In this document: in pieces, positions 1 to 64,000 of the stretch
Numbering within the stretch: position 1 is the first letter of the stretch
Layout of the letters: each line of letters starts with the position of its first letter
Assembly: GCA_965224485.1 (NCBI GenBank)
Contig: CBDCZH010000018.1
Coordinates: 32,001 to 96,000, forward strand
Source of the DNA: Arcobacteraceae bacterium
GTDB lineage: Bacteria > Campylobacterota > Campylobacteria > Campylobacterales > Arcobacteraceae
Length of the DNA stretch: 64,000 nucleotides
Reading direction: 5' to 3'
Position numbers and translations under genes: made by a program
The notes under the pieces: generated by a model
What the model was told of the DNA's origin: nothing
Seen by the model: only the letters and a program-made list of their open reading frames with translations
Databases searched by the model: none

Positions 1-318
1 GGCTATCATTGCAGTAAAAGCATAAGTTCCTGGAAGAAGAGGAATAATTGAGGCAACTGTGTAAATAGGTCTTGGAATTTTATATTTTCTTGACCAATAA
101 AATGTAATCATTCCTATAATAGTAGAAGCTATGAATGTTGCTAGTTCTATTGAAATATTTAAATCTATTAAAATATACCTTGAAGTAAAAGCAATAGAAC
201 CTCCAAGTGCACAATAAATTAAAGTATGTTTAGGAACATTAAAAACCATTGCAAAACCAAGAGCTGGAATTGCAGAAAAAATAGCATTGAAAAAATAAGT
301 ACTAATTACTTCACTCAT
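1..318 (-). CDS. ThrE-family exporter small subunit (YjjB-like), truncated by the window edge
   Basis: Manual translation from ATG at 318: MSEVISTYFFNAIFSAIPALGFAMVFNVP...ASIIPLLPGTYAF; overlaps the stop of the upstream ThrE gene. Confidence 0.85.
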   Translation of the reverse strand, partial: MSEVISTYFFNAIFSAIPALGFAMVFNVPKHTLIYCALGGSIAFTSRYILIDLNISIELATFIASTIIGMITFYWSRKYKIPRPIYTVASIIPLLPGTYAFTAMIA

Positions 319-1106
319 TACCAACCTTCAACATTAAGTAAAGAAAAAGCTAAAATTATACCAATACTAGTTGCAACAGTTAAAAGTGTAGCTTGCATCC
401 ATCTTCCCCAAGCCATTGATAAATAACCCTTAAGCGCATCTAAAACTGAGTTAATAAAAGGAAAACCAGGAGCTAGTAAAATTACACTAGATGTTAGTGC
501 AATATTAGGTGTTTGACTTAGGTTAAGGGTATAAGCTAAACTTGAAATAGCAGTTGCTACAAAAGCAGTTATTGCAAAAGCTATAAATAAAACAAATTTT
601 TTCCTTGCAAGTTCTTGTCTAACATACATAGCAGTAGAGGATGCGAAAAATGTGATAATAAAAGCTTGCCAATCTGCTCCATAAAGGTAAGAAAAACTAG
701 CACATGATAAACCAACCATAAATATAATAAGATTCTTATTATAATATTTTGGTTTTATATTTTTCATTGTTTCTATCATATAATTAGCATCATAAGAGTT
801 TTCTTCAACTTGAAAAATCATATTTTGAACATCACAAACAATTGACATATTAATTGGTTTGTGATGGACTCTTCTTGTAGTTGTAATACATTGCTTATTG
901 TATAAAGCAGTTAATACAATAGCTGAAGGAATTAGTGAAATTTCAACAGAATCAAGACCTAATGCTTTCCCTAATCTTTGCGCAGTTAATTCAACAAGCC
1001 TACTTTCTGCACCAAATTCTAAGATTAAAACAGAAGCTTTTATTACAGCCCTGGTTATTTTGATTAACTCTTCTTTACTTAATTCTTTTTTAATATTTTT
1101 TAACAT
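318..1106 (-). CDS. Threonine/serine exporter ThrE family protein (YjjP-like)
   Basis: GAESRLVE and LAPGFPFIN motifs; multiple TM segments; paired with a YjjB-like gene. Confidence 0.88.
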   Translation of the reverse strand: MLKNIKKELSKEELIKITRAVIKASVLILEFGAESRLVELTAQRLGKALGLDSVEISLIPSAIVLTALYNKQCITTTRRVHHKPINMSIVCDVQNMIFQVEENSYDANYMIETMKNIKPKYYNKNLIIFMVGLSCASFSYLYGADWQAFIITFFASSTAMYVRQELARKKFVLFIAFAITAFVATAISSLAYTLNLSQTPNIALTSSVILLAPGFPFINSVLDALKGYLSMAWGRWMQATLLTVATSIGIILAFSLLNVEGW

Positions 1107-1112
1107 ATGTTT

Positions 1113-2726
1113 TTATAAAATTATATCAATTGAACTTTGAGGTTTACCAATATAATAACCCTGAACAAAATCAACCCCAATTTCAATAATTATATCTGCT
1201 ATTTCTTTTGAGTGAACTTTTTCCGCAATTGTTTTAACGCCAATATTTCTAGCAAAGTCAACTATTGATTTTACAATAATTCTAGAATCTATGTTATTAT
1301 CAATATTTTCAATTAAAGAACTATCAATTTTTAAATAATCAACTTTTAAATTTACTATATAAGAAAAATTAGAATATCCAGAACCAAAATCATCAATTGC
1401 AATTTTTACGTCAAATTCTTTTATTTTTTTAATAAAATTATTTACTAAAGAAAAGTCATTGATTTCTTCACTTTCTAATAATTCAATTATTAATCTATTT
1501 CCAAGTTGATACTTTTTTAACATCTCAAAAAGATATTCCATTGTTTCTTCATTCACAATATCATCAATTGATAAATTAATTGAAAACTCAATACCTTCTT
1601 TATCTTTAAAATATAGAAAAGATTTTTCAATAATTCTTTTAGTAATAATGGGATACTGTTTTGCATTTTTAGATATACCCAAGAAAATATCAGGAGAGTA
1701 GGTCTTATCTTCATGAATCATTCTTGCTAAACACTCATATTTATTTATTGTATTTGTTTTAACATCTTTAATAGCTTGAAAATAAACAGTAATATTATCA
1801 CTTTCAAGAGCTTGTTTTATATTAGCACTCCATGTTATATGTTTTTCATACTCTTCTTGTAAACCAAGTGAGTTATCAAACTCTTCAAAAAGTGTTTTTT
1901 TGATTTTTGCATTTCTTACTGCAATTGTTGCTTTTTCAACTATTCTATCTTTTGTATCAAAAACTACACCTAAAGAAGATTGTATATAAATGTCTGTGTC
2001 GTTATAAACATAATAAATACTATTTAAAGATTTTATCAAAGCTTTACAATAATCAATTGTAATCTTTTCTTGTGTTAAAATTGCAAATTCATCTCCAAAA
2101 AGTCTATATACCTTATGAGAATATCTTGTTTTTTCTCTTAAGTACATTGCTAGTTGTTTTAAAATAACATCGCCAACTTTAACTCCGTAAAAATTATTTA
2201 GTTTTCTAAAAGAGTCAATATCTATAATCATTAAAGAATTATATTCATTTTTTTTAATATCTTCATTTAGTTTTACAAAGTTAGGAAGCCTTGTTAGGGA
2301 GTCTGTATATAAATTGTCAAATAACTTATCATAAAAGAATTTGGTTTTTTGTATTAAAGAATTAAAAGAGTTTTCTAAAATAAGAATTTCTGTGATTTTT
2401 GGATTCACATTTGATTTTATATCTAAATCATCACTTTTACTAAGAGCTTGAATACTTTTTGAAAATAATGTAATTGTTGAAACAATTTTTTTATTAACTA
2501 CAATGTAAAATATGAAAGAACAAATTAGAAGTAGGCTTATAAAAAAACCTGCATAATAAATACTTAAATTATGTAAGGCTGTTTTAATATCTTGAGTATT
2601 ATTTGCAATATGAAATTCTTTAATTAAAAATGTTGCAAATATTACAATGAATATGCTAGAAACTAAAAGAATTAGTATTATTTTTAGAATAAGTTTTTTA
2701 GTAGATATAGTTTTGTTTTTATTCAT
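1113..2726 (-). CDS. Membrane GGDEF(degenerate)-EAL protein, probable c-di-GMP phosphodiesterase
   Basis: Two TM segments, DSLTRLPN, FGDEF, ECLAR, DDFGSGYS, QGYY. Confidence 0.9.
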   Translation of the reverse strand: MNKNKTISTKKLILKIILILLVSSIFIVIFATFLIKEFHIANNTQDIKTALHNLSIYYAGFFISLLLICSFIFYIVVNKKIVSTITLFSKSIQALSKSDDLDIKSNVNPKITEILILENSFNSLIQKTKFFYDKLFDNLYTDSLTRLPNFVKLNEDIKKNEYNSLMIIDIDSFRKLNNFYGVKVGDVILKQLAMYLREKTRYSHKVYRLFGDEFAILTQEKITIDYCKALIKSLNSIYYVYNDTDIYIQSSLGVVFDTKDRIVEKATIAVRNAKIKKTLFEEFDNSLGLQEEYEKHITWSANIKQALESDNITVYFQAIKDVKTNTINKYECLARMIHEDKTYSPDIFLGISKNAKQYPIITKRIIEKSFLYFKDKEGIEFSINLSIDDIVNEETMEYLFEMLKKYQLGNRLIIELLESEEINDFSLVNNFIKKIKEFDVKIAIDDFGSGYSNFSYIVNLKVDYLKIDSSLIENIDNNIDSRIIVKSIVDFARNIGVKTIAEKVHSKEIADIIIEIGVDFVQGYYIGKPQSSIDIIL

Positions 2727-2845
2727 AGTTGTCCATGATGTTTGAATTTAGCCTAATAGTAGCATAATTATTCATAATAAAAATTAATATTATTATCTCT
2801 TTTTATAGATAATTTTTAAAAAAAATGTAAAGTAAATATCTCTTA

Positions 2846-2859
2846 TTGATATTTATCAA
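2846..2859 (+). promoter_or_regulatory. Crp/FNR-family (FNR/Dnr/Nss-type) binding site
   Basis: Perfect TTGAT-ATTT-ATCAA; TATAAT at 2882-2887 places its centre near -41.5. Confidence 0.75.
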
Positions 2860-2914
2860 TACTCTTTTTATTAAAATTACTTATAATTGCACAAATGAAA
2901 ACAAGGATTATAAT

Positions 2915-3259
2915 ATGCAATTATTACCAAACGATGCTAAGAAAATAGAAATAGCAAATGCAACAGTAGATTTTTTTGAATATATACAAGATGGTTTAAC
3001 ATTCTACTATTTTGATACTTCAGCTTGTGGACCACCTGAACCTATGGTAAATGCCATGTTAGGTTTACAATTATTAGATAATGATAATAAAAGATTAATC
3101 ATGATTAATCATAAAGCACCAGGTGGTCTTTTCCCTAAAATTGAAGAAAACTACACTTATGAAGTATCACAAATTGATGGTATGGCAAAAGTTGTTTTTG
3201 CTTTTAAAGGTGGAAACTCAAATGATACAGATTTTTCATCAAACAAATGTGGTGGATGA
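2915..3259 (+). CDS. Small protein with a TusA/DUF2249-like CGPPEPM motif
   Basis: AAGGA RBS before ATG 2915; DTSACGPPEPMVNAM...INHKAP. Confidence 0.65.
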   Translation: MQLLPNDAKKIEIANATVDFFEYIQDGLTFYYFDTSACGPPEPMVNAMLGLQLLDNDNKRLIMINHKAPGGLFPKIEENYTYEVSQIDGMAKVVFAFKGGNSNDTDFSSNKCGG

Positions 3260-3267
3260 GAAAATAA

Positions 3268-4503
3268 ATGAAACCAATATCACAAGATTTTGCACCTCCT
3301 TTTAATTTAATATCACCATATTTTATTATAGGAACACTTGTTTTCTTTCTATCTTCACTTTTCTTATTTACTTTTGATGTAAGTACTTTAAGTTATTTAG
3401 ACCCTAAACTTTTGTCTTTAGTGCACCTTTTCTTATTAGGTTTTGTGATGATGATTATTTTTGGAGCTATGGCTCAATTAATTCCTGTAACTCTTGAAGT
3501 AGGGCACTCTTGTGTTGAATTATATTATGTAATTTGGCCCTTACTTATAAGTGGTACAGCTTTAATGTTTTTTGGCTTCTCTTCTTTACCAATTCTTTTG
3601 CCCTTTGGTGGGCTTATTGTTTTAATAGCAATGTTTATATTTTTAGCAGAAGTATTCTTAACAATAAAAAAAGTAAAAAAATATAATAACGTAATTAAAA
3701 GTTTAATTATTTCAAATATATTTTTATTTATTGGTGTGATAATAGGTATTATTTTAGCCCTAGCTTATTCTGGTTTGATTATAGTAGATATGGATGCTTT
3801 ATTAAAAGTGCATGTTTTTTTACTAGTTCTTGGATATATAGTAATAACTATTATGGCCTTATCTTTAATACTTTTACCAATGTTTGGTTTATCACATAAT
3901 TTTTCACAAAAACCTCTTAACTTTGCAGTTATTACAACTTCATTAGCTGTTGTTTGTATTTTTACTGCTAATATTTTTACTATTAAATACTTAGAGTTAA
4001 TTGGTTTTATATTCGCAAGTATCGCGTTAATGGTCTTTTTTTATCAGGTATTCTTAATATATAAAACAAGAGCTAGAAAAGAAATTGATGTTTATGTTTA
4101 TCATTTGTTTTTTGCTTTTTCTGCTCTAGTTATAGCAATTGTTTTAGCCTTATATTACATATATACTTTGAATGAAAAATTTCTTTTAGTAAGTGGATTT
4201 TTATTTATATTTGGTTTTTTCTCTTTTGTAATAATTGGGCATATTTATAAAATTGTTCCTTTTTTAGTTTGGTTTGAAAAATTTGCACCTTTAGTTGGAA
4301 AAGAACCTGTTCCTATGTTAGCAGATATGGTTCCTACTAGTGCAGCAAAACTTTCGTTTTATTTTTTAAGCATTGCTGTTGTTGTTATATCATTCTCAAT
4401 ATTTTTAAGTAATGATATTATGTTTAAAAGTGGAGTCTCTTTTTTAGTAATTGGCTCTATTTTTGTTTTTAAAAATTTAATTTATATGATAAGGTTTAAA
4501 TAA
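3268..4503 (+). CDS. Multi-pass membrane protein with intramembrane His residues (NnrS/heme-copper-like)
   Basis: ~12 TM segments; HLFLLGF, HVFLLVLG, GHIYKIVPFLVW. Confidence 0.65.
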   Translation: MKPISQDFAPPFNLISPYFIIGTLVFFLSSLFLFTFDVSTLSYLDPKLLSLVHLFLLGFVMMIIFGAMAQLIPVTLEVGHSCVELYYVIWPLLISGTALMFFGFSSLPILLPFGGLIVLIAMFIFLAEVFLTIKKVKKYNNVIKSLIISNIFLFIGVIIGIILALAYSGLIIVDMDALLKVHVFLLVLGYIVITIMALSLILLPMFGLSHNFSQKPLNFAVITTSLAVVCIFTANIFTIKYLELIGFIFASIALMVFFYQVFLIYKTRARKEIDVYVYHLFFAFSALVIAIVLALYYIYTLNEKFLLVSGFLFIFGFFSFVIIGHIYKIVPFLVWFEKFAPLVGKEPVPMLADMVPTSAAKLSFYFLSIAVVVISFSIFLSNDIMFKSGVSFLVIGSIFVFKNLIYMIRFK

Positions 4504-4805
4504 TGTATAACAAAGAAGAAATATTTAAAGCAGTATCAACTGTAAAAGATCCTGAAGTTGGTTTTAATCTTGTAGAAATGGGTTTAATTTATGATGCCTC
4601 TTGTACTAACGAAGGTGATGTGAAAGTTATTATGACTCTTTCAACTAAAGCTTGTCCTTTACATCAAATGATAGTTCAATGGGTAGAAGAAGCTGTTTTA
4701 AGAGAATTACCAAATTCAAAAAATGCTGAAGTAGAAGTTGTTTGGGAACCAGTTTGGAATCCTGGAATGGCTGATGAGAGTGTTAAGGTTGCTTTAGGCG
4801 GATAG
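4503..4805 (+). CDS. DUF59/SufT-like Fe-S cluster assembly protein
   Basis: DPEVGFNLVEMGLIY, TLSTKACPL, VWEPVW. Confidence 0.9.
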   Translation: MYNKEEIFKAVSTVKDPEVGFNLVEMGLIYDASCTNEGDVKVIMTLSTKACPLHQMIVQWVEEAVLRELPNSKNAEVEVVWEPVWNPGMADESVKVALGG

Positions 4806-4905
4806 ACATAAAAACTTGTAGTAATGTAATACAAACTAATTTAAAGATACAAAATTTATAAAATTGATAATAATCTTGATATAATAAATATATTAAGGAT
4901 TATTA

Positions 4906-5238
4906 TTGAAAGAACTCACAAATTATTTTTTGAATAAAAATATACTTTTTAAAAATATTGAAAAAATTGATTTAAAAGAGTTAAAAAGCAGAAAGAAATT
5001 AGAACTTTATTATGCTTTAGATATAAAAAAACATTATTATGCAATTTTTATTATAAATCAAAAGAGTCGATTTATAAGTAAAAATGCCCAAGATTTAATG
5101 CTTTTATTAAATGATTTAATAGTATTAAAAGACCATAATTTTAAGAAAAAAATTCTCCTTATCTCTTCCCCTTTATGTTCAAAAGCAAAACTTTTATTAA
5201 AAGAAAATTCATGGAGTGTGAAAAATGATTTTATGTGA
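4906..5238 (+). CDS. Hypothetical protein
   Basis: AAGGA RBS, TTG start, overlaps coaX. Confidence 0.65.
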   Translation: MKELTNYFLNKNILFKNIEKIDLKELKSRKKLELYYALDIKKHYYAIFIINQKSRFISKNAQDLMLLLNDLIVLKDHNFKKKILLISSPLCSKAKLLLKENSWSVKNDFM

Positions 5239-5851
5239 TATTGGAAATACAAAGTATAAGTTTTTAATTAATAATGAAAAATTTACTTATTTTATGCATG
5301 AGGCTTTGCCTGTAATTCATGAAAAAGTATATTATATATCTGTAAATGAGACTGCTTTATTAAAACTAAAACATGCTTATGATGATATTATTGATTTAGA
5401 ACCTTATATAAATTTCGAAACTTTATATGATGGCATGGGACTAGATAGAAAAGTTGTATGTACTGGTCTAAAAGATGTAGTTATTGTAGATGCTGGCTCT
5501 GCTATTACTGTTGATATTATGGATAAAAACATTCATCAAGGTGGTTTTATTCTTGCAGGATTAAAGAGTTTAAAAGATAATTATGAAAATATATCTATAA
5601 AACTAGATATAGATTTTAATCTAAAGGTAAACTTAGATAAAATTCCACTTAATACGCAAGATGCTATTTCTTATGGAATTATAAAATCAATCATTACTCC
5701 TATTATTGAAGTATCAAAAGATAAACAAGTAATTTTTACAGGTGGAGATGGTGAACTTTTAAGTTCTTTTATAAAAAATAGTATTTACAGAGAAAATTTA
5801 ATTTTTGATAACATGGAAGGAATTATTAATGCTAACAATTGCATTACCTAA
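5225..5851 (+). CDS. coaX: Type III pantothenate kinase
   Basis: DIGNT, GLDR, DAGSAITVD, TGGDG. Confidence 0.93.
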   Translation: MILCDIGNTKYKFLINNEKFTYFMHEALPVIHEKVYYISVNETALLKLKHAYDDIIDLEPYINFETLYDGMGLDRKVVCTGLKDVVIVDAGSAITVDIMDKNIHQGGFILAGLKSLKDNYENISIKLDIDFNLKVNLDKIPLNTQDAISYGIIKSIITPIIEVSKDKQVIFTGGDGELLSSFIKNSIYRENLIFDNMEGIINANNCIT

Positions 5852-6437
5852 AGGTAGAATTGCCAAAGAGACTTTAGAAAAATTCGAAAAAGCTTTTAAT
5901 GAAAAGTTTGTTTTTGAAGATAGAAAACTTATATTAAAAAAAGCAGGTTTTATTTTTTTAAATGTAAGAAATCAAGATGTTCCAACATATGTAAAATATG
6001 GAGCTGCTGATTTAGGTGTTGTTGGCTTAGATGTTTTAGAAGAAAAAGAGTACGACATAATGAAACTTCTAGATTTAAAACTAGGAGAGTGTAAATTAGC
6101 TATTGGTTTAAAAGCAGGTGAAAAACTTGATTGGACTAAGAGTGAAATTAAAGTTGCCACTAAACATGAAGTAATTGCAAAAAAGTTTTTTGAGAAAAAA
6201 GCAATGGCTGTTGATATTATTAAACTGTATGGTTCAATAGAATTAGCTCCTTTAGTAGGTCTTGCTGATTGTATTGTTGATATTGTTGAAACAGGTGAAA
6301 CAATGAAGCAAAACGGATTAGAAGTAGGTGATACTATTATGTTAAGCTCAGCTTATTTAATTTCAAATAAAAATGCTTTTTACGCTAAAAAAGAAGAAAT
6401 TCTAAACTTAAGAGAAAAAATCGAAGCTGTTTTATAA
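5829..6437 (+). CDS. hisG: ATP phosphoribosyltransferase, short form
   Basis: MLTIALPKGR, GSIELAPLVGLADCIVDIVETGETM; ATG at 5829. Confidence 0.96.
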   Translation: MLTIALPKGRIAKETLEKFEKAFNEKFVFEDRKLILKKAGFIFLNVRNQDVPTYVKYGAADLGVVGLDVLEEKEYDIMKLLDLKLGECKLAIGLKAGEKLDWTKSEIKVATKHEVIAKKFFEKKAMAVDIIKLYGSIELAPLVGLADCIVDIVETGETMKQNGLEVGDTIMLSSAYLISNKNAFYAKKEEILNLREKIEAVL

Positions 6438-7129
6438 TGGGTCTAGATTTATACGCAAGAATAGAAGAATCTTTAGATTTCGATGATGAAGTAAAACATC
6501 TTCATAGTGCTTTTCTAAAAATTATTTTCGAGAAAAACTTAGATGATATTATAGATATTGGCTGTGGTCAAGGTGCTTTTATGATGCATCTTTTAGCTAA
6601 TAAAAAAGAAGCTTATGGAATAGACTTAAGCCTTGAGCAAATTAAAATATCTCAAGCATATAATTTAAGAGCTGATTTTTTAGATATAAAAGATGTAAAA
6701 GAAACATTTTCTTGTGCTACTGCTATTTTTGATGTTATAAATTATGTTCCTAAGGCTGAGTTATCAAAGTTTTTTAAAAACACATACAATGTTTTAAAAC
6801 AAGATTCTTATTTCTTATTTGATGTAAATACCTTCTTTGGTTTCAATGAGGTTGCACAAGGAACTTTAAGTATAAATGAAAATGATAAGTTCATTTGTGT
6901 TGATGCTATTTTTGAGAATGAAAAACTTCAAACAGATTTAACGCTTTTTTCAAAAACGAAAAACAACTTATATATAAAAGAAGAAGATAGTATTACTCAG
7001 TACTATCATGAAACACAAACTTTAAAAGCAAAACTAGAAAAATGTGGTTTTGTCATAGAAGAAATAATTAACTTCAATCTACATACTGATGAAGAAGCTG
7101 ATAAGCTTATTTTTGTCTGTAAAAAATAA
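6437..7129 (+). CDS. Class I SAM-dependent methyltransferase
   Basis: IIDIGCGQG motif I. Confidence 0.88.
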   Translation: MGLDLYARIEESLDFDDEVKHLHSAFLKIIFEKNLDDIIDIGCGQGAFMMHLLANKKEAYGIDLSLEQIKISQAYNLRADFLDIKDVKETFSCATAIFDVINYVPKAELSKFFKNTYNVLKQDSYFLFDVNTFFGFNEVAQGTLSINENDKFICVDAIFENEKLQTDLTLFSKTKNNLYIKEEDSITQYYHETQTLKAKLEKCGFVIEEIINFNLHTDEEADKLIFVCKK

Positions 7130-7226
7130 GTATAAACTCTTTGCTCACATATTTTTATTCATTAACTAATTGTTAAATTTTCATTTAATTTTTTAATCTA
7201 TACTTTACTATTAAGAGAGGTTAATT

Positions 7227-8108
7227 ATGAGAGTATTTTTTTTAATTAGTATAATATGTGTACCTATTTATATTATTATAAGTTATTTTGAATTTGATGA
7301 TATGTTGTATTCTAAGTTTAATCAAACATTGAATAAACTTTATAATATAGAACCTGGAGTTGAACTTTATGATTATAGAGTAAAAGTAGATGCTAAAGAG
7401 TTAAAATTTATAAAGAAAAATCTATCAGGACTTACTTATAATAAAAATACAAAAACCTTATTTGCAATCACTAATTCACCAAGAAATATTTATGAACTTG
7501 ATTTATCTGCAAATCTTTTAAGAACAATAAAATTAAGTGGTTTTAAAGACACAGAAGCAATAGTTTATCTAAGAGATAACTTTTTTGCAATTGCAGATGA
7601 GCTAAAAAAAGTTATATATATCTTAGAAATCACTAAAGATACAAATAAAATCAATATAAAAGATTCTTATAGAAAAATAAAAATTGATTTAGATACTTTT
7701 AAAAATCTAGGCTTTGAAGGGCTTGCTTATAATTCAAAAAAAGATGAACTCTATATTGTAAATGAGAAACTACCTTTGCAAATAATTAGAATTACTGGCT
7801 GGTTTGAAAAAAGTGAAAATATGAGTATTAGTTTTGATGATAAATTAATAAAACTAGATAACTTCTCAGATGACTTTTCTGGTTTACACTTTGATTTAAA
7901 AAGCAATAATTTATTATTTTTAAGTGAGGAATCAAAACTTATTTCTGAAGTAAATTTAAATGGAGAGCATATTAGTTTTATAGACTTGGAAAAAGGTTTT
8001 ATGAATTTAAAAAGTGATATTCCTCAAGCAGAAGGTATAACAATGGATGAAAAAGGAACTTTATATATAGTTAGTGAACCAAATTTATTCTATTCTTTTG
8101 AAAAGTAA
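7227..8108 (+). CDS. SdiA-regulated/YjiK-like beta-propeller protein
   Basis: NLSGLTY, DTEAI, GFEGLAY, PQAEGITMD, IVSEPNLFY. Confidence 0.85.
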   Translation: MRVFFLISIICVPIYIIISYFEFDDMLYSKFNQTLNKLYNIEPGVELYDYRVKVDAKELKFIKKNLSGLTYNKNTKTLFAITNSPRNIYELDLSANLLRTIKLSGFKDTEAIVYLRDNFFAIADELKKVIYILEITKDTNKINIKDSYRKIKIDLDTFKNLGFEGLAYNSKKDELYIVNEKLPLQIIRITGWFEKSENMSISFDDKLIKLDNFSDDFSGLHFDLKSNNLLFLSEESKLISEVNLNGEHISFIDLEKGFMNLKSDIPQAEGITMDEKGTLYIVSEPNLFYSFEK

Positions 8109-8176
8109 TAATTTATTGTTTTTGCTCAAGGTAAATTTTTATATTTTATATATAATAAGAAGAAAAAAGGATTAAA

Positions 8177-8782
8177 ATGAATTATCCCCTATTTTATGAT
8201 GAAATTGAAACTATTGTATTAGAAGATAAACTATCTACTTTCTTAGGTGCTTTTGAAGATGGACTAATCGAATTTTCTTATTTAGATGTAGTTAAAACAG
8301 CAGGGCATTCATGTCCTACAGTTTTAGGAGCATATTTATGTACAAAAGCAGGTCTAAAAGCTTTATATAAGGATGAAATGCCTTTACGTGGTGATATTAA
8401 GGTTGAATTTAAAGAAGAGTGCACAGATGGTGTTTCTGGAGTAATTGCTAATGTTATAACTGATATAACTGGTTCAACTACGAATTATGGATTTAAAGGA
8501 ATTGCTGGTACTTTTGATAGACGGCATTTAATGTTTTTTCAAAGAGAAATAAGCTCAAGTGTTAGATTTACTAGAAGAGATACTGGTTTTAGTGTTGATG
8601 TTTATTATGATCCTTCAAGCGTTTCTCCTGAAGCTAATATGTCACCTCTAATGCAAAAATGTGTTTCTAAAACAGCTAGTAAAGAAGAATCTTTAGAGTT
8701 TGGAATTTTATGGCAAAAAAGAGTTGAAAATATATCTAAAAATGAGAAAAATGTTATCAAGGTTTTAGAAGTTAAGAAGTAG
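8177..8782 (+). CDS. FmdE-like protein
   Basis: AGHSCPTVLGAY metal-binding motif. Confidence 0.65.
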   Translation: MNYPLFYDEIETIVLEDKLSTFLGAFEDGLIEFSYLDVVKTAGHSCPTVLGAYLCTKAGLKALYKDEMPLRGDIKVEFKEECTDGVSGVIANVITDITGSTTNYGFKGIAGTFDRRHLMFFQREISSSVRFTRRDTGFSVDVYYDPSSVSPEANMSPLMQKCVSKTASKEESLEFGILWQKRVENISKNEKNVIKVLEVKK

Positions 8783-8793
8783 AGGTGAATAAA

Positions 8794-8820
8794 TAGAGGT
8801 TTAGTTTTCTAAAACCTCTA
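8794..8820. terminator. Hairpin between convergent genes (possible bidirectional terminator)
   Basis: TAGAGGTTTAG...CTAAAACCTCTA inverted repeat. Confidence 0.45.
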
Positions 8821-10147
8821 AGTGTTCAATCTCAATTGCATTTCTGCCCGTATCTTTTGCTCTATATAAGGCAATATCAGCCCTATGCATAAGAGTATCT
8901 TTTGTATCATTTTGATGATATTGAGATATTCCAATTGAGCAAGTTAAGTGTATGTCTTTTGTAAACTTGTGATTTTGTATAGTTAATCTTATTTTTTGTG
9001 CAACTAACATAGCTTCTTCTAAAGTAGTATGAGAAAGCATAATCATAAACTCTTCTCCACCCCATCTAGCTACTAAATCAGAACTTCTTGAGTATAAGCT
9101 TAGAATACTAGCAATTTCTTTTAAAATTAGATCACCAACTAAATGTCCATATTGATCATTGATTTTTTTAAAATAGTCTAAATCTATTAAAAGTGTACAA
9201 AAACTTTGACTATTATATCTTGTGATTTTTGCAATTTCATATATTAAAAAAGAGTCAATTTTTTGTCTATTATAAAGTTTAGTTAAAAAATCAACAGAAG
9301 CTAATTTTTCTAATTTAGTTTTTTCAAGAAGTAATTCTTCATTACTTTTAGAAATCTTACTTCCTTCTTCTTTTATAAACTCAATCCATTTATTATAAAC
9401 CATTCTTAATAGTTCTTTTTGAGTTACAATTCCTGAGACTTTGTTATTTTCATCAACTACTACAATTCTTTTGAATTTTTTTTCTTTTATAAAATCAAGA
9501 GCTTTTGAAATTGTTGTATTATGGTTTAAACTAATTATTGGTGAACTCATATATAAAGATATTTTTTGATTAAAATCAGAATTATCATGTAATAAATCTA
9601 ATAAATCCTTAGTAGTAAAAATACCTAAAGGTTCTTCTTTATTATTAATTACAATAACCGAATCTGTTTGCAACTCTTGCATTAATTTAATTGTTTCTAA
9701 ACAAGATAAATCTTCATAAACAAAGTTTGGTTTATACTGAACCATTAAACTTTTTATTGTTTTTCTTTTCATTAACATTTCTGGATCAATATTATTAATA
9801 ATATCTGTATGTGAAATAATACCAAGCAAATCATTTTCTTTATTTGTAACAACCATATAATCACTTGTTGAATCAATTTGGCTTAATACGTTTAAAATAC
9901 TTAAATCTTTTTCTAAAATTTTAGCACTTGGTATATCTAATTCACTTAGTTTTGAATTAATATCAACACAGTTTATTTTAAATTCAATAATTTTTGAAGC
10001 TGTTAAAATATGATAAGTGTGATCATTTATAATCACTATTGTTCTAAAATTAGATTGGGCTATTATTTTTATAGCCTGGGCTAAAGTTTTTGATATATCT
10101 ATACTAATAATATCCTTACTTGCTATATCAAATACTGTAGGCATCAT
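8801..10147 (-). CDS. CBS-domain diguanylate cyclase
   Basis: Four CBS-like repeats; RSSD I-site and intact GGEEF. Confidence 0.9.
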   Translation of the reverse strand: MMPTVFDIASKDIISIDISKTLAQAIKIIAQSNFRTIVIINDHTYHILTASKIIEFKINCVDINSKLSELDIPSAKILEKDLSILNVLSQIDSTSDYMVVTNKENDLLGIISHTDIINNIDPEMLMKRKTIKSLMVQYKPNFVYEDLSCLETIKLMQELQTDSVIVINNKEEPLGIFTTKDLLDLLHDNSDFNQKISLYMSSPIISLNHNTTISKALDFIKEKKFKRIVVVDENNKVSGIVTQKELLRMVYNKWIEFIKEEGSKISKSNEELLLEKTKLEKLASVDFLTKLYNRQKIDSFLIYEIAKITRYNSQSFCTLLIDLDYFKKINDQYGHLVGDLILKEIASILSLYSRSSDLVARWGGEEFMIMLSHTTLEEAMLVAQKIRLTIQNHKFTKDIHLTCSIGISQYHQNDTKDTLMHRADIALYRAKDTGRNAIEIEHLEVLEN

Positions 10148-10149
10148 AT

Positions 10150-11115
10150 TTAGTATACCAATCCTACAGCATTTCTTATTTCTTCCATTTTCAAAGAAGC
10201 TATTTTTCTGGCTTTTTGGGCACCTAGATGTAAGATTTCTTCTACTTCTTTTGGATTATTTAATAAGTATTCTCTTTTCTTTGCATATGGTTCAAAATAC
10301 TCACTTATTTTATCTAAAAGAGTTAATTTGAAATGACCATATCCTTCACCAGGAGTCTGGTATCTATTTTGTAAGTTTTTTAGTTCATTTTCATTCATAA
10401 ATAATTTACATAAGGTATAAATATTACATGATTCATAGTCTTTTACATCATCTAAACCTTTTGAGTCTGTAACAATACTCATGACTTGTTTTTTTATTAT
10501 TTTTTTGCTTGAAAACATATCAATAGTATTTTTATATGATTTTGACATTTTTGCCCCATCTGTTCCAGGAACTGTTGCAACATTTTCATCAACTCTTGAA
10601 ACCGGAAGTGTTAAAATATTAGAATATGTATGATTAAAAGAGTTTGCAATATCTCTTGCCATTTCTACATGTTGTATTTGATCTTTTCCAACAGGAACTA
10701 TTTGTGAATCATATAATAAAATATCAGCTGCCATTAAAACAGGATATGAAAATAATCCATGATTAGCCCCAATTCCTCTTGACGTTTTATCTTTATAAGA
10801 GTGAGCTCGTTCAAGTAAACCCATAGAAGTATGATTTGATAATATCCAGTATAGTTCAAGAACTTCTTTTACATCATGTTGTACCCAAAAAGTTGATTTT
10901 TCAGGATCTATTCCAGTAGCTAAAAAGTTAACTGCAACTTCAAAAATATTATTTTTTAAAATATCTTTATCTTTTACTGAAGTTAAAGCATGATATGAAG
11001 CGATAAAAGCAAATAAATCACCTTCTTCTTGAGCTTGCACAATTTTTTGTATTGCTCCAAAATAGTTACCTATATGGAGTGTTCCTGAGGGTTGTATTCC
11101 TGAAAGTATTCTCAA
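10150..11115 (-). CDS. trpS: Tryptophan--tRNA ligase
   Basis: SGIQPSG, HIGN, GKDQ, KMSKS. Confidence 0.97.
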   Translation of the reverse strand: MRILSGIQPSGTLHIGNYFGAIQKIVQAQEEGDLFAFIASYHALTSVKDKDILKNNIFEVAVNFLATGIDPEKSTFWVQHDVKEVLELYWILSNHTSMGLLERAHSYKDKTSRGIGANHGLFSYPVLMAADILLYDSQIVPVGKDQIQHVEMARDIANSFNHTYSNILTLPVSRVDENVATVPGTDGAKMSKSYKNTIDMFSSKKIIKKQVMSIVTDSKGLDDVKDYESCNIYTLCKLFMNENELKNLQNRYQTPGEGYGHFKLTLLDKISEYFEPYAKKREYLLNNPKEVEEILHLGAQKARKIASLKMEEIRNAVGLVY

Positions 11116-11187
11116 AACATTCTTCCTTAATTATTAATTGCGATATTATATCTAAGAGTTAATATATATGTCATTAATGAAATTTAC

Positions 11188-12468
11188 TTATAAAATATTA
11201 TTTTTAAGATTTATTATTCTATTTTGAATTAAATCTATATGCATAATCAAATTATAATATTCTCCCATAAAAGATAGAGGAACTTTCGTATCTTCTTGAA
11301 TCTCAATTTTTAAATTTTCAAGGGTTTTATACTCCAGATCTAAGTCTTCTTTTTTTAAATAAGAGACTTTTTTATCAATAGTATTTAATATTTCATACCA
11401 TCTATATATCTTAGATCTCATAGTCCAAGTATATAAAGGAAACACACCTTTAAATAAAGGAATCATTAGTGTTAATAAAGGAATTATTAATATTTTTAAT
11501 CTATCAATATTTGAAGCTATCCAATAAGGGAAGACTGTTTCTAGGAATGAATCTCCATTTTTAAAATATTTTTTTGCTTCTTCATTTATATTCATTTTTG
11601 TATTTTTTAAATTTGGAAATTCATTATCTTCGGAAAAAAGAGATTTTTTATTATGTACTTGATTTAATTTTTTTAAAAAAAGTCTTGTTAATTCTTCTGG
11701 AACATCTTTTCTTGCTACTAAGGTTGCAGTAGTTGATAAAAGTTTAATATTTTCATCTGGCAAGTTTTTATATAAATCAATTGTTCCTTCATATAAGTCT
11801 AAAGCATCTAAATAAGAGTACTTTTGACTATAAGCTTTGGCTCTTTTTACATTTAATACATTTACCTTAGGATTTTCAAGAAGTTCTTTTACAATTTTTG
11901 ACTTATGTGAGGCTACTATAAACATAGCATCAATTTCGCCTTTTATTAAAAGCTCTTTTGCTTTCATATTATCATATGAAAGAATTGTTGAATTATTAGA
12001 ATTAAGTCCATTATCATTTAAGATAATTTGGGACAGATATTTACTGCCACTTCCTTCTTTTCCCGTAGAAATCTTTTTTGAAATTAATTGAATCAAATAA
12101 TCCATTTTATACTTATCATTTTTATAAAATACCCATAAAGGTTCATAATATACATTTGCTAAGAAATCTAAGTTTGAAGTATTATCTAAAATACCATTTT
12201 GAACAAAAGCAAAATCAGCTTTTTTATCTTTTAGCAAAGCAATATTTTCAATTGAACCAGCACTTTTAAGAAGGGTAACTTTTATCTTGTCTTTTTCTAA
12301 TAAAGCCTTATAAATAAGAGCTGTTTTATAATAAGCACCATTTATTCCTCCTGTTGCTATAATAATCTCTTTTTTAGGAGCAGGTTGTATAAACTGAGCT
12401 GTTATGTAAAACATTGCTATTCCTAGCAAAATTATTGGAAAACTTACTTTAAAGAAATTATTGTTCAT
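11188..12468 (-). CDS. TAXI-family TRAP solute receptor with C-terminal membrane extension
   Basis: IATGGINGAY, SAGSIENI, YYEPLW, GSGS. Confidence 0.85.
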   Translation of the reverse strand: MNNNFFKVSFPIILLGIAMFYITAQFIQPAPKKEIIIATGGINGAYYKTALIYKALLEKDKIKVTLLKSAGSIENIALLKDKKADFAFVQNGILDNTSNLDFLANVYYEPLWVFYKNDKYKMDYLIQLISKKISTGKEGSGSKYLSQIILNDNGLNSNNSTILSYDNMKAKELLIKGEIDAMFIVASHKSKIVKELLENPKVNVLNVKRAKAYSQKYSYLDALDLYEGTIDLYKNLPDENIKLLSTTATLVARKDVPEELTRLFLKKLNQVHNKKSLFSEDNEFPNLKNTKMNINEEAKKYFKNGDSFLETVFPYWIASNIDRLKILIIPLLTLMIPLFKGVFPLYTWTMRSKIYRWYEILNTIDKKVSYLKKEDLDLEYKTLENLKIEIQEDTKVPLSFMGEYYNLIMHIDLIQNRIINLKNNIL

Positions 12469-12582
12469 ATGGACTCTTTATTTTTTAATAATTTAAAATA
12501 ACATATTTTGTATAAAGACTAAGAACATTAATTTTTCTTATGATAATAGTTATTAAAATTGATATTTAATGTATAATACAAG

Positions 12583-13269
12583 ATGTTAAAAAAAGAATTT
12601 GAAAATATCAAAATATTGTATGTGGAAGATGAAGATTATATTAGAAAAAATGCTGTTTCATATTTAAAAAGATTGTTTAAAGAAGTTTATGAGGCTAAAG
12701 ATGGATATGAAGCTTTAGCGCTAATAGAGTCAGAAAAACCACATATTATAATAACAGATATAAAGATGCCAAGAATGTCTGGTATTGAATTAGTTAAAAA
12801 AATAAGAGAAACAAATAAAGATGTTCAAATTATCATGATAACAGCTTTTACAGATACTTCTTATTTAATATCAGCTGTTGAATTAGGTTTAGTTAAATAT
12901 TTAGTAAAACCAATTATGCATGATAAACTTTTTCCTATTTTACAAATATGTGCAAAAAGTATTAAGGAAGATGTTTCTGCTTTAGTTTATATCTCTTCTA
13001 CTTGTATTTATGATAATTTTAATAAAACTTTAGAGCAAAATAAACAAATAATCAAATTAAGTAAAAATGAATTAAAATTACTTGATTTATTATGTTTAAA
13101 TAAAAATAGAGTTACTTCTTACGAAGAAATTCAAAATAAAATATGGTATTACGCTTTCATGAGTGAAGATGCTCTGCGTTCACTTATACGAAATTTAAGA
13201 AAAAAACTACCAAAATACTCATTAGAAAATATTTCAAAATTAGGTTATAAGTTAGTACTAAAGTGTTGA
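12583..13269 (+). CDS. OmpR-family response regulator
   Basis: VEDE, TDIKMP receiver domain, winged-helix LRKKL...GY. Confidence 0.93.
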   Translation: MLKKEFENIKILYVEDEDYIRKNAVSYLKRLFKEVYEAKDGYEALALIESEKPHIIITDIKMPRMSGIELVKKIRETNKDVQIIMITAFTDTSYLISAVELGLVKYLVKPIMHDKLFPILQICAKSIKEDVSALVYISSTCIYDNFNKTLEQNKQIIKLSKNELKLLDLLCLNKNRVTSYEEIQNKIWYYAFMSEDALRSLIRNLRKKLPKYSLENISKLGYKLVLKC

Positions 13270-14980
13270 CGGTATATTTTCCTTATAATCATACTAAGTC
13301 TTTCCTTGCAAGCTAGTTTATTAATCAAATCTTCTAATTAATGAAATCTCTATTTCTTCTTTTGGTGTATACAAGAATATAAAAGATTATGACTTAGATA
13401 AAGTTCGTTTTAAAAAGTTTTTTATAAAACTTGAGGTAAATAGAGAATTTCTTTCTTCTGATACGTATTATATACAAGTTAGATGTGATATAAATACTCT
13501 TAGGTCTTCAAATGTTTTTTATAAAAAGTCTTTAAATTATGTACTTATAAAAGTAGATAAGAACTCACCTTCAAATATAATATTAGAATTTGAATATAAG
13601 AAGGAAAAAGCTCTAGGAATTAGATTATCTGTTCATAATACTTTTATATATAAATATCTTCTTCCAAACGAAGGTAATACTTTTTGGATGGTCTTATGGA
13701 ATTATATTTTGTGCTTTTTTATACAATTTAATTTTATATATTTATGCAAGACAAAAGGTATTTTTATATTATTCTTTAAATGCAAATTTCTCTTTTATGT
13801 ATTCTAGTGATGATAGTTTCTGTATTAGATAAAAATAGTGTAAGTGATATGTTTAAAGCATCTTTAGAGTTCTTAGAAAGTTTATGTATGTTATTTATTA
13901 TATTATTTTCAAAAGAAATTCTAAATATTAAGAAGTTAATGGAAAAATATAAATAAATTATACTCCCTTTTTAATATATATAAATATTGTTGATTTGATT
14001 TTTATTCTTATTTTTCACGAATCTTTATTATATGAATATGTAACAAAATCTCTCTTTGCTGGTATTTTTGTCCTTAGTGGAATAATTTCTTTACTAAAAG
14101 GACGTAGAGTTGCTTTATATTACATACTTGCCTTGGGTAGTTCTTTTTTTCTCACTATTTATAGCAGAACAAGATTTAGTGCAACTTTCAGAAATCTACA
14201 TTATACATATAGGTTTTCCTTTGGAGTCATTAATTTTATCTTTTGCTCTTGGTTATAAACTAAAGTTAAATTTAAAAGAAAAAGAGCAAAATGACCAAAT
14301 TTTAATACATCAAAGTAAATTAGCTTCCATGGGTGAGATGATTAATAATATAGCTCATCAATGGAGACAGCCTTTAACTCATTTATCTTATATTAATATG
14401 AACCTAGCTTTAGCTTATGAGGATAATGATTTTGATAAAAAGTATTTAAACAAGAAATTAAAAGAATCAAATTCTCAAATAGATTTTATGTCACAAACAA
14501 TAGATTAACTTTAGAGACTTTTATAAACCAAGGAAAGTAAAAGAGTTATTTTATATCTCAAGTGCAAGTGTAAAAGCCTTAGATATTATTAAACCTTCTT
14601 TATATAATGCAAATATTAAAATTGATCTAAATATCATAAGCGATAAAGAAATTAGAGCTTATGAAAATGAATATTCTCAAGTTGTTCTAAATCTTTTAAC
14701 AAATGCAAAAGATGCTTTAGTTCAAAGAAATATTAAAAATCCTAAAATAAGTATTATTATAAAAGAAGAAAATAAAAAGTCTATTCTTTATATTAAAGAT
14801 AATGCAAAAGGAATAAAAAAAGAAAATATTAAAAAAATCTTTGAACCATATTTTACAACTAAAAAGAAAAGTTCAGGTATTGGTTTATATATGTCTAAAA
14901 CTATTATAGAATCGCATTTTAATGGGGATATAAGTGTTAAAAATGATTCAGAAGGTGCTTGTTTTAGGCTTGAGGTTTAA
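13263..14980 (+). pseudogene. Membrane sensor histidine kinase (7TM-DISM-like), interrupted by several frameshifts
   Basis: H-box IAHQWRQPL; a different frame gives NLLTNAKDAL, KDNAKGI, FEPYFTTK, GIGLYMSK and a stop at 14978-14980; breaks may be sequencing errors. Confidence 0.8.
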
Positions 14981-15583
14981 TAAGCTTAAAATAGTAGTAT
15001 ATATGTCATTTTGTGAATAGTTAAATCTAAATTGTGATTCTTTTAATTGTATTTCAAAAGTTATCTTATTTAAACCTCTGAATTTTTTTAATCTTTTATT
15101 AATAAAATCTTCTAAATCATTTGTTGATTTTAAAAACTTTGTTAACAAAAAACTTTTTTTAGTTTTATTAAAAAGAACCTTTGCACTTTTGTTTTTTTGA
15201 TTTTTTATAAATGTTTCTTCTAGTTCATTTTTAATAAAACTATTTATATTTGGAAAAATTTCATTATGTAAATCAAGAAAACAAACTTTTTTATTACACT
15301 CAACAAAATATTTTAAATCAAAGTTAGTTTTTATATATTTTATATTGAAGCTTTCATTACAATAGTTATTGTTTTTAAAAAAAACGATTAATTCTTCTTG
15401 TTTTTGAAGAAGTAAAATTCTAATAATTTTATAATAGTTATTAATAGTTTGTCTGCTTAAGTTAAGTTCTTTTGCTGTTTGGCTTGCAGTATAATCTTTA
15501 GAAAAATAATAAGAGATTTTTTCTAATATTCCATTTTGTATTTTTGTATTTTTTAAATAATTAAATATTTCATCTTGTTGCAT
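14948..15583 (-). CDS. IS1595-transposase-like HTH protein lacking a recognisable DDE core
   Basis: TASQTAKELNLSRQTINNYY HTH; C-terminal KRLKKFRG...LKESQFRFN; ATG at 15583. Confidence 0.6.
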   Translation of the reverse strand: MQQDEIFNYLKNTKIQNGILEKISYYFSKDYTASQTAKELNLSRQTINNYYKIIRILLLQKQEELIVFFKNNNYCNESFNIKYIKTNFDLKYFVECNKKVCFLDLHNEIFPNINSFIKNELEETFIKNQKNKSAKVLFNKTKKSFLLTKFLKSTNDLEDFINKRLKKFRGLNKITFEIQLKESQFRFNYSQNDIYTTILSLLNLKPKTSTF

Positions 15584-15644
15584 AAAGCAGTATAGTAAAA
15601 AAAAATGTACGAAAACGGGCAAAAAAAGAAAATTGTAAAATTTA

Positions 15645-15659
15645 TAATAATCATTATTA
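15645..15659. promoter_or_regulatory. Fur-like box
   Basis: Perfect 7-1-7 palindrome TAATAAT-C-ATTATTA. Confidence 0.55.
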
Positions 15660-15668
15660 GTTTAGGTA

Positions 15669-16850
15669 TTAAATCTTAATACCCAAACTTTTTGCTATTT
15701 GTTTAGCTCTGCTTTTTTCGTATTTATTTAAAGATGCTAGATGTAAATATTTTTTACTATCTTTTTTATTTTCTAACTCATGAGAACATAAAGCCATTAA
15801 TGTAAACTTCTTCCCTTCTTCTTTACTATGCTTTGAAAACTTATTACTTTTTAATACTTTGATTGTTTCTTTGTAATCTAGTTTGTTATAATATAAATTT
15901 GCTAAAAGAAGTGAAAATTTTGGTTTTTTTAGAAACTTTGAACTTTTTAATACGTTAATAGCATCATCAATTTGTCTTGCATTTAAATAAGAAGAAACTA
16001 AAGTTTCAAGTATTTTTCTATCTTTTTTAATTAGTTTCTTTTTTAAAGCATCACTAATAACAATAGCAGCCTTATTATATAAGTTATTTTGTAATAATAC
16101 ATTTGCAAAATATAAGGTATGTTTGGATCTTTTTAAGCCATTTTTCTTATAGGCTAATTCAAATGTTGCTAAAGATTTTTTATAATCTTTATTTTCTTGG
16201 TATAAAGAAATAAGTTGCAACCAATAATTCTCATTTTTATGCCAAGTTTTAAGCATAATTTTTAAAGTGCTAATAGCTTTTTTGTAATTCCGTAACTGAA
16301 TATAAGAAGAATATAAAATTTGATATAAAGATTCTGCTGGTTTTTTTATATCTTTAAATAAAGTATTTATATAAAAAATACTATTTTTAAAATCATCTTT
16401 ATAATAAGATGAGTAAATTAAGTTTTCATAAACACTTTGTTTATTAACTGCCTTACTAAGCAATAACTCTTTTGATAAGATAATACATTCTTTATATTTT
16501 TCTAAAGATAAATAAATTCTAGATAAGGAGTATTTTATTTTATCTATATTATCTTCTTCAAAAGCTTTCAACTTTATTATCTTTTCGTAATAAGAACTAG
16601 CTTTTTTATAATTATTTTTCTCAATAAATATATTTGCTGCATATTGTAAAGCATAAGATTTTTCATAATCATTTTTATTAGAATTAATAACAGTTTTTAA
16701 AAGTTTAAGAGAAGAGTTATACTCTTTTTTTAATAAAAACTCTTGAGACTTATTTAATGTCTCAAAAACAGATTTTGACATAGTGCCTTTTGTTTTTTTT
16801 GCTTGAAGTAGGGATAAGGTAATACATAAGATAATTAATATTTTTTTCAT
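15669..16850 (-). CDS. Periplasmic TPR protein of the TonB operon (TtpD-like)
   Basis: Signal peptide, TPR-like helices, last gene of the ttpC-exbB-exbD-tonB operon. Confidence 0.8.
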   Translation of the reverse strand: MKKILIILCITLSLLQAKKTKGTMSKSVFETLNKSQEFLLKKEYNSSLKLLKTVINSNKNDYEKSYALQYAANIFIEKNNYKKASSYYEKIIKLKAFEEDNIDKIKYSLSRIYLSLEKYKECIILSKELLLSKAVNKQSVYENLIYSSYYKDDFKNSIFYINTLFKDIKKPAESLYQILYSSYIQLRNYKKAISTLKIMLKTWHKNENYWLQLISLYQENKDYKKSLATFELAYKKNGLKRSKHTLYFANVLLQNNLYNKAAIVISDALKKKLIKKDRKILETLVSSYLNARQIDDAINVLKSSKFLKKPKFSLLLANLYYNKLDYKETIKVLKSNKFSKHSKEEGKKFTLMALCSHELENKKDSKKYLHLASLNKYEKSRAKQIAKSLGIKI

Positions 16851-17450
16851 TTGGCTAACCTAAAATTGAATGTAATTGTTGCATCTTTAGCTTCTTTAAT
16901 TGCTTTAAAATGCCATTTTTTTAATAGCTTGAAGAGAAGATTTCTCAAAAATTCCCTTAGGCTTTGAGTCTAGGACTCTAGCATTACTCACTGTTCCATC
17001 TTTATTAATTGTAAATACAAGTTGAACAAAACCAGATAACTTTCTTATTTTAGCTTTTCTTGGGTATCTTGGATTTCTTTTAACACTAGCTATTAACATT
17101 CTAGCATCAAGTAATTCCCTACCTATAGCTATTTTTGCCCCACTTAAAGAAGAAATAGAAGAGATATTAATCTTTCTTTGTTGAATATTTAAGGGCTGTA
17201 TTTTGATCTTTTTATCAATTCTTGTATTTAGTCTTGTTTGTTTAAGTTCGATTTGTTTAGGAGGTTCTTTTGGTTTGATTCTAGATTTTTTCTTAATAAT
17301 ACTCTCTTTTTTATCTCTTAAATAAACCATATGAGGCGTACTTTTTACTTTAGCTTCAAGATTATTGTTTAAAGAAATCATTTGTTCCATGCCAAAAAAT
17401 ATGAACATAGTAACTATAATAGAAGCAAAAAATGCAAAAAATAATCTCAT
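16847..17450 (-). CDS. tonB: Energy transducer TonB (one-base frameshift near the 3' end)
   Basis: N-terminal TM, PRYPRKA, GFVQLVFTINKDGTV; removing one A from the run near 16915-16922 gives KKWHFK...FNFRLAK* ending at 16847. Confidence 0.88.
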
Positions 17451-17451
17451 T

Positions 17452-17856
17452 TTAATTCTTTATTGTTGATATAGAAATATTAGTAATACCAGCTAGTCTT
17501 ACTTGATCCATAACTTTAACTAAGGTTCCTGTTTTTGCGTCTTTATCTGATTGAATTACAATAGAATTTTGAGAATTACTTGCTTTTAATCTTTCAATAT
17601 TAGCTCTTATTGCTCTTACATCTACCATTCTTTTATCAATCCATATTTCATTGTCATTTCTAATTGCAATGATAATATTGGCCTTAGGTTTTTGCTTACT
17701 TGTTGAGGCACTTGGTCTATTTACTTCAATACCACTTTCTTTAACAAAAGAAGTTGTAACTATAAAAAATATAAGCATAATAAACACTACATCTAACATC
17801 GGAGTTAGATTTATTTCTGTTTCTTCTTTGTACTGTTTGTGTGAAAATCTTTTCAT
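17452..17856 (-). CDS. exbD: Biopolymer transporter ExbD
   Basis: INLTPMLDVVFIMLIFFIVT. Confidence 0.95.
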   Translation of the reverse strand: MKRFSHKQYKEETEINLTPMLDVVFIMLIFFIVTTSFVKESGIEVNRPSASTSKQKPKANIIIAIRNDNEIWIDKRMVDVRAIRANIERLKASNSQNSIVIQSDKDAKTGTLVKVMDQVRLAGITNISISTIKN

Positions 17857-18374
17857 GCTAAAACCTTTGAAATCTCTAAATGTAATTTTTGAGTTTGATA
17901 TCTAATTGATAACTCTAATTTTTTTTCAAATAAAATACCACTTAGGGCAACTACCATTCCAGCCATTGTTGGAATAGTAGCCATTGAAACACCATTAGCC
18001 ATTGATTTTACATTACTTGTTCCTGCAATTGCCATAACATCAAAAACTTCAATCATTCCTGTTACTGTTCCTAAAAGACCAACTAAGGGGCAAACTATAA
18101 TAAGAGTTTTAATAAAAGAAAGTCCAACTTTTAATCTTGAACTTGCGTCTTCCACAAAATAAGCTATGATTTCATTTATGAATCTTTTATTATAATTATG
18201 TTCTTTTATATCACTTAATAAATCTTTTTTGTATTTTTTATAGCCATAATAGACATAAATATATCTATCAATAAGTAAAGTCCATAAAAAAATAGCAATA
18301 GCGAAAACCAGATATAAAACTATTCCACCTTTATTAAAGAATTCACCTAAGTTATCTATATATAAGTCAATCAT
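17853..18374 (-). CDS. exbB: MotA/TolQ/ExbB proton channel
   Basis: PLVGLLGTVTGMI, ATIPTMAGM. Confidence 0.92.
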   Translation of the reverse strand: MIDLYIDNLGEFFNKGGIVLYLVFAIAIFLWTLLIDRYIYVYYGYKKYKKDLLSDIKEHNYNKRFINEIIAYFVEDASSRLKVGLSFIKTLIIVCPLVGLLGTVTGMIEVFDVMAIAGTSNVKSMANGVSMATIPTMAGMVVALSGILFEKKLELSIRYQTQKLHLEISKVLA

Positions 18375-19690
18375 TTTGACTCAAGATTTCTTGCTAACAT
18401 TCCAATACTTTGTTCTTCTAAAATAGAAACAATTGCTTCTGCTTTTGATGAAATATATGTATATGAAAAAAGCAAAGGAATAGCTGTTACTAAACCTAAA
18501 ACAGTAGTAATTAAAGCAGTTGAAATACCACCTGCCATAAGTTTTGGATCACCTGTTCCAAATAGTGTAATAGCTTGGAACGTTGCAATCATACCTGTTA
18601 CAGTACCTAATAAACCCAATAATGGAGTTACTGCTGATAAAAGTTTTACAAAACTCTGACCTTTTTTAATTTGATTTATTTCTCTTAGAATTACTTCACT
18701 TACTTTTGTTTCTAAATCAAGAGTACTTCTATGTTGGTTTTTATAAAAAACATCTGCAATTTTTCCTAAAGAGTTATCATCAGTAGGACTTTTAATATTT
18801 AACATTTGTTTGTTTATTTTAACTTGAGCTAGATTTAAAATAAGCATTTTATAAAAAGCAACTAATAATCCAAGTGCTCCTAAGAATATAATAATATACC
18901 CAACAATTCCACCTTGATTTATTCTATCAAGTAAAGAAGGTCTATTATTTAACATTTCAAATAAAGTTCCTCTTGTTGGATCTATTAATATATTTTTTAT
19001 TTCATTAGTACTGTCTTGAAACTCTTGTGCTAAATCTTGTCTTGCTCCACTTGGTTGTGTTGATAATTCAATTAGTGAATTCATATCTTTGGAATATTCT
19101 AAATAATTACCATTGGAAACAGCAGAGAAAAGCCCAATTCTTGTAACTTCTTGATTTACTTTTTCACCAGAGTGTAAAATAATACTAGCAGTATAAGAAG
19201 TAATATTCCCACTTTGTGCAATTTCTTCTAACATAGCATGCCAAAAACTTTTTAGTTTTTCTAAGTTCGGTAGTTTTTGTGAATTTGCAAACTCTTTAAA
19301 TAAAGTAAGTTTTGAAGGAAATTCAGAAGCTGTTAATGAGTGTTGAAAATTAATAGAAAAATCAGATGATGTTTGTCTAACACTTCCAAACATTTCCCCT
19401 AAGTCACCCATTTTAAGAGCTAACTCGGCTTCTTTAATAGCTAATAGTTTTTCATTGTTTTCAATAATAGTTTTTAATGTTAGACTTCTTTTATTTTGTA
19501 CTGCTAACTTATTCTTTTCTTTTGCAAGAAGTATCTTTTGTTCTTGTTTATTTTCAATAAAAGTACTAATTCTTTTCTTTTCTAATACTAATTCTTCTTT
19601 TGCATCATGTTTAATATCTTCTAATAAATGTTCAAGATTCAAAGCAAAAATAGTATTAAAGCTAAGAATTAAAAGTAATATATATCTCAT
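18371..19690 (-). CDS. TtpC-like long ExbB-family protein
   Basis: Periplasmic coiled coil, DPTRG, PLLGLLGTVTGMI, GDPKLMAGGIS. Confidence 0.88.
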   Translation of the reverse strand: MRYILLLILSFNTIFALNLEHLLEDIKHDAKEELVLEKKRISTFIENKQEQKILLAKEKNKLAVQNKRSLTLKTIIENNEKLLAIKEAELALKMGDLGEMFGSVRQTSSDFSINFQHSLTASEFPSKLTLFKEFANSQKLPNLEKLKSFWHAMLEEIAQSGNITSYTASIILHSGEKVNQEVTRIGLFSAVSNGNYLEYSKDMNSLIELSTQPSGARQDLAQEFQDSTNEIKNILIDPTRGTLFEMLNNRPSLLDRINQGGIVGYIIIFLGALGLLVAFYKMLILNLAQVKINKQMLNIKSPTDDNSLGKIADVFYKNQHRSTLDLETKVSEVILREINQIKKGQSFVKLLSAVTPLLGLLGTVTGMIATFQAITLFGTGDPKLMAGGISTALITTVLGLVTAIPLLFSYTYISSKAEAIVSILEEQSIGMLARNLESK

Positions 19691-20438
19691 TATTTTATGT
19701 CCTTTGTACTTAAAAATGGAAGTTCTAAAAAGTTAACATTTTGTTGTTTTTTAGCTATTTTAATACCTTTTCTTATATTAGCCTGAGCCGTACTATTTTC
19801 GATACTTTCCCATTTAGATTCTTTTTTATTCCAATATCCATATTGTGAATAATCTAAACTTTGAAAATATAAACCAACTCTTCCAATTCGTAAAAAGTTA
19901 AAGGTTTTATTATCTAAACTATCTTGATATGTTTCAATATTTTTTGCATAATCATATTCTATTTTAAAAGCTTCTAAAATAATTCTATATTTCTCATGAG
20001 TTTTAATATCAGCTCTATTAATCATTTTTTCCAATTTTAAAATACGAGCTTTTCTCTCACTTAGTAAAAAAGGAGCATCTAGTTGAACTATTTATCTAGA
20101 CTTTTAATCATATTATTCATTAATGGAAAAATATTTTTTTGTGTTTCTTCTATTTCAATTAGTTGTTGGTTAATTTCTTTTATCTCTTTATTTTGAGAAG
20201 TGATAACTTCTTGTAGTTGTTTATTATAAGCTTTTGTATTTTTAATCTCTTGGTTTACATACTTATATTTTGATACCAGTACATTTGTTTGGTCATCAAT
20301 TTTGTCGATTTTTTTTTGGTAAGTGTCTAGGGTCGTATTAGTTTTTTCTATAAGATTGATAGATTTATCAATATTGTTATTAGCAAAACAAGTTGCATAA
20401 AAACAAATTAGAATAGTTAGTATTCTTGGTAAAAACAT
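19690..20438 (-). CDS. DUF3450/TtpB-like protein, split by a frameshift
   Basis: ORFs 20088-20438 (signal peptide, coiled coil) and 19690-20034 (EKYRIILEA, FLRIGRVGLY) join through PFLLSERKARI. Confidence 0.82.
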
Positions 20439-20463
20439 TATTTATTTCCTTTAAAATATTTTA

Positions 20464-20593
20464 TGATAATAATAATCAAAATATACTAAGATAAAACTTA
20501 TACGAAAAGCAAACATGACAAGCAGAATGTAAATACTAGTAATTATTTTTTGATTTCAAGTTCTAATATTAATAATTATGATAATTATTCTCT
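20464..20593 (-). promoter_or_regulatory. Two Fur-like boxes upstream of the ttp/tonB operon
   Basis: TGATAAT-A-ATAATCA at 20464; TGATAAT-T-ATTCTCT at 20579. Confidence 0.65.
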
Positions 20594-20601
20594 ACTAATA
20601 A

Positions 20602-20627
20602 GACGTGAAAATATTAAAAAACGGACA
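20602..20627 (-). promoter_or_regulatory. Putative ECF-sigma promoter TGTCCG-N16-CGT
   Basis: Same motif and spacing recur at 24177-24202. Confidence 0.55.
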
Positions 20628-20697
20628 AAAATATAAATATTCTTTGAAATTTGTAAATATTTCACTACTTAAGTTATCTTAGTAGTGAATATTTAAT

Positions 20698-21753
20698 TTA
20701 ATTAAGAGTTTTATTTCTTTTTTTATACATTAGACTAAGTCCTGAGATACTCAATAATAATGGACTTAAAGCAAGTAAGAACCAAATGAATTTAGTAAAT
20801 TCATTATAATAACCGTAGTGTACTTTTCTAAATGTATTAAAGAATCTCTTCTTCAAGTCTTGCTCTTTAATTTTAAAAGTTGATACTAATTCCCCCGTAT
20901 GTTTATCAAATCTAACTATGTTTGCATATTGATCATATAAAATATTATCATTAGTCAGTTTTGCGTAAAAAGAGATGGGCCATTTTTCTTTATATGGAAA
21001 ACTTATATAGTGTAGAGTATTTTCTCCCAGCTGTATATTTACTTGTTTATATAACGCATCTAAGGATATGTTTGCATTGTATAAATTTGGCTTAACAATA
21101 TATCTAGGTTCTTTCTTAAAAGTATCTAAAGAAGAATTAACAGACCAATACGTACCAATACTTACAATAATAAGTAAAATTGGGGATGAAATTATACCAA
21201 TAGTTTTATGGAAACTACTAAAATATATCTTAGTCTTTTTATTAAAATTTAATTTAAAAAAGTTTTTCCAAAAGTTTTTATATATGATAATTCCACTTAG
21301 GGCAACAAGGCAAAAGATAAAACCTATAATGCTAAGGATAAAAGTTCCATATTTTTTTAAAAACAAACTTGTATGTAATTCATCAATAAAACCAGTAAAA
21401 TACTTATTTCTTTCTTTCATTGTATTTAATAAAGTACCAGTATACTGGTTAATATAAAGAAGATTCTTTTCTTTTTCATTATGTTTGATTAAATATATTT
21501 GATGGGCTAATGTATCATCTTCTGGTAATAACCACCCAACTATTTCATAGTTGGGATAATTCTTATTTATTTTTTCTTTTAAAATATCCAAAGATATACT
21601 TCTTTCTTTTTTTACACTAAGAGCATTTGATAAAGAAAGATTATCTATTTCATATTTATATACTAAAATAGCCCCAGTTAATGAAACTACTATAATAGGA
21701 ATAAATATGAGAAAAGATAAGTATTTATGTATACGTAGAGCTATTTTTCTCAT
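20698..21753 (-). CDS. PepSY-associated TM helix protein
   Basis: IHKY, SLTGAILV, ELH, FHK, VHYG His motifs; follows the TonB receptor. Confidence 0.88.
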   Translation of the reverse strand: MRKIALRIHKYLSFLIFIPIIVVSLTGAILVYKYEIDNLSLSNALSVKKERSISLDILKEKINKNYPNYEIVGWLLPEDDTLAHQIYLIKHNEKEKNLLYINQYTGTLLNTMKERNKYFTGFIDELHTSLFLKKYGTFILSIIGFIFCLVALSGIIIYKNFWKNFFKLNFNKKTKIYFSSFHKTIGIISSPILLIIVSIGTYWSVNSSLDTFKKEPRYIVKPNLYNANISLDALYKQVNIQLGENTLHYISFPYKEKWPISFYAKLTNDNILYDQYANIVRFDKHTGELVSTFKIKEQDLKKRFFNTFRKVHYGYYNEFTKFIWFLLALSPLLLSISGLSLMYKKRNKTLN

Positions 21754-21756
21754 ATT

Positions 21757-24129
21757 CTAATATGTCCATTTAAGAGTCAAATATGCAGATCTTGGCGCTC
21801 CATAAAAAGACTGATTCTTATAATATAAACTTGTTAGATACTTCTTGTTTGTAATATTATTAATATTTAACGTAGCTTCTAAGTTTTTGTTTATTTTATA
21901 CTGAGTCATTAAATTAATTAAAGCATATGATTCTTGTCTAGTTATCGCATTTTGCCCTGTTTTTGCACCAACAGTAATTTTTCCTTGTTCTCTATAAATA
22001 TCATCTTGCCAATTAATACTTGCTCCTATTTTTAAGTTCTGCATTGATTGAAAAGTATATGTTGTAGCTAGTTTAATTGTTTGTTTAGGAATATATGTTC
22101 TTATTTCATTCCCTTTTGTATCTTTTATTCTTAAGTTTGAATATGAAATAGAATTATTTAATCCAGTAATAAAACTTCCTGTAACTTCAGCAGTAAAACC
22201 ACTACTTGTAATACCATCATTAACACTATAATAATTACTTCCATCAGTTAATTTACCTTCATTTTGAGGTGCATTTTTTTGATTTATTCTAAATAGTGAA
22301 AATGCAGAATGTAGCTTATTATCAAAGTATGAACCTTTTGTACCAATTTCATAATTGACTGATTCCGTAGGATTAAGTTGTTTTGAATTTTTATCAATTT
22401 TAGCTTGAGGAGTAAATGAATTAGTATAACTTCCATAAATCATATTATTATCATTTAAAGTATAAACTATACCTGCATATGGAGTTAAAATTGAGCTACT
22501 TTTTGAACTTTTTAAAGCCTTGTGTTCAATAACATTTTTTTCCCAAGTAGTTAGTCGTCCTCCTAGAATTAAAGATATATCATCACTTAAATGTATATTA
22601 CTAGCTAGGTATATAGCTTTTTCTTTATCTATAAAATGAGCTATTTCTGGTTTATCAACTAAATTAGGATATGGTGTTTTCCCTTTCCATTTAGTAAAAT
22701 CTCCAATAGAGGGAGATCCATTAATGCTATCATATAATGAAGTCTCATTAGTTTTTCTTTGAGCATATGATAAACCAATAATTGCTGAGTTCTCATATCC
22801 AAATAATTCATATGGCCCTTTAGCATGAATATCAATACTTTTTTCATTTGTTTCTCCTTTTCTATAATTTGAAGCAAAACCAGTTAAACCAAGGTTCGTA
22901 CCAGCTGTTGGAGTTTTATAAATATAGAATAAGTCTGAATCAAGTTTTGTTTTCTTTTTTGTTAAGGCAACATTTACTTGCCAATCATTATTAAAATCTT
23001 GAGATAAGGTAGAAAACAATTCTGTTTTAGTGATATCCCAATAAGACCAAGAAGCAGCTGTATTTGCACTTCTATCAAAGTTTGTTGCAGTTCCATTGGT
23101 ATAATACATCTGAAGTGCGCCCCACATGGGACTTTTAGGATTTTCATTGCTTCTTTTGTATCCAAATGTTAATAAAGTACTATCACTTAAATTAGCTTCA
23201 AAAATTGTATAAAACAAGTTATTATCAGTTTTATATCTATCAAGATATGATTCACTATTTTCCTTTGATACAATAGCTCTTGCTCTAAAAGTATTTGAAA
23301 TTGAACCAGAAATGTCAGCAGAAATTTTTTTCTTATTTTCTGATCCTATTATTAAAGAAGTATTAGCTTGAAACTCTTTTGTTGGTTTTTTTCTTATCAT
23401 ATTAATTGTAGCAGAAGGATCACCAGCCCCACTAGTAAGTCCAGAAGCTCCTCTAGTAATTTCAATATGATCATAAATAATAGTATCTTCATCTCCATAA
23501 TTTCTAGCATCACTTAGAGGTAAGTTAATTCCATCAACTTGGAAATTTGATATATCAAATCCTCTTGAAGTATATTTAGTTCTTTCTGATTCACTATCCT
23601 CTACTGTAATTCCAGGTGCAAATTCTAGAACTTCATTAATAGTATTTAATGCATAGTCTTTCATCTTTTGATTTGTAATAACAGATACTGTTTGAGGAGT
23701 TTCAAAAATAGATAAATCCATTTTTGTTGATGTACTCATAGAATTAATAGAATATGAGTTACTATTTTCACTTATATTATTTGATGTTCCAAGTACATCA
23801 ACCTCTCCTAAATTTGATGAGTCATTATTAGTTTTAACTTTCTTTTTTATAATAATGGTCTCATTTTTTATAATAGCTTCTAAATTTGTATTTTTCAATA
23901 CTTCTTTTAGTGCATTTTGTACACCAGTTATATCTTGCAAAGTTGGTGCTTGTTTTCCTTTTATTAAACTTTCCTCTACGATATATGGAAGTTTAGCTTT
24001 TTTGGCTATAATTTCTAGTGCCTCTGTCAATGTATTAGCTTTAATTGTGTAGTTCTCTTGGGCAAAAAGATTAGTACTTAACAATAAAGCAAGACTAGGG
24101 GCTATTAATGAAGATTTTAATAAATTCAT
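21757..24129 (-). CDS. TonB-dependent siderophore receptor with N-terminal signalling (STN) domain, FpvA/FhuE-like
   Basis: N-terminal extension, ETPQTVSVIT, SRGF, RGASGL, NITNKKY, C-terminal aromatic residue. Confidence 0.93.
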   Translation of the reverse strand: MNLLKSSLIAPSLALLLSTNLFAQENYTIKANTLTEALEIIAKKAKLPYIVEESLIKGKQAPTLQDITGVQNALKEVLKNTNLEAIIKNETIIIKKKVKTNNDSSNLGEVDVLGTSNNISENSNSYSINSMSTSTKMDLSIFETPQTVSVITNQKMKDYALNTINEVLEFAPGITVEDSESERTKYTSRGFDISNFQVDGINLPLSDARNYGDEDTIIYDHIEITRGASGLTSGAGDPSATINMIRKKPTKEFQANTSLIIGSENKKKISADISGSISNTFRARAIVSKENSESYLDRYKTDNNLFYTIFEANLSDSTLLTFGYKRSNENPKSPMWGALQMYYTNGTATNFDRSANTAASWSYWDITKTELFSTLSQDFNNDWQVNVALTKKKTKLDSDLFYIYKTPTAGTNLGLTGFASNYRKGETNEKSIDIHAKGPYELFGYENSAIIGLSYAQRKTNETSLYDSINGSPSIGDFTKWKGKTPYPNLVDKPEIAHFIDKEKAIYLASNIHLSDDISLILGGRLTTWEKNVIEHKALKSSKSSSILTPYAGIVYTLNDNNMIYGSYTNSFTPQAKIDKNSKQLNPTESVNYEIGTKGSYFDNKLHSAFSLFRINQKNAPQNEGKLTDGSNYYSVNDGITSSGFTAEVTGSFITGLNNSISYSNLRIKDTKGNEIRTYIPKQTIKLATTYTFQSMQNLKIGASINWQDDIYREQGKITVGAKTGQNAITRQESYALINLMTQYKINKNLEATLNINNITNKKYLTSLYYKNQSFYGAPRSAYLTLKWTY

Positions 24130-24152
24130 TTTTTTCCTTTGTTTTATGATTT

Positions 24153-24202
24153 TGAGAATTGTTATCTCTAGCTTATAACGGAATTATGAAAAAAAACGGA
24201 CA
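24153..24202 (-). promoter_or_regulatory. Fur-like box plus putative ECF promoter
   Basis: TGAGAAT-T-GTTATCT at 24153; TGTCCG-N16-CGTT on the minus strand at 24202-24177. Confidence 0.6.
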
Positions 24203-24241
24203 TTTAAATAAAAGAATTTTAATTTTTTTGTAAATTTATAT

Positions 24242-25204
24242 TTAAAGTAGGGGTAGAATTTTAATTATATCTTTGTGTCTTTGTATACGTAAGGGGTAGA
24301 TTTCAGGCAAGGCTTTGATAAATTTATCTAATTCTTTAATAGAAAATACTCCAGAAATCTTAAATTGTGAAACTTTATAATTTTCTAAAATAATATTTGT
24401 ATTTGAATATCTTGCAAACTCTTTTAGAGCTTCTTTTAAACTAGTATTTTCAAACTTAATTAAATCATTTTTCCACTTTGCTATATCTTGTAATTTAATA
24501 TCTTGAAGTGAAATATTTAAACCTAAGTTATTAAAAGAGAATGATTGACCTTTTTGAAGAATGATTAAATTTTTAAATTTCTGATTATACTTATAGGCAA
24601 TTTTTACAAAACCTTCTATAACATTAATCTGTCGTAAGTTAGCTATATTTATGAGCTCAAACTTAGTTCCTAGTACCTCGATATTTGTATTTCCACTTCT
24701 TATTATAAATGGTCTATTTTTGTCTTTTGCCACAGAAAATAAAGCCTTGCCAGAAGGAAAATTTATTAAGCGTTTGTTTTTATAATAGTTTACTTCAATA
24801 CTTGAGTGTACATCTAAATCAATAAGAGTATTATCTGGTAAGGTAATATTAACTTTTTTTGTATTCGTAGTAAGATAGTTATTTGTGTAGATACTTTTAG
24901 TATTTTCATAATAAAAATAAGTACAGAAACAAACAATAACAATACTTGCAGCAATAGGTGATAATATCTTTTTTTGTAAGAAATATCTTTTATCTTTTTT
25001 AATAGAGTTTTGTATCTTAGTTTTATCTTCTTTTTTTAAGAATGTACATGAAGAGTGTAAGGTTTTATATTTATCATAAGCTTTTTTGTTATGAATATTA
25101 CTTGAAAATTTTTCAAAAAGTACTTTTTCTTCTTTACTAAAACCTTCTTTTTCTCTCATAAGCCAAGAGAGTGCTTGCTCATTAATTTTATCATTAATAT
25201 TCAT
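24242..25204 (-). CDS. fecR: FecR-family anti-sigma factor
   Basis: EQALSWL, LPDNT, KDKNRPF, VLGTKF. Confidence 0.9.
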   Translation of the reverse strand: MNINDKINEQALSWLMREKEGFSKEEKVLFEKFSSNIHNKKAYDKYKTLHSSCTFLKKEDKTKIQNSIKKDKRYFLQKKILSPIAASIVIVCFCTYFYYENTKSIYTNNYLTTNTKKVNITLPDNTLIDLDVHSSIEVNYYKNKRLINFPSGKALFSVAKDKNRPFIIRSGNTNIEVLGTKFELINIANLRQINVIEGFVKIAYKYNQKFKNLIILQKGQSFSFNNLGLNISLQDIKLQDIAKWKNDLIKFENTSLKEALKEFARYSNTNIILENYKVSQFKISGVFSIKELDKFIKALPEIYPLRIQRHKDIIKILPLL

Positions 25205-25679
25205 CTCTAAAACCACCTTTTTCTAGTTCTTCTTGTACTTTTATACTTGCTCTTTGAATATTCTTTTCAACCGCGCTTATTCCAATATTCATTTTTACTG
25301 CAATCTCTTTTCTTGAATATCCTTCAATAACATACAAATAAAAAGCTTCTTTGTTTTTAGGGCTTAAGGTGTTAATGCATTGTAATAATAAGGTATTTTT
25401 GTCTTTTTTTTCTATAATTTCTTCTGTTTGTAAAGAAGGTGATATTTCATAGTTTTCTTCTGTATAGATAATTTCTTGAACATTCTTCTTTTTTCTTGAT
25501 TCATCAAAAACCAAGTGTTTTGCAATTTTATATAAATAAGCTCTTTTATTTTCAACTTTCTCATGAACTTTTAAGTGTAGTGCTTTGGCATAAGTTTCTT
25601 GAGTTAAGTCTTGTGCTAAATGTTTATCTCCACTTAGTCGTTGTACATAATTTAATATTTCATTATAAAACTCTATCAT
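25194..25679 (-). CDS. fecI: ECF sigma-70 factor, FecI-like
   Basis: AQDLTQETY, RAYLYKIA, EGYSRKEIA; overlaps fecR. Confidence 0.9.
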   Translation of the reverse strand: MIEFYNEILNYVQRLSGDKHLAQDLTQETYAKALHLKVHEKVENKRAYLYKIAKHLVFDESRKKKNVQEIIYTEENYEISPSLQTEEIIEKKDKNTLLLQCINTLSPKNKEAFYLYVIEGYSRKEIAVKMNIGISAVEKNIQRASIKVQEELEKGGFRDEY

Positions 25680-25705
25680 CTAAAAAAGAAATCCTTTTAA
25701 GTAAT

Positions 25706-25732
25706 TGAGAAATGTTATCATAATCATTCTTA
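25706..25732. promoter_or_regulatory. Overlapping Fur-like boxes upstream of the ECF sigma gene
   Basis: TGAGAAA-T-GTTATCA and TCATAAT-C-ATTCTTA. Confidence 0.6.
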
Positions 25733-25853
25733 TAATATAAAAATATATATCATTAATTATATTCTATAAGAAAGATTGTAGATGACTTAATATTTTACTA
25801 TTGCCTTATCTTAATTAACCTTATTTAAAAAAATTTTCTTACTTTTTTAAACT

Positions 25854-26000
25854 TCAATTATCTTTATCCTTGTTTCTCTTATCTTTTTTACTTGCACAAG
25901 CACAAGATCCACAAGAGTTTTTTTTAAATAAAGTCTTATAAATATAATAAAGTGCAAAAGAAAAAATTATTGCAGTAAAAGCTAATTCTTCATTTGTCAT
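25854..26000 (-). CDS. FeoB-associated Cys-rich small membrane protein (48 aa; not in the ORF track)
   Basis: MTNEELAFTAIIFSFALYYIYKTLFKKNSCGSCACASKK...; ATGA overlap with the upstream gene. Confidence 0.8.
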   Translation of the reverse strand: MTNEELAFTAIIFSFALYYIYKTLFKKNSCGSCACASKKDKRNKDKDN

Positions 26001-26296
26001 TCAACTATGTCCTCCCCTTTTATTGTAACTAAATGACCTTTTCCTGCATCAAAAGAGACGCTATAAGCTGCTATTGGTTTATTAAAAGTAAATTCACTAT
26101 CTTCATTCATAATACTGTCAATAACTTTTCTAGTATTTTGTGTTATATAAATATTAACTCCACTACCACTAGCCCCAGATGAAAAACCACCCTCGCAAGT
26201 AATAGTATTATCTCCATTGTCAAAACAAGTCATAATTGCTGTATGTGCTTGTGCACTTATTAGTAAAACGCTTGTTAGTAAAAATTTTTTAATCAT
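25997..26296 (-). CDS. Small secreted hypothetical protein in the feo operon
   Basis: Signal peptide AQA/H; C...CEGGFS; FDAGKGH. Confidence 0.75.
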   Translation of the reverse strand: MIKKFLLTSVLLISAQAHTAIMTCFDNGDNTITCEGGFSSGASGSGVNIYITQNTRKVIDSIMNEDSEFTFNKPIAAYSVSFDAGKGHLVTIKGEDIVE

Positions 26297-28736
26297 AAAT
26301 TTCCTTCTTATTATTTGGTATTAAACTTAGAGCTATGGTAATTATTATTACAAATATATAAAAATAAACCATTGCACTAACCCCACTTAATTGAAAATAA
26401 TTTCCTAGTTGAAAAACTCCTATAGAAAAAAATAAGCCTAAAAACATTGGGTAAATAATAGCAAAAATCATCCACTTATAAGAATTACTTTGAACTTTTA
26501 TCATTATCATTGTAGCAATACAAGGAGGAGTTAAAGCCATAAAAATTATAATAGCAACAGCTCCTAATTGACTATAAGCATTTGAGCTTTTAATAGAATT
26601 TGCATCTGTGTCTTTATTGCTTTCGTAAATTGCTCCAATAGTTGATACAGAACTTTCTCTTGCCGCAAATGAAGATAAAAATGCTACATTTATTTTCCAG
26701 TCAAAACCAGCATATTTCGTAACAGGAACAAAAAACTTACCCATAGCACCTAAAGCTGAGTTTTCAACTTTTTCATTTTTTATTTCACGAAAAAGTCTTT
26801 TTCTTATTTTTAAGAGTTTCTTCAATGCGTTGTTTATTTTTCTTGCTTCTTTATTTCTTTTAGGTTTGACAAAGGTAAAAAATACTGCATTTTTATTTTT
26901 ATAATATGCATCAATCTTTAAAGCTGTAGTTTTACTTTTAGTATTCATTTTTTCTTTTTTATAAGATGAATAATAATTTATTAAAGCTTTTAATTCTTCT
27001 TCTTCATTTACATACTTAGAGTATTTATTATTATTTGTTTTTTTATAAAAAGTTTCTTCCATAAGAGTAGCTTTATTATCAAAATGGATTTTTTTCTCTT
27101 TAGATATTCCAGGAAATTGAATAAGTACAAATAATACTACTGCAACAGCTGCAACTATAGTTACAATCTTTTTTAAATATAAATAAATTCTATCAAATAC
27201 TTTTCCTAAAAGACCTCTTAGTGTTGGTAAATGATAAGAAGGAAGTTCCATTATAAAAGGTGTGCTTTCATGTGCTCGTAATACAGTTAGAGTTAAAAGT
27301 TTTGAAACAATTAGAGCTATAAAAATAGTAATAGTTGAAATTAAGAACATCATTAAAGCTAAGTTTTCTTTAAAGAAAGCAACTAAGATTAGAGTAAAAA
27401 AAGGAATTTTAGCTAAACAGTTCATCAAAGGAACGGTTAGCATTGTAGCCATTTGTGCTTTTTTATCATTCATTCCTTTTGTTGCCATAACTCCAGGAAC
27501 TGCACAACCTCCTGCAAAAATACCACCTAAAACTAGAGGAAGAGTTGATTCTCCATGCAAACCAAAACGTACAAAAATTCTATCTAAAATAAAAGCCATT
27601 CTTGGCATATATCCTATGTTTTCAAGTAAAGCAATTAAAAAGAATAATATGAAAAATATAGGTAAATAATTTAAAAGAGCATTAACACTATTTATCATCC
27701 ATAGAGCAAACTGAGTAATATAAGGAATACTAGCAATGTTTTCATTAGGAAAAAATGAAATAAGTGAATTCTTAATCCAGGCTAAAATAGGCCAGGTATA
27801 GTTTGTAAGTTCATAACCATATACTATGGATAATTGGTATAAAGTATAAATAATAAGAGCTAAAATTGGAAGAGCTAGGTATTTATTTAATACAATATTA
27901 TCAATTTTATCACTTATTGTTTTTTCTTTTGTTTTATTTTGAATAACACAAGCACTTACGAACTCATCAGCTTTTTCATAGCGAATTTTAACTATATATG
28001 AATGAGCAGTTATATTATATCTTTCTTTAAAACCTTTTTGGTATTCAAGAATTTTTGATAAAATCAAAGCAGAATTAGCTGATTTTTCTTTTATTATTTT
28101 TATAATTTCTGTATCATTTTCAAAGAGTTTTACAGCTAAATAGTGTTTTGAAACATCTAAAGATTCTATATGTATTAAATCTTTAATTTTATTTATATAC
28201 TTTTGTAAGTTTTTATAATCAATAATATTTGAAATATATAAATTTTTATTATCTTTTACTTCATGAATAGCATCTTTTAGTGAGCTAAGACCCTCTTTTT
28301 TACTAGCAATTGTTTTAACTATTTTTGCTTTAGTTAAAGTTTCTAGTTTTTTAAAATCAAATTTATAGCCATTTGTTTTTGCTACATCTAACATATTAAA
28401 AGCAAAAACTATAGGTTTTTGCATATCAAATAACTGCATACTTAAATAAAGGTTTCTTTTTATATTTGATGAATCTATAGTATTTACAATAATATGCGTA
28501 TTTTCATTTAAAATATAATCTCTTGTGATTTTCTCTTCACTTGAAAAAGAGGAAAAAGAGTATGTTCCTGGTAAGTCAATTACATTTATTTTTTCATTTT
28601 TATGGGAATAAACACCACTCTTTTTATCAATTGTAACACCTGGATAATTTGCAATTTGCTGTTTTATATTTGTAAGCATATTAAATATACTAGATTTTCC
28701 ACAATTAGGTTGTCCTACAAGTGCAATATTATGCAT
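26289..28736 (-). CDS. feoB: Ferrous iron transporter B
   Basis: GQPNCGKS, NYPGVT, DLPG, NMLD, ELPSY, PPC. Confidence 0.96.
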   Translation of the reverse strand: MHNIALVGQPNCGKSSIFNMLTNIKQQIANYPGVTIDKKSGVYSHKNEKINVIDLPGTYSFSSFSSEEKITRDYILNENTHIIVNTIDSSNIKRNLYLSMQLFDMQKPIVFAFNMLDVAKTNGYKFDFKKLETLTKAKIVKTIASKKEGLSSLKDAIHEVKDNKNLYISNIIDYKNLQKYINKIKDLIHIESLDVSKHYLAVKLFENDTEIIKIIKEKSANSALILSKILEYQKGFKERYNITAHSYIVKIRYEKADEFVSACVIQNKTKEKTISDKIDNIVLNKYLALPILALIIYTLYQLSIVYGYELTNYTWPILAWIKNSLISFFPNENIASIPYITQFALWMINSVNALLNYLPIFFILFFLIALLENIGYMPRMAFILDRIFVRFGLHGESTLPLVLGGIFAGGCAVPGVMATKGMNDKKAQMATMLTVPLMNCLAKIPFFTLILVAFFKENLALMMFLISTITIFIALIVSKLLTLTVLRAHESTPFIMELPSYHLPTLRGLLGKVFDRIYLYLKKIVTIVAAVAVVLFVLIQFPGISKEKKIHFDNKATLMEETFYKKTNNNKYSKYVNEEEELKALINYYSSYKKEKMNTKSKTTALKIDAYYKNKNAVFFTFVKPKRNKEARKINNALKKLLKIRKRLFREIKNEKVENSALGAMGKFFVPVTKYAGFDWKINVAFLSSFAARESSVSTIGAIYESNKDTDANSIKSSNAYSQLGAVAIIIFMALTPPCIATMIMIKVQSNSYKWMIFAIIYPMFLGLFFSIGVFQLGNYFQLSGVSAMVYFYIFVIIITIALSLIPNNKKEIYD

Positions 28737-28953
28737 AAATAACTTCTATATATCTTGATTCTTGAACTCTAAGAGTGATGTTATAAGATAATATTTCTAC
28801 TTCAATAGGATCTTGCAAGGGTGATCTTCTTATTAGTTTAAGTTTATTGCCTTCAATAAATCCCATATCATATAGTTTTTGTAAAAGTTTAGAACTAGCT
28901 GTAATTTTACTAATTACAGCTGTTTTATTAAGTTCTATTTGATTTAATGTCAT
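28729..28953 (-). CDS. feoA: Ferrous iron transport protein A
   Basis: KLYDMGF, SPLQDPI, ITLR. Confidence 0.93.
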   Translation of the reverse strand: MTLNQIELNKTAVISKITASSKLLQKLYDMGFIEGNKLKLIRRSPLQDPIEVEILSYNITLRVQESRYIEVIYA

Positions 28954-28996
28954 TTTTTCCTCTTTATCTCTTTATCATAAATCAATCTCTACTTCT

Positions 28997-30538
28997 TTAT
29001 TCTTCAAAAAAGTCTTTTTTAATTTTAAAAGCTAAGTAAATAAATAAAAGACCTATTATAATAAGCGCTAGGTCTGTATAGAAAACTTCCCATATCTCTA
29101 AGTCATAAGTTCTGCTCATTGTAAAACCAGAAAAATAATTATGATTTATACTTGCTAGTATAAATAAAATACCTGATGAAATAAAGGTATATTTACTTAA
29201 GTTATAAAAAGATTTATTTAGTAATATATAAATTAATATAAAAAGAAATACCAAATAAAATAGTATCTCATGGGAATAATAAAGTGTTTCTTTATATGTA
29301 AAATACAAATATGATTTCGGAATTAACCAAGATGTAAAAAATAATAGTGATGTACTTAAAATTGAACCCATAATAATTGTAAAAATTAAAGGTTTAATAA
29401 CTTTTGTTGAAAATGCATCTTTGGCAGCTCTTTTCATCCATAATAAGGCAGAAAAAATTAAACCAAATAAAATTCCAATAGATAAAAAAGCAAAAATAAT
29501 TCTAGGTATATCTTCAAATGTTCTTAGATAATGCAAGTAAAATAGGGCATCTAATGTTTTTTCTGTAAAAGTACCATCTTTTGCTGTTTTTTTATCAAGT
29601 ACTTTTCCTGTATTTGCATTTAATACTATATATGTTTCATTTGTCATTGAAGATATAAAAATATTTCTAGGTTCAAATCCAATAAATTTTACACGTGCAT
29701 TAATATCATTATAATTATAAACTTGCATTTCATAAAAACTTATATTTTCAAACTCTTCTTTAGCTTTTACATATAAAGTATTTAAATTTATAGATTTAAC
29801 TTCTTTAGTACTTTTTATCTTTTTTAAATCTAAGTCTTGAAGAATATTCTTATCTAAGGCTAAAATATTCATAGTCTCACCCTTAGATAAATAATTAGTA
29901 ATAAGAGGGGAGCTATATACTCCTAAATTAAACAAAGCGCCAGTAAGACCAAACATAAATACTAAAGGAAGAGAATAAAGGAGTATTAATCTATGATATT
30001 TAGCTAAAAAGGCCTTAGCTGTTTTAGTTTTAGTGTTTCTATATGAATTTTTTATAATTAAGAATATTCCTGATAAACATAAAAATACAATAGCAACAGA
30101 AGCAAAACCAAACAATATTCTAATAAGTAGTGAGTTAAATATCCATCCTCTATGAATACTATCAAAGAATTTTGAGATTCTAAAAGATTTGATTCTTATT
30201 TTCTTACAACTATTAGGGTTTAGGAAAAAATTTGGTCTATTTTTAACTTGTATTAAATTAGTTGAACTAATTTCTTTTGATGGAAAATACAATTTAATTA
30301 CATCATTTGATAGTTTTTTTCCATTTTCACCAAAATAAGTTCTTTTAATAATTTGTTTAAAACACTTATTTAAATTAATATCTTCAATATTAACTTCTTT
30401 AATATGCATTTTTTTATCTTCCCAAATATTAATATAAGGTTGAAATATTGTCAAAATACCAAAAAATAAAGAGATAAAAAAGAATAAAATAACATTTATT
30501 CCTATCAACTTGTGAATATTAAATAATTTCTTTTTCAT
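28997..30538 (-). CDS. PepSY-associated TM helix protein
   Basis: Start MKKKLFNIHKLIG at 30538; IHRG, YHR, LHY His motifs. Confidence 0.85.
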   Translation of the reverse strand: MKKKLFNIHKLIGINVILFFFISLFFGILTIFQPYINIWEDKKMHIKEVNIEDINLNKCFKQIIKRTYFGENGKKLSNDVIKLYFPSKEISSTNLIQVKNRPNFFLNPNSCKKIRIKSFRISKFFDSIHRGWIFNSLLIRILFGFASVAIVFLCLSGIFLIIKNSYRNTKTKTAKAFLAKYHRLILLYSLPLVFMFGLTGALFNLGVYSSPLITNYLSKGETMNILALDKNILQDLDLKKIKSTKEVKSINLNTLYVKAKEEFENISFYEMQVYNYNDINARVKFIGFEPRNIFISSMTNETYIVLNANTGKVLDKKTAKDGTFTEKTLDALFYLHYLRTFEDIPRIIFAFLSIGILFGLIFSALLWMKRAAKDAFSTKVIKPLIFTIIMGSILSTSLLFFTSWLIPKSYLYFTYKETLYYSHEILFYLVFLFILIYILLNKSFYNLSKYTFISSGILFILASINHNYFSGFTMSRTYDLEIWEVFYTDLALIIIGLLFIYLAFKIKKDFFEE

Positions 30539-30540
30539 TT

Positions 30541-30834
30541 TTATCCTAAAAATTGTATAAATGAGAATAGAATTATAAAAGGAATAATAAATTTTATAAT
30601 TGCAGTGATTTTCTTTTCTGACATAATAATCCATAAGGCAAAAGCAGACCAAAGTATTGGAAGTATAATAATAACAAGTACGATATTTTCAAATATTGAA
30701 AAAAGTAAAAAATATGATATTAGGCATATAAGAGTATAAGCATTAATAAGACCACCTAAAAAAGCGCATAAAAATCTTATACTTCCTATGTTAGCATTTT
30801 TGTCTTTTTCTAAAAGTGATTTTCTAAAATTCAA
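30541..30834 (-). CDS. Small membrane protein associated with the PepSY gene
   Basis: Three TM segments, RFLCAFLGG; RBS before TTG. Confidence 0.7.
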   Translation of the reverse strand: MNFRKSLLEKDKNANIGSIRFLCAFLGGLINAYTLICLISYFLLFSIFENIVLVIIILPILWSAFALWIIMSEKKITAIIKFIIPFIILFSFIQFLG

Positions 30835-30873
30835 TTTTTCCCTTTTCTTTTCTTCTTTTAGTAATAATTATTT

Positions 30874-30888
30874 TGATAATGATAATCG
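30874..30888. promoter_or_regulatory. Fur-like box
   Basis: TGATAATGATAATCG. Confidence 0.7.
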
Positions 30889-30959
30889 AATACTTATGAA
30901 TAAGTTCTTAAATAAATACCTCTCATGACAAGCATGAAAGATATTTATTAAATAAATTC

Positions 30960-33254
30960 TTAGAATTTATATGTAGCAGTTAATTTGAAAGTTCTTTCTT
31001 GGATAGGAGATAATGAAACACTATCTGTATATCCTCCTGTTGTTGCTTTTTTATTAAATAAATTGTAAATATTTAATGATATATTCCACTTATCTAATTG
31101 TGTAGCTATCATTGCATCAGCTAAGGTATAAGATTTAGCTGTAAACTTCTCTAGTCCATAATTTCCAGGGAAAACATGTGCTGGATTTAAGTTATCACCT
31201 TGGTAAGAACTAAGCTCTCCAATATATTTAATACCAGCACCTATCTTAATTTTTCCAAGTTTTGATTTTGAGAAAGTATAATCAGTCCAAAGAGAAGCAG
31301 TTAATTCTGGAACTCTTGATACACTTTTACCTTTTAAGAATGAATAACCAGCTTTTTTATACTCAGAATGTAATTTAGCAAGAGAAAATACAAGATTAAG
31401 ATTTTCTAAAGGGCTAGCTGTAATATTAAGCTCAATACCTTTTACATTTTGTTCGGAATCTTGAATCTTAAAACTTGTATCATTAGGATCTACTTCAACA
31501 GCATCTTCTAAGCTTAAGTCAAAAATAGATAAAGTTGCAAACATATTAATATTTTCTGGTCTATATTTTATTCCTGTTTCAATTTGTTTCCCAGTTGAAG
31601 GTTTAAATGCACTTCCACTCTTTGTTGTTCCAAAGTTTGTTTGAAAAGATGTAGAGTAAGAAACATATGGAGACATTCCATTATCCATTAAATATATTAA
31701 ACCTACACGTCCTGAAATATTATCATCTTTTTGAGTATTCTTAGAACCACTTATTTCATTTTCTATTTTGTCATTTATTTTGTCATATCTTAATGATGTA
31801 GATAAAACATACTTAGAATTTATTTTCATATTATTAGAAGCATACAAGCCCAGTTGTGTAATATCTTGATTCTCTTTTGTACTTAATAAATTTGTTCTTG
31901 TAATTTTTTGATGTGGATTTGGATTTTTTAAATTATATACATATGCCACAGGTTTTGTTCTTTGTTTTTTACCCTTAGATTTTTGTATATCTAATCCAAA
32001 AATAGAAGAGTTTTCAATATTTTTACTTCCCCAATTATATTGTAAGTTATTATCTAAAATAATACTTTTTATTTCTGATTCTGATTCTATAAATGACATT
32101 GGAAACTTTGATAAGTCTGCTGTAAATAGTGGACCTGTTGGTGTAAGCATACCAGCTGAATCAGGCTGTGAAAAATATGTATTTGCACTTATTTTGTTGA
32201 ATCTTATTGAAGATGTAAGATTTAAGTTGGTATTTATCTCTTTATTTAATGTTGCAGTAATACTTGTTTGCTTTTTTTCAAATAACTCATAATCTGCTAA
32301 ACCTATAAACATATTATCTTTTAAATAAATATCATTTAGTTCTTTAGCACTTTTAGTTAAAGCAGCTTTATTAAGAAAACCACCTGCTATAGTATTAAGA
32401 GCATCAAAGTTTTTAAGAACACTATTTTGATATACAAGATTTGCAGGAGCTCCTGAATAGCCTAAACCTAAAGAATCTATTGAATGTTTTGCAAAACTTG
32501 CTGATACATCTAAACTTGTATTATCATCAATTAGGTATTTTACTGTAGGGTTAAGAAAATATGAGTCAGTTGATGATTCATCTAATTGTGCATCTGCTTT
32601 TGAATAATCAGCCGTAACTCTAACAAAAAGATTTTCATTGATTTTACGATTAATATCAGTAAATACAGATTTTGATTGATTAGAACCATAAGAAATACCT
32701 ACTTCGGCACTATTTGTAGTATTTGCTTTTTTACTTTGTAAGTTTAATAATCCACCAGGACCACTATCACCATATAAAACTGAAGAAGGTCCTTTCAAAA
32801 TTTCAATTCTCTCTAAGGCATATGGAAAAACAAATGGCATTGCTGCACCATAAGGAACTTGTTTTAATCCATCTAAAAAAGTAGAATTATAAATTAAATC
32901 TAAACCTCTTATTTTTCCATAATTAGTTCTTAAATCCATAAGTCCTGAGGGAAATGATACAGAAGAATCATAAGCTATAAGACTTTGTACACTTGCTTCA
33001 TTTTTAATGCTTATCATGTCATTTGTAATAACAGAAACACTTTGTGGTATTTCTGCAATATCAATATCCATTTTAGAGCCTGTTGAACTTTTTGTTGCAA
33101 CATAACCTTTTAATTCTCCATAAGCACTTTGTCCAGTAGAGCTAACTTCGTGAGTAATATCAGATGTTTTACTTTGAGCAAATGCAATATTAGCTGTGCA
33201 AATACTAATCATAGATGTCAGTACGAATCTATTTAATGTTTTTAAATTCATCAA
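30960..33254 (-). CDS. TonB-dependent siderophore receptor, FhuA/FoxA-like
   Basis: EIPQSVSVIT, LERIEILKGPSSVLYG, GKQIETG, NLFNK, terminal F. Confidence 0.93.
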   Translation of the reverse strand: MMNLKTLNRFVLTSMISICTANIAFAQSKTSDITHEVSSTGQSAYGELKGYVATKSSTGSKMDIDIAEIPQSVSVITNDMISIKNEASVQSLIAYDSSVSFPSGLMDLRTNYGKIRGLDLIYNSTFLDGLKQVPYGAAMPFVFPYALERIEILKGPSSVLYGDSGPGGLLNLQSKKANTTNSAEVGISYGSNQSKSVFTDINRKINENLFVRVTADYSKADAQLDESSTDSYFLNPTVKYLIDDNTSLDVSASFAKHSIDSLGLGYSGAPANLVYQNSVLKNFDALNTIAGGFLNKAALTKSAKELNDIYLKDNMFIGLADYELFEKKQTSITATLNKEINTNLNLTSSIRFNKISANTYFSQPDSAGMLTPTGPLFTADLSKFPMSFIESESEIKSIILDNNLQYNWGSKNIENSSIFGLDIQKSKGKKQRTKPVAYVYNLKNPNPHQKITRTNLLSTKENQDITQLGLYASNNMKINSKYVLSTSLRYDKINDKIENEISGSKNTQKDDNISGRVGLIYLMDNGMSPYVSYSTSFQTNFGTTKSGSAFKPSTGKQIETGIKYRPENINMFATLSIFDLSLEDAVEVDPNDTSFKIQDSEQNVKGIELNITASPLENLNLVFSLAKLHSEYKKAGYSFLKGKSVSRVPELTASLWTDYTFSKSKLGKIKIGAGIKYIGELSSYQGDNLNPAHVFPGNYGLEKFTAKSYTLADAMIATQLDKWNISLNIYNLFNKKATTGGYTDSVSLSPIQERTFKLTATYKF

Positions 33255-33273
33255 AATTTCCTTTTTAATATTT

Positions 33274-33432
33274 TGAGAATGATAATCGATTTTACTTTAC
33301 CTTTAACTTTTTTTTATATCAATCAAGACAAGCAGAATAAAAAAAAGTATTTGAATAGGGCGTATATAAGCATTTTTAAATATTAAAATAAAATCAATAT
33401 GTATAAGGCTATTGTACTAATAATCATTATTA
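33274..33432. promoter_or_regulatory. Fur-like boxes upstream of the receptor
   Basis: TGAGAATGATAATCG at 33274; TAATAAT-C-ATTATTA at 33418. Confidence 0.65.
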
Positions 33433-33552
33433 AAGACTAAAGAGGCAAAATCAACTTTTTTCTAACTTTCTAATCAAGAGCTTAAATATTATAAAAGCCT
33501 TCATATATAAACTTTTAGATATAATGGCAAAAAATTAATGTGAAAGTATGAA

Positions 33553-34800
33553 ATGATTGATATAAAATTATTGCAAAAAGATTTTGAGCTAGTATCAAGT
33601 GCCCTTATTAGAAAAGGGGTTGATGTTTTACTATTAGATGAGCTAAAAGAATTAACATTAAAAGCAAAAGAAAAAAGAGCTTTAATGGAAAACATTACAG
33701 CAAAACAAAATAAATTATCAAAAGAGTTTGGAAGATATAAAAAAGAGGGTTTAGATATAAAACCTTTACAAGAAGAAATTTCTAAGTGCAAGAGCGAAAA
33801 ACTAACATTTGAAGATGAGGTAAAAGTTTTAGAAGAAAAACTTACTTCAATTGTTTTAGGAATCCCAAATATGCCTGATGATTGTGTTCCTAATGGCGCT
33901 GATGAAAATGAAAATGTTTTAATTGAAACAATAGGTGAGAAACCAAGTTTTTCTTTTGAACCTAAAGAACACTGGGACTTAGGTGAAAAAGATGGAACAT
34001 TAGACTTTAAACGTGGGGTTAAACTAGCTAAATCAAGATTTGTAGCGATGAGTGGAATTGCTGCAAAACTAGAGAGAGCTTTAATAAACTATATGCTTGA
34101 TTTTAATACAAAGAGAGGTTTTAATGAGTGGTATGTACCTTTTTTAGCAAATACTAAAACACTAGAAGGAACAGGGCAATTACCTAAATTTGAAGATGAT
34201 TTATTTAAAATTGAAGGCGAGGATTTATATCTTATTCCAACTGCTGAGGTAGTTTTAACTAACCTTTATAATGATGAGATTTTAAGCAAAGAAGACTTGC
34301 CTTTACTTTTAACTTCATATACTCCTTGTTTTAGAAAAGAAGCAGGATCTGCTGGACGTGATACTAGAGGATTAATTAGACAGCATCAATTTGATAAGGT
34401 TGAAATGGTTGCAATTACAAGCCCTTCTCAAAGTGAAGAAGTATTTGAAAAAATGGTTGCTTGTGCTAGTGATTTATTAAGCTCACTTGGACTTTCTCAT
34501 CAAAAAATGCAATTATGTACTGGTGATTTAGGTTTTAGCGCTGCTACCACCATTGATTTAGAAGTATGGCTACCAGGACAAAATAAATATAGAGAGATTT
34601 CATCAATTTCAAATACACGTGAGTTTCAAAGTAGACGAGCAAAAATAAGATATAAAGATGGTAAAAAGAATATTTTAACACATACTTTAAATGGTTCAAG
34701 TTTAGCAGTAGGACGAACTTTAGTGGCAATTTATGAAAATTACCAAAATGAAGATGGAACAATAAGTATTCCAGAAGTTCTAAAGCCTTATATGGGATAA
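33553..34800 (+). CDS. serS: Serine--tRNA ligase
   Basis: [34 protein letters not shown]. Confidence 0.97.
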
Positions 34801-34822
34801 TCAGCTTGAAAGAGCTGATTAT
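34797..34822 (+). terminator. Hairpin after serS
   Basis: ATAATCAGCT-TGAAAG-AGCTGATTAT. Confidence 0.5.
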
Positions 34823-34862
34823 AATAAACGATTTTTTATAAAAGTCGTAAAATTTTAACACA

Positions 34863-35558
34863 TTGAGTAATATGATAAAAAAAATACTAAAAATCTTTCT
34901 TGTACTTATCTTTTTTCTAGTAAAAAAAATATTTGTTAGAGAAAATAGAGTGCCGCATAAAATTATGGATAGTTTAGCTAATAACTTACATGCTATTTTT
35001 ATATTTACATCTTTTCCTATACTTTATACATCATTGTTTAGTATTAAAATAAATGAGTTTGATGTTAATACTATCTTATATATAATTTTATTTTTGCAGT
35101 TTGTTTTGATTATTAGATATTTTAATCCAGAAATGCTAAAAGAAAAAAAACTACAATCTAAAATTATTAGACAAATAAAAAAAGTATCATTATTTATATT
35201 TATTGCTAACTGGGTATTTGTTTCTTTTCTTTTTGCCTTAGCTTTTAGTATTATGTTCTTTATAAATTATTCTTTCTATGTTTTTATTCTAAACCAAATT
35301 AAGAAACAAAAAGAACAAGAAGAGTTTAGAAAACAGTTTGGAGAAGGTACTTATTCCAAACAAGATATAACAAAAACACATATAATAAATTTATTTGAAG
35401 TAAATATTGATGTTAAAAAACTAACAAGAAGTGATGTTAAAAAACAGTATAGGTTAATGGCAAAAAAATATCACCCCGATGTTTATAAGGGAAATGAAAA
35501 AGATAAATTTACATCTATTAACAAATCTTATAATTTTTTACTTGATTTCTTTAAATAA
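34863..35558 (+). CDS. Membrane protein with C-terminal DnaJ (J) domain
   Basis: TM segments, then KKQYRLMAKKYHPD. Confidence 0.82.
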   Translation: MSNMIKKILKIFLVLIFFLVKKIFVRENRVPHKIMDSLANNLHAIFIFTSFPILYTSLFSIKINEFDVNTILYIILFLQFVLIIRYFNPEMLKEKKLQSKIIRQIKKVSLFIFIANWVFVSFLFALAFSIMFFINYSFYVFILNQIKKQKEQEEFRKQFGEGTYSKQDITKTHIINLFEVNIDVKKLTRSDVKKQYRLMAKKYHPDVYKGNEKDKFTSINKSYNFLLDFFK

Positions 35559-35562
35559 GAAC

Positions 35563-37548
35563 TTATATTAGTTTTTCTGGTTTACCAAAATAATATCCTT
35601 GAGAATAATCAATTCCCATTTTGGTTAAAATATTGTAAATATTTTCATTTTCAACGTATTCAGCAACTGTTTTTATATTTTGTTTTTTCGCAAAAGTTAC
35701 AATAGTTTCTACTATATTTCTTGAAAATTTATTAGTTTCAATATTTTTAATTAAAGAACCATCAATTTTTAAAATATCAGGAGAATAATCTAAAAGTCTT
35801 TCAAAATTAGAGTACCCACTGCCAAAGTCATCTATAGCAATCTGTACATTACCTATTCTTTTTGCTTCTTGAATAAAATCTTTTACAGTTTGAAAATCTT
35901 TTATATTTTCATCTTCTAATAATTCAAAAGTAACTCTATTGTTGTATTTAGGAACTGCAACTAAGTCTAATAATATTTCTCTTATTTCTATATTTTCAAT
36001 ATCCAAAATAGATAAATTTATACTCACATTATGTTTTATATGATCTAAAACATTAAAAGTACTCTCAATTACTCTTTTTGTGATTTTTGTATAATATGTA
36101 CCTTTTTTAGAAATATCTAAGAAAGCATAAGGTGAAATAATTTCTTCTTTTTCATTGATTAGTCTAACTAAAGACTCATATTTTATAATTTCTTTAGTTT
36201 TATTATCAATAATAGGTTGAAAATATGAGATAATTTTTTTATTATCTAGGGCTTTTTTAACCATACGAATAGTTTCTATATTTTTTTGTGCTATTTTTTG
36301 GGATTCATCTATTAAATTATTTGCAAGTATTAAATTTAAATGACTTTTTATAGCCTTTTCAAGACCATATTTTGCATTTTCAAAGAGGTTATCTTTTCCA
36401 TAACAATAACTTACAACAATTGAAGCATCATATTCAATATTTTTAAATCGGATACTTGCATGTTTTGCTGCCAAAATTAGTTTTTCTAAGTCTTCTTTTA
36501 TATTAATATTGTTCTTTTTTATATTATCTAAATCTTCTCTTAGTGCAAATCTTCCATCACCTAATCTATATATTTTCATAAAGACACTATCTTTTGGTAA
36601 TAAACTCAAAATTGTTTCAGAGAACTTACTTTCAATTTCATCAATAGTTTTTGAATTATAAAACTTATCTAAAATATCAAAATTATCAATTTGAATAATA
36701 GCTAAGAATGATTCATTCCTATTCTCTAAGGCTGCAAGTAATTGTTTTTTATCACTCATAACTGCACTTATATCATTTCTTAAAGCCATAAATTCTAAAA
36801 TATTTCCATCTTGGTCTAAAATAGGTTTAACTGTTGATTTTACATAATAAGTTTTGCCATCTTTTGACAGGTTTTTAATAATTCCCTGCCAAGACTCTTT
36901 TTTGATTTTAATTATATTCCAAAGATTTGAAAAGACTTCTTTTTTGGTATCAGGATGTCTTACAATATTATGGGATTGTCCAATTAATTCTTCTTTTGTA
37001 TATCCAGAGATTGAACAAAATTTATCATTTACATAAGTAATAATTCCATTTGCATCAGTTTTAGAAATTATTGAACTTTTATTAGTTATTTCTTGATACT
37101 GTTTTAATAAGTGAATATTTTTTTCGTTTTCTTTTTTGGAAAGTATATTTTTCACTACTTTTTTTATAGTATTTAAAAATTGCTCATGATTTAGTGGTTT
37201 TAGAATAAAACCATCAATTCCTAATAAAATAGCTTTAAATATATATTCTTGATTGCTATAAGCAGAAAGTATTATTTTTTGAACATCATAATTTTGTTTA
37301 CTGATTTCTTCAATAAGTTCAATACCATTCATTAAAGGCATATTAATATCAGTTATAAGTAAATCTATTTTATTGTTTTTTAATAGCTCTAAAGCTTCAA
37401 TTCCATTTGAACAAACATGAATATTTTTAAAAAATAAATTTAATAATTTTACTGTACCTTTTTGAGTATTTATATTATCTTCTACGAAAAGCACATTTAT
37501 CGGCGCGGTAAGTGTTATTATTTGGTCATGATTTAATTCAGTAAACAT
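35563..37548 (-). CDS. REC-PAS-GGDEF(degenerate)-EAL protein
   Basis: VED/TDINMP receiver, PAS YVNDKF...HNIVRHP, GDGRF, ESLVR, DDFGSGYS. Confidence 0.92.
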   Translation of the reverse strand: MFTELNHDQIITLTAPINVLFVEDNINTQKGTVKLLNLFFKNIHVCSNGIEALELLKNNKIDLLITDINMPLMNGIELIEEISKQNYDVQKIILSAYSNQEYIFKAILLGIDGFILKPLNHEQFLNTIKKVVKNILSKKENEKNIHLLKQYQEITNKSSIISKTDANGIITYVNDKFCSISGYTKEELIGQSHNIVRHPDTKKEVFSNLWNIIKIKKESWQGIIKNLSKDGKTYYVKSTVKPILDQDGNILEFMALRNDISAVMSDKKQLLAALENRNESFLAIIQIDNFDILDKFYNSKTIDEIESKFSETILSLLPKDSVFMKIYRLGDGRFALREDLDNIKKNNINIKEDLEKLILAAKHASIRFKNIEYDASIVVSYCYGKDNLFENAKYGLEKAIKSHLNLILANNLIDESQKIAQKNIETIRMVKKALDNKKIISYFQPIIDNKTKEIIKYESLVRLINEKEEIISPYAFLDISKKGTYYTKITKRVIESTFNVLDHIKHNVSINLSILDIENIEIREILLDLVAVPKYNNRVTFELLEDENIKDFQTVKDFIQEAKRIGNVQIAIDDFGSGYSNFERLLDYSPDILKIDGSLIKNIETNKFSRNIVETIVTFAKKQNIKTVAEYVENENIYNILTKMGIDYSQGYYFGKPEKLI

Positions 37549-37642
37549 AAATTTTCTTTAGTAATAATTTTTTGAAAGTATATCATAAGTTTTGGAATTT
37601 TATATATTTCTTTATTAGATGTTTAGCTAGCTTATGTTAAGA

Positions 37643-37657
37643 TGATAACGATTATTA
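37643..37657. promoter_or_regulatory. Fur-like box upstream of FTR1
   Basis: TGATAAC-G-ATTATTA. Confidence 0.65.
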
Positions 37658-37669
37658 TAAAGGATATTG

Positions 37670-38488
37670 ATGTTAGCTAGTTTTTTAATTACATTTAGAG
37701 AAGGATTAGAAGCTTTTTTGATTGTTGGAATTATTTTGTCTTATTTAGGAAAATTACAAGCAACAAGATTTAATAAATATATATATTTAGGTGTATTTAT
37801 GGGAATCTTTATTTCATTGCTTATTGCATATATTTTTCAAGTTGTTATTTACGGTATGGATAATGAAGTTTATCAACACTATTTGATGATAGGTATTTTA
37901 CTTTTTGCTACTATTGTTTTATCCTATATGGTAGTTTGGATGGCAAATCAGTCAAAACAAATAAAAGGCGAGATTGAAGAAAACTTAAGAAATCTAGTTA
38001 GTGCTGGAAATATTGCGGGAATGGTTTTTTTAGCTTTTTTAGCAGTTCTAAGAGAAGGTTTTGAAACTGTATTATTTTTCTCATCATTAAGTATAAGTGA
38101 AGATATTTCATTGCAAGATGGATTTATAGGGGCTTGCTTAGGTCTTGTTGTCTCTTTAATTCTAGTATATGCTTTAATGAAAGGTGCTAGAAATATTCCT
38201 TTAAGTGCATTTTTTAAATATACTGGACTTTTAATTCTTATAATTGCAGGAGGACTATTTGGTTCTGCTGTTTCTATGATGCAAGCTAGTGAACTCTTAC
38301 CTACATATATTCCTATGATATATGATATCTCTGCACTTCTAGATGACAGAGGTTTATTTGGAACATTCTTAAGAGCTTTATTTGGTTATAACTCTTCTCC
38401 AACATTTTTACATTTTCTTTCATGGTTTTTATTCATGTTAGTTGCAATATCTTTATGGAAAAAGACTTACTCATATGCAAAAAAGTGA
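37670..38488 (+). CDS. FTR1/EfeU-family iron permease
   Basis: Two RExxE motifs (REGLE, REGFE); ~7 TM; LFGY. Confidence 0.93.
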   Translation: MLASFLITFREGLEAFLIVGIILSYLGKLQATRFNKYIYLGVFMGIFISLLIAYIFQVVIYGMDNEVYQHYLMIGILLFATIVLSYMVVWMANQSKQIKGEIEENLRNLVSAGNIAGMVFLAFLAVLREGFETVLFFSSLSISEDISLQDGFIGACLGLVVSLILVYALMKGARNIPLSAFFKYTGLLILIIAGGLFGSAVSMMQASELLPTYIPMIYDISALLDDRGLFGTFLRALFGYNSSPTFLHFLSWFLFMLVAISLWKKTYSYAKK

Positions 38489-39869
38489 TGTATTAATTAT
38501 AGGCGGTGGTGTTTCTGGTTTAATTGCAGCAATTGAATTAGCTAAGCATAACAAGAGTGTGATTCTTCTAGAAAAAGAAGATGTAGTAGGAGGACAGTGT
38601 AAAACTGAAGTTCTAAAAATCAAAGATGAAGAGTATAGATTTGATTATGGTGGACATAGGTTTATTACAAATAATGAAGCTTTATTAGATTTTGTAGAAG
38701 ATATTTTAGGCGATGATTTATTAATAGCCCAAAGATCTTCTGTTATTTTACATAAAAGTAAGATGTATGAATATCCTTTAAATTTAAAAAACTTATTAAG
38801 AGTTGCTCCTTTTAAACTTCTATTTGGAGCTTTTATTGATACTTTGAAAATTATTACTAAAATTACTAAAACAGATAATAGCAATTTTAAAACGTGGATT
38901 TCTTCACGTTTTGGTAAAACTTTATATGATAATTTTTTTGGACCATATACAAAAAAACTTTGGGGAATTGAGCCTGAAAAACTTAGTGCTGATTGGGCAG
39001 GGCAAAGAATTTCTTTACTTGATTTAAAAGATGTAGCAAAAAAGCTACTTTTCCCTTCTAAAAAAACTGCAAGAACATATGCAAAATCATATAGATATCC
39101 AAGATATGGTTTTGGTGGTCTTCCTTTAAAAATGGCTAAAAAGTTTGAAGATCTTGGCGGAAAGATTATTACAAATGCAGAAGTTCTATCTTTTTCTTAT
39201 ACTGGTAATAAAATCACTTCTATTAAAACTAAAAATGATGAGTTTCAAGCTAGTGAAATAATATCTACAATGCCTTTAAATGAAATGTCTTTAAAATTAG
39301 GTTTTGATTCAAAATTGAAATTTAGATCTTTAAGATTTTTATGTTTAGGTCTAGATTTAGAAGATTTTTCGCCTCATACTTGGCAATATGTTAGTGATTT
39401 TGAATTATTACCAACTAGAATTCAAGAACCTAAGCGACGGTCACCTTCAATGTCCCCTAAGGGCAAAAGTTCAATTATGTTAGAAATTCCTTGTAATGTA
39501 AATGATAATATTTGGAATATGAGTGAAGAAAAACTTTTAGAAATAGTTAAAAAAGATTTAAAAAAGTTAAAATTTGATATAGAAGAGCATATTATTGATT
39601 ATTTTTCATTTACAACAGAACATGCGTATACCTTAATGGATGTTGATTATAATCTTAATAGAGATAAAACAATTGAATATTTAGCTAAGTTTGATAACTT
39701 ATTAATGGCTGGACGTCAAGGAACATTTAGATATATATTTTTAGATACAGCTATGGAAACAGGTTTAATGGCGGCTCAAAAGTTGCTAAATCATAAAAAT
39801 ATTACTAAAGAAGATATTTATAATCATAGAAATGAGAAGACAGTAATCGAGACAAAAAGTATAATATAA
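38475..39869 (+). CDS. FAD-dependent oxidoreductase (protoporphyrinogen oxidase/UDP-galactopyranose mutase-like fold)
   Basis: IIGGGVSG, FDYGGHRF, GRQGTFRY; ATG 38475 overlaps FTR1. Confidence 0.82.
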   Translation: MQKSDVLIIGGGVSGLIAAIELAKHNKSVILLEKEDVVGGQCKTEVLKIKDEEYRFDYGGHRFITNNEALLDFVEDILGDDLLIAQRSSVILHKSKMYEYPLNLKNLLRVAPFKLLFGAFIDTLKIITKITKTDNSNFKTWISSRFGKTLYDNFFGPYTKKLWGIEPEKLSADWAGQRISLLDLKDVAKKLLFPSKKTARTYAKSYRYPRYGFGGLPLKMAKKFEDLGGKIITNAEVLSFSYTGNKITSIKTKNDEFQASEIISTMPLNEMSLKLGFDSKLKFRSLRFLCLGLDLEDFSPHTWQYVSDFELLPTRIQEPKRRSPSMSPKGKSSIMLEIPCNVNDNIWNMSEEKLLEIVKKDLKKLKFDIEEHIIDYFSFTTEHAYTLMDVDYNLNRDKTIEYLAKFDNLLMAGRQGTFRYIFLDTAMETGLMAAQKLLNHKNITKEDIYNHRNEKTVIETKSII

Positions 39870-39907
39870 ATTTCTTTTTCTCTTTATATTTAAGATTATT
39901 TCCATAT

Positions 39908-39922
39908 CAATAATCATTATTA
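39908..39922. promoter_or_regulatory. Fur-like box upstream of the imelysin operon
   Basis: CAATAAT-C-ATTATTA. Confidence 0.6.
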
Positions 39923-39997
39923 TTATAAGTTTTACTTAAGATTTTTTATGGTACATTTATGTCATTAAAAGTCACGATAAATTAAAAGGATATATAA

Positions 39998-41323
39998 ATG
40001 AAGAAAACAAGATTAGTAGCCGCTGGTTTAAGTATAGCAGCAGCGTTAGTATTTTCAGGTTGTGTAACAAATAATATGGATGTTAGTAAAATGCAAGAGA
40101 ATAATATGCTTCAAGCATATTCATCAATTGCAGCTAAAAATTATGCAGATACATTAAAAGATGCTATTGCATTAAGATTTCAACTTGATATTTTTGCAAC
40201 TAATCCAAGTGCAGCTAATTTAGCAGCAGCTAAAAATGCTTGGTTACAAGCAAGAGAATCTTATGGTCAAACTGAAATTTTTAGACTTTCAAATGGTCCT
40301 ATTGATGCTGAAGAAGGTTGGGTTGCTGATACTTATGGTTCTTTAGAAGGGCAGTTAAACGCTTGGCCTTTAGATGAAAACATGATTGATTATACAACTG
40401 ATGCAAACGGGAAAAAAACTTCTGGTAATATTATTGATACAAAAGGTGAGTTTAACCCAGGTGGTGAAGATTCACAAGCTGTAAATGTTAAAAAAATTAC
40501 TGTTAAAGCAATTACTGCATTAAACGAAAATGGTGGAGATGCAAATGTTGCAACTGGTTATCATGCAATTGAGTTCTTATTATGGGGACAAGATCAAGAT
40601 TACACTAACTTTGTAAAAAATTCTTTTAACAAGGGTGATTTACAAGCTGGTCAGAGACCATTAAGTGACTTTACTACTGATAAGAATGCAAAAAGAAGAT
40701 TAGCTTATTTAAAAGCTGCATCTGCTAAAATAGTAAGTGATATTGCTACTGTTTCTTCTGCTTGGTCAGGCGACTCTATGTATTCAAAAGCATTAAATTC
40801 ACAATTAAGTGGTGATAATGCTTCTAAAAATATTGATAGAAAAACTGCATTAACTCAAATCTTTGCAGGTATGGGTGTATTTGTTAAGTCTGAATTAGCA
40901 AATGAAAGAATTGCGGTTGCTGTATTAACTCCTTCTGAAGAAGATGAGCATTCTTGCTTCTCTGATAATACTCATAGAGATATTGCTTTAAACTACCAAG
41001 GATTTAAAAATATTCTTTTAAGTACTTATAATGGTGTAGATTTTGGAAAAGCTCCTATTGATGCTTTAGATGCTGATGCTAAAATGAGAGTTATGGATTT
41101 AATGACTTCAATTGAAACTAAAATTGCATCAATTAATACTATTGCGCAAAACAATAGACACTTTGATAGACAAATCAGACCAAATGATCCTCAAGCTAAA
41201 GTTATTGTAAAACTTAAAAATGAGTTAAGAAAACTTGGCGATGAAATGGTTAATGTTGCACATGCTAATGGAATTAGCTTATCAGTTGAAGATGTAACTG
41301 ATGCAGAAGAAACTAAATTTTAA
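39998..41323 (+). CDS. Imelysin-family iron-regulated lipoprotein (IrpA/IcmP-like)
   Basis: Lipobox FSGC, NAWPLDE, GYHAIEFLLWGQD, EDEHSCFSDNT. Confidence 0.92.
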   Translation: MKKTRLVAAGLSIAAALVFSGCVTNNMDVSKMQENNMLQAYSSIAAKNYADTLKDAIALRFQLDIFATNPSAANLAAAKNAWLQARESYGQTEIFRLSNGPIDAEEGWVADTYGSLEGQLNAWPLDENMIDYTTDANGKKTSGNIIDTKGEFNPGGEDSQAVNVKKITVKAITALNENGGDANVATGYHAIEFLLWGQDQDYTNFVKNSFNKGDLQAGQRPLSDFTTDKNAKRRLAYLKAASAKIVSDIATVSSAWSGDSMYSKALNSQLSGDNASKNIDRKTALTQIFAGMGVFVKSELANERIAVAVLTPSEEDEHSCFSDNTHRDIALNYQGFKNILLSTYNGVDFGKAPIDALDADAKMRVMDLMTSIETKIASINTIAQNNRHFDRQIRPNDPQAKVIVKLKNELRKLGDEMVNVAHANGISLSVEDVTDAEETKF

Positions 41324-41326
41324 TAA

Positions 41327-42673
41327 ATGAAGATAATAAAAATTTTTGGTCTCATGGCATTTTTTGCCATGGGACTTTTTGCATTAGATAATAATACTTA
41401 TTATACAAAAGCAAATAGTAAAAAATCCTTTTCAAAATCATATAATAATTTAAATAACGAAGAAATAGATATTTTTATGTTGGGAAGAAGTTTTTTCAGA
41501 ATTCCTTGGGTTGAAGCACCAAGTGCAACAACAGCAAGAGATGGTTTAGGACCTTTATTTGGAGCTAATACCTGTCTTAGCTGTCATCCTAATAATTCTC
41601 AAGGTTCTGTTTATAATAAAAATAATAATATTTCAAGATCTATGGTCGTAAGACTATCTATTCCTTCAAATAATTCAAAAGAACATAAGTTACTTTTAAA
41701 AAAATCAGGTTTTATTCCTGAGCCAGTTTATGGGGCACAAGTCTCTTTAAACGGAACAAAAAATGTACCTTTTGAAGCAAAACTTAAAGTTTTATATACA
41801 AATAAATATGTAACATATAAAGATGGACAAACTGTAATTTTAAGTAAACCAAACTACTCTTTTAAAGATTTGAATTATGGAGCTTTACATAAAGATACTA
41901 TTATAACTGTAAGAAAAGCTCCTGCTTTAGTAGGGCTTGGTTTATTAGAAGACTTAAGTGATGAAGAGATTTTAAAAAATGTTGATGAGTTTGATAAAAA
42001 CAATGACGGAATTTCTGGCAAAGCTAATATGGTTTATTCACTTGCTGTAAAAAGTGAGTTATTAGGTAGATATACATATAAGGCAAGTGCACCAACAGTT
42101 AAACAACAAAGTGCTGCTGCTTTTCATAATGATATGGGTCTAACAACAACATATTTTCCAAATGATAACTGTACAAAATATCAAACAAAATGTTTAAATT
42201 CCCCAAAAGCAAGAGATGCTATTGATGTAACAGATTTTAGACTTTATTCGATTGATTTTTATTTAAGACATTTAAAAGTGCCAAAATCTAAAATAAAAGA
42301 AAAAGAAGGTGAAGCTTTATTTGCAAAACTATCCTGTACCTCTTGTCATATTAGTTCTTTTACAACAAAGAAAAATATGATTATCAAACCTTATAGTGAT
42401 TTTTTATTACATGATATGGGTGAGGGTTTAAGTGATGGACGAAGTGAATTTAGGGCAACAAAGAATGAGTGGAGAACAACACCTTTATGGGGTATAAACT
42501 CTTATAGAAAAACACTGGGTAAAAAACCAGATTATTTACATGATGGTCGAGCTAAAAGTATAGAAGAAGCTATATTATGGCATGGTGGAGAAGCTTTAAA
42601 CTCAAGAAACTCTTTTATCTTAATGGATCAAATCAAAAGAGATAAAATAATTAAATTTATAGGAACACTTTAA
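41327..42673 (+). CDS. Di-heme oxidoreductase (DHOR) family protein
   Basis: DGLGPLF, CLSCH, CTSCH, LHDMG, WRTTPLWG, LHDGRA. Confidence 0.92.
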   Translation: MKIIKIFGLMAFFAMGLFALDNNTYYTKANSKKSFSKSYNNLNNEEIDIFMLGRSFFRIPWVEAPSATTARDGLGPLFGANTCLSCHPNNSQGSVYNKNNNISRSMVVRLSIPSNNSKEHKLLLKKSGFIPEPVYGAQVSLNGTKNVPFEAKLKVLYTNKYVTYKDGQTVILSKPNYSFKDLNYGALHKDTIITVRKAPALVGLGLLEDLSDEEILKNVDEFDKNNDGISGKANMVYSLAVKSELLGRYTYKASAPTVKQQSAAAFHNDMGLTTTYFPNDNCTKYQTKCLNSPKARDAIDVTDFRLYSIDFYLRHLKVPKSKIKEKEGEALFAKLSCTSCHISSFTTKKNMIIKPYSDFLLHDMGEGLSDGRSEFRATKNEWRTTPLWGINSYRKTLGKKPDYLHDGRAKSIEEAILWHGGEALNSRNSFILMDQIKRDKIIKFIGTL

Positions 42674-43631
42674 TGAAAAAAATTATTCTACTACTTACTT
42701 TATTTTCTTTCTCACTGTTTGCAAAACAAGAAGTGATGAAATCAATTTTAGACAATGTTTTATTAGCTAATTCACAAAATGCGATGAATGTAGCTTTAGA
42801 ATTTTCTGCGAATATAAAAGATAAAAAAGATTTAACAATATTAAAAAAAGATTTTACAAAACTTGTTAGTGCTTGGAAAAAAGTAGAAACTTTTTATTTA
42901 GCTGCTGAATTAAATGAAGATACTATTGATACTCCAAGATATATTGATATTTTCCATAATATAAAAGAAAACTTACATGAGCAAATTCAAAGAGTAATTG
43001 ATTCAAAAGATGATGTAGAAGTTGAAATGTATAAAAACTCTTTTAAAACTATAAATGCTTTAGAATATGCATTATATACAAAAGGTTTTGATGATAGAAG
43101 ATATGAAATCATAAATGTAATCATGAATAATATGTTAAATAGACTTGATGAAATAAATGACGTTTATTTAAATGATACGTCTAAGTTCTTAAATGATACT
43201 AAATGGGCAAATGCGGCTATTATTAATATGTTAATTGATAGTTCTTTTAAATTAAGAGATTGGCGTATTGGAGATATGGCTGGTTTATCTTTAAAGTACA
43301 AGAACAAGCCTAATAACAAAAGAGCTGAATATTACTTAAGTTTAAATTCTAAAATAGCCCTAAGAGCTATTTTAGAAGTACATGATTCAATAATCAACTC
43401 TAGTTATGGTGATTTTTTAATTTCCAAAGGAGCTAAAGCTCAAATTACATTAATAAGAAAACTTATTGCTAAGTCCTTAGAAAACTTAAAATATTTACAA
43501 AATGATGATTATTTAGCTAAAGATGTAAAAAAACTATATGTACAAGTTGATAAACTTCATAAAACATATTATGTAGCTTTAATAAACTCTTTAGAATTAC
43601 TGCAAAAATATTAGATGCTGATGGTGACTAA
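42673..43631 (+). CDS. Second imelysin-like protein (frameshift near the 3' end)
   Basis: Signal peptide, ALEY motif; restoring one base near 43594 gives ...ITAKILDADGD* ending at 43631, the typical imelysin DGD tail. Confidence 0.8.
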
Positions 43632-44530
43632 TGAGTGAATACCTTGTTTTAGAATATTTCTTTGATGCCAATAAAAGAGTTTTTTATTTATATTTATTAA
43701 GCTCATTTTTTATTGCCTTAGTTTATTTATATTTTAATGCAAAAGATAGAAGAATAAATCTAAGTGCAAAACTATGGTTACATCCTAGTTCCATCTTAGA
43801 TTATTCATATTTTTTTCTTTCATATTTTATAAAAACTTTACTTATCTTTCCTCTTGTTCTTAGTGCTAAAACTGTAGCTGTTTATACGCTGATGTTTTTA
43901 CTTGAGAATTTTAACTTTACTTCTTTATCTTGGTCATTTGAAAGTATAATCATTGTTTTTACTCTTACTTTATTTGTTTTAAGTGATTTTACTAGGTATT
44001 TACTTCATCGGCTTTTACATGCAGTTCCATTTTTATGGGAATTCCATAAGGTTCATCATAGTGCTAAGGTTTTAACTCCTTTTACTTTTTATAGGGTTCA
44101 TCCAATAGAAAATATACTTTTTGGATTTAGATATGTTTTAACAATAGGTATAACAACTGGTGTATTTATTTACTTATTTGCAGGTAAAATTGATCTTTAT
44201 GATGTTATTGGAGTAAATGTATTTGCTTTTATTTTTTCACTATTAGGAAGTAATTTAAGACATTCTCATATTAAATTTAAATATCCAAGATTTTTAGAAA
44301 CATTTTTAATCTCACCTTATATGCACCAAATTCATCATAGTAAAAAACATTTTAATAAAAATTTTGGTGGTTATCTCTCGATTTGGGATTATTTATTTAA
44401 GACTCATTTATACTCAAGTGAAGTTAAAAATATGATTTTTGGATTAAAAAATATTCAAAATAAAGATTATGATTCACTTGTAAAATTATTATTAACACCA
44501 TTTAAAAGATTAATAAATAAAGCTAATTGA
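43631..44530 (+). CDS. Sterol desaturase/fatty acid hydroxylase family protein
   Basis: HRLLH, HKVHH, HSH, HQIHH histidine boxes. Confidence 0.9.
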   Translation: MSEYLVLEYFFDANKRVFYLYLLSSFFIALVYLYFNAKDRRINLSAKLWLHPSSILDYSYFFLSYFIKTLLIFPLVLSAKTVAVYTLMFLLENFNFTSLSWSFESIIIVFTLTLFVLSDFTRYLLHRLLHAVPFLWEFHKVHHSAKVLTPFTFYRVHPIENILFGFRYVLTIGITTGVFIYLFAGKIDLYDVIGVNVFAFIFSLLGSNLRHSHIKFKYPRFLETFLISPYMHQIHHSKKHFNKNFGGYLSIWDYLFKTHLYSSEVKNMIFGLKNIQNKDYDSLVKLLLTPFKRLINKAN

Positions 44531-44616
44531 TTATTTTAATAATAACTAATATCAATTAAGTTTTGATTAAGAGCTATGCTCGTATTATTTGTATATAAAT
44601 ATAAAAAAGGTAAATT

Positions 44617-45765
44617 ATGAAAGCAAAATATCTACTTTTAGCTAGTTTAGCTATTCTACTATCAGCTTGTAACGGAACACTTAATGAAGCAGAAAAAATC
44701 AAAGTTCAAGAGGAAAAAGCTGTTTTAGGAAAAGTTTTATTTTTTGATAAAAATCTATCAAATAATAGAACACAGTCATGTTCAACATGTCATAATCCAG
44801 AAGCAGGTTTTGTTGATGATAGAGATAACGGTGTACAAAAACAAGCTTCTTTAGGTGATGATGGTCATTCAATTGGAGATAGACAAGCACCTAGTGCTGC
44901 TTATGCAATGTTTAGCCCTGTTTTTCATTATGATAAAAAGAAAAAAGAGTATATTGGTGGACAATTTTGGGATGGTAGAGAACCTACTTTAGCAGGACAA
45001 GCAGGTGGTCCTCCTACAAATCCAGTTGAAATGGGTATGAAATCAAAAGAAGCTATGATAATAAGACTACAAGAAAATCCTTATTATGTACAAAGTTTTA
45101 AAAAACTGTATGGAGAAGATATTTTCCTTGACATTGATGCTTCTTATAAAGCTATGACTAAAGTTATTGAAGCTTTTGAGCAAACAAAAGAGTTTGCTCC
45201 TTTTGATTCTAAATATGATAGATATTTAAAAGGTGAATATGATGTTACTGTATTAGAAGATCTTGGTATGGCACTATTTTTCTCAAACAATAATAACTCT
45301 TGTGCTTCTTGTCACTTATTGAAAAAAGAGGGTCAAAGTGGCGAAACATTTACAAGTTATGAGTTTCATAATATTGGAACACCAATTAACAGTGATTTAA
45401 GAGCAAAAAATGGTGCAAGTGCAATTGATAATGGTTTATTAAATAATCCAATGGTTAGTGATATTAAACATAAGGGAAAATATAAAGTTCCAACACTTAG
45501 AAATGTTGCGGTAACAGGACCTTATATGCACAATGGAGTTTTTAAAGATTTAAGAACTGTTGCTTTATTTTATGATAAGTATAATAATAAAACAAGACTT
45601 ATTAATCCAGAAACAAAAAAACCTTGGGCTGCGCCTGAAGTAAAAGAAACAATCAATTTAGATGATTTAAAATCTAAAAAACAAAGTGATAGAAAAATTG
45701 ATGCAATAGTAGCTTTTATGAAAATGTTAACTGATAAAAGATATGAACACTTATTAGAAAAGTAA
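44617..45765 (+). CDS. Di-heme cytochrome c peroxidase/MauG-family lipoprotein
   Basis: Lipobox LSAC, CSTCH, GQFWDGR, CASCH, PTLRNV, PYMHNG. Confidence 0.92.
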   Translation: MKAKYLLLASLAILLSACNGTLNEAEKIKVQEEKAVLGKVLFFDKNLSNNRTQSCSTCHNPEAGFVDDRDNGVQKQASLGDDGHSIGDRQAPSAAYAMFSPVFHYDKKKKEYIGGQFWDGREPTLAGQAGGPPTNPVEMGMKSKEAMIIRLQENPYYVQSFKKLYGEDIFLDIDASYKAMTKVIEAFEQTKEFAPFDSKYDRYLKGEYDVTVLEDLGMALFFSNNNNSCASCHLLKKEGQSGETFTSYEFHNIGTPINSDLRAKNGASAIDNGLLNNPMVSDIKHKGKYKVPTLRNVAVTGPYMHNGVFKDLRTVALFYDKYNNKTRLINPETKKPWAAPEVKETINLDDLKSKKQSDRKIDAIVAFMKMLTDKRYEHLLEK

Positions 45766-45767
45766 TA

Positions 45768-45796
45768 ATTAACAGCTGAATTCTTCTGCTGTTAAT
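45768..45796 (+). terminator. Hairpin after the peroxidase gene
   Basis: ATTAACAGC...GCTGTTAAT. Confidence 0.45.
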
Positions 45797-45860
45797 AATA
45801 AGTAAAGTATTATTTTTATAGTATTTTGATATTAAGAGTCAATCGCAAAAAAGGAATTAT

Positions 45861-46430
45861 ATGAAAGTTTTAAAAAAAGTAGTTTTATTACTTGTTTTTT
45901 GTTTATTTACATTCTCTTCTTTAGAGGCTTATTCATATGCTTCAGCAGGAAAAGAACCAACATTAGATGCACAAGATGCAATTTTAAATGCCATAAATGA
46001 AAGTGATTTTAAAAAAGCTAATGATACTTTTGTTTTATATAAGAAAAACTATCAATATTTAAATGATGATTTTAATAATAAACTTTATTCATCTTTGCAA
46101 AATGCAATAAAAGCAAAAGATAAAAAACTTATAGTTAAGTGGTTAAGAGTTTCACTTGCTCTTGAAGTTCAAAGACGACTTGAGGGTGGTTTAGAAAATA
46201 TAAGTACTTTTAATGTTTCAAAAGTAATGCTTGCAAAAGCTAATAAATTTTATAAAATCTTATCAGGTAGTTTAGAATTCAAAACTAATAAAAAGCTAAA
46301 AAAAGCTATAAAAAACTGTATTGGTGCTATTGGTAATCCTGGACTTTTTGGTGTTGGGGCTAAAAAAGCTAATATAAAAGAATACAAAAAAAATCAAAAT
46401 ATTGCAGTTGAAATTCTAAAATCTTTATAA
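45861..46430 (+). CDS. Secreted helical hypothetical protein
   Basis: Signal peptide LEA/YSYASAGKEP; GNPGLFGVG. Confidence 0.8.
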   Translation: MKVLKKVVLLLVFCLFTFSSLEAYSYASAGKEPTLDAQDAILNAINESDFKKANDTFVLYKKNYQYLNDDFNNKLYSSLQNAIKAKDKKLIVKWLRVSLALEVQRRLEGGLENISTFNVSKVMLAKANKFYKILSGSLEFKTNKKLKKAIKNCIGAIGNPGLFGVGAKKANIKEYKKNQNIAVEILKSL

Positions 46431-47663
46431 ATGAAATTTCATAAAATTATTATAGGTATAAGCACTCTAGCTTATGCCTATTTTATTTTATCTTACCCTA
46501 TATCTTATTATAATGATGATTCTTTATTTCTCTCTCGTGGAATTGAACATTTTTCTGTTATAGATTTCTCCCCACACTTTCCAGGTTATGTTTCTTTAAT
46601 ACTCCTAGCAAAGTTTATAAATTTTTTTCTTTTAGATGTTAAGTTATCACTTTTTGCTCTTAGCTCTTTTTGTGCTATTTTCACTCCTTTTATAATCTAT
46701 TTGTATGTTAAAAAAATCAAAAACAAAGATGTAGCTCTTATAGCTTTTTTTCTAAGCCTAAGCTCCCCTTATCTAAATAATTTTGCTCTCTCACTACTTT
46801 CTGATTCTGTTGGTTTTTTCTTCTTATTTTTAGCTCTATATTTATTAGAAGATAAAAAATATAAAATGAGTGGAATAATTTTAAGCCTTGCTTTTTTTGC
46901 AAGACCTTCTTATTTTGTATTTTATGCCTTTGGTTTACTGTATTTAGTTTTTTTTAGAAAAGAAGCTTTGAAAAGTATTCTCATCTATTTTTTCCTAAGT
47001 TTTATTCTATTTTTTTTATATATTTATATAACAAATGGCAATTTATATTTTATAGAAGCAAAAAGGTTTATCTTAGGTCATTTTAATATTTGGGGTGTAG
47101 GACAGAACTCTTCTTATACTTGGTTCTCAAATGTTTTCACGTTGATAAATCTTCCTTTTTTACTTCTTTTTATTTTTAAATATGATAAAAAATTTATCTT
47201 AATGTATATATTTTTTATATCTTATTTTTTATGGATTATTTTTTATCAAAATCCTGAAAATTTACGTCATTTAATTCCCTTAGTTTTTATAAGTACAATA
47301 TTAATCTCAAAGGTTTTAGAAAATTTCAAAAGTATAGTTTTCTTTATTTTGATTTTAAATATTTCTTTTATGTTTAGTTTTACTCAAAAATATTCACCTA
47401 TTATGCAAATTTCTAAACTTATTAATAAAGAAAAATTTATTCTTGTTACAAATCACTCTATAGAGCTCTTGCGTGAGTCAAATTTCCTTGTGGTAGATAA
47501 GTTTTATAAGGCAAATGCTTCGTATATTAGTAAAAACGATAATGTTATTATAATAACAACAGCAAAGAAGGAACTTCCTAAGTCAAGAGCCTTTTTTGGG
47601 AGGTTTATAGGTGAAAGAACTACATATCTTTATTCTAAAATCCCTCTAAACGCCACTAAGTAG
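46431..47663 (+). CDS. Multi-pass membrane protein, GT-C (PMT-like) glycosyltransferase-like
   Basis: NDD after the first TM, PHFPGY, LLSD, ARP, RHLIP. Confidence 0.6.
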   Translation: MKFHKIIIGISTLAYAYFILSYPISYYNDDSLFLSRGIEHFSVIDFSPHFPGYVSLILLAKFINFFLLDVKLSLFALSSFCAIFTPFIIYLYVKKIKNKDVALIAFFLSLSSPYLNNFALSLLSDSVGFFFLFLALYLLEDKKYKMSGIILSLAFFARPSYFVFYAFGLLYLVFFRKEALKSILIYFFLSFILFFLYIYITNGNLYFIEAKRFILGHFNIWGVGQNSSYTWFSNVFTLINLPFLLLFIFKYDKKFILMYIFFISYFLWIIFYQNPENLRHLIPLVFISTILISKVLENFKSIVFFILILNISFMFSFTQKYSPIMQISKLINKEKFILVTNHSIELLRESNFLVVDKFYKANASYISKNDNVIIITTAKKELPKSRAFFGRFIGERTTYLYSKIPLNATK

Positions 47664-47687
47664 TCACTGGATAAAGTTTTTCCTTTA

Positions 47688-47702
47688 TGATAATAATTCT
47701 TA
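47688..47702. promoter_or_regulatory. Fur-like box
   Basis: TGATAAT-A-ATTCTTA. Confidence 0.6.
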
Positions 47703-47769
47703 TTTTAAGTATTAATTAAGATTTATTAGCTTAAAATTCAACCAAGACAATCTTATACTAAGGAATTAA

Positions 47770-49794
47770 ATGAAAAAATTAATTAAGTTATCAGTTGTTG
47801 CGTCATTAATTGCAACATCTGTTTATGCAAGTGATTATAAGAGTACAAAAACTTCTGTAATTGACAAAAGATTCGATACAGCAGGTTCAATGTTTGCTTA
47901 TACTGAATTTGAATTATCTGGTGAACCAATGTCAGAAGGTCTTGGACTTGATTTAGATACTTTAGATCCAAATGCAAGAAACCAACCAACTGAATTTGAT
48001 TATACAGCTGGAATTGAATCATATGAGTATTCAGAAGAAGCTATGTATGCATTAAATTACCAATCTAAAATGGGACCTCATTTAGTAAATGGTTTATTAA
48101 ATGCTAAACGTGGTGGAGATATGAAATCTTTAGCAAAAAGATTTATCAAATTTGCTAAAGCTACTGGAAATGATGCTTCTGTTTTACCATTAAATATGCA
48201 TCCAACTGCACTTCCATATATTTCAGGACTTCCAGAATTTGCACAAAAAGTTGATATGACTGTTGTAAATAATGATGAAGTTGTTGTATTTAAACATGGT
48301 AAAGAAAAAACTATTAAAACAGCAGTTCCTGCTTATTTAAGAGATTATAAAACTTTATCTTGGGTTGAAAAAGGTATGGATAAAACATTTAATCCAGCTG
48401 CATTTGGAGCTGCTTTATTAAAAGATACTATGTGGGCACAAGATTTCTTAGGTGGAATGCATATTATTGCTAATGATGAAGAAGTAGAAGCAACAAGTTC
48501 AACTATGGATCAAGATGGTAAACATGCTCTTGGTGTTTCATCAGCTGATGGTGTAAATGGGGCTATTTTAACTGAACTTTCTTGGGAAAGAATTCTTTTC
48601 ATGCAAGAGAAATTAGGATCTAATGGTAAAAAATTAGGTTTAAGTTTTACTCCTTCATATGATGCAAGTAAACCAGTATGGTTTGCACATAAAGTATCTG
48701 TTAAAGAAGGTAAAAAGAATGGTACTAAAAGTATTGCTTCTTTAAAAATCAAAGAAGGACATTCTTCTCTTAGAGATACTTGGCAAGTATTATGGCCAAT
48801 TGCTGAATTCTATGCTTATTCTGATCAAAGAGTTAACAATGCTAATCAAAATCCAGCATTTTTAAGTGTATTTGATGGTGACCCTTTCAAAAAAGCACCT
48901 AAAGCAAATGTGGATGCTAAAAGAGGAAATGATATCAAAGCTGATGATGCTTTCTCTGTTGCTGCAAATATTGCTAACTTAATGTTTGAAAATATTTCAA
49001 CTATCCATTACAATAAAAAAATGGGAACATTTGTTGATACATTTGATGGCAAAAAAGGTAACATAGTTACAACTTTTGATGCTGCTTATTCTATTGAAGC
49101 TTTAAGAATTTTCCAAAGAGCTATTGATGCTTTACCAGTTGGTTATGGATCTGCTGATGGTGCTAAATCATTAGAAACAGCTCAGGGTAAAGAAGCTTTA
49201 ATGTTAATCAAAAAACAAGCTGATTTCTTAATTAAAAATCTTAAAAACAAAAATGGTTTATATTCAAGTGCTTATAACTTAAAATCTTCTGCTAAAACTG
49301 GTCTTACTGTTGGAACACAATTCGCAGTAGTTCGTGGATTAACAGCTGCTTATTTAGCAACTAAAACTGAAATGTACAGAAGCGAAGCTCGAGCTTTAAT
49401 GATTTCAATTGAAAAAAATATGTTTGATAAAAACATAGGAACTTATGTTGATTCAACAAAAGAATATACTCCTTACTCAATTGGTGCAGTTAGTGGTGGT
49501 TTAAGAGATGCTATTAATCATTTAAAAAATGTAGGTAGCGAAAAAGCTCCATCATTAGAATTAAAAAATCTTACTGATAGATTTACAAGATGGTTCCAAT
49601 TAGTTATTAATGGAAACTCAACAACTGAGGGTGCTCAATTAGCTGAATGGTTACTTGATACTGGTGAGTTTGTTGATGCAAGTGATATGAAAAATGCAAA
49701 TAGTGATGGTGATAATGTTGTATCTGTTACAGCAGCTGGTGGTAAATATGGTACTGCTATGACTATGGCTTCTAAAGTTAAACTTTCAAAATAA
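47770..49794 (+). CDS. Large secreted protein of unknown function
   Basis: Signal peptide VYA/S; acidic motifs YTEFELSGEP and GIESYEYSEEAMY; strong RBS. Confidence 0.85.
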   Translation: MKKLIKLSVVASLIATSVYASDYKSTKTSVIDKRFDTAGSMFAYTEFELSGEPMSEGLGLDLDTLDPNARNQPTEFDYTAGIESYEYSEEAMYALNYQSKMGPHLVNGLLNAKRGGDMKSLAKRFIKFAKATGNDASVLPLNMHPTALPYISGLPEFAQKVDMTVVNNDEVVVFKHGKEKTIKTAVPAYLRDYKTLSWVEKGMDKTFNPAAFGAALLKDTMWAQDFLGGMHIIANDEEVEATSSTMDQDGKHALGVSSADGVNGAILTELSWERILFMQEKLGSNGKKLGLSFTPSYDASKPVWFAHKVSVKEGKKNGTKSIASLKIKEGHSSLRDTWQVLWPIAEFYAYSDQRVNNANQNPAFLSVFDGDPFKKAPKANVDAKRGNDIKADDAFSVAANIANLMFENISTIHYNKKMGTFVDTFDGKKGNIVTTFDAAYSIEALRIFQRAIDALPVGYGSADGAKSLETAQGKEALMLIKKQADFLIKNLKNKNGLYSSAYNLKSSAKTGLTVGTQFAVVRGLTAAYLATKTEMYRSEARALMISIEKNMFDKNIGTYVDSTKEYTPYSIGAVSGGLRDAINHLKNVGSEKAPSLELKNLTDRFTRWFQLVINGNSTTEGAQLAEWLLDTGEFVDASDMKNANSDGDNVVSVTAAGGKYGTAMTMASKVKLSK

Positions 49795-49822
49795 TTTTTT
49801 AAAAAAGTTATTTTGCACAAAA

Positions 49823-49855
49823 CCCTCTAGGCACTACACCTAGGGGGCTTTTTTT
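49823..49855 (+). terminator. Rho-independent terminator
   Basis: CCCTCTAGG/CCTAGGGGG stem followed by a T run. Confidence 0.8.
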
Positions 49856-49963
49856 CTAATTTAATAATAATAACTCCCATTTTCACTATCAATAATCTTT
49901 GCTTTCTTTAAGAATAGCCGGCTATAATTTCATTATAATTTATTTTTAATAAAAGGTTAAGAA

Positions 49964-52900
49964 ATGAAAATAGCATATATAGAACTTTCAATTGTTCTAA
50001 TGTTTTTAACAGGTATCTTACAATGGGATTTAATAGATATTCCTTGGGTTTATTTTACTTTTTTACAAGCTACTCACATTATTGCATCAATTTTAGTTGC
50101 AGTTTTTTTAATTATTCCTTTCGTGAATATGCATACGTATAAATACAGAGTTAATATAATGGCTAGAAAAAGAAATAGTACAAATGGAATGATTTTAGGT
50201 ATTGTTTTATTACTTATAATTGCAAGTGGTGTTTACTTGTTTTTTGTAGGTAACAGAGGTGGAGATGATATAGGGTATTATTCATTTTTAATTCACTTAT
50301 ATGGTTCATTTTTATTACTGTTTTTCTTATGGTATCACTCTATGTTTTCAAATGCAAATATAAGAAGAAAAAAAGCAGCTAGAGAAAAAAGAGCAAAAGA
50401 GAATGCCCTACATGCAAAAATGGCAAATGTTAAAAGTTTTGCTTTTATTCTTTTAAGCATAGCTTTTTTATATCCAAGTTTAGCTTACTCAAGTGTAAGT
50501 TCTTCTGCTTTATATTTAAGCAAAGATTCAAAATATTTATACTCTGCTAACTTAGATGCTGGATCAGTTACAAAAATTGATGCTTTGAGTGGAAAAGTAA
50601 TTTTTGAGAAAGTTTTAGGAGAAGATATTAGAAGAATAGCTTTTAATAGTGATGAATCTGTTTATGCTGTAACTGATTATATGAAAGATAAAGTAATTTT
50701 TTTAAATAAAAACAATGAAATTATAAAAGAAATTAAAACTAAAAATAGACCTCATGCTATTATTTATGATGCTAAAAACTCTTACTTCTTTGTAACTATT
50801 TTTGAAGATAATGAACTTTTAGTAATTGATGATAAAAATTTTGAAATTATTAAAACTATTAAAACATTCAAAACTCCAAGAGGTTTGGCTTTAACTGATG
50901 ATGGAAGATTATTAGTAAGTCACTCTATGATTGGAATGGTATCTATTTATGATAGTAGATCTTTTGCAAGATTAAAAACTATTACTTTACATTCAACACA
51001 GAATAAAAATGAGTTTGTATCTCAAGGGAAACCTAGACTTTTAGATGATATTGAGATAAAACCAGATGGAAAAGAAGCATGGTTACCTCATGTTTTATGG
51101 AACTTTGACCATGCTTTTCAATTTCAATCAACAGTTTTTCCAAGTATCTCGATTATTTCTTTAGAAAAGGGACATGAAAAAGAGTTAAATGAAAAAAGAA
51201 AACATCTTTTTAAAGCAATTAATATTTTAAATAATGCAAACTCAACTATGATTGTATCAAATCCTTGGGATTTAGCTTTTTCATCTGATGGTGCAAAAGC
51301 TTTTGTTACCCTTGCTGGTAGTGAAGATGTTATGGTTTTAAATATTGGACGAAGCATGGGAAGTGCTAAGAAAAAAAGACATAGAAAAAGAGGAAAAAGA
51401 GCAGGAAAAGGTGCAAAAGTAACACAAATACTTAGAGCATATCCTAATAATACAAATCCACAAGCAATAATAACAAGTCCAAAGAGCAATGATATTTATG
51501 TACAAAATGCATCAAGACTTGATCTTACTTTATTAGATAGTGGTGGTAGCCATCCTTTTGCAAGACTTACAGTTAAAATAGACTCTTTTTCAAAAGTAGT
51601 AAAAAAAGATTTATTGGCTAAAAATATAAGAGAAGGTAAAACTTTATTTAATAATGCAAATACTAATACAAATAAAGAAACACCAATGGCAGGAGATTTT
51701 TGGATGTCGTGTAATTCATGTCATTTTGAAGGTTTTAACTTTACAAATGGTTTCTTATTTACTGATACAAAATTAAATAAATCACTTAAATCAACTATAG
51801 GGCATGATACCTTAAAGGGTTTTATTTCTAAAGATCCTTTAGGTGATTATGTACGAATAGCTAGAGATACTCAAGGTGGTATGGGAGCAGACGAAAAAGC
51901 AGAACTTACAATAGTTGACCCAGCTAAAATGAGTGCTAAGTTAAAAACTAAAATGCAAGCTCTTCATTCATATGTAAAATCAAAAGATAATTTACGTTAT
52001 TTATCTAACTGGATTAAACTAGAAGAAGATGTTGAAGAATACCATGTAGAAGATTGGACAAATTCTGCAAAATGTAAATCTTGTCATAATGAAATTTTTA
52101 ACCAATGGGCTGATTCAAATCATAGAAATCTAGTTGGAACTAACCCTTATTATATTGTTGTAGAAAATGTAGCTGCTCAAGTTGAGGGTGAAGAGTTTAG
52201 ACAGTGGTGTATGGGATGTCATAGTCCAAGTGCAATAACAACAGGTCTTGTTAAAAAAACAACTCATACTATGGATAAATTTTTTGAAAGTGGAGCAAAA
52301 ACACTAATAAATGAATTAAAAGTTCATGGAAATTCAAAACTAGAAGAGGGTGTTTCTTGTGTAGCTTGTCATAGAATTACAAAAGTTGAAGATGCAGGTG
52401 GAAATGCTGCTTATACTTTAGCTGTAAAAAGTAGACCTAAGTATGCTTTTGAAGATAGTGACAATGCAGGTTTACAATTTTTAAGTGAAAAACTAATTAA
52501 TTCAAAACCACAAAAACACATAGACTCATATATGAAACCAATTTATAAAAAAAGTGTTTATTGTGCAACTTGTCATGATGAATTTACACCTGGAAATGGA
52601 AGTAAAATTGTATCAACTTTTAAAGAGTGGGAAAACTCAAAATATAATAATCCAGATGATCCAAGTGAACATAAATCTTGTATAGATTGTCATATGACAT
52701 ATTTAAAAAATGATAAGTTATCTCCTTTAAGAGGTAGATCAACTGATGGTGGAAAAATTAAAGATGATGTAAAAGTTCATTATTTTGCAGGTGCAAATCA
52801 TTTCTTATCTGGACTTAAAAGTAAAGAACATGAAGACCAAACTTTACAACTTTTAAGAACATCAGCAAAATTAGATGTTAATGTAAAAGATGGAAAAGTG

Positions 52901-53350
52901 ATTGTTGGAGTTAAAAACGTAGGAGCTGGGCATCATTTACCAACAGGAGTTGCCGATTTTAGAGAATTATGGTTAGATATTACACTTAAAGATGCAAATG
53001 GAAAAGTTGTATTTGAAAGTGGAAAACTAAAAGATGATGGTAACTTAGATACAGATGCAAGACCATTTATGAAAGTATTTGGTGATAAAAATGGAAAACC
53101 AGTTGGACTTTTATTTTGGAAATATGAAAAACTTTTAAGTGATACAAGAATTAAAGCAGGGGAGAGACGAATTGAAACATATGATATCTCAAAACCTGAG
53201 AAACTTATTTATCCTTTAAGTGTTATAGTAAAACTAAATTTCAGAATTTATCCTCAGTGGGTTACTGATGCTGTTAGAAAAGCTTATCCTCAACTACCAA
53301 ATCCACCAGTAGTTGAATTAGAAAAAATAATGAAAGACTTTAGTAAATAA
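49964..53350 (+). CDS. Fusion of cytochrome-b-like TM domain, YVTN-type beta-propeller and multiheme cytochrome c (6 CxxCH)
   Basis: Four His-bearing TM segments, propeller repeats (TPRGLAL, NPWDLAFS), CNSCH, CKSCH, CMGCH, CVACH, CATCH, CIDCH, AGHHLPTG. Confidence 0.85.
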   Translation: MKIAYIELSIVLMFLTGILQWDLIDIPWVYFTFLQATHIIASILVAVFLIIPFVNMHTYKYRVNIMARKRNSTNGMILGIVLLLIIASGVYLFFVGNRGGDDIGYYSFLIHLYGSFLLLFFLWYHSMFSNANIRRKKAAREKRAKENALHAKMANVKSFAFILLSIAFLYPSLAYSSVSSSALYLSKDSKYLYSANLDAGSVTKIDALSGKVIFEKVLGEDIRRIAFNSDESVYAVTDYMKDKVIFLNKNNEIIKEIKTKNRPHAIIYDAKNSYFFVTIFEDNELLVIDDKNFEIIKTIKTFKTPRGLALTDDGRLLVSHSMIGMVSIYDSRSFARLKTITLHSTQNKNEFVSQGKPRLLDDIEIKPDGKEAWLPHVLWNFDHAFQFQSTVFPSISIISLEKGHEKELNEKRKHLFKAINILNNANSTMIVSNPWDLAFSSDGAKAFVTLAGSEDVMVLNIGRSMGSAKKKRHRKRGKRAGKGAKVTQILRAYPNNTNPQAIITSPKSNDIYVQNASRLDLTLLDSGGSHPFARLTVKIDSFSKVVKKDLLAKNIREGKTLFNNANTNTNKETPMAGDFWMSCNSCHFEGFNFTNGFLFTDTKLNKSLKSTIGHDTLKGFISKDPLGDYVRIARDTQGGMGADEKAELTIVDPAKMSAKLKTKMQALHSYVKSKDNLRYLSNWIKLEEDVEEYHVEDWTNSAKCKSCHNEIFNQWADSNHRNLVGTNPYYIVVENVAAQVEGEEFRQWCMGCHSPSAITTGLVKKTTHTMDKFFESGAKTLINELKVHGNSKLEEGVSCVACHRITKVEDAGGNAAYTLAVKSRPKYAFEDSDNAGLQFLSEKLINSKPQKHIDSYMKPIYKKSVYCATCHDEFTPGNGSKIVSTFKEWENSKYNNPDDPSEHKSCIDCHMTYLKNDKLSPLRGRSTDGGKIKDDVKVHYFAGANHFLSGLKSKEHEDQTLQLLRTSAKLDVNVKDGKVIVGVKNVGAGHHLPTGVADFRELWLDITLKDANGKVVFESGKLKDDGNLDTDARPFMKVFGDKNGKPVGLLFWKYEKLLSDTRIKAGERRIETYDISKPEKLIYPLSVIVKLNFRIYPQWVTDAVRKAYPQLPNPPVVELEKIMKDFSK

Positions 53351-53385
53351 TATAGTATTGTAAGATACTAATAATAAGGAAAAAC

Positions 53386-53903
53386 ATGAAAAATATAAAA
53401 AATTACTTTGCTATAATTATCATGATATTTGTTTTTAATGGGTGTCTTGCTCCCTTAGTATCTTATAGCAATAGTTCAAAAGTATTGTCTCTTAAATTAT
53501 ATGATGAGCAACGTAAAGAAGTCAAATTTGAGAATGAAAAGTATAAAACCAGTGCCGGTTATTGTATTTCTAAATCATTCTTATTATCTTCAGATAATGT
53601 TGAAAACTATGGTTTCTTATCTGTAGAGCATATTAAGATTAAAGACAGATGTGAATGGAAAGGATTAGCTGAAGGTTTTTATATTGAAAAAATAAAAAGA
53701 ATTTTTGATAATAGTGAAGTTAATCTTATTAAAAGAACTGAACTTGGTCAATATATATTTTCAGAATATGAAGTAGTAGGTGTACAAAATGTATCACTTA
53801 TTGAATTGTGAGGGGAGCAAAAGAAAATACTTTTATTCTTGATTTTGATGGTAAATTATCAAAAGAACTACAAAAAGACTTAAAAAGTCAATATCTGAAA
53901 TAA
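53386..53903 (+). CDS. Hypothetical lipoprotein (probable frameshift at ~53810)
   Basis: Lipobox FNGC; a shifted frame continues GAKENTFILDFDG...YLK* to 53903, just before a terminator. Confidence 0.65.
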
Positions 53904-53906
53904 TCT

Positions 53907-53934
53907 AAATAGAGCCAAACTTGGCTCTATTTTT
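53907..53934 (+). terminator. Rho-independent terminator
   Basis: AAATAGAGCCAA-AC-TTGGCTCTATTTTT. Confidence 0.75.
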
Positions 53935-54014
53935 AAATTCTTTAAAATCCTTACTCTTTCAAATAATAAACATAGTAAACTTATCTTATTATTCTAAATA
54001 ATAAAAGGATTTTT

Positions 54015-54461
54015 ATGAAAACTACACGAATTAAAAACTTAATACTTCAAGGACTTAGTACAAGAACTAATAATAAAAATGAAGCTGATAAAAAAACAGC
54101 AAAAATTTCTCCTTTATGGACTGAATATGTTGATGAAAATATTTATGCAAAAACATTAAATAAAACACATGATGATTATTTATACGGTGTTTATTCAAAC
54201 TATGAAAGTGATGTTAATGGTGATTATGATGTTACAGTAGCACTTGAAATTAAGAAAAAATCAAAAAAATATATTTTTATTGAAAATACAAAATATTTAG
54301 TGTTTTCAAAAAAAGGTGAATTTCCAGAAATCGTACTTGAATTATGGAAAGAAATTTGGGAATATTTTGAAAATAAACCAGAATATGAAAGAGAATATAG
54401 TATTGATTTTGAGAAATATGTACAAAAAGATGAAATAGAAATTTATATTTCAATAAAGTAA
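54015..54461 (+). CDS. GyrI-like/AraC effector-binding domain protein
   Basis: GLSTRTNN, YGVYSNYESD, LWKEIW, DFEKY. Confidence 0.87.
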   Translation: MKTTRIKNLILQGLSTRTNNKNEADKKTAKISPLWTEYVDENIYAKTLNKTHDDYLYGVYSNYESDVNGDYDVTVALEIKKKSKKYIFIENTKYLVFSKKGEFPEIVLELWKEIWEYFENKPEYEREYSIDFEKYVQKDEIEIYISIK

Positions 54462-54465
54462 AATC

Positions 54466-55242
54466 TTGTTTGAAATAAAAGATATAAATGATGAAAGAAT
54501 TAAAGAGTTTATATCTTTAAAACAATCTTCTTTAGATGAAAAATATGTAGTAGTTGAGAGTAAAAATGTTTTTAAAAAACTTTTTAGCAAAAACATAAAA
54601 ATTCATAAAGTTTTTACAAGTTTAGAAAACTGTGATTTTATAAATAAAAATTGCAAAAACATAGATTTTGAAATTTTCACTTCAAGTAATGAAATTATGA
54701 AAAAAATAGTAGGCCATAAAATACACCAAGGTCTACTAGCTTTAATATCAAGACCCCAATATATAAACTTTGAAGATATAAAAGGAAATGTAGTAGTTTT
54801 AAACTCTCTTACTTTTTCTCCTGAAAACGTAGGCTCAATTGTACGTTCATGTGCTTCTTTTAATATAAAGAACATAATAATAGATGAAAAAACTTGCTCT
54901 CCTTTTATAAGAAGATGTATAAGAGTTTCAACAGGTAATATTTTCAATATAAATGTATATAAATCAAAGAACCTAAAAGAAGACTTAGAAATTTTACAAA
55001 AAAATAATTATAAAATAATCTCAACAGCAAATACAAAAGAAGCAAAAAGTCTAAATACTTTTACCTTCCCTCCTAAGTCAGCAATCATAATTGGAAATGA
55101 AGGTTATGGTGTTTCTAAGGACATACTAGCCATGTCTGACGATGTTCTAAAAATAGATATAAGTGAAGAGGTAACAAGTTTAAATGCAGCAATTGCTAGT
55201 TCTATTGTCCTTTATGAGATGAGTAAAAATAAAACTAGCTAG
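54466..55242 (+). CDS. TrmH/SpoU-family RNA methyltransferase
   Basis: HQG, PENVGSIVRS, GNEGYG, SLNAAIA. Confidence 0.9.
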   Translation: MFEIKDINDERIKEFISLKQSSLDEKYVVVESKNVFKKLFSKNIKIHKVFTSLENCDFINKNCKNIDFEIFTSSNEIMKKIVGHKIHQGLLALISRPQYINFEDIKGNVVVLNSLTFSPENVGSIVRSCASFNIKNIIIDEKTCSPFIRRCIRVSTGNIFNINVYKSKNLKEDLEILQKNNYKIISTANTKEAKSLNTFTFPPKSAIIIGNEGYGVSKDILAMSDDVLKIDISEEVTSLNAAIASSIVLYEMSKNKTS

Positions 55243-55318
55243 ATATTTCTTTATTTAATTAATGTTTAAATTTAGAGACGTTCTGTGTTCGCTGTGAGGA
55301 CTTATTGTATCTTCTACT

Positions 55319-55597
55319 TTAAGGTTTATTTTTATTAAATATGTTTAAAATTATTATTGAGTTGTTATTTAAATCAACTTCATAAACGATAGTATATTTT
55401 TTAAAGGTCATATCTCTAATGTTTTCATCATTAAAATAATATGATTTTCTAAATTTATATGGATAATGTGGGAGTTCTTTAATTAGTTCAAATAAGTTTT
55501 TTCTAAATTTCTTTGAAGCTGATAATTTGTCTTTAGCTATATAGTCTAAAATTGAGTAAAAATTTATTTCAAATTTTTTATCAAGTTTAATTCTCAT
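55319..55597 (-). CDS. RelE/ParE-family toxin
   Basis: ILDYIAKD...PYKFRKS...YTIVYEV; overlaps the upstream antitoxin. Confidence 0.85.
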   Translation of the reverse strand: MRIKLDKKFEINFYSILDYIAKDKLSASKKFRKNLFELIKELPHYPYKFRKSYYFNDENIRDMTFKKYTIVYEVDLNNNSIIILNIFNKNKP

Positions 55598-55844
55598 ATT
55601 TTAATTCTAGTTCTTTTTCAAATTTATTTGTACTATTTTCAAAATCTTCAAATGAAGTTAAATTTCTATTTCCACTTTTTATATCACTTCTTATTTCTTG
55701 TAATTCTTTTTGTCTTTTATAAAAGTAAGGGTCAACTTCTAAATTTTTATCTTTTGAAATAGTGATATCTTTACTATGGTTATGAACATAACTCATAAAA
55801 TTTTGTACATAATTATCTTGAACTTGTACTAAAATTGTTTGCAT
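55587..55844 (-). CDS. Probable cognate antitoxin
   Basis: Small ORF with acidic C-terminus, overlapping the toxin start. Confidence 0.7.
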   Translation of the reverse strand: MQTILVQVQDNYVQNFMSYVHNHSKDITISKDKNLEVDPYFYKRQKELQEIRSDIKSGNRNLTSFEDFENSTNKFEKELELKYEN

Positions 55845-56120
55845 AACATTCCACCTATATTTTATTTATACACTATTATATCAAAACTAAAGTGATTTTA
55901 CTTTAGTTTTAAAGTTAGAATTAGGTTTGATTACACCTAGTCGTATTCCCTTGTATCAGTCAGTTTCAATTTAATTAATTTTTTTCTTGATAAATACAAA
56001 TACAATTTGCACTATGCTTGTCAAAACAATCTCATCTTTACCTTAGCAAAGTTTTATAACGTTTAATTTCAGCAAGGCTCTGCATTTGTTTCAAGATTTT
56101 GTTATGTGTTTTACTTAGTT

Positions 56121-56239
56121 AAAATAAAGTTGACTGTGCCTTTTATTCTTTATTAATAATTTAGTATCGTGTCCCCGGAATTTAAAAATAAAGTTGACTG
56201 TGCCTTTTATGCTTTACTAATAATTTAGTATCGTGTCCC
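56121..56239 (+). repeat. Tandem 55-bp direct repeat, period 64
   Basis: 56121-56175 and 56185-56239, two mismatches; each contains GTTGACTGTGCCTTTT and TTAGTATCGTGTCCC. Confidence 0.9.
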
Positions 56240-56271
56240 AGAAATTAATATTTTTATTAGCACTATTTTTA

Positions 56272-57267
56272 TCAAATACTATCTTCTAATATTTTTTGAA
56301 ATTCTTCTTTATTTGGTAAAACAGTTAGATATTTACTTGCATAAATTTGATTATTATCTTCTGGTAATGTCATCTCTACTAAACCATTACTTTTATCTTT
56401 ACATAAAATTATACCTACAGTTGGGTTTTCATTTTCAAGTTTTTCATACCTATCAAAATAATTTACATACATCATCATTTGACCTATATCTTGATGTTTT
56501 AACTTACCAATTTTTAAATCTATGACTATAAAAGATTTTAATATACGATTATAAAAAACTAAATCAACTGCAAAATGTTCTTCATCTATAGTAATTCTTT
56601 TTTGTCTTGCTACAAATGTAAAACCTTTTCCAAGTTCTAATAAAAAATGTTCCAACTTGTCAATAAGTTTTTGTTCAAGTTCACTTTCACTATAACTATT
56701 TTCTACACTTAAACCAACAAACTCTAGTATATAAGGGTCTTTTATCATATCACCAACAGATTCTATAATTTGCCCTTTAGATGACAACTCTTTAACTTTT
56801 GATTTATCACGGCTTAGCTGTAATCTTTCATAAATACCACTATTAAATTGTCTTTTAAGTTCTCTGAGTGTCCAAGAGTTATCTACTGATTCTATCTCAT
56901 AGAAATCTCTTTCACTAATATTTGAGATTCTTGATAAAAATATATAATGAGACCAACTTAAATTGAATTTGTGAGACAGTGTCTCGCTTTTTGAAAATGC
57001 ATTATAAAATAGTCTCATGTTTTTTAAATTATCTTCGGAATAACCTTTTCCAAATTCTTTGGTAAGTTCTACAGATAAGTTTTTCAATAATGCTTTTCCA
57101 TATTTAGCACGACTTTTTCCATCTTGTTCTTCTTCAACTATCATCTTACCTATTTGCCAATAGGTTTGTGTCATAGTTATATTTATAGTGCTATATACTT
57201 TGTTTTTAGCATTTTGTAGGAGTGTTTTTATTTCATTGTAAAAATTTGATTGTTTTTTTAAATTCAT
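56272..57267 (-). CDS. YhcG/DUF1016 PD-(D/E)xK nuclease-domain protein
   Basis: YWQIG, LSWSHY, KDPYILEF, LLELGKGF, DLVFY, IDLK, GQMMMY. Confidence 0.93.
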   Translation of the reverse strand: MNLKKQSNFYNEIKTLLQNAKNKVYSTINITMTQTYWQIGKMIVEEEQDGKSRAKYGKALLKNLSVELTKEFGKGYSEDNLKNMRLFYNAFSKSETLSHKFNLSWSHYIFLSRISNISERDFYEIESVDNSWTLRELKRQFNSGIYERLQLSRDKSKVKELSSKGQIIESVGDMIKDPYILEFVGLSVENSYSESELEQKLIDKLEHFLLELGKGFTFVARQKRITIDEEHFAVDLVFYNRILKSFIVIDLKIGKLKHQDIGQMMMYVNYFDRYEKLENENPTVGIILCKDKSNGLVEMTLPEDNNQIYASKYLTVLPNKEEFQKILEDSI

Positions 57268-57351
57268 TACTTATTATACCTTTATTTCAAATCTAATTTA
57301 TTTATGATATTAATTATTGAACCATAATATATTATCTCTTCTATAACTATT

Positions 57352-57564
57352 TTAATAGTAAATTTTATTTTGTAGACTTTTAAAATATTCTAGGAGTCTT
57401 AATTTTTGTTTATATTTCATAGATAAATCTTGACCTAATTTTAAATTCCATTGGTCAAGTATTACATCAACACCATTATGTCTTAATCTTGTTGCTACTT
57501 GCATCACCCAACTTTTGTGTTCATCATTATCATGTGAATATGATATAAAAACTTGTGATGACAT
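57352..57564 (-). pseudogene. Truncated TIR/SEFIR-domain gene
   Basis: VFISYSHD...WV...LRHNGVDVILDQW.L..GQDL, after which similarity ends. Confidence 0.75.
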
Positions 57565-57911
57565 AAAACTTCTTTTTTCTGTAAACATTACTATTTGTTG
57601 TATTTGGGTTTAATCAGTCACTTTGTTAGTTTATACTTTAATTTACTTAAAAATAAGAACTCATTAAAATATGCTCTACTCGTATGATTATTTGTACTAA
57701 AGAGTACAAATTACCATACTCCTATTTCTTAACGTGCAAACAGTTATGGCTGGGTTACGTAAATAAAGAAAAACTTACTCACGAGGTTTGCCTTGTGCTA
57801 AAGAGCACAAGTTTTCCTTCTTCCTCTGCTAAAGCAGATATAGTTCGAGCACATATTCATTCAAGGAATAAAAGATAAGTGTATTTCCTGCCCTAGGGGT
57901 GTGTAACTTCC

Positions 57912-57970
57912 AATTAATGGTGCCAGTCCCGAATGGCACAGCAAGGCTCTAAATTAATGGTGCCAGTCCC
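57912..57970 (+). repeat. Exact 19-bp direct repeat AATTAATGGTGCCAGTCCC
   Basis: 57912-57930 and 57952-57970; the second copy supplies the last codons and stop of the SMC-like gene. Confidence 0.9.
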
Positions 57971-59738
57971 CTTTTTCCTTAGTGATACCTAAAAACATTT
58001 TTTGTTCAAAACCTTCAAAAGTAGCTAACCATTCTTTATCATTTACATCACATTCATATCGATAAGATGTTGTTGAATATATAAGTTGTGCATTATAGAG
58101 GTTACATAATTTCTTTAATTCACCAAGAAACTCGCTAAGATCACTAAGGTCTAACTCTTGTTGTCTTGGAGTATCAAAAATTAAAAACCTAAGGCTATTC
58201 CTAGAAGAATTTTTTAAATATACTTCAAATATTGTTGCATGAATTGCTAATACAACCCTTATTAGCGTACTTCCTTGTATTTGACTAAGTTTTTCCCCAT
58301 TAAATGTTGGTTTAAAATCATTATCTATTTCAATATTCCTTGATACATTTTTTGTTTTTAATATATCTAACCAAAAAATTAGTTTTTCTTTCAGTTGAGT
58401 CTTAATTTCATATAATTTAGTATTAATATCATTTTTACCACCAGTCAAAGAAGCTATACTATCTTGAACTCTTTCTCTTTCTTTTACTCTTTTTGTTAAT
58501 TTTTTCTTTTCTTCAAAAAAATACTCATAGGATTGTTTAGTTTGCTCTAATTGAAAAACTTCTTTAAATAATTCATTTAAACCATTTACTATTCTCTTTG
58601 ATTCTTGAGTATCATTCATTTGGCTAACTTCGCCCTCAATTCTTTTGATATCATCTATTAAATTCTCTTTTGATTCATTTAACATCATGATTTCTTTTTG
58701 AAAGATAAAGGAATTCCGCTGCATATCTTTTATTTGATCTTTTAAATATAATAAATTCTTCCCATATGATTCTGAACTTTTCATAAATAAACCGCAGTTT
58801 TGAGAGTAACATATTTCATTAAAAGATTGAAATATTCTTTTAGACTCTTCATTTAAACTTAAAGTATTAATTTCTAATTCAATTTCTATTTTAATCTTCT
58901 CAAAACTATCTATCCTAGTTTCTAATTCCAAAATATTATTATCTATAAATTGAATTTTTTTCTGTTTTGTAAAAATTAGATTATCTAAGTTAATTATTAG
59001 ATCATTTTTAAGTGTTCTTGAATTACTAAGGTTGTCTATTTGGCACGTATGATTTTCTATATTTTTAATAATATCTAAATGATCTTTTTCAAAATCACCA
59101 GTTGAGGAGCTCATACTATCAATTAATTTCTTTGATTTTACAATTTTTTTATCTAGTAAGTCTTGTTGTGATTTCAAATTAAATATTTCTTTTTTTTGAT
59201 CAAATGAATGCTTTGGAAGAATATCAAATATTAATCTTATCATTTCACTATATTGGTCTTTTATAAATACTGAAGGCGCTTTATATAAGTTACTATATCC
59301 AGTATCTTGATTTAAAAATAATAAAGGTAATAATGTTGAGAGATAAGGATGAGTAGGTTCTTTACCAATTGAGATAAGTGTGGGATATTTTATATTCAAT
59401 AATTCAAATAAAAAAGAAGTCAATTTTTCTTCCATATAAAAAACATCCCTTTTATTTTTACTATAGAGTTCTACATGAAATTCTGTACAAATTTTTCTTT
59501 TTAATTGAATTTCTTCTTTATTATGTTCAAAATACAAATTCACATATTCACAATTTTGGTAAATGTCTTCTCTAAACTTAGCACTGTAACCTAACGCATA
59601 TACAATAAATTGTACTATAGGAGTTTTTCCAGATCCATTAAAAGCAAAAATTTGTGTAATATCATTACCAAATATTAATTCTTCTGATTGCCATCCTTTA
59701 CTACTAGATGATTCTATAAATAATTTAGTTAATTTCAT
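57954..59738 (-). CDS. SMC/Rad50-like ABC ATPase, Lamassu LmuB-like
   Basis: Walker A FNGSGKT, long coiled coil with C-x4-C, QGS signature, Walker B LIFDTP. Confidence 0.8.
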   Translation of the reverse strand: MKLTKLFIESSSSKGWQSEELIFGNDITQIFAFNGSGKTPIVQFIVYALGYSAKFREDIYQNCEYVNLYFEHNKEEIQLKRKICTEFHVELYSKNKRDVFYMEEKLTSFLFELLNIKYPTLISIGKEPTHPYLSTLLPLLFLNQDTGYSNLYKAPSVFIKDQYSEMIRLIFDILPKHSFDQKKEIFNLKSQQDLLDKKIVKSKKLIDSMSSSTGDFEKDHLDIIKNIENHTCQIDNLSNSRTLKNDLIINLDNLIFTKQKKIQFIDNNILELETRIDSFEKIKIEIELEINTLSLNEESKRIFQSFNEICYSQNCGLFMKSSESYGKNLLYLKDQIKDMQRNSFIFQKEIMMLNESKENLIDDIKRIEGEVSQMNDTQESKRIVNGLNELFKEVFQLEQTKQSYEYFFEEKKKLTKRVKERERVQDSIASLTGGKNDINTKLYEIKTQLKEKLIFWLDILKTKNVSRNIEIDNDFKPTFNGEKLSQIQGSTLIRVVLAIHATIFEVYLKNSSRNSLRFLIFDTPRQQELDLSDLSEFLGELKKLCNLYNAQLIYSTTSYRYECDVNDKEWLATFEGFEQKMFLGITKEKGDWHH

Positions 59739-60210
59739 AAAGCTCCAATTCAATTTTCTTTTCGGTATTAATATCTCTATATTTTCTATTAATTACATTT
59801 AACGTGTATGATAAATCATTTTCTTTAGATAATGTATAATCAATCACTTTTTTTCCAAGATCAGTTGATATTATCTTTTGTTTTTTATTATCAATAGTTA
59901 TTAAATTTGAGATTTCCAAAAAATTCAATGCTGTAATTGTTCTTATTCGTAGATTCGCAGACCAACCCAAGTGTTGAGAAGAACCTTTAAATCCCTTCAT
60001 GCTTAACTCTAAGCACTCACCAATTAATTGACCAAGAGAATCAACTTGAGGTTTTTTTCTATTCTTTGCCAAAAGTAATATAACTATAGATAAAAATGGT
60101 AATTGAAATAATGCTTCATTATTTAATAAAATTTCTTTACTTGTATTATTTATAGTTGCTATCTTAATATCTTTTTTTCGAACTGACTTTAACATTTTTT
60201 CAAAATTCAC
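59725..60210 (-). CDS. Small middle component, Lamassu LmuC-like
   Basis: 161-aa ORF translationally coupled between the nuclease and the ATPase. Confidence 0.65.
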   Translation of the reverse strand: MNFEKMLKSVRKKDIKIATINNTSKEILLNNEALFQLPFLSIVILLLAKNRKKPQVDSLGQLIGECLELSMKGFKGSSQHLGWSANLRIRTITALNFLEISNLITIDNKKQKIISTDLGKKVIDYTLSKENDLSYTLNVINRKYRDINTEKKIELELYEIN

Positions 60211-61378
60211 TGAGATAACCTCCGTACAAGAGATGATAATGCACCACCTAATAATAATTCATCAGTAATAACTTTTATTTTTATAGTTTTATTTAATTTT
60301 TCAATTTCTTCAAGTAATTTTTCAAATGAAATAGTATTTAATTCTGAACTATTTGAAACTGCCCTGTCTAATTTAGTTAAGATCTTATTTAATTCAAAGG
60401 GAGGAATAATATGTCTATTAGTTCTTAGCCATGTATCCCAATCAGTTTTAACCTTAGAACAAAATTCAAGTATCTCTGGAGACGCGACAGATAATGTTCT
60501 TTGAAGTATAGAGGCATTCTTAATAGCTTGTTCATCTCCTCCTTTTAATAATTCATTATAAACATTTTGAGAAATAGATAATATCTCGAGTATATCTTTT
60601 AAATTAATTCCACACGCATCATCTAATTCTTCTTTAGATAACTCAGAAATTTTCACTCTTGATTTTTTCTCAATTAGTGCTATTAAACTATCAGTAATTT
60701 CTTTTGATTCTAAATAATGTAAATCTATTTCACTATATTTCAAAATCTTAGTTCTTATTTTTTCATAAAAATCTTCAGCATTATCTTCCAATAAATAAAC
60801 ATTATTAGTATCAAAACATAATTTTTTTAAATGCTCTTTAATCTCATCCTCAAGGATAACTTTTCCCTTAGGAAGAAAACACTCATTAAACTTTTCAATT
60901 AATAACAAAGTAAATTTATTTTCAAACAGTTCTTTATCTATATCATCATTTATATTTTCAACATGGTCATGAATATTTATATTTGTTAAAAAAGTTATTG
61001 AGGAACAAGAAGATTTAAAGTTTACAGTATGTAGCAACATTTTACCAACAAAACTATCTTTTATTTTTTTAATTTCTGTTTTTTCTACAGCTACTTTTTT
61101 TCTTCTTGTATATAATCCAAAAATATCAGAAATACTCCACAAATGATTTTTTTTTGATTTAGTTTTAACTTGATAGAAATTATATTTATATTCCTTATCA
61201 ATTTTTCTCTAACAACAAAATCGTCGTGATAATCACAATAGACCATATCAACATTATTATTTTCAAGTATTTTGACAACTTCTAATGAAGCTGCTCTAAA
61301 TTGAGCATGAAACCTTTTTATGGTTTCTCTTCCCACTTCTTCTCTAGCCTTAATATCGTGTATTTCAATGTTATTCAT
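60207..61378 (-). CDS. DUF4297/Cap4-like dsDNA nuclease effector, LmuA-like (one frameshift at ~61200)
   Basis: GRETIKRFHAQ...YHDDF, and after restoring one A, YNFYQVKTK...WSISDIFGL. Confidence 0.75.
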
Positions 61379-61698
61379 TAATACTCCATAAAATTTACTA
61401 ACTTTAAATAATTATTTTTTAACTTAATTAAATGTATAAAGTATCCAACTTGTGTCACAATCTCCGTTATAAAGAACAGAATTGTGTCTTTGTATATTTT
61501 ATTTTAAAATTTTTTAAAATTTTCAAAAGAAAAAAAGTTATTTGATAATCAAATCCTTTTAAATTTTCTACACCACTCATTAAATACTCTTATACTTTTT
61601 ATATATAAACCTAAATTTATTATTTGATAATAAATTTAGTATTATGTCTCCATTATTTTTGTGGTCTTAATAACTTTGTATCCAATACCCCTTTGTGA

Positions 61699-61830
61699 AT
61701 CTAACGACCGAACTGAAGGACAAGTGGGCGAAACGACTTGACAGTTTGGTCTTTATATTTTTTTATTCGAGATTTAAAAGCTCAAATTTTTCGCCCTTTA
61801 CACTTATTCGTTTCCTGTGTTTTGTTATAC
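61699..61830 (-). mobile_element. Integron attC-like recombination site (132 bp)
   Basis: Minus strand R'' GTATAAC 7 bp after the stop, R' GTTAGAT; internal arms ATAAGTG..GGGCGAAA / TTTCGCCCACTTGT. Confidence 0.75.
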
Positions 61831-61837
61831 ATATTGA

Positions 61838-62585
61838 TTAATTGGAAAAACTGGGATCAAGAAGTTTATTTCCAGATTCTATTAGACTACCAATAAAACT
61901 TGAAATTCCATTGTAATATCTTTGCATTTCATAATCAATTTTTTGTAGATTTTCACCTTGGAGGGTAGAAAAGAAAGTAAATTCAGCTAATCGTGAACTA
62001 ACAATATCCCCATGCTTTATCGTATTATTAAGAACACGACATTCGTCAGCATCAGAATATCCATCTAATGTGTTAAGTATTATTGACTTTGTTTCGAATA
62101 GTGAAATTAGTTGATCCCAACGATAGGGAACGTTAATATTTTGAATGGGGTGTCCCAGTTTGTAGATGTTCAATATTAGCATAAACCTTTCCCATAAACT
62201 TTTCTGCAGTTGCCCATAAACCTATCACACTAAATTCATCAGAAAATCTTTTGCAACGATCTATGACAGCATCGTGAGTCATAAAATGACTATTAGTTTG
62301 GGATGCTTGATACGTGAAAAATTCTTTTTCTTCCTCTCCTACAACATTAACTTTGTCTTTTTTCTTTTTTTCTTGAAATAATTGAAATTGTATATCTAAA
62401 TTATCATTTTTTTTATTTAAATCATTGTATATGATTTGATGTAATCGAGCAAGGTCATGCAAATGCCAATCTAATTCAGATTGTAAGATTGATAGTGGAC
62501 CAGCAATGTTTGTCATATAAGAAATTGGCATATTTTCATTTCCAATTTGCTGTTCAATAGAGAGTAATGGCATGTATGTTGTCAT
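61838..62585 (-). CDS. Cassette-borne hypothetical protein (one frameshift in a C4 run at ~62150)
   Basis: ORFs 62133-62588 and 61838-62182 join as ...GTPIQNINVPYRWD...; AAGGA RBS. Confidence 0.7.
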
Positions 62586-62621
62586 CAAAGTTCCTTGATT
62601 ATTATAAATTTTGAATTTGTA

Positions 62622-62646
62622 GTATAACTACTTATTAGTAGAACAC
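62622..62646 (-). mobile_element. attI-like/core site opening the cassette
   Basis: Minus strand GTGTTCTACTAATAAGTA-GTTATAC; GTTATAC is the exact complement of the cassette's R'' GTATAAC. Confidence 0.55.
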
Positions 62647-62950
62647 TTTATACCTATTAACACAAATATTCAGTATTAATAGACATAATTTATGTACCTA
62701 TAATAATGAGAAATAGTGATATTTTGAATATTATGTTCTTTTTTCAATAATTTTCATTAAAATTGATGTCCATTTAAAGCTAAAATACTTGTTATTTGGA
62801 CAAAAATGTCTACTAATTATTGAATTTTGTGTTAAAAGAACATAATGTTCTTTTTAAAACTAAAGTTTAAATTTACACTTTAATAATAGTATACAAGAAA
62901 CGTGTCACAGTTTGTGTCACAAAAAAGAATAAAAGGATTAGATACTGAAC

Positions 62951-63701
62951 TTTTATAATTATTAGTTTACATATTAAAATAGTTTGAAATAACTGGTGTT
63001 TGCTCTTGTAAACTTTCAGTTCCCGCTTTCTTACTTTTGTATTGACAAAAAGTAAGCAAAAACAACTACGTTTCGGAGGTCTTCGACTACCTAAAGTTTT
63101 TTTATTTTCTTGCTTAGCCCTAAAACTCGTTAAAATATGCTCCCAGCATATTTTTTCACACTCAGACAGTTATGGCTGGGTTACGCAATAAAATAAAAAA
63201 ACTTTAGCTCCTGCAAATGTAGCAATCAACGGAATAATATTTTGTCTACTTCGTAGATATAGTTTTAATACATATTTAGAAATTTATTTTTATATTGGGC
63301 ATTTTGATTACTTGCTCTACCCCTGCCTTTGAGGAATCTAGAGTTTGAGAGTTTATTTTGCCTGCAAGCAGGATTTTGTCACTGCGTTCTAGCATCGGTA
63401 ATAAGGAAGTAAAGGAAACTTGTTTTAGCATAAGGAAAACTTTACGCGTCATGTTTGGAACCCGGAGGGCTTCAGCAACCGGCAGTCGACTTTTTTGTTT
63501 CTTTTTGATCGATAAAAAAAGATGCCTGAGCATAGCGATACAATCCTGTAAGGGAAAAAAGCGCGAAGGTTCACCTTTGTAAGAGTTCTAAAAGTCAAAA
63601 CTATATTAGGTTTTATAATTGTTAGTTTATACTTTAAAATAGTTTGAAATAATTGGCTTTTGCTCTTGTTGTAAACTTTCAGTTCCCGCTTTCTTACTTT
63701 T
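62951..63701 (+). repeat. ~90-bp direct repeats flanking a structured non-coding element
   Basis: 62951-63038 and 63611-63701 share AAAATAGTTTGAAATAA and GTAAACTTTCAGTTCCCGCTTTCTTACTTTT; long hairpin at 63091-63207. Confidence 0.8.
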
Positions 63702-64000
63702 ATGTGGCACATTTTTACTTTGTACTACTGGTGTATTTTAGCATTGCATTTAACAATATCCATACAATATTTTTGAAGAAGGGGAAGAAGAGTTTTTTTC
63801 TCAATTTAATTGAATATATGGGTATTGGAAATTTTACAAAATATTTTATGACTATACGATTAAAATACAATAAGGATATAGGACTTTCAAATGAAGAAAT
63901 TCCAAATAGTGATTTCTTATAAAAGAGTGAATTCCAATAAATATGCTATAATTAGGAATACATTCCTAAAAAAGGACTAAAATATGGATTCTATTTTACT

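Follow-up and report, generated by a model that had tools for sequence, protein, structure and literature searches.

The eleven open reading frames on the plus strand at 37667-53350 of the analyzed window, a 64,000-nt stretch of Arcobacteraceae DNA, belong to two systems, a six-gene core and a separate five-gene module. The core (37644-39869 and 45861-53350) represents a conserved cluster with Fur-like boxes ahead of it; marine bacteria from two phyla carry further copies of the set, likewise behind sites resembling those of an iron repressor. Its genes encode an FTR1-family permease, a flavoprotein, three proteins of no known family, and a six-haem cytochrome, which likely form an undescribed iron-uptake system. 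The first-pass annotation had likewise named it as a candidate undescribed system, and a literature search found no paper describing the set of FTR1, flavoprotein, 189-aa, GT-C, 674-aa, and haem-fusion genes. The eleven co-oriented genes of the families named there were recovered as plus-strand ORFs; their assignment to a single system built around FTR1 did not hold up.

Related loci were collected through the 674-aa protein of the core. The best 80 of 226 related stretches, from Campylobacterota, Gammaproteobacteria, and Alphaproteobacteria, were fetched and their neighbouring genes identified by tblastn; all of these loci were chosen through this protein. We found the haem fusion in 72 of these 80 loci, the GT-C-like gene in 62, the flavoprotein and 189-aa genes in 60 each, and FTR1 in 48, with every gene order represented. 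The postulated co-occurrence of the 189-aa, GT-C-like, 674-aa (all 80 loci), and haem-fusion genes with FTR1 across phyla is supported. Eight loci with full flanks consist of a bare pair, the 674-aa gene and the haem protein gene. The flavoprotein, which had been omitted from the proposed partner set, is conserved to the same degree as the other members. Three gene orders are found across Campylobacterota, Alpha- and Gammaproteobacteria, and a fourth occurs in Aeromonas caviae, where the 674-aa gene lies ~81 kb away. ORF clustering in the flanks of the best 80 of 226 loci returned the core families and antisense shadow ORFs only, and no further recurrent gene family. Nothing is inserted at the junction between the flavoprotein and 189-aa genes in 58 of the 60 loci with a 189-aa gene (best 80 of 226); in locus L011, this junction holds a multicopper oxidase and CopB.

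In the window, the same junction is occupied by the five-gene module (39998-45765), assigned by Pfam, NCBIfam, and motifs. It encodes an imelysin lipoprotein with the motif GYHAIE (39998-41323; Pfam Imelysin, 1.5e-62), a DHOR di-haem protein (41327-42673; DHOR, 9.2e-76), a second imelysin (42673-43614; Imelysin, 3.4e-13), a fatty-acid-hydroxylase-family membrane protein (43631-44530; FA_hydroxylase, 3.8e-25), and a MauG/MbnH-like di-haem peroxidase (44617-45765; CCP_MauG, 1.8e-48). That all eleven genes form one operon-like system, with the imelysins as EfeO-like partners of FTR1, might be suspected from their common orientation and tight packing, from the Fur-like box ahead of the imelysin gene, and from the Fur regulation of imelysin operons, which PMC3143127 compares with EfeUOB. 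This reading is contradicted, and we regard it as highly improbable, because none of the five genes was detected by tblastn in any of the best 80 of 226 loci and because the block is contiguous elsewhere in two genomes of the same genus (G164 and G165) that have no core cluster. Furthermore, DHOR occurs in 116 of 184 Arcobacteraceae genomes, whereas 16 of 184 have the 674-aa gene; of five cluster-bearing relatives, one has a DHOR homologue, ~1.2 Mb from the cluster. The block also has its own Fur-like box in front and a hairpin at its end. It is a second, independent iron-regulated module of an already known kind, lodged inside the cluster here. The order imelysin (GxHxxE), DHOR, second imelysin at 39998-43614, with a Fur-like box ahead, is that of the Fur-regulated PA4370-PA4373 / VC1264-VC1266 operon type (PMC3143127). 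Compared with that type, the block in the window and in the same-genus genomes adds the hydroxylase-family protein and the MauG/MbnH-like peroxidase, and in the window it is nested in another cluster, outside the conserved FTR1 set.

Within the core, the FTR1/EfeU-family permease (37667-38488, 273 aa; Pfam FTR1, 1.2e-45) carries the motifs REGLE (11) and REGFE (129), both invariant among 18 sequences. FTR1 is dispensable and not the hub of the cluster, because 11 of the best 80 of 226 loci keep the flavoprotein, 189-aa, and GT-C-like genes without it, and a Pfam FTR1 search of five such genomes found no FTR1 gene anywhere in three, one of them complete. A profile search for the 189-aa protein in five bare-pair genomes, a run that included no positive control, returned nothing in all five.

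Iron control was addressed by scoring Fur-like boxes against the 19-mer consensus GATAATGATAATCATTATC. The boxes that had been proposed were found upstream of FTR1 (37644-37662, 14/19), as two overlapping sites upstream of the nested imelysin module (39903-39927; 14/19 at 39903 and 15/19 at 39909), and ~70 nt upstream of the 674-aa gene (47689-47707, 14/19), a position that is conserved in other phyla; the site near 44540, already described as weaker, reached just 13/19 (44535). Against the background of this genome (26% G+C), where 7.3% of 1225 upstream regions contain a box of at least 14/19 and 1.7% one of at least 15/19, the three of six upstream regions of the stretch that reach 14/19 are modestly above chance (~0.006, our binomial estimate). 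Strong support for iron control comes instead from the conservation of the box in other genomes, which agrees with the original placement of the genes behind Fur-like boxes. In 50 of the 80 loci (best 80 of 226), the 300 nt preceding the 674-aa gene contain a box of at least 14/19 (16/18 in Campylobacterota, 34/62 in Pseudomonadota), at a median distance of 81 nt from the start. At the same threshold, boxes were present in 3.8% of 6137 random windows, in 3.1% and 10.9% of same-locus windows, and in 7.3% of 371 control upstream regions. We infer that the cluster is iron-repressed in this organism, whose genome holds four Fur-family genes and three FeoB genes. A feoAB operon lies in the same window, 9 kb upstream of the cluster, with a Fur-like box at 30875 (14/19) and a PepSY_TM protein alongside.

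Expression data from Aeromonas, which carries the 189-aa family, point in the same direction. According to PMC5987420, dipyridyl induced the four consecutive A. hydrophila genes YP_857055-58. Their mRNA log2 changes were 3.28, 2.39, 1.69, and 1.81, those of the proteins ranged from 0.98 to 1.65, and YP_857061 was unchanged (0.003). Among the four are the sole gene annotated with the FTR1 GO term and, next to it, one whose GO terms are protoporphyrinogen-oxidase-like. These gene numbers are compatible with the order seen in A. caviae, namely haem protein, FTR1, flavoprotein, and 189-aa gene. Judging from synteny in another species and from GO terms, these iron-limitation-induced genes are the likely A. 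hydrophila counterpart of the cluster.

The signature gene of the cluster (47770-49794) encodes the 674-aa protein, which is exported, cysteine-free, and 53-85% identical across phyla; Pfam contains no family for it, nor for the 189-aa protein. Its alignment shows acidic, Tyr-rich, invariant N-terminal segments; seven Trp and numerous Asp and Glu residues are invariant as well. The AlphaFold2 model (pTM 0.82) predicts a six-hairpin (alpha/alpha)6 toroid with large insertions (Foldseek E 2.8e-06), which resembles GH105 (Z 21.7, rmsd 3.3, 295 aligned), cellobiose 2-epimerase (Z 21.5), and more generally GH105, GH76, GH88, and AGE-family epimerases (Z 20-22). Downstream of the gene lies a terminator-like stem-loop followed by a T run (49823-49847, plus strand). 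A hairpin of -18 kcal/mol or lower is kept at this site in 53 of 78 loci (best 80 of 226 fetched), compared to 4 of 78 shuffled sequences and, downstream of the flavoprotein gene, 5 of 60 sites; this fits a component made in excess.

The 1128-aa haem fusion begins with a four-helix membrane module (residues 1-135; 49964-50368) containing the invariant histidines H38, H57, H111, and H125. Based on His conservation alone, we predict that this module is a di-haem b cytochrome; its Pfam matches, DUF4405 (E 0.017, split form) and Ni_hydr_CYTB (E 0.53), are far below the cut-offs. In 41 loci the module is encoded on its own (~160 aa), and in 31 it is part of the fusion (best 80 of 226). In the remainder (50369-53350), a basic linker and a fifth hydrophobic segment are followed by a YVTN/YncE-like beta-propeller (residues ~176-560), a single CCP-like haem c site at 583, an ExtK-like region with five haems (704-910), and a C-terminal domain. 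Pfam cytochrome and beta-propeller matches are weak, the NCBIfam matches ExtKL (9.7e-16) and YncE (5.3e-12) are each below their cut-off, and PDB sequence matches were 1l0q, 3vgz, and 5ze8. The six CXXCH motifs (583, 704, 749, 799, 867, and 906) are present in 60 of 61 homologues. A redox partnership is suggested by this conservation, by the C-terminal cytochrome c domain that distant relatives of the 674-aa protein (26-27% identity) bear, and by a related pair in Anoxybacillus. There, a 43.6% homologue of the 674-aa protein adjoins a lipoprotein with a propeller and two haems. This lipoprotein shares homology with the fusion over residues 192-788 of the latter (E 1.7e-75) and also with DHOR and MauG (1.5e-09 and 1.8e-07), and the pair lies beside menaquinone-synthesis genes.

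We tentatively propose, at somewhat below an even chance, that the core serves iron uptake under starvation. Electrons from periplasmic Fe(II) would enter the membrane-anchored cytochrome and likely travel over the six c-haems and the predicted di-haem b module to the quinone pool. The iron itself would be retained by the abundant six-hairpin protein, and the oxidized product would be taken in through FTR1 wherever this permease is present. Characterized FTR1 partners (Fet3, EfeB/EfeO, FtrB, P19) oxidize or hand over iron at the outer face, and b cytochromes with four helices and four His, for example FdnI, HyaC, and CybB, deliver electrons from periplasmic donors to quinone; the suggested direction of flow derives from these precedents. 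The four invariant His likewise make the link to the quinone pool, which the first-pass annotation had put forward, plausible. Haem b binding, quinone coupling, and iron binding by the 674-aa protein are putative steps of this mechanism. It counts against the proposal that FTR1 is dispensable and that an oxidase without a permease needs another Fe(III) importer.

The same cluster and iron regulation would also suit the reverse flow, in which quinol reduces the b module and the six c-haems, these reduce organically complexed Fe(III) retained on the 674-aa protein or the propeller, and Fe(II) enters by Feo, or by FTR1 after local re-oxidation. Such a quinol-driven periplasmic ferric (chelate) reductase could easily persist as a bare pair or in genomes devoid of FTR1 when feeding Feo, for which three FeoB genes, including the one close to the cluster, are available. 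Its ExtKL-like haem region belongs to a family known from Fe(III)-reducing conduits of Geobacter, which fits this direction. The oxidizing modules acquired at the flavoprotein/189-aa junction, multicopper oxidase with CopB in L011 and imelysin/DHOR here, could re-oxidize iron as Fet3 does after Fre1 in yeast. However, the junction is empty in nearly all loci with a 189-aa gene (58 of 60), so that no separate oxidase would be available to FTR1 there. Moreover, the first haem site is CCP/MauG-like by weak and transitive homology, which fits an oxidizing enzyme, and quinone reduction is the usual role of four-helix b cytochromes arranged in this way. We consider the reductase a rather doubtful possibility.

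The FAD flavoprotein of the PRK07208 family (38442-39869; NF005547, 449.7 bits against a cut-off of 380; Pfam Amino_oxidase/FAD, 6.9e-26) overlaps the 3' end of FTR1, and the ATG at 38475 is its likelier start. No signal peptide was seen. A long list of its residues is conserved in at least 95% of 59 sequences, and its N-terminal half resembles UDP-galactopyranose mutases, the closest solved chains (E 4.8e-17, residues 10-235). The exported, all-helical 189-aa protein (45861-46430) belongs to a family of 323 database proteins (E <= 1e-5); in an alignment of 24 sequences, two of its stretches are (nearly) invariant, YSYxAAGKEP at the predicted N-terminus of the mature protein and a GNPGxFGxG loop. 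Its predicted structure (AlphaFold2 pLDDT 92.9) gave no specific fold match, and comparisons with imelysin and EfeO showed no significant likeness (0.1 and 1.8% probability in hhalign; Foldseek E 0.68 for EfeO). The gene of the GT-C-like polytopic membrane protein (46431-47663; Pfam PMT_2, 6.5e-06, 26.9 bits against a cut-off of 26.1) begins immediately after the stop codon of the 189-aa gene, and D29 and D30 in the first loop of the protein are conserved in at least 95% of 59 sequences. Together, these three proteins likely form a unit that glycosylates, and so modifies or matures, a periplasmic component.

Three members, through the glycosidase-like six-hairpin fold, the GT-C transferase, and the mutase likeness, look glycan- rather than metal-related, which counts against iron uptake. 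The cluster might be iron-regulated without acting on iron: six-hairpin enzyme, GT-C transferase, and mutase-like flavoprotein would build or remodel a periplasmic or envelope glycoconjugate, while the haem protein would act on a different redox substrate and FTR1 would often just accompany the set. The invariant Trp, Asp, and Glu of the six-hairpin protein, the conserved DD pair, a NAD-dependent sugar epimerase inserted between the 674-aa and haem genes in locus L006, and the dispensability of FTR1 would agree with this. We consider it unlikely, since the conserved Fur-like box fronts the six-hairpin gene itself, FTR1 is linked in every gene order, and the six-hairpin relatives carry a fused cytochrome c, a feature not required by any known glycosidase. 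In addition, genes for sugar-nucleotide or polyprenyl-sugar synthesis do not recur in the flanks of the best 80 of 226 loci.

Iron uptake, as proposed above, finds parallels in known FTR1 systems. FtrABCD of Bordetella, Brucella, and Burkholderia consists of the P19-like FtrA, the cupredoxin FtrB, the FTR1 permease FtrC, and the membrane polyferredoxin FtrD. As in FtrABCD, the genes for an FTR1 permease, a periplasmic redox protein, and a membrane electron carrier occur together. FtrABCD is iron-regulated, as the core is predicted to be, and in either system the composition suggests that oxidation takes place outside the membrane and that the electron moves into or across it. In contrast to FtrABCD, the core lacks P19, cupredoxin, and ferredoxin families, c- and predicted b-haems replace copper and Fe-S centres, three extra conserved genes are present, and FTR1 can be missing. 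The absence of cupredoxin, DyP, and P19 had already been stated, and Pfam gave none of these families across the eleven proteins. PMC1698941 mentions the FTR1/ChpA/ferredoxin operon. With EfeUOB or EfeUOB-M of E. coli, B. subtilis, and P. syringae, the core would share an FTR1-family permease, a periplasmic haem enzyme, whose first haem site is possibly peroxidase-like, and a periplasmic metal-handling protein. It differs in having neither a DyP peroxidase nor a cupredoxin-M75 EfeO, in a permease below the NCBIfam EfeU equivalog cut-off (198.6 bits against 255), and in a 189-aa protein without significant likeness to imelysin/EfeO. Reductive uptake in yeast, by Fre1 and then Fet3-Ftr1, similarly involves a b-type membrane cytochrome and FTR1 acting on the same metal at the outer face. 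Unlike in yeast, a multicopper oxidase is not part of the core and is inserted only in L011, a haem c chain and a propeller take the place of the flavocytochrome, and the predicted electron source or sink is the quinone pool.

ORF calling placed eleven ORFs on the forward strand at 37667-53350, and Pfam and NCBIfam bore out the gene families listed in the first-pass annotation. The host genome comprises 2.79 Mb with 26% G+C, and the nearest homologues of the window proteins carry the names Arcobacter and Poseidonibacter. All eleven genes had been proposed to form one FTR1-centred, redox-coupled iron uptake system. This proposal was rejected: the imelysin-to-MauG genes (39998-45765) were found in 0 of the best 80 of 226 related loci, and the same block lies elsewhere in genomes of the same genus. 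The locus consists of two iron modules, one nested within the other, rather than of a single eleven-gene system. The outer one, hereafter the core cluster (37667-39869 and 45861-53350), encodes FTR1, a flavoprotein, a 189-aa protein, a GT-C-like protein, a 674-aa protein, and a 1128-aa haem fusion protein.

FTR1/EfeU permeases have two REXXE motifs within transmembrane helices. The window FTR1 carries REGLE at 11 and REGFE at 129, of which R, E, G, and E are invariant among 18 cluster permeases, and its PF03239 score (156.5 bits) lies above the gathering cut-off of 25.3, while it stays below the curated cut-off of the NCBIfam EfeU equivalog NF041756 (198.6 versus 255 bits). In agreement with the first-pass annotation, the Pfam scan detected no cupredoxin, DyP peroxidase, or P19 among the eleven proteins. 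The EfeUOB partners (DyP-type EfeB and cupredoxin-M75 EfeO) are thus absent from them, the imelysins belonging to the separate module, and the FtrABCD/P19 partners (P19 FtrA, cupredoxin FtrB, and polyferredoxin FtrD) were found neither among the eleven proteins by Pfam nor among the recurrent neighbours in the best 80 of 226 loci. To our knowledge, FTR1 partners are limited to copper proteins, DyP peroxidases, P19, and polyferredoxins, and a full-text literature search of partial coverage returned no description of the present gene set. The FTR1/ChpA/ferredoxin operon belongs to the FtrABCD type (PMC1698941). The core cluster, which holds three unnamed protein families, represents a different FTR1 partner set that is conserved across marine bacteria.

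The related loci were 226 stretches found with the 674-aa protein, one genome per species; the analysis covered the best 80 together with flanks of up to 10 kb, all 80 having been chosen via one gene. According to tblastn, the neighbours of the 674-aa gene in these best 80 of 226 loci are the genes for the haem fusion (72), the GT-C-like protein (62), the flavoprotein (60), the 189-aa protein (60), and FTR1 (48), while each of the imelysin-to-MauG genes scored 0. ORF clustering around the same best 80 loci revealed no further recurrent family beyond one of ~160 aa, in which the membrane module from the N-terminus of the haem fusion stands as a gene of its own. The gene order varies between lineages. 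It is FTR1, flavoprotein, 189-aa, GT-C-like, 674-aa, and haem fusion in Campylobacterota, and 674-aa, haem fusion, FTR1, flavoprotein, 189-aa, and GT-C-like in Alphaproteobacteria. In Vibrionaceae, Moritella, Endozoicomonas, and others, the 674-aa gene is followed by the membrane (b) module, FTR1, flavoprotein, 189-aa, GT-C-like, and propeller-haem protein genes, and Aeromonas caviae has the b module and then the propeller-haem protein gene ahead of FTR1, flavoprotein, 189-aa, and GT-C-like, with the 674-aa gene ~81 kb away. Such constant content in shuffled order, together with a gene fusion or fission event, is strong evidence that the core genes form a functional unit. The expected co-occurrence of the 189-aa, GT-C-like, 674-aa, and haem fusion genes with FTR1 was recovered in several phyla; FTR1 itself, present in 48 of the best 80 of 226 loci, is a frequent yet dispensable member. 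The flavoprotein, the 189-aa protein, and the GT-C-like protein travel together. The 674-aa protein and the haem protein make up the tightest pair, since in eight full-flank loci (of the best 80 of 226) their genes stand alone among unrelated genes; a 189-aa profile search, run without a positive control, gave nothing in five of five genomes with such a bare pair.

The nested module encodes an imelysin, DHOR, a second imelysin, a fatty-acid-hydroxylase-family protein, and a MauG/MbnH-like di-haem peroxidase, and it has a Fur-like box of its own and a closing hairpin. DHOR occurs in 116 of 184 Arcobacteraceae genomes, and in two genomes of the same genus, both lacking the 674-aa gene, the five genes keep their order and sit at another location, with none of the flanking genes of the window close by. 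Only one of five cluster-bearing relatives has a DHOR homologue, ~1.2 Mb from the cluster, and the gap between the flavoprotein and 189-aa genes measures ~40 bases in relatives versus 6 kb here. The Pfam order of the module, Peptidase_M75, DHOR, and Peptidase_M75, is that of an iron-regulated imelysin/DHOR operon; the first imelysin contains GYHAIE at 187 (GxHxxE), and DHOR contains two CXXCH motifs. The imelysin-DHOR-imelysin order of genes belongs to the Fur-regulated PA4370-PA4373 type, and in the second imelysin of IPPA type GxxxxE replaces GxHxxE (PMC3143127). A plain pattern search found neither motif in the second imelysin of the window (313 aa). A stem of 12 pairs followed by a T run at 41348-41376, within the start of the DHOR gene, may be due to chance or may be an internal attenuator of the module. 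In a Sulfurimonas MAG (locus L011, 4991-7453), genes for a multicopper oxidase and CopB have been inserted precisely into the flavoprotein/189-aa junction, the site taken by the imelysin module in the window; periplasmic oxidase modules seem to accumulate at this junction.

The 674-aa protein has a signal peptide, as judged by eye, and no cysteine. It has 435 database relatives, of which the best 120, from Campylobacterota, Gammaproteobacteria, and Alphaproteobacteria, share 52-85% identity along their entire length; an alignment of 15 sequences contains long invariant stretches. Identities of 53-57% between phyla suggest a tightly constrained activity for what is named a 'hypothetical protein'. 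The AF2 model (pTM 0.82, pLDDT 72.7) predicts a six-hairpin (alpha/alpha)6 toroid, in which the N-terminal segments, acidic, rich in Tyr, and invariant in sequence, are modelled at low confidence. VIA matched the model to GH105 (4xuv; Z 21.7, rmsd 3.3, 295 aligned) and to cellobiose 2-epimerase (4z4j; Z 21.5, rmsd 3.2, 327 aligned), with alignments spanning ~300-335 of 650 residues, and Foldseek gave an E-value of 2.8e-06. No single family was prominent among these structural matches, and PDB sequences gave no match. The name DUF4856, attached to one Photobacterium homologue, was discarded, as Pfam up to an E-value of 10 returned no family for the window protein, and a cluster look-up of five representatives yielded uninformative names apart from one Bacillus label. 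Some distant relatives, with 26-27% identity, have a C-terminal cytochrome c domain (P0185, P0197, and P0224), and others have type IX secretion sorting tails (P0136, P0143, P0147, and P0151). The predicted toroid family extends beyond the cluster and has more than one link to haem. A strong hairpin lies 3' of the 674-aa gene in 53 of 78 loci drawn from the best 80 of 226, compared to 4 of 78 shuffles; that of the window is followed by a T run.

From its N-terminus, the haem fusion consists of the b module, a basic linker, and a fifth hydrophobic segment; a propeller of YVTN/YncE-like type comes next, then the first haem site, five more haems in an ExtK-like region, and a C-terminal domain. 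Its residues 1-135 form four hydrophobic helices, in which H38, H57, H111, and H125 are invariant among 20 fused and split sequences. Bacterial di-haem b cytochromes hold four haem-ligand His in four helices. Binding of haem b by this module is predicted, because its Pfam matches (Ni_hydr_CYTB PF01292 and DUF4405 PF14358; E-values of 0.53 for the window and 0.017 for the split form) are far below the cut-offs. The full set of six CXXCH motifs is retained by 60 of 61 homologues, and invariant polar residues are numerous in the propeller. Residues 178-317 match PDB 3vgz (E-value 1.1e-07); the protein remains below the cut-offs for ExtKL NF040886 (57.3 versus 250 bits, residues 700-1098) and for the YncE seven-bladed propeller NF052280 (45.2 versus 400 bits). 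Direct BLASTP against the DHOR and the MauG-like protein of the window gave haem-motif matches only (E-value 0.13 or worse). The Anoxybacillus amylolyticus plasmid pDSM15939_1 (L094:8893-12991) encodes a 674-aa homologue (43.6% identity), after which comes a lipoprotein that combines a propeller with two haem sites. This lipoprotein shares homology with residues 192-788 of the haem fusion and, less strongly, with DHOR and MauG. This minimal pair in a Gram-positive bacterium directly follows a menaquinone-synthesis operon. The Anoxybacillus intermediate and a Pfam match with an E-value of 0.0064 suggest that the first haem site is CCP-like.

The 189-aa protein, which has no Pfam or NCBIfam family, is confidently modelled as all-helical (pLDDT 92.9); the predicted mature N-terminus is invariant, as is a Gly-rich loop. 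Comparison by hhalign with imelysin and EfeO gave probabilities of 0.1% and 1.8%. A PDB profile search returned nothing below an E-value of 0.07, the best Foldseek hit had an E-value of 0.22 with EfeO third (0.68), VIA matched generic four-helix bundles (best Z 9.0), and the ESM Atlas gave unnamed clusters only, so that the modelled fold would be no more specific than that of helical bundles. Complex prediction of FTR1 with the mature protein scored 0.00 in both runs, which is uninformative for or against binding. GT-C glycosyltransferases carry a pair of acidic residues in their first extracytoplasmic loop. The gene for the GT-C-like protein abuts the 189-aa gene, and its product passes PMT_2 (PF13231) marginally (26.9 versus 26.1 bits) and keeps D29 and D30, putatively within the first loop, in at least 95% of 59 sequences. 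The flavoprotein is an FAD protein that passes NF005547 (PRK07208.1-3, 'hypothetical protein'; 449.7 versus a cut-off of 380). Its first half resembles UDP-galactopyranose mutases, but it stays below the cut-off of the equivalog TIGR00031 (89.4 versus 303.75 bits).

Fur-like boxes were scored against a 19-mer consensus rather than a matrix fitted to these phyla. Three of the four boxes that had been noted earlier were recovered, at 37644 (14/19), 39903/39909 (14 and 15/19), and 47689 (14/19), whereas the site near 44535 reached only 13/19. The window boxes alone provide modest support, because 7.3% of 1225 upstream regions in this AT-rich host genome reach 14/19. Across the best 80 of 226 loci, the 300 nt preceding the 674-aa gene contain a match of at least 14/19 in 50 loci (16 of 18 in Campylobacterota and 34 of 62 in Pseudomonadota), at a median of 81 nt from the start. 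The corresponding control rates were 3.8% for 6137 random windows, 7.3% for 371 regions upstream of flank genes, and, for windows taken from the same loci, 3.1% and 10.9% in the two phyla. The signal persists in genomes of 36-65% G+C, related species being non-independent. The host genome has four Fur-family genes. A second iron locus lies 4 kb upstream of the cluster on the reverse strand (26289-33254), with a TonB-dependent receptor followed by a PepSY_TM protein, FeoA, and FeoB; the box before PepSY_TM-feoAB (30869-30893) has 13 consecutive consensus bases and scores 14/19.

Seven Aeromonas species, among them A. hydrophila, also possess the 189-aa family. In a dipyridyl data set from A. 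hydrophila, mRNAs of the consecutive YP_857055-58 increased by log2 values of 3.28, 2.39, 1.69, and 1.81 and the proteins changed by 0.98-1.65, YP_857060 increased by 1.28, and YP_857061 changed by 0.003 (PMC5987420). Among the rows considered, YP_857056 is the only gene with an FTR1 GO term, and its neighbour YP_857057 has protoporphyrinogen-oxidase-like GO terms (PMC5987420). The order of these YP_8570xx genes fits the A. caviae cluster, and by this mapping the region is likely the A. hydrophila counterpart. The Fur-like boxes and the iron-responsive likely counterpart make the function directly testable in genetically tractable organisms.

In our preferred reading, the core cluster is an iron-starvation system that would link periplasmic iron to the quinone pool through a haem chain, with the 674-aa protein as an abundant iron-handling partner and FTR1 importing the product. 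Fe(II) oxidation is the favoured direction, because characterised FTR1 partners act by oxidation, the first haem site is peroxidase-like, and four-helix b cytochromes as a rule reduce quinone. The reverse direction, in which a quinol-driven ferric reductase would feed Feo, is nearly as likely. It accounts more readily for the FTR1-less genomes: 11 of the best 80 of 226 loci lack FTR1 and keep the flavoprotein, 189-aa, and GT-C-like genes beside the 674-aa and haem genes, and the Pfam model found no FTR1 gene anywhere in three of five genomes with such a cluster, one of them complete. A Terasakiella chromosome (L032 and L033) carries two FTR1-less copies ~500 kb apart with identical 674-aa proteins and matching coordinates, and this complete genome has no FTR1 gene. 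A third conceivable reading would take the glycan-like members at face value. In a single Arcobacter MAG (L006:12140-13165), a gene for an NAD-dependent sugar epimerase/dehydratase lies between the 674-aa and haem fusion genes, which may bear on the glycan reading.

Returning to Fe(II) oxidation, its most specific form, which we consider rather unlikely, would be a copper- and oxygen-independent haem ferroxidase-permease. Periplasmic Fe(II) would be oxidised on the propeller-hexahaem enzyme, the electron would pass via a dedicated di-haem b module into the quinone pool, and Fe(III) would reach FTR1 via a new family of six-hairpin iron-binding proteins. An unknown type of glycosylation, carried out by the GT-C-like protein, the flavoprotein, and the 189-aa protein together, would serve to mature the periplasmic components. 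If so, iron uptake would feed respiration rather than cost energy. The cluster may explain copper- and oxygen-free iron uptake by microaerophiles and facultative anaerobes at oxic-anoxic interfaces.

The cluster is found in marine Campylobacterota, Vibrionaceae, Moritella, Aeromonas, Endozoicomonas, Pseudovibrio, and relatives. Its distribution is patchy (16 of 184 Arcobacteraceae genomes, 6 of 22 genera), and the Campylobacterota copies form one clade beside the alphaproteobacterial ones in a FastTree tree. On large Aeromonas plasmids (A. hydrophila, L090:11001-13001, and two of A. media), a homologue of the 674-aa protein with 51% identity occurs alone between IS elements, near glgC and an EAL-domain gene, indicating that the gene moves on plasmids. 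The A. hydrophila plasmid locus, being solitary and flanked by IS elements, was dropped as a source of context. Two neighbours in the window were discarded as members: a 141-aa lipoprotein-like ORF (53386-53811), which starts 36 bases past the haem fusion, belongs to no family, and has no match in the best 80 of 226 loci, and the RR-PAS-EAL gene on the reverse strand (35563-37548), which matched in seven of these 80 and is probably unrelated, since coverage reached at least 30% in one locus only (L057). The RR-PAS-EAL gene is divergent from FTR1, and an EAL-domain gene likewise lies near the solitary Aeromonas homologue.

Follow-up and report, generated by a model that had tools for sequence, protein, structure and literature searches.

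The defence genes of the 64,000-nucleotide stretch of Arcobacteraceae DNA analysed here (the window) appear to lie in a decayed integron-type cassette array, composed of a toxin-antitoxin pair, YhcG, Lamassu and three attC-like sites, which also carries four orphan TIRtron terminal repeats. It is likely, at a probability of roughly 0.6, that the joints found at these orphan ends are the work of a Y1/HUH transposase of the TIRYT type, of which this genome (G000) has no intact copy left. The repeat family is already known, having been described in 2013; judging from sequence comparison, its role in gene capture and cassette re-fitting is probable, though unproven. The end-repeats and related pieces of the window are as follows.

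56129..56144, plus strand: decayed B/C-type end-repeat, first copy in a 62-bp duplication (allowing up to 2 mismatches, the genome has just two copies, which both lie within this duplication, D3)
56154..56176, plus strand: TIRtron end, type A (profile score 38.8); outer end 56176, attC-like site on the inner side
56193..56208, plus strand: decayed B/C-type end, second copy in the 62-bp duplication (D3)
56218..56240, plus strand: TIRtron end, type A (profile score 35.0); outer end 56240 faces the YhcG 3′ end; joint
57912..57931, plus strand: TIRtron end, type B, inner tandem copy
57931..57951, plus strand: spacer between the B copies, with a 9-mer and a 12-mer that is identical to the decayed attC loop at 56070
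57952..57971, plus strand: TIRtron end, type B; outer end 57971; joint; gives lmuB its last codons and stop
61633..61651, plus strand: motif A look-alike; no joint

All the motif strings listed by the first-pass annotation at the gene boundaries were recovered at their coordinates on the plus strand. Their co-orientation, however, amounts to two independent clusters, as the 56158/56222 pair derives from one 62-bp tandem duplication and the 57912/57952 pair from a second local duplication, while the 9-mer at 57931, which has seven copies in the genome and here folds back on the preceding repeat, reads as an inverted rather than a co-oriented piece. The exact 12-mer common to 56070 and 57939 is indeed unlikely to have arisen by chance (only 2 of 1000 dinucleotide shuffles of 55901-62000 had any such GC-rich 12-mer repeat), but its copy at 56070 is the loop of an attC-like site. 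The two repeats at 56129 and 56193 resemble type C ends found upstream of TIRYT genes, their B/C assignment having been made by eye.

Chance matches, or regulatory sites such as operators and terminators at the gene boundaries of an AT-rich genome, would be an extremely improbable explanation for these repeats. The genome-wide scan placed motif A far above chance, with 14 matches scoring 20.8-38.8 in G000 (nine of them training seeds), against 0, 4 and 2 matches of at least 16 in three block-shuffled genomes, where the best reached 20.7; the reversed pattern gave none in all four sister genomes, which hold 9-16 real matches each. Types A and B both lie well above what shuffled genomes and reversed patterns give, and they enclose Y1 genes in several phyla, so that for them chance is refuted. 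It does account for the look-alike at 61633, and perhaps for the 9-mer at 57931. The 61633 string, which had been taken for a motif variant, scores 17.7, within the shuffle range, and belongs to a palindrome in the Lamassu leader, where homology with a repeat-free relative (L202) continues unbroken across it. The Lamassu operon is therefore bounded by a motif on one side only, and not on both as had been proposed.

The 56158/56222 and 57912/57952 pairs were identified as TIRtron terminal repeats, the TIRYT enzymes of these elements being RAYT-related Y1/HUH transposases. Each repeat type brackets its own enzyme clade, in relatives and in other phyla: in G023 and in five distinct contigs from other taxa, clade-A Y1 genes lie between type A repeats that are inverted and point outward, and in G016 and G001 the clade-B genes are enclosed by type B. 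Among eight aligned TIRYT proteins, the HUH histidines and the tyrosine of the Y-x-x-x-N-P motif are invariant in all eight, one of which has A for P. The Pfam model Y1_Tnp (PF01797) exceeded its cut-off in three of three TIRYT proteins tested, and the NCBIfam REP transposase model remained below its own. Weak helix-turn-helix matches were limited to the 257-aa clade, and in clades A and B the C-terminus is a conserved extension without a Pfam HTH match, as is also described for TnpA-Y1 subgroup 2.1.1; a C-terminal HTH is reported for 20 described examples of subclass 2.1 (PMC6006769). The GGGGWSAS consensus of published TIRtrons, in which a Y1/HUH gene likewise lies between inverted repeats (PMC3733652), is matched on the reverse strand at 8/8 positions at 56176, 7/8 at 56240, 7/8 at 57971 and 6/8 at 57931. 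The ends in the window have no GTAG tag and fold weakly (-4 to -8 kcal/mol over 70-110 nt).

G000, which is 91.8% complete, gave no PF01797 match and no profile match in six frames, and hence has no intact Y1 gene; what it keeps is the 3′ remnant of a clade-B gene, which still has its B end and is truncated at an A end. Because of this, and because the sister-genome regions examined yielded no clade-A enzyme, nothing shows current TIRYT activity in G000. Intact enzymes occur in relatives (L033, L031 and L032). The suggestion that the motifs belong to RAYT-related HUH transposases was borne out, and these would need to act in trans.

The remaining features of the array are the following.

55260..55309, minus strand: degenerate short attC-like site closing the toxin-antitoxin cassette (21.7 bits and, for the window, E 1.1e-5 in an nhmmer search with a profile built from 40 attC-like sites of the genus)
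55319..55844, minus strand: type II toxin-antitoxin pair, ParE toxin at 55319-55597 (Pfam PF05016, E 1.8e-11) and 85-aa putative antitoxin at 55587-55844
56054..56107, minus strand: degenerate short attC-like site (nhmmer 32.2 bits, E 5.8e-9), the 12-mer at 56070 being its loop region
56272..57267, minus strand: YhcG / DUF1016 nuclease-domain gene (PADLOC PDC-S02), a former attC cassette, with 94% DNA identity to G003:C95
57352..57588, minus strand: SEFIR/Toll-interleukin-receptor-domain gene, of which a 5′ fragment remains; it meets the YhcG leader at about 57432 in a joint without an end-repeat
57589..57911, no strand assigned: mosaic pieces of a long hairpin-rich non-coding repeat family with many G000 matches, on the inner side of B ends
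57954..59753, minus strand: lmuB, Lamassu SMC-like ATPase (PADLOC E 1.3e-210), conserved part intact, with a 7-residue tail from the joint
59725..60210, minus strand: lmuC (PADLOC E 3.1e-65)
60207..61378, minus strand: lmuA, Cap4/DUF4297 nuclease effector (profile matches), in two frames split near 61200, one base shorter than the intact 390-aa L202 copy
61697..61829, minus strand: full-length long attC-like site whose 3′ core marks the Lamassu cassette start (three related sites in G000 and G003)

The first-pass annotation had proposed a non-integron array, which does not agree with the three attC-like sites, with the start of Lamassu at an attC-like site (as in both known copies), with the attC-like sites around YhcG in a sister species, or with the truncated integron integrase that G000 carries on another contig (TIGR02249, 278 bits, over the cut-off but without profile positions 1-86). 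The three sites all lie on the gene strand, between genes, and were called from boundary cores and family alignment or profile; a loose attC pattern had returned mostly noise, and the profile of 40 genus sites was used instead. The family consensus has complementary ends and arms, whereas the decayed copies in the window did not fold end to end, minimum-energy folding gave no end-to-end hairpin for 61697..61829, and a fold-based attC finder returned nothing in the window or in G003:C95. The site at 56054..56107 aligns with five better-preserved copies in G000. The sequence at 61697-61829, previously considered a half site cut off at a motif, is a full-length attC-like site; L202 has its core in common and diverges beyond 61725 into another attC-like site. 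The 85-aa ORF had no family match and is a putative antitoxin by its position. An Rfam scan of 54000-64000 gave no matches at E up to 1. The idea that the long hairpin repeat represents the ends of Y1 genes was unsupported, as the 34 Y1 loci gave just one match of 55 bp, present in two loci that overlap, and one of 34 bp. A search for plasmids found a single 142-bp match, and no empty site was found for the whole island, as the spoU context differs in the sister genomes G003 and G004.

LmuA, LmuB and LmuC form one operon, and all three match their PADLOC profiles with strong scores, so that the complete LmuA-LmuC-LmuB set of Lamassu is present; it differs in that lmuA is split in the assembly and LmuB bears a 7-residue repeat-derived tail. 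The lmuA frameshift may be an assembly error; among the contig pieces listed, none spans the place.

Comparison with relatives locates joints at 57971, in lmuB, and at about 56249, beside YhcG. The L202 Lamassu is 95% identical and diverges exactly at 57971, at offset 0 from the outer end of the B repeat, which has replaced the lmuB stop codon. An LmuB homologue with 97% identity ends at MFLGITK, and the tail is found in none of 120 homologues. Lamassu would thus have lost whatever came after lmuB. At YhcG, homology with the repeat-free copy of a sister species (G003:C95), which is flanked by attC-like sites, starts at 56249, 9 nt from 56240; the long attC-like site that once belonged to YhcG would have been lost, and a short one now closes the gene. 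No syntenic strain pair is available for Lamassu because LmuB was found in none of 400 genomes of the order at E 1e-20. In G001, a 1.4-kb operon fragment consisting of the 5′ end of eamA, an operator and a DHDPS-family gene lies between two ends, starting 11 nt from a B end and stopping 5 nt from an A end, and each of these ends is paired with a second end as a mini-element.

The integron integrase could itself have made these joints, using the bases adjacent to the repeats as secondary recombination sites, with the ends as mere bystanders in an ordinary CALIN. The IntI remnant in G000 and the attC-like sites of the array fit such a scenario, as does the 7-mer starting with GTT and resembling an attC core that follows many type A ends in the genus. 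We nevertheless regard it as quite improbable, since a T run, instead of a GTT core, adjoins the end at the lmuB joint, attC is missing from the eamA/DHDPS unit, and the same bases follow the ends of full TIRtrons in other phyla.

The expectation that breakpoints between strains coincide with the motifs held for lmuB (offset 0) and YhcG (+9), but not in general: among 33 ends with an outer homologue that lacks an intact end, 8 break within 0-30 nt and 25 further out. Among the eight near breaks are two in which the partner still carries a decayed end, one in which it carries a different end-like remnant, and two that are long-repeat starts. A breakpoint at the outer end is equally expected from an insertion followed by an unrelated deletion. 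It is possible, though we hold it to be unlikely, that the repeats are passive debris, in other words that TIRtrons and their mini-copies insert at AT-rich sites of tolerant islands, often just 3′ of genes, and decay there, the second end and the former flank being lost to IS elements, IntI and deletions by the host. The ends would then mark old insertions, with no part in capture or shuffling. The 25 distant breakpoints agree with this, as do element-like inverted pairs of 42-182 bp in sister genomes, the lack of an enzyme in G000 and the decay of the island (split lmuA, degenerate attC sites, gene fragments).

Passive debris accounts less readily for the flanks. One end+spacer+attC unit is joined to five different outer neighbours in G001 and G004, which would need repeated deletion to an identical endpoint; outer flanks vary while inner flanks are held in common, and the eamA/DHDPS operon fragment moved with both of its edges at outer ends. 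Across the genus, ends lie just upstream of attC sites: a same-strand attC-like site occurs on the inner side of 21 of 110 ends, with none in the opposite orientation, and on the outer side of 4 of 110, in counts where some sister-genome loci were chosen for having attC and kin are not independent. In G000, an inner attC is found at only 2 of 25 ends, which are the two A ends of the window and make up one cluster. Any homologue at all was available for 76 ends; at 16 of these the homology of the inner flank breaks off in 0..19, and at none in 20..39 (one duplicate locus was left out of this and all later counts). The end+attC composite is known from five genomes. As a separate observation, contigs from three runs of one study contain an attC-like piece joined to a type A end, which we count as one weak observation.

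The view that the motifs cluster at the boundaries of variable genes was confirmed. The 25 ends of G000 are grouped in islands, 18 of them with a further end less than 6 kb away (2000 random draws gave 2.4 on average and 14 at most) and 23 outside ORFs. A gene 3′ end faces the outer side of an end in 58 of 81 cases, and of 66 pairs of adjacent ends only 40 share an orientation.

Under the TIRYT reading that we prefer, the enzyme would nick single-stranded DNA and link a repeat, by its outer end, with AT-rich sites close to the 3′ ends of genes, and would insert ends or gene-less mini-elements beside gene ends. One-ended transfer, or a mini-element pair, would swap the DNA outside the repeat, and what lies on the inner side, in many cases an attC site or one of the long hairpin repeats, would remain attached; tandem copies would result from aborted local events. 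Related TnpA-REP enzymes carry out single-strand DNA cleavage and strand transfer in vitro (PMC8266576). The remaining joints were probably made by IntI, IS elements and ordinary deletions. That all the listed motifs are scars of one mechanism was correct for the A and B pairs, which behave as TIRtron ends, but the listed motifs are not one thing; a building of defence arrays by TIRYT is what we infer from these comparisons.

A further and more doubtful proposal is that TIRYT acts as a cassette factory, in which one-ended single-strand transfer would attach an end with attC on its inner side to an unrelated gene, at the 3′ end of the latter, and would yield a new or re-fitted cassette without reverse transcription, while paired mini-elements would also lift operon pieces. 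We have one case of re-fitting of an existing cassette (YhcG) and one of operon-piece capture (eamA/DHDPS). A search of 17 proteins against G000 and the examined loci, aimed at an attC-free chromosomal source of genes joined to end+attC, returned distant paralogues, IS genes and near-identical island copies, one pair of which broke 431 nt from the end, and caught no non-cassette gene newly joined to attC.

TIRtrons and TIRYT (Di Nocera et al. 2013, PMC3733652) correspond to TnpA-Y1 subclass 2.1 (Quentin et al. 2018, PMC6006769) and to RAYT group 1. The repeats described here share with them moderately abundant solo, dimeric and grouped copies, the lack of a REP hairpin and a persistence beyond that of the gene. 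They differ from published TIRtrons in that the distinct ends of two enzyme clades occur in one island and are polar beside attC sites; the portions of those two descriptions drawn on here mention no cargo capture, outer-end joints, attC association, biochemistry, mechanism or role. In the open-access papers searched, TIRYT was nowhere connected with attC sites or with cargo, and no TIRYT biochemistry was found. REPtron and REPIN-RAYT systems (TnpA-REP; PMC8266576) involve the same enzyme superfamily, with gene-less repeats spread from a gene-bearing locus, in doublets and tandem clusters. Unlike these, the ends here have neither a GTAG tag nor a stem-loop, number tens and not hundreds of copies, and are confined to accessory islands, with a patchy distribution across phyla. 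One-ended capture by ISCR / IS91 and peel-and-paste transposition by IS200/IS605 also rely on HUH chemistry on single-stranded DNA, with a conserved short sequence outside the end, and one end moves adjacent DNA. Here, in contrast, the ends form inverted repeats that lack subterminal hairpins and pair with Y1 genes, so that the enzyme belongs to Y1 subclass 2.1 and not to Y2, and neither an oriIS/terIS pair nor TnpB is apparent. The array resembles integron arrays and CALINs (PMC8618304) in its co-oriented genes with attC-like sites between them, its toxin-antitoxin and defence cassettes and a truncated integrase elsewhere, and departs from CALINs in that some cassette 3′ ends reach an attC via a TIRtron end and not directly through their own.

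Subclass 2.1 is the second largest Y1 subclass, present in 14.9% of sampled strains (PMC6006769), and the origin of new integron cassettes is described as an outstanding question (PMC8618304). If the passive reading were true, the region would be an ordinary decayed defence island with known repeats. The joints define exact substrates, namely the end, its conserved outer 6-7 bases and the inner-side attC, and these, together with the intact enzymes of relatives, make both the role of TIRYT and the origin of cassettes testable with the existing cleavage/strand-transfer assay. The cassette factory, if true, would mean that new integron cassettes can arise by a DNA-only route, and would give the TIRYT class its first function.

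The short strings that the first-pass annotation had located at the boundaries of the defence genes are all present on the plus strand where it placed them, and they split into distinct classes rather than forming one family. Motif A (56158, 56222) is a dispersed family: a profile trained on 9 copies and run over the whole of G000, the genome that holds the window (2.79 Mb, about 27% GC, 91.8% complete, and judging from its genes probably Campylobacterota-like), found 14 sites scoring 20.8-38.8, against 0, 4 and 2 matches of at least 16 in three block-shuffled genomes, with a best score of 20.7. The supposed variant at 61633 scores 17.7, inside this shuffled-genome noise, and has to be dropped. 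Four identical copies of a further G000 sequence (C16:107341 and 113468; C15:248374 and 450759) score 16.5 with the same profile and probably represent the terminus of a multi-copy IS. Near copies of motif B (57912, 57952) occur on three G000 contigs besides its own, and the motif at 56129 and 56193 occurs only within a 62-bp tandem duplication, together with both A copies. Since the window thus holds only two independent motif clusters, the shared orientation that had been stressed is real but carries little weight as evidence; of 66 pairs of neighbouring ends within 6 kb in five genomes, 40 are co-oriented.

The window repeats belong to an already known family. In relatives these motifs flank Y1 transposase genes as inverted repeats pointing outward, with type B ends around 221-222-aa proteins in G016 and in the sister genome G001, tandemly repeated type A ends on either side of a 219-aa protein in G023, and ends of a third type, C, upstream of several Y1 genes. 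Such elements are the TIRtrons, to whose repeats a passage of PMC3733652 gives the consensus GGGGWSAS; their enzyme, TIRYT, is equated with TnpA-Y1 subclass 2.1 in a passage of PMC6006769. TIRYT proteins retain the HUH and class-2 tyrosine motifs. The exact type A pattern occurs in at least 125 stretches from many phyla; the 78 of these loci that have long flanks were examined, and 14 had a Y1 match and 64 had none within the flanks, a full clade-A gene had an A end on each side in five distinct contigs, and a gene fragment abutted an end in three. In some loci of other phyla (L054-L056, L050, L092, L106, L108) the type A end and its constant inner flank recur as direct repeats at spacings of 70 bp to 3.4 kb, with new outer sequence at every occurrence (outer meaning away from the bracketed element). 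The TIRYT genes of G016, G001 and G036 (L031, L032, L034) lie, as judged by eye, amid fragments that resemble Rhs or haemagglutinin C-termini and small immunity-like genes.

A Y1 transposase was found in 26 of the 61 genomes searched, and neither Pfam nor a custom profile found one in G000, at its 91.8% completeness. This genome keeps the 3′ remnant of a clade-B gene (C19:130350-130468), immediately followed by its B end, and an A end marks the point where the gene is cut. The suggested HUH/RAYT-type source is upheld by the A and B ends that bracket Y1 genes in relatives, but not by any enzyme in G000 now. The 25 ends of G000 (14 A, 7 B, 4 C) are located among toxin-antitoxin, restriction and IS genes, 23 of them outside ORFs, and 18 have a neighbour within 6 kb (random mean 2.4).

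The island itself is a decayed integron-type array, with putative attC sites called from boundary cores and a profile of 40 genus copies. In minus-strand order it reads:

61838-62588, minus: two overlapping ORFs (151 and 114 aa, unknown gene), ending at the long attC-like site
61697-61829, minus: long attC-like site
between the long attC-like site and the B ends, minus: lmuA-lmuC-lmuB (Lamassu)
after lmuB: two B ends, then pieces of the long hairpin repeat, then a SEFIR-domain fragment
after the SEFIR-domain fragment: YhcG, then two A ends
56054-56107, minus: short attC-like site, whose decayed loop is the 12-mer at 56070
between the two short attC-like sites, minus: antitoxin-ParE pair
55260-55309, minus: short attC-like site
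next after the site at 55260-55309: spoU, a core gene

The two overlapping ORFs, which have no Pfam, PADLOC or NCBIfam match, are probably one split cassette gene. Folding recovered no end-to-end hairpins for the window's attC-like copies. G000 also carries a truncated integron integrase (C19:178640-179911; L203, L267) that lacks its N-terminal third and is preceded by the long hairpin repeat, which here begins at a type C end. With attC-like sites in the window and this integrase in the genome, the array can no longer be called non-integron. Compared with the intact copy on the metagenome contig L202, lmuA lacks one base near 61200, through real decay or an assembly error. Left of the island (44617-53350), CxxCH motifs point to a group of genes for cytochrome c peroxidase-like, multihaem and secreted proteins.

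L202, the one contig confirmed among 168 candidate stretches, matches 57972-61725 at 95.5% identity. At the lmuB end its homology breaks off exactly where the B repeat has its outer end (offset 0); lmuB has lost its native stop and takes its last seven residues from the joint, while a 97% homologue ends in MFLGITK and the joint-derived tail appears in none of 120 homologues. At the other end the homology passes through 61633, so that Lamassu does not lie between two motifs as had been claimed, and stops inside the attC-like site, beyond which L202 carries a different one, as expected of a cassette start. For YhcG, a copy in the sister genome G003 (C95) aligns at 94% identity starting at 56249, which is 9 nt beyond the outer side of the A end (26 nt under stricter BLAST scoring). 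The G003 gene has a long attC-like site after it and a short one before it and was thus already a cassette; the window copy now ends at a different attC, via the A ends. No end-repeat is present at the SEFIR/YhcG joint near 57432. An exact copy of the decayed 12-mer loop sits between the B ends (2 of 1000 shuffles held such a repeat), which may point to a local copying event.

Across the genus set (the whole of G000 plus chosen island regions from G001-G004; 110 distinct ends, 63 short attC-like sites), a same-strand end lies within 150 nt upstream of 16 of the 60 attC sites with upstream context and an opposite-strand end of none, and an end lies downstream of 3 of 63. An attC site was found on the inner side of 21 of 110 ends, always on the same strand, and on the outer side of 4; some loci were chosen for their attC, which inflates these totals but not the asymmetry. 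Within G000 this inner-attC pattern occurs only at the window cluster. A unit of A end, 21-nt spacer and attC has five different outer neighbours in G001 and G004. The outer gene's 3′ end faces the end in 58 of 81 cases, and several stop codons fall inside the end or at most 7 nt from it. Seven hybrid sites (G003: C14, C17, C202, C237, C6; G004: C86, C138; L256, L233, L244, L258, L255, L251, L250) join a type C end without its outer bases to the right-hand half of a short attC-like site; the sequence that follows differs in each copy, which resembles an attI-type insertion point. The long, hairpin-rich repeat, a mosaic non-coding family of 300-700 bp (57589-57911, 62900-63720, and many further pieces on at least 10 contigs), often beside IS genes, lies inner to 24 of the 110 ends and outer to 8, so the ends are not attC-specific; it has no Rfam match, and folded as DNA, one 270-nt piece reaches -44.8 kcal/mol.

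HUH Y1 enzymes nick single-stranded DNA and transfer strands, and ISCR and IS200/IS605 elements likewise use HUH chemistry on single-stranded DNA. TnpA-REP is described in PMC8266576 as nicking and transferring strands near its own repeats. Building on the demonstrated repeat identity, enzyme pairing, attC-like sites and joints, we propose that TIRYT would link an AT-rich target to the outer end. Just outside the end, six or seven bases are conserved, which would place the crossing point somewhere from 0 to +7. Outer DNA could then be exchanged or relocated, with the inner flank kept, through one-ended events or through mini-elements acting in pairs.

The breakpoints agree with the motifs only in part. 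Inner-flank homology stops at offsets 0-19 in 16 of 76 ends, a smaller set, and at 20-39 in none. A long outer homologue exists for 42 ends; in 9 cases the end is shared and in 33 the homology breaks, 8 times at 0-30 nt (5 of them not clean), 10 times at 31-100 nt (several being tandem copies) and 15 times farther out. Breaks such as lmuB at offset 0 and YhcG at +9 coincide with the ends as had been predicted, but 25 of 33 lie beyond 30 nt. The ends might instead be passive debris playing no such part, which we consider less likely. Insertion followed by deletion likewise leaves a break at an outer end, and the enzyme is absent from G000 now. No gene was caught going from a chromosomal attC-free state to one with end and attC.

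In G001 and G002, a 1.4-kb unit between outer ends comprises the first eamA codons, the operon operator region and a DHDPS-family gene with 93% identity to the copy inside the G000 hydroxyproline-type operon and 27% to the native G003/G004 gene; the event is common to both genomes and is counted once. In G001 the unit's homology is bounded by a B end, 11 nt from where it begins, and an A end, 5 nt from where it stops, each of these ends being one half of a mini-element. Of that operon's native DHDPS-family gene, a remnant is left in G000 (C23:79883-81962), G001 (C24) and G002 (C28), and G003 and G004 have it intact. Its replacement is a distant xenologue that sits within the operon in G000 and in an island in G001 and G002. 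In G000 the genes for the aldehyde dehydrogenase and the oxidase are split.

In the literature searched, only PMC3733652 and PMC6006769 use the term TIRtron or TIRYT, and no cargo capture or attC association was found for the family. How integron cassettes form is called an open question in a passage of PMC8618304, and the group II intron hypothesis is referenced in PMC8946536. We favour, at a probability of about 0.6, the reading that enzyme-made joints at TIRtron ends have moved or re-fitted genes.
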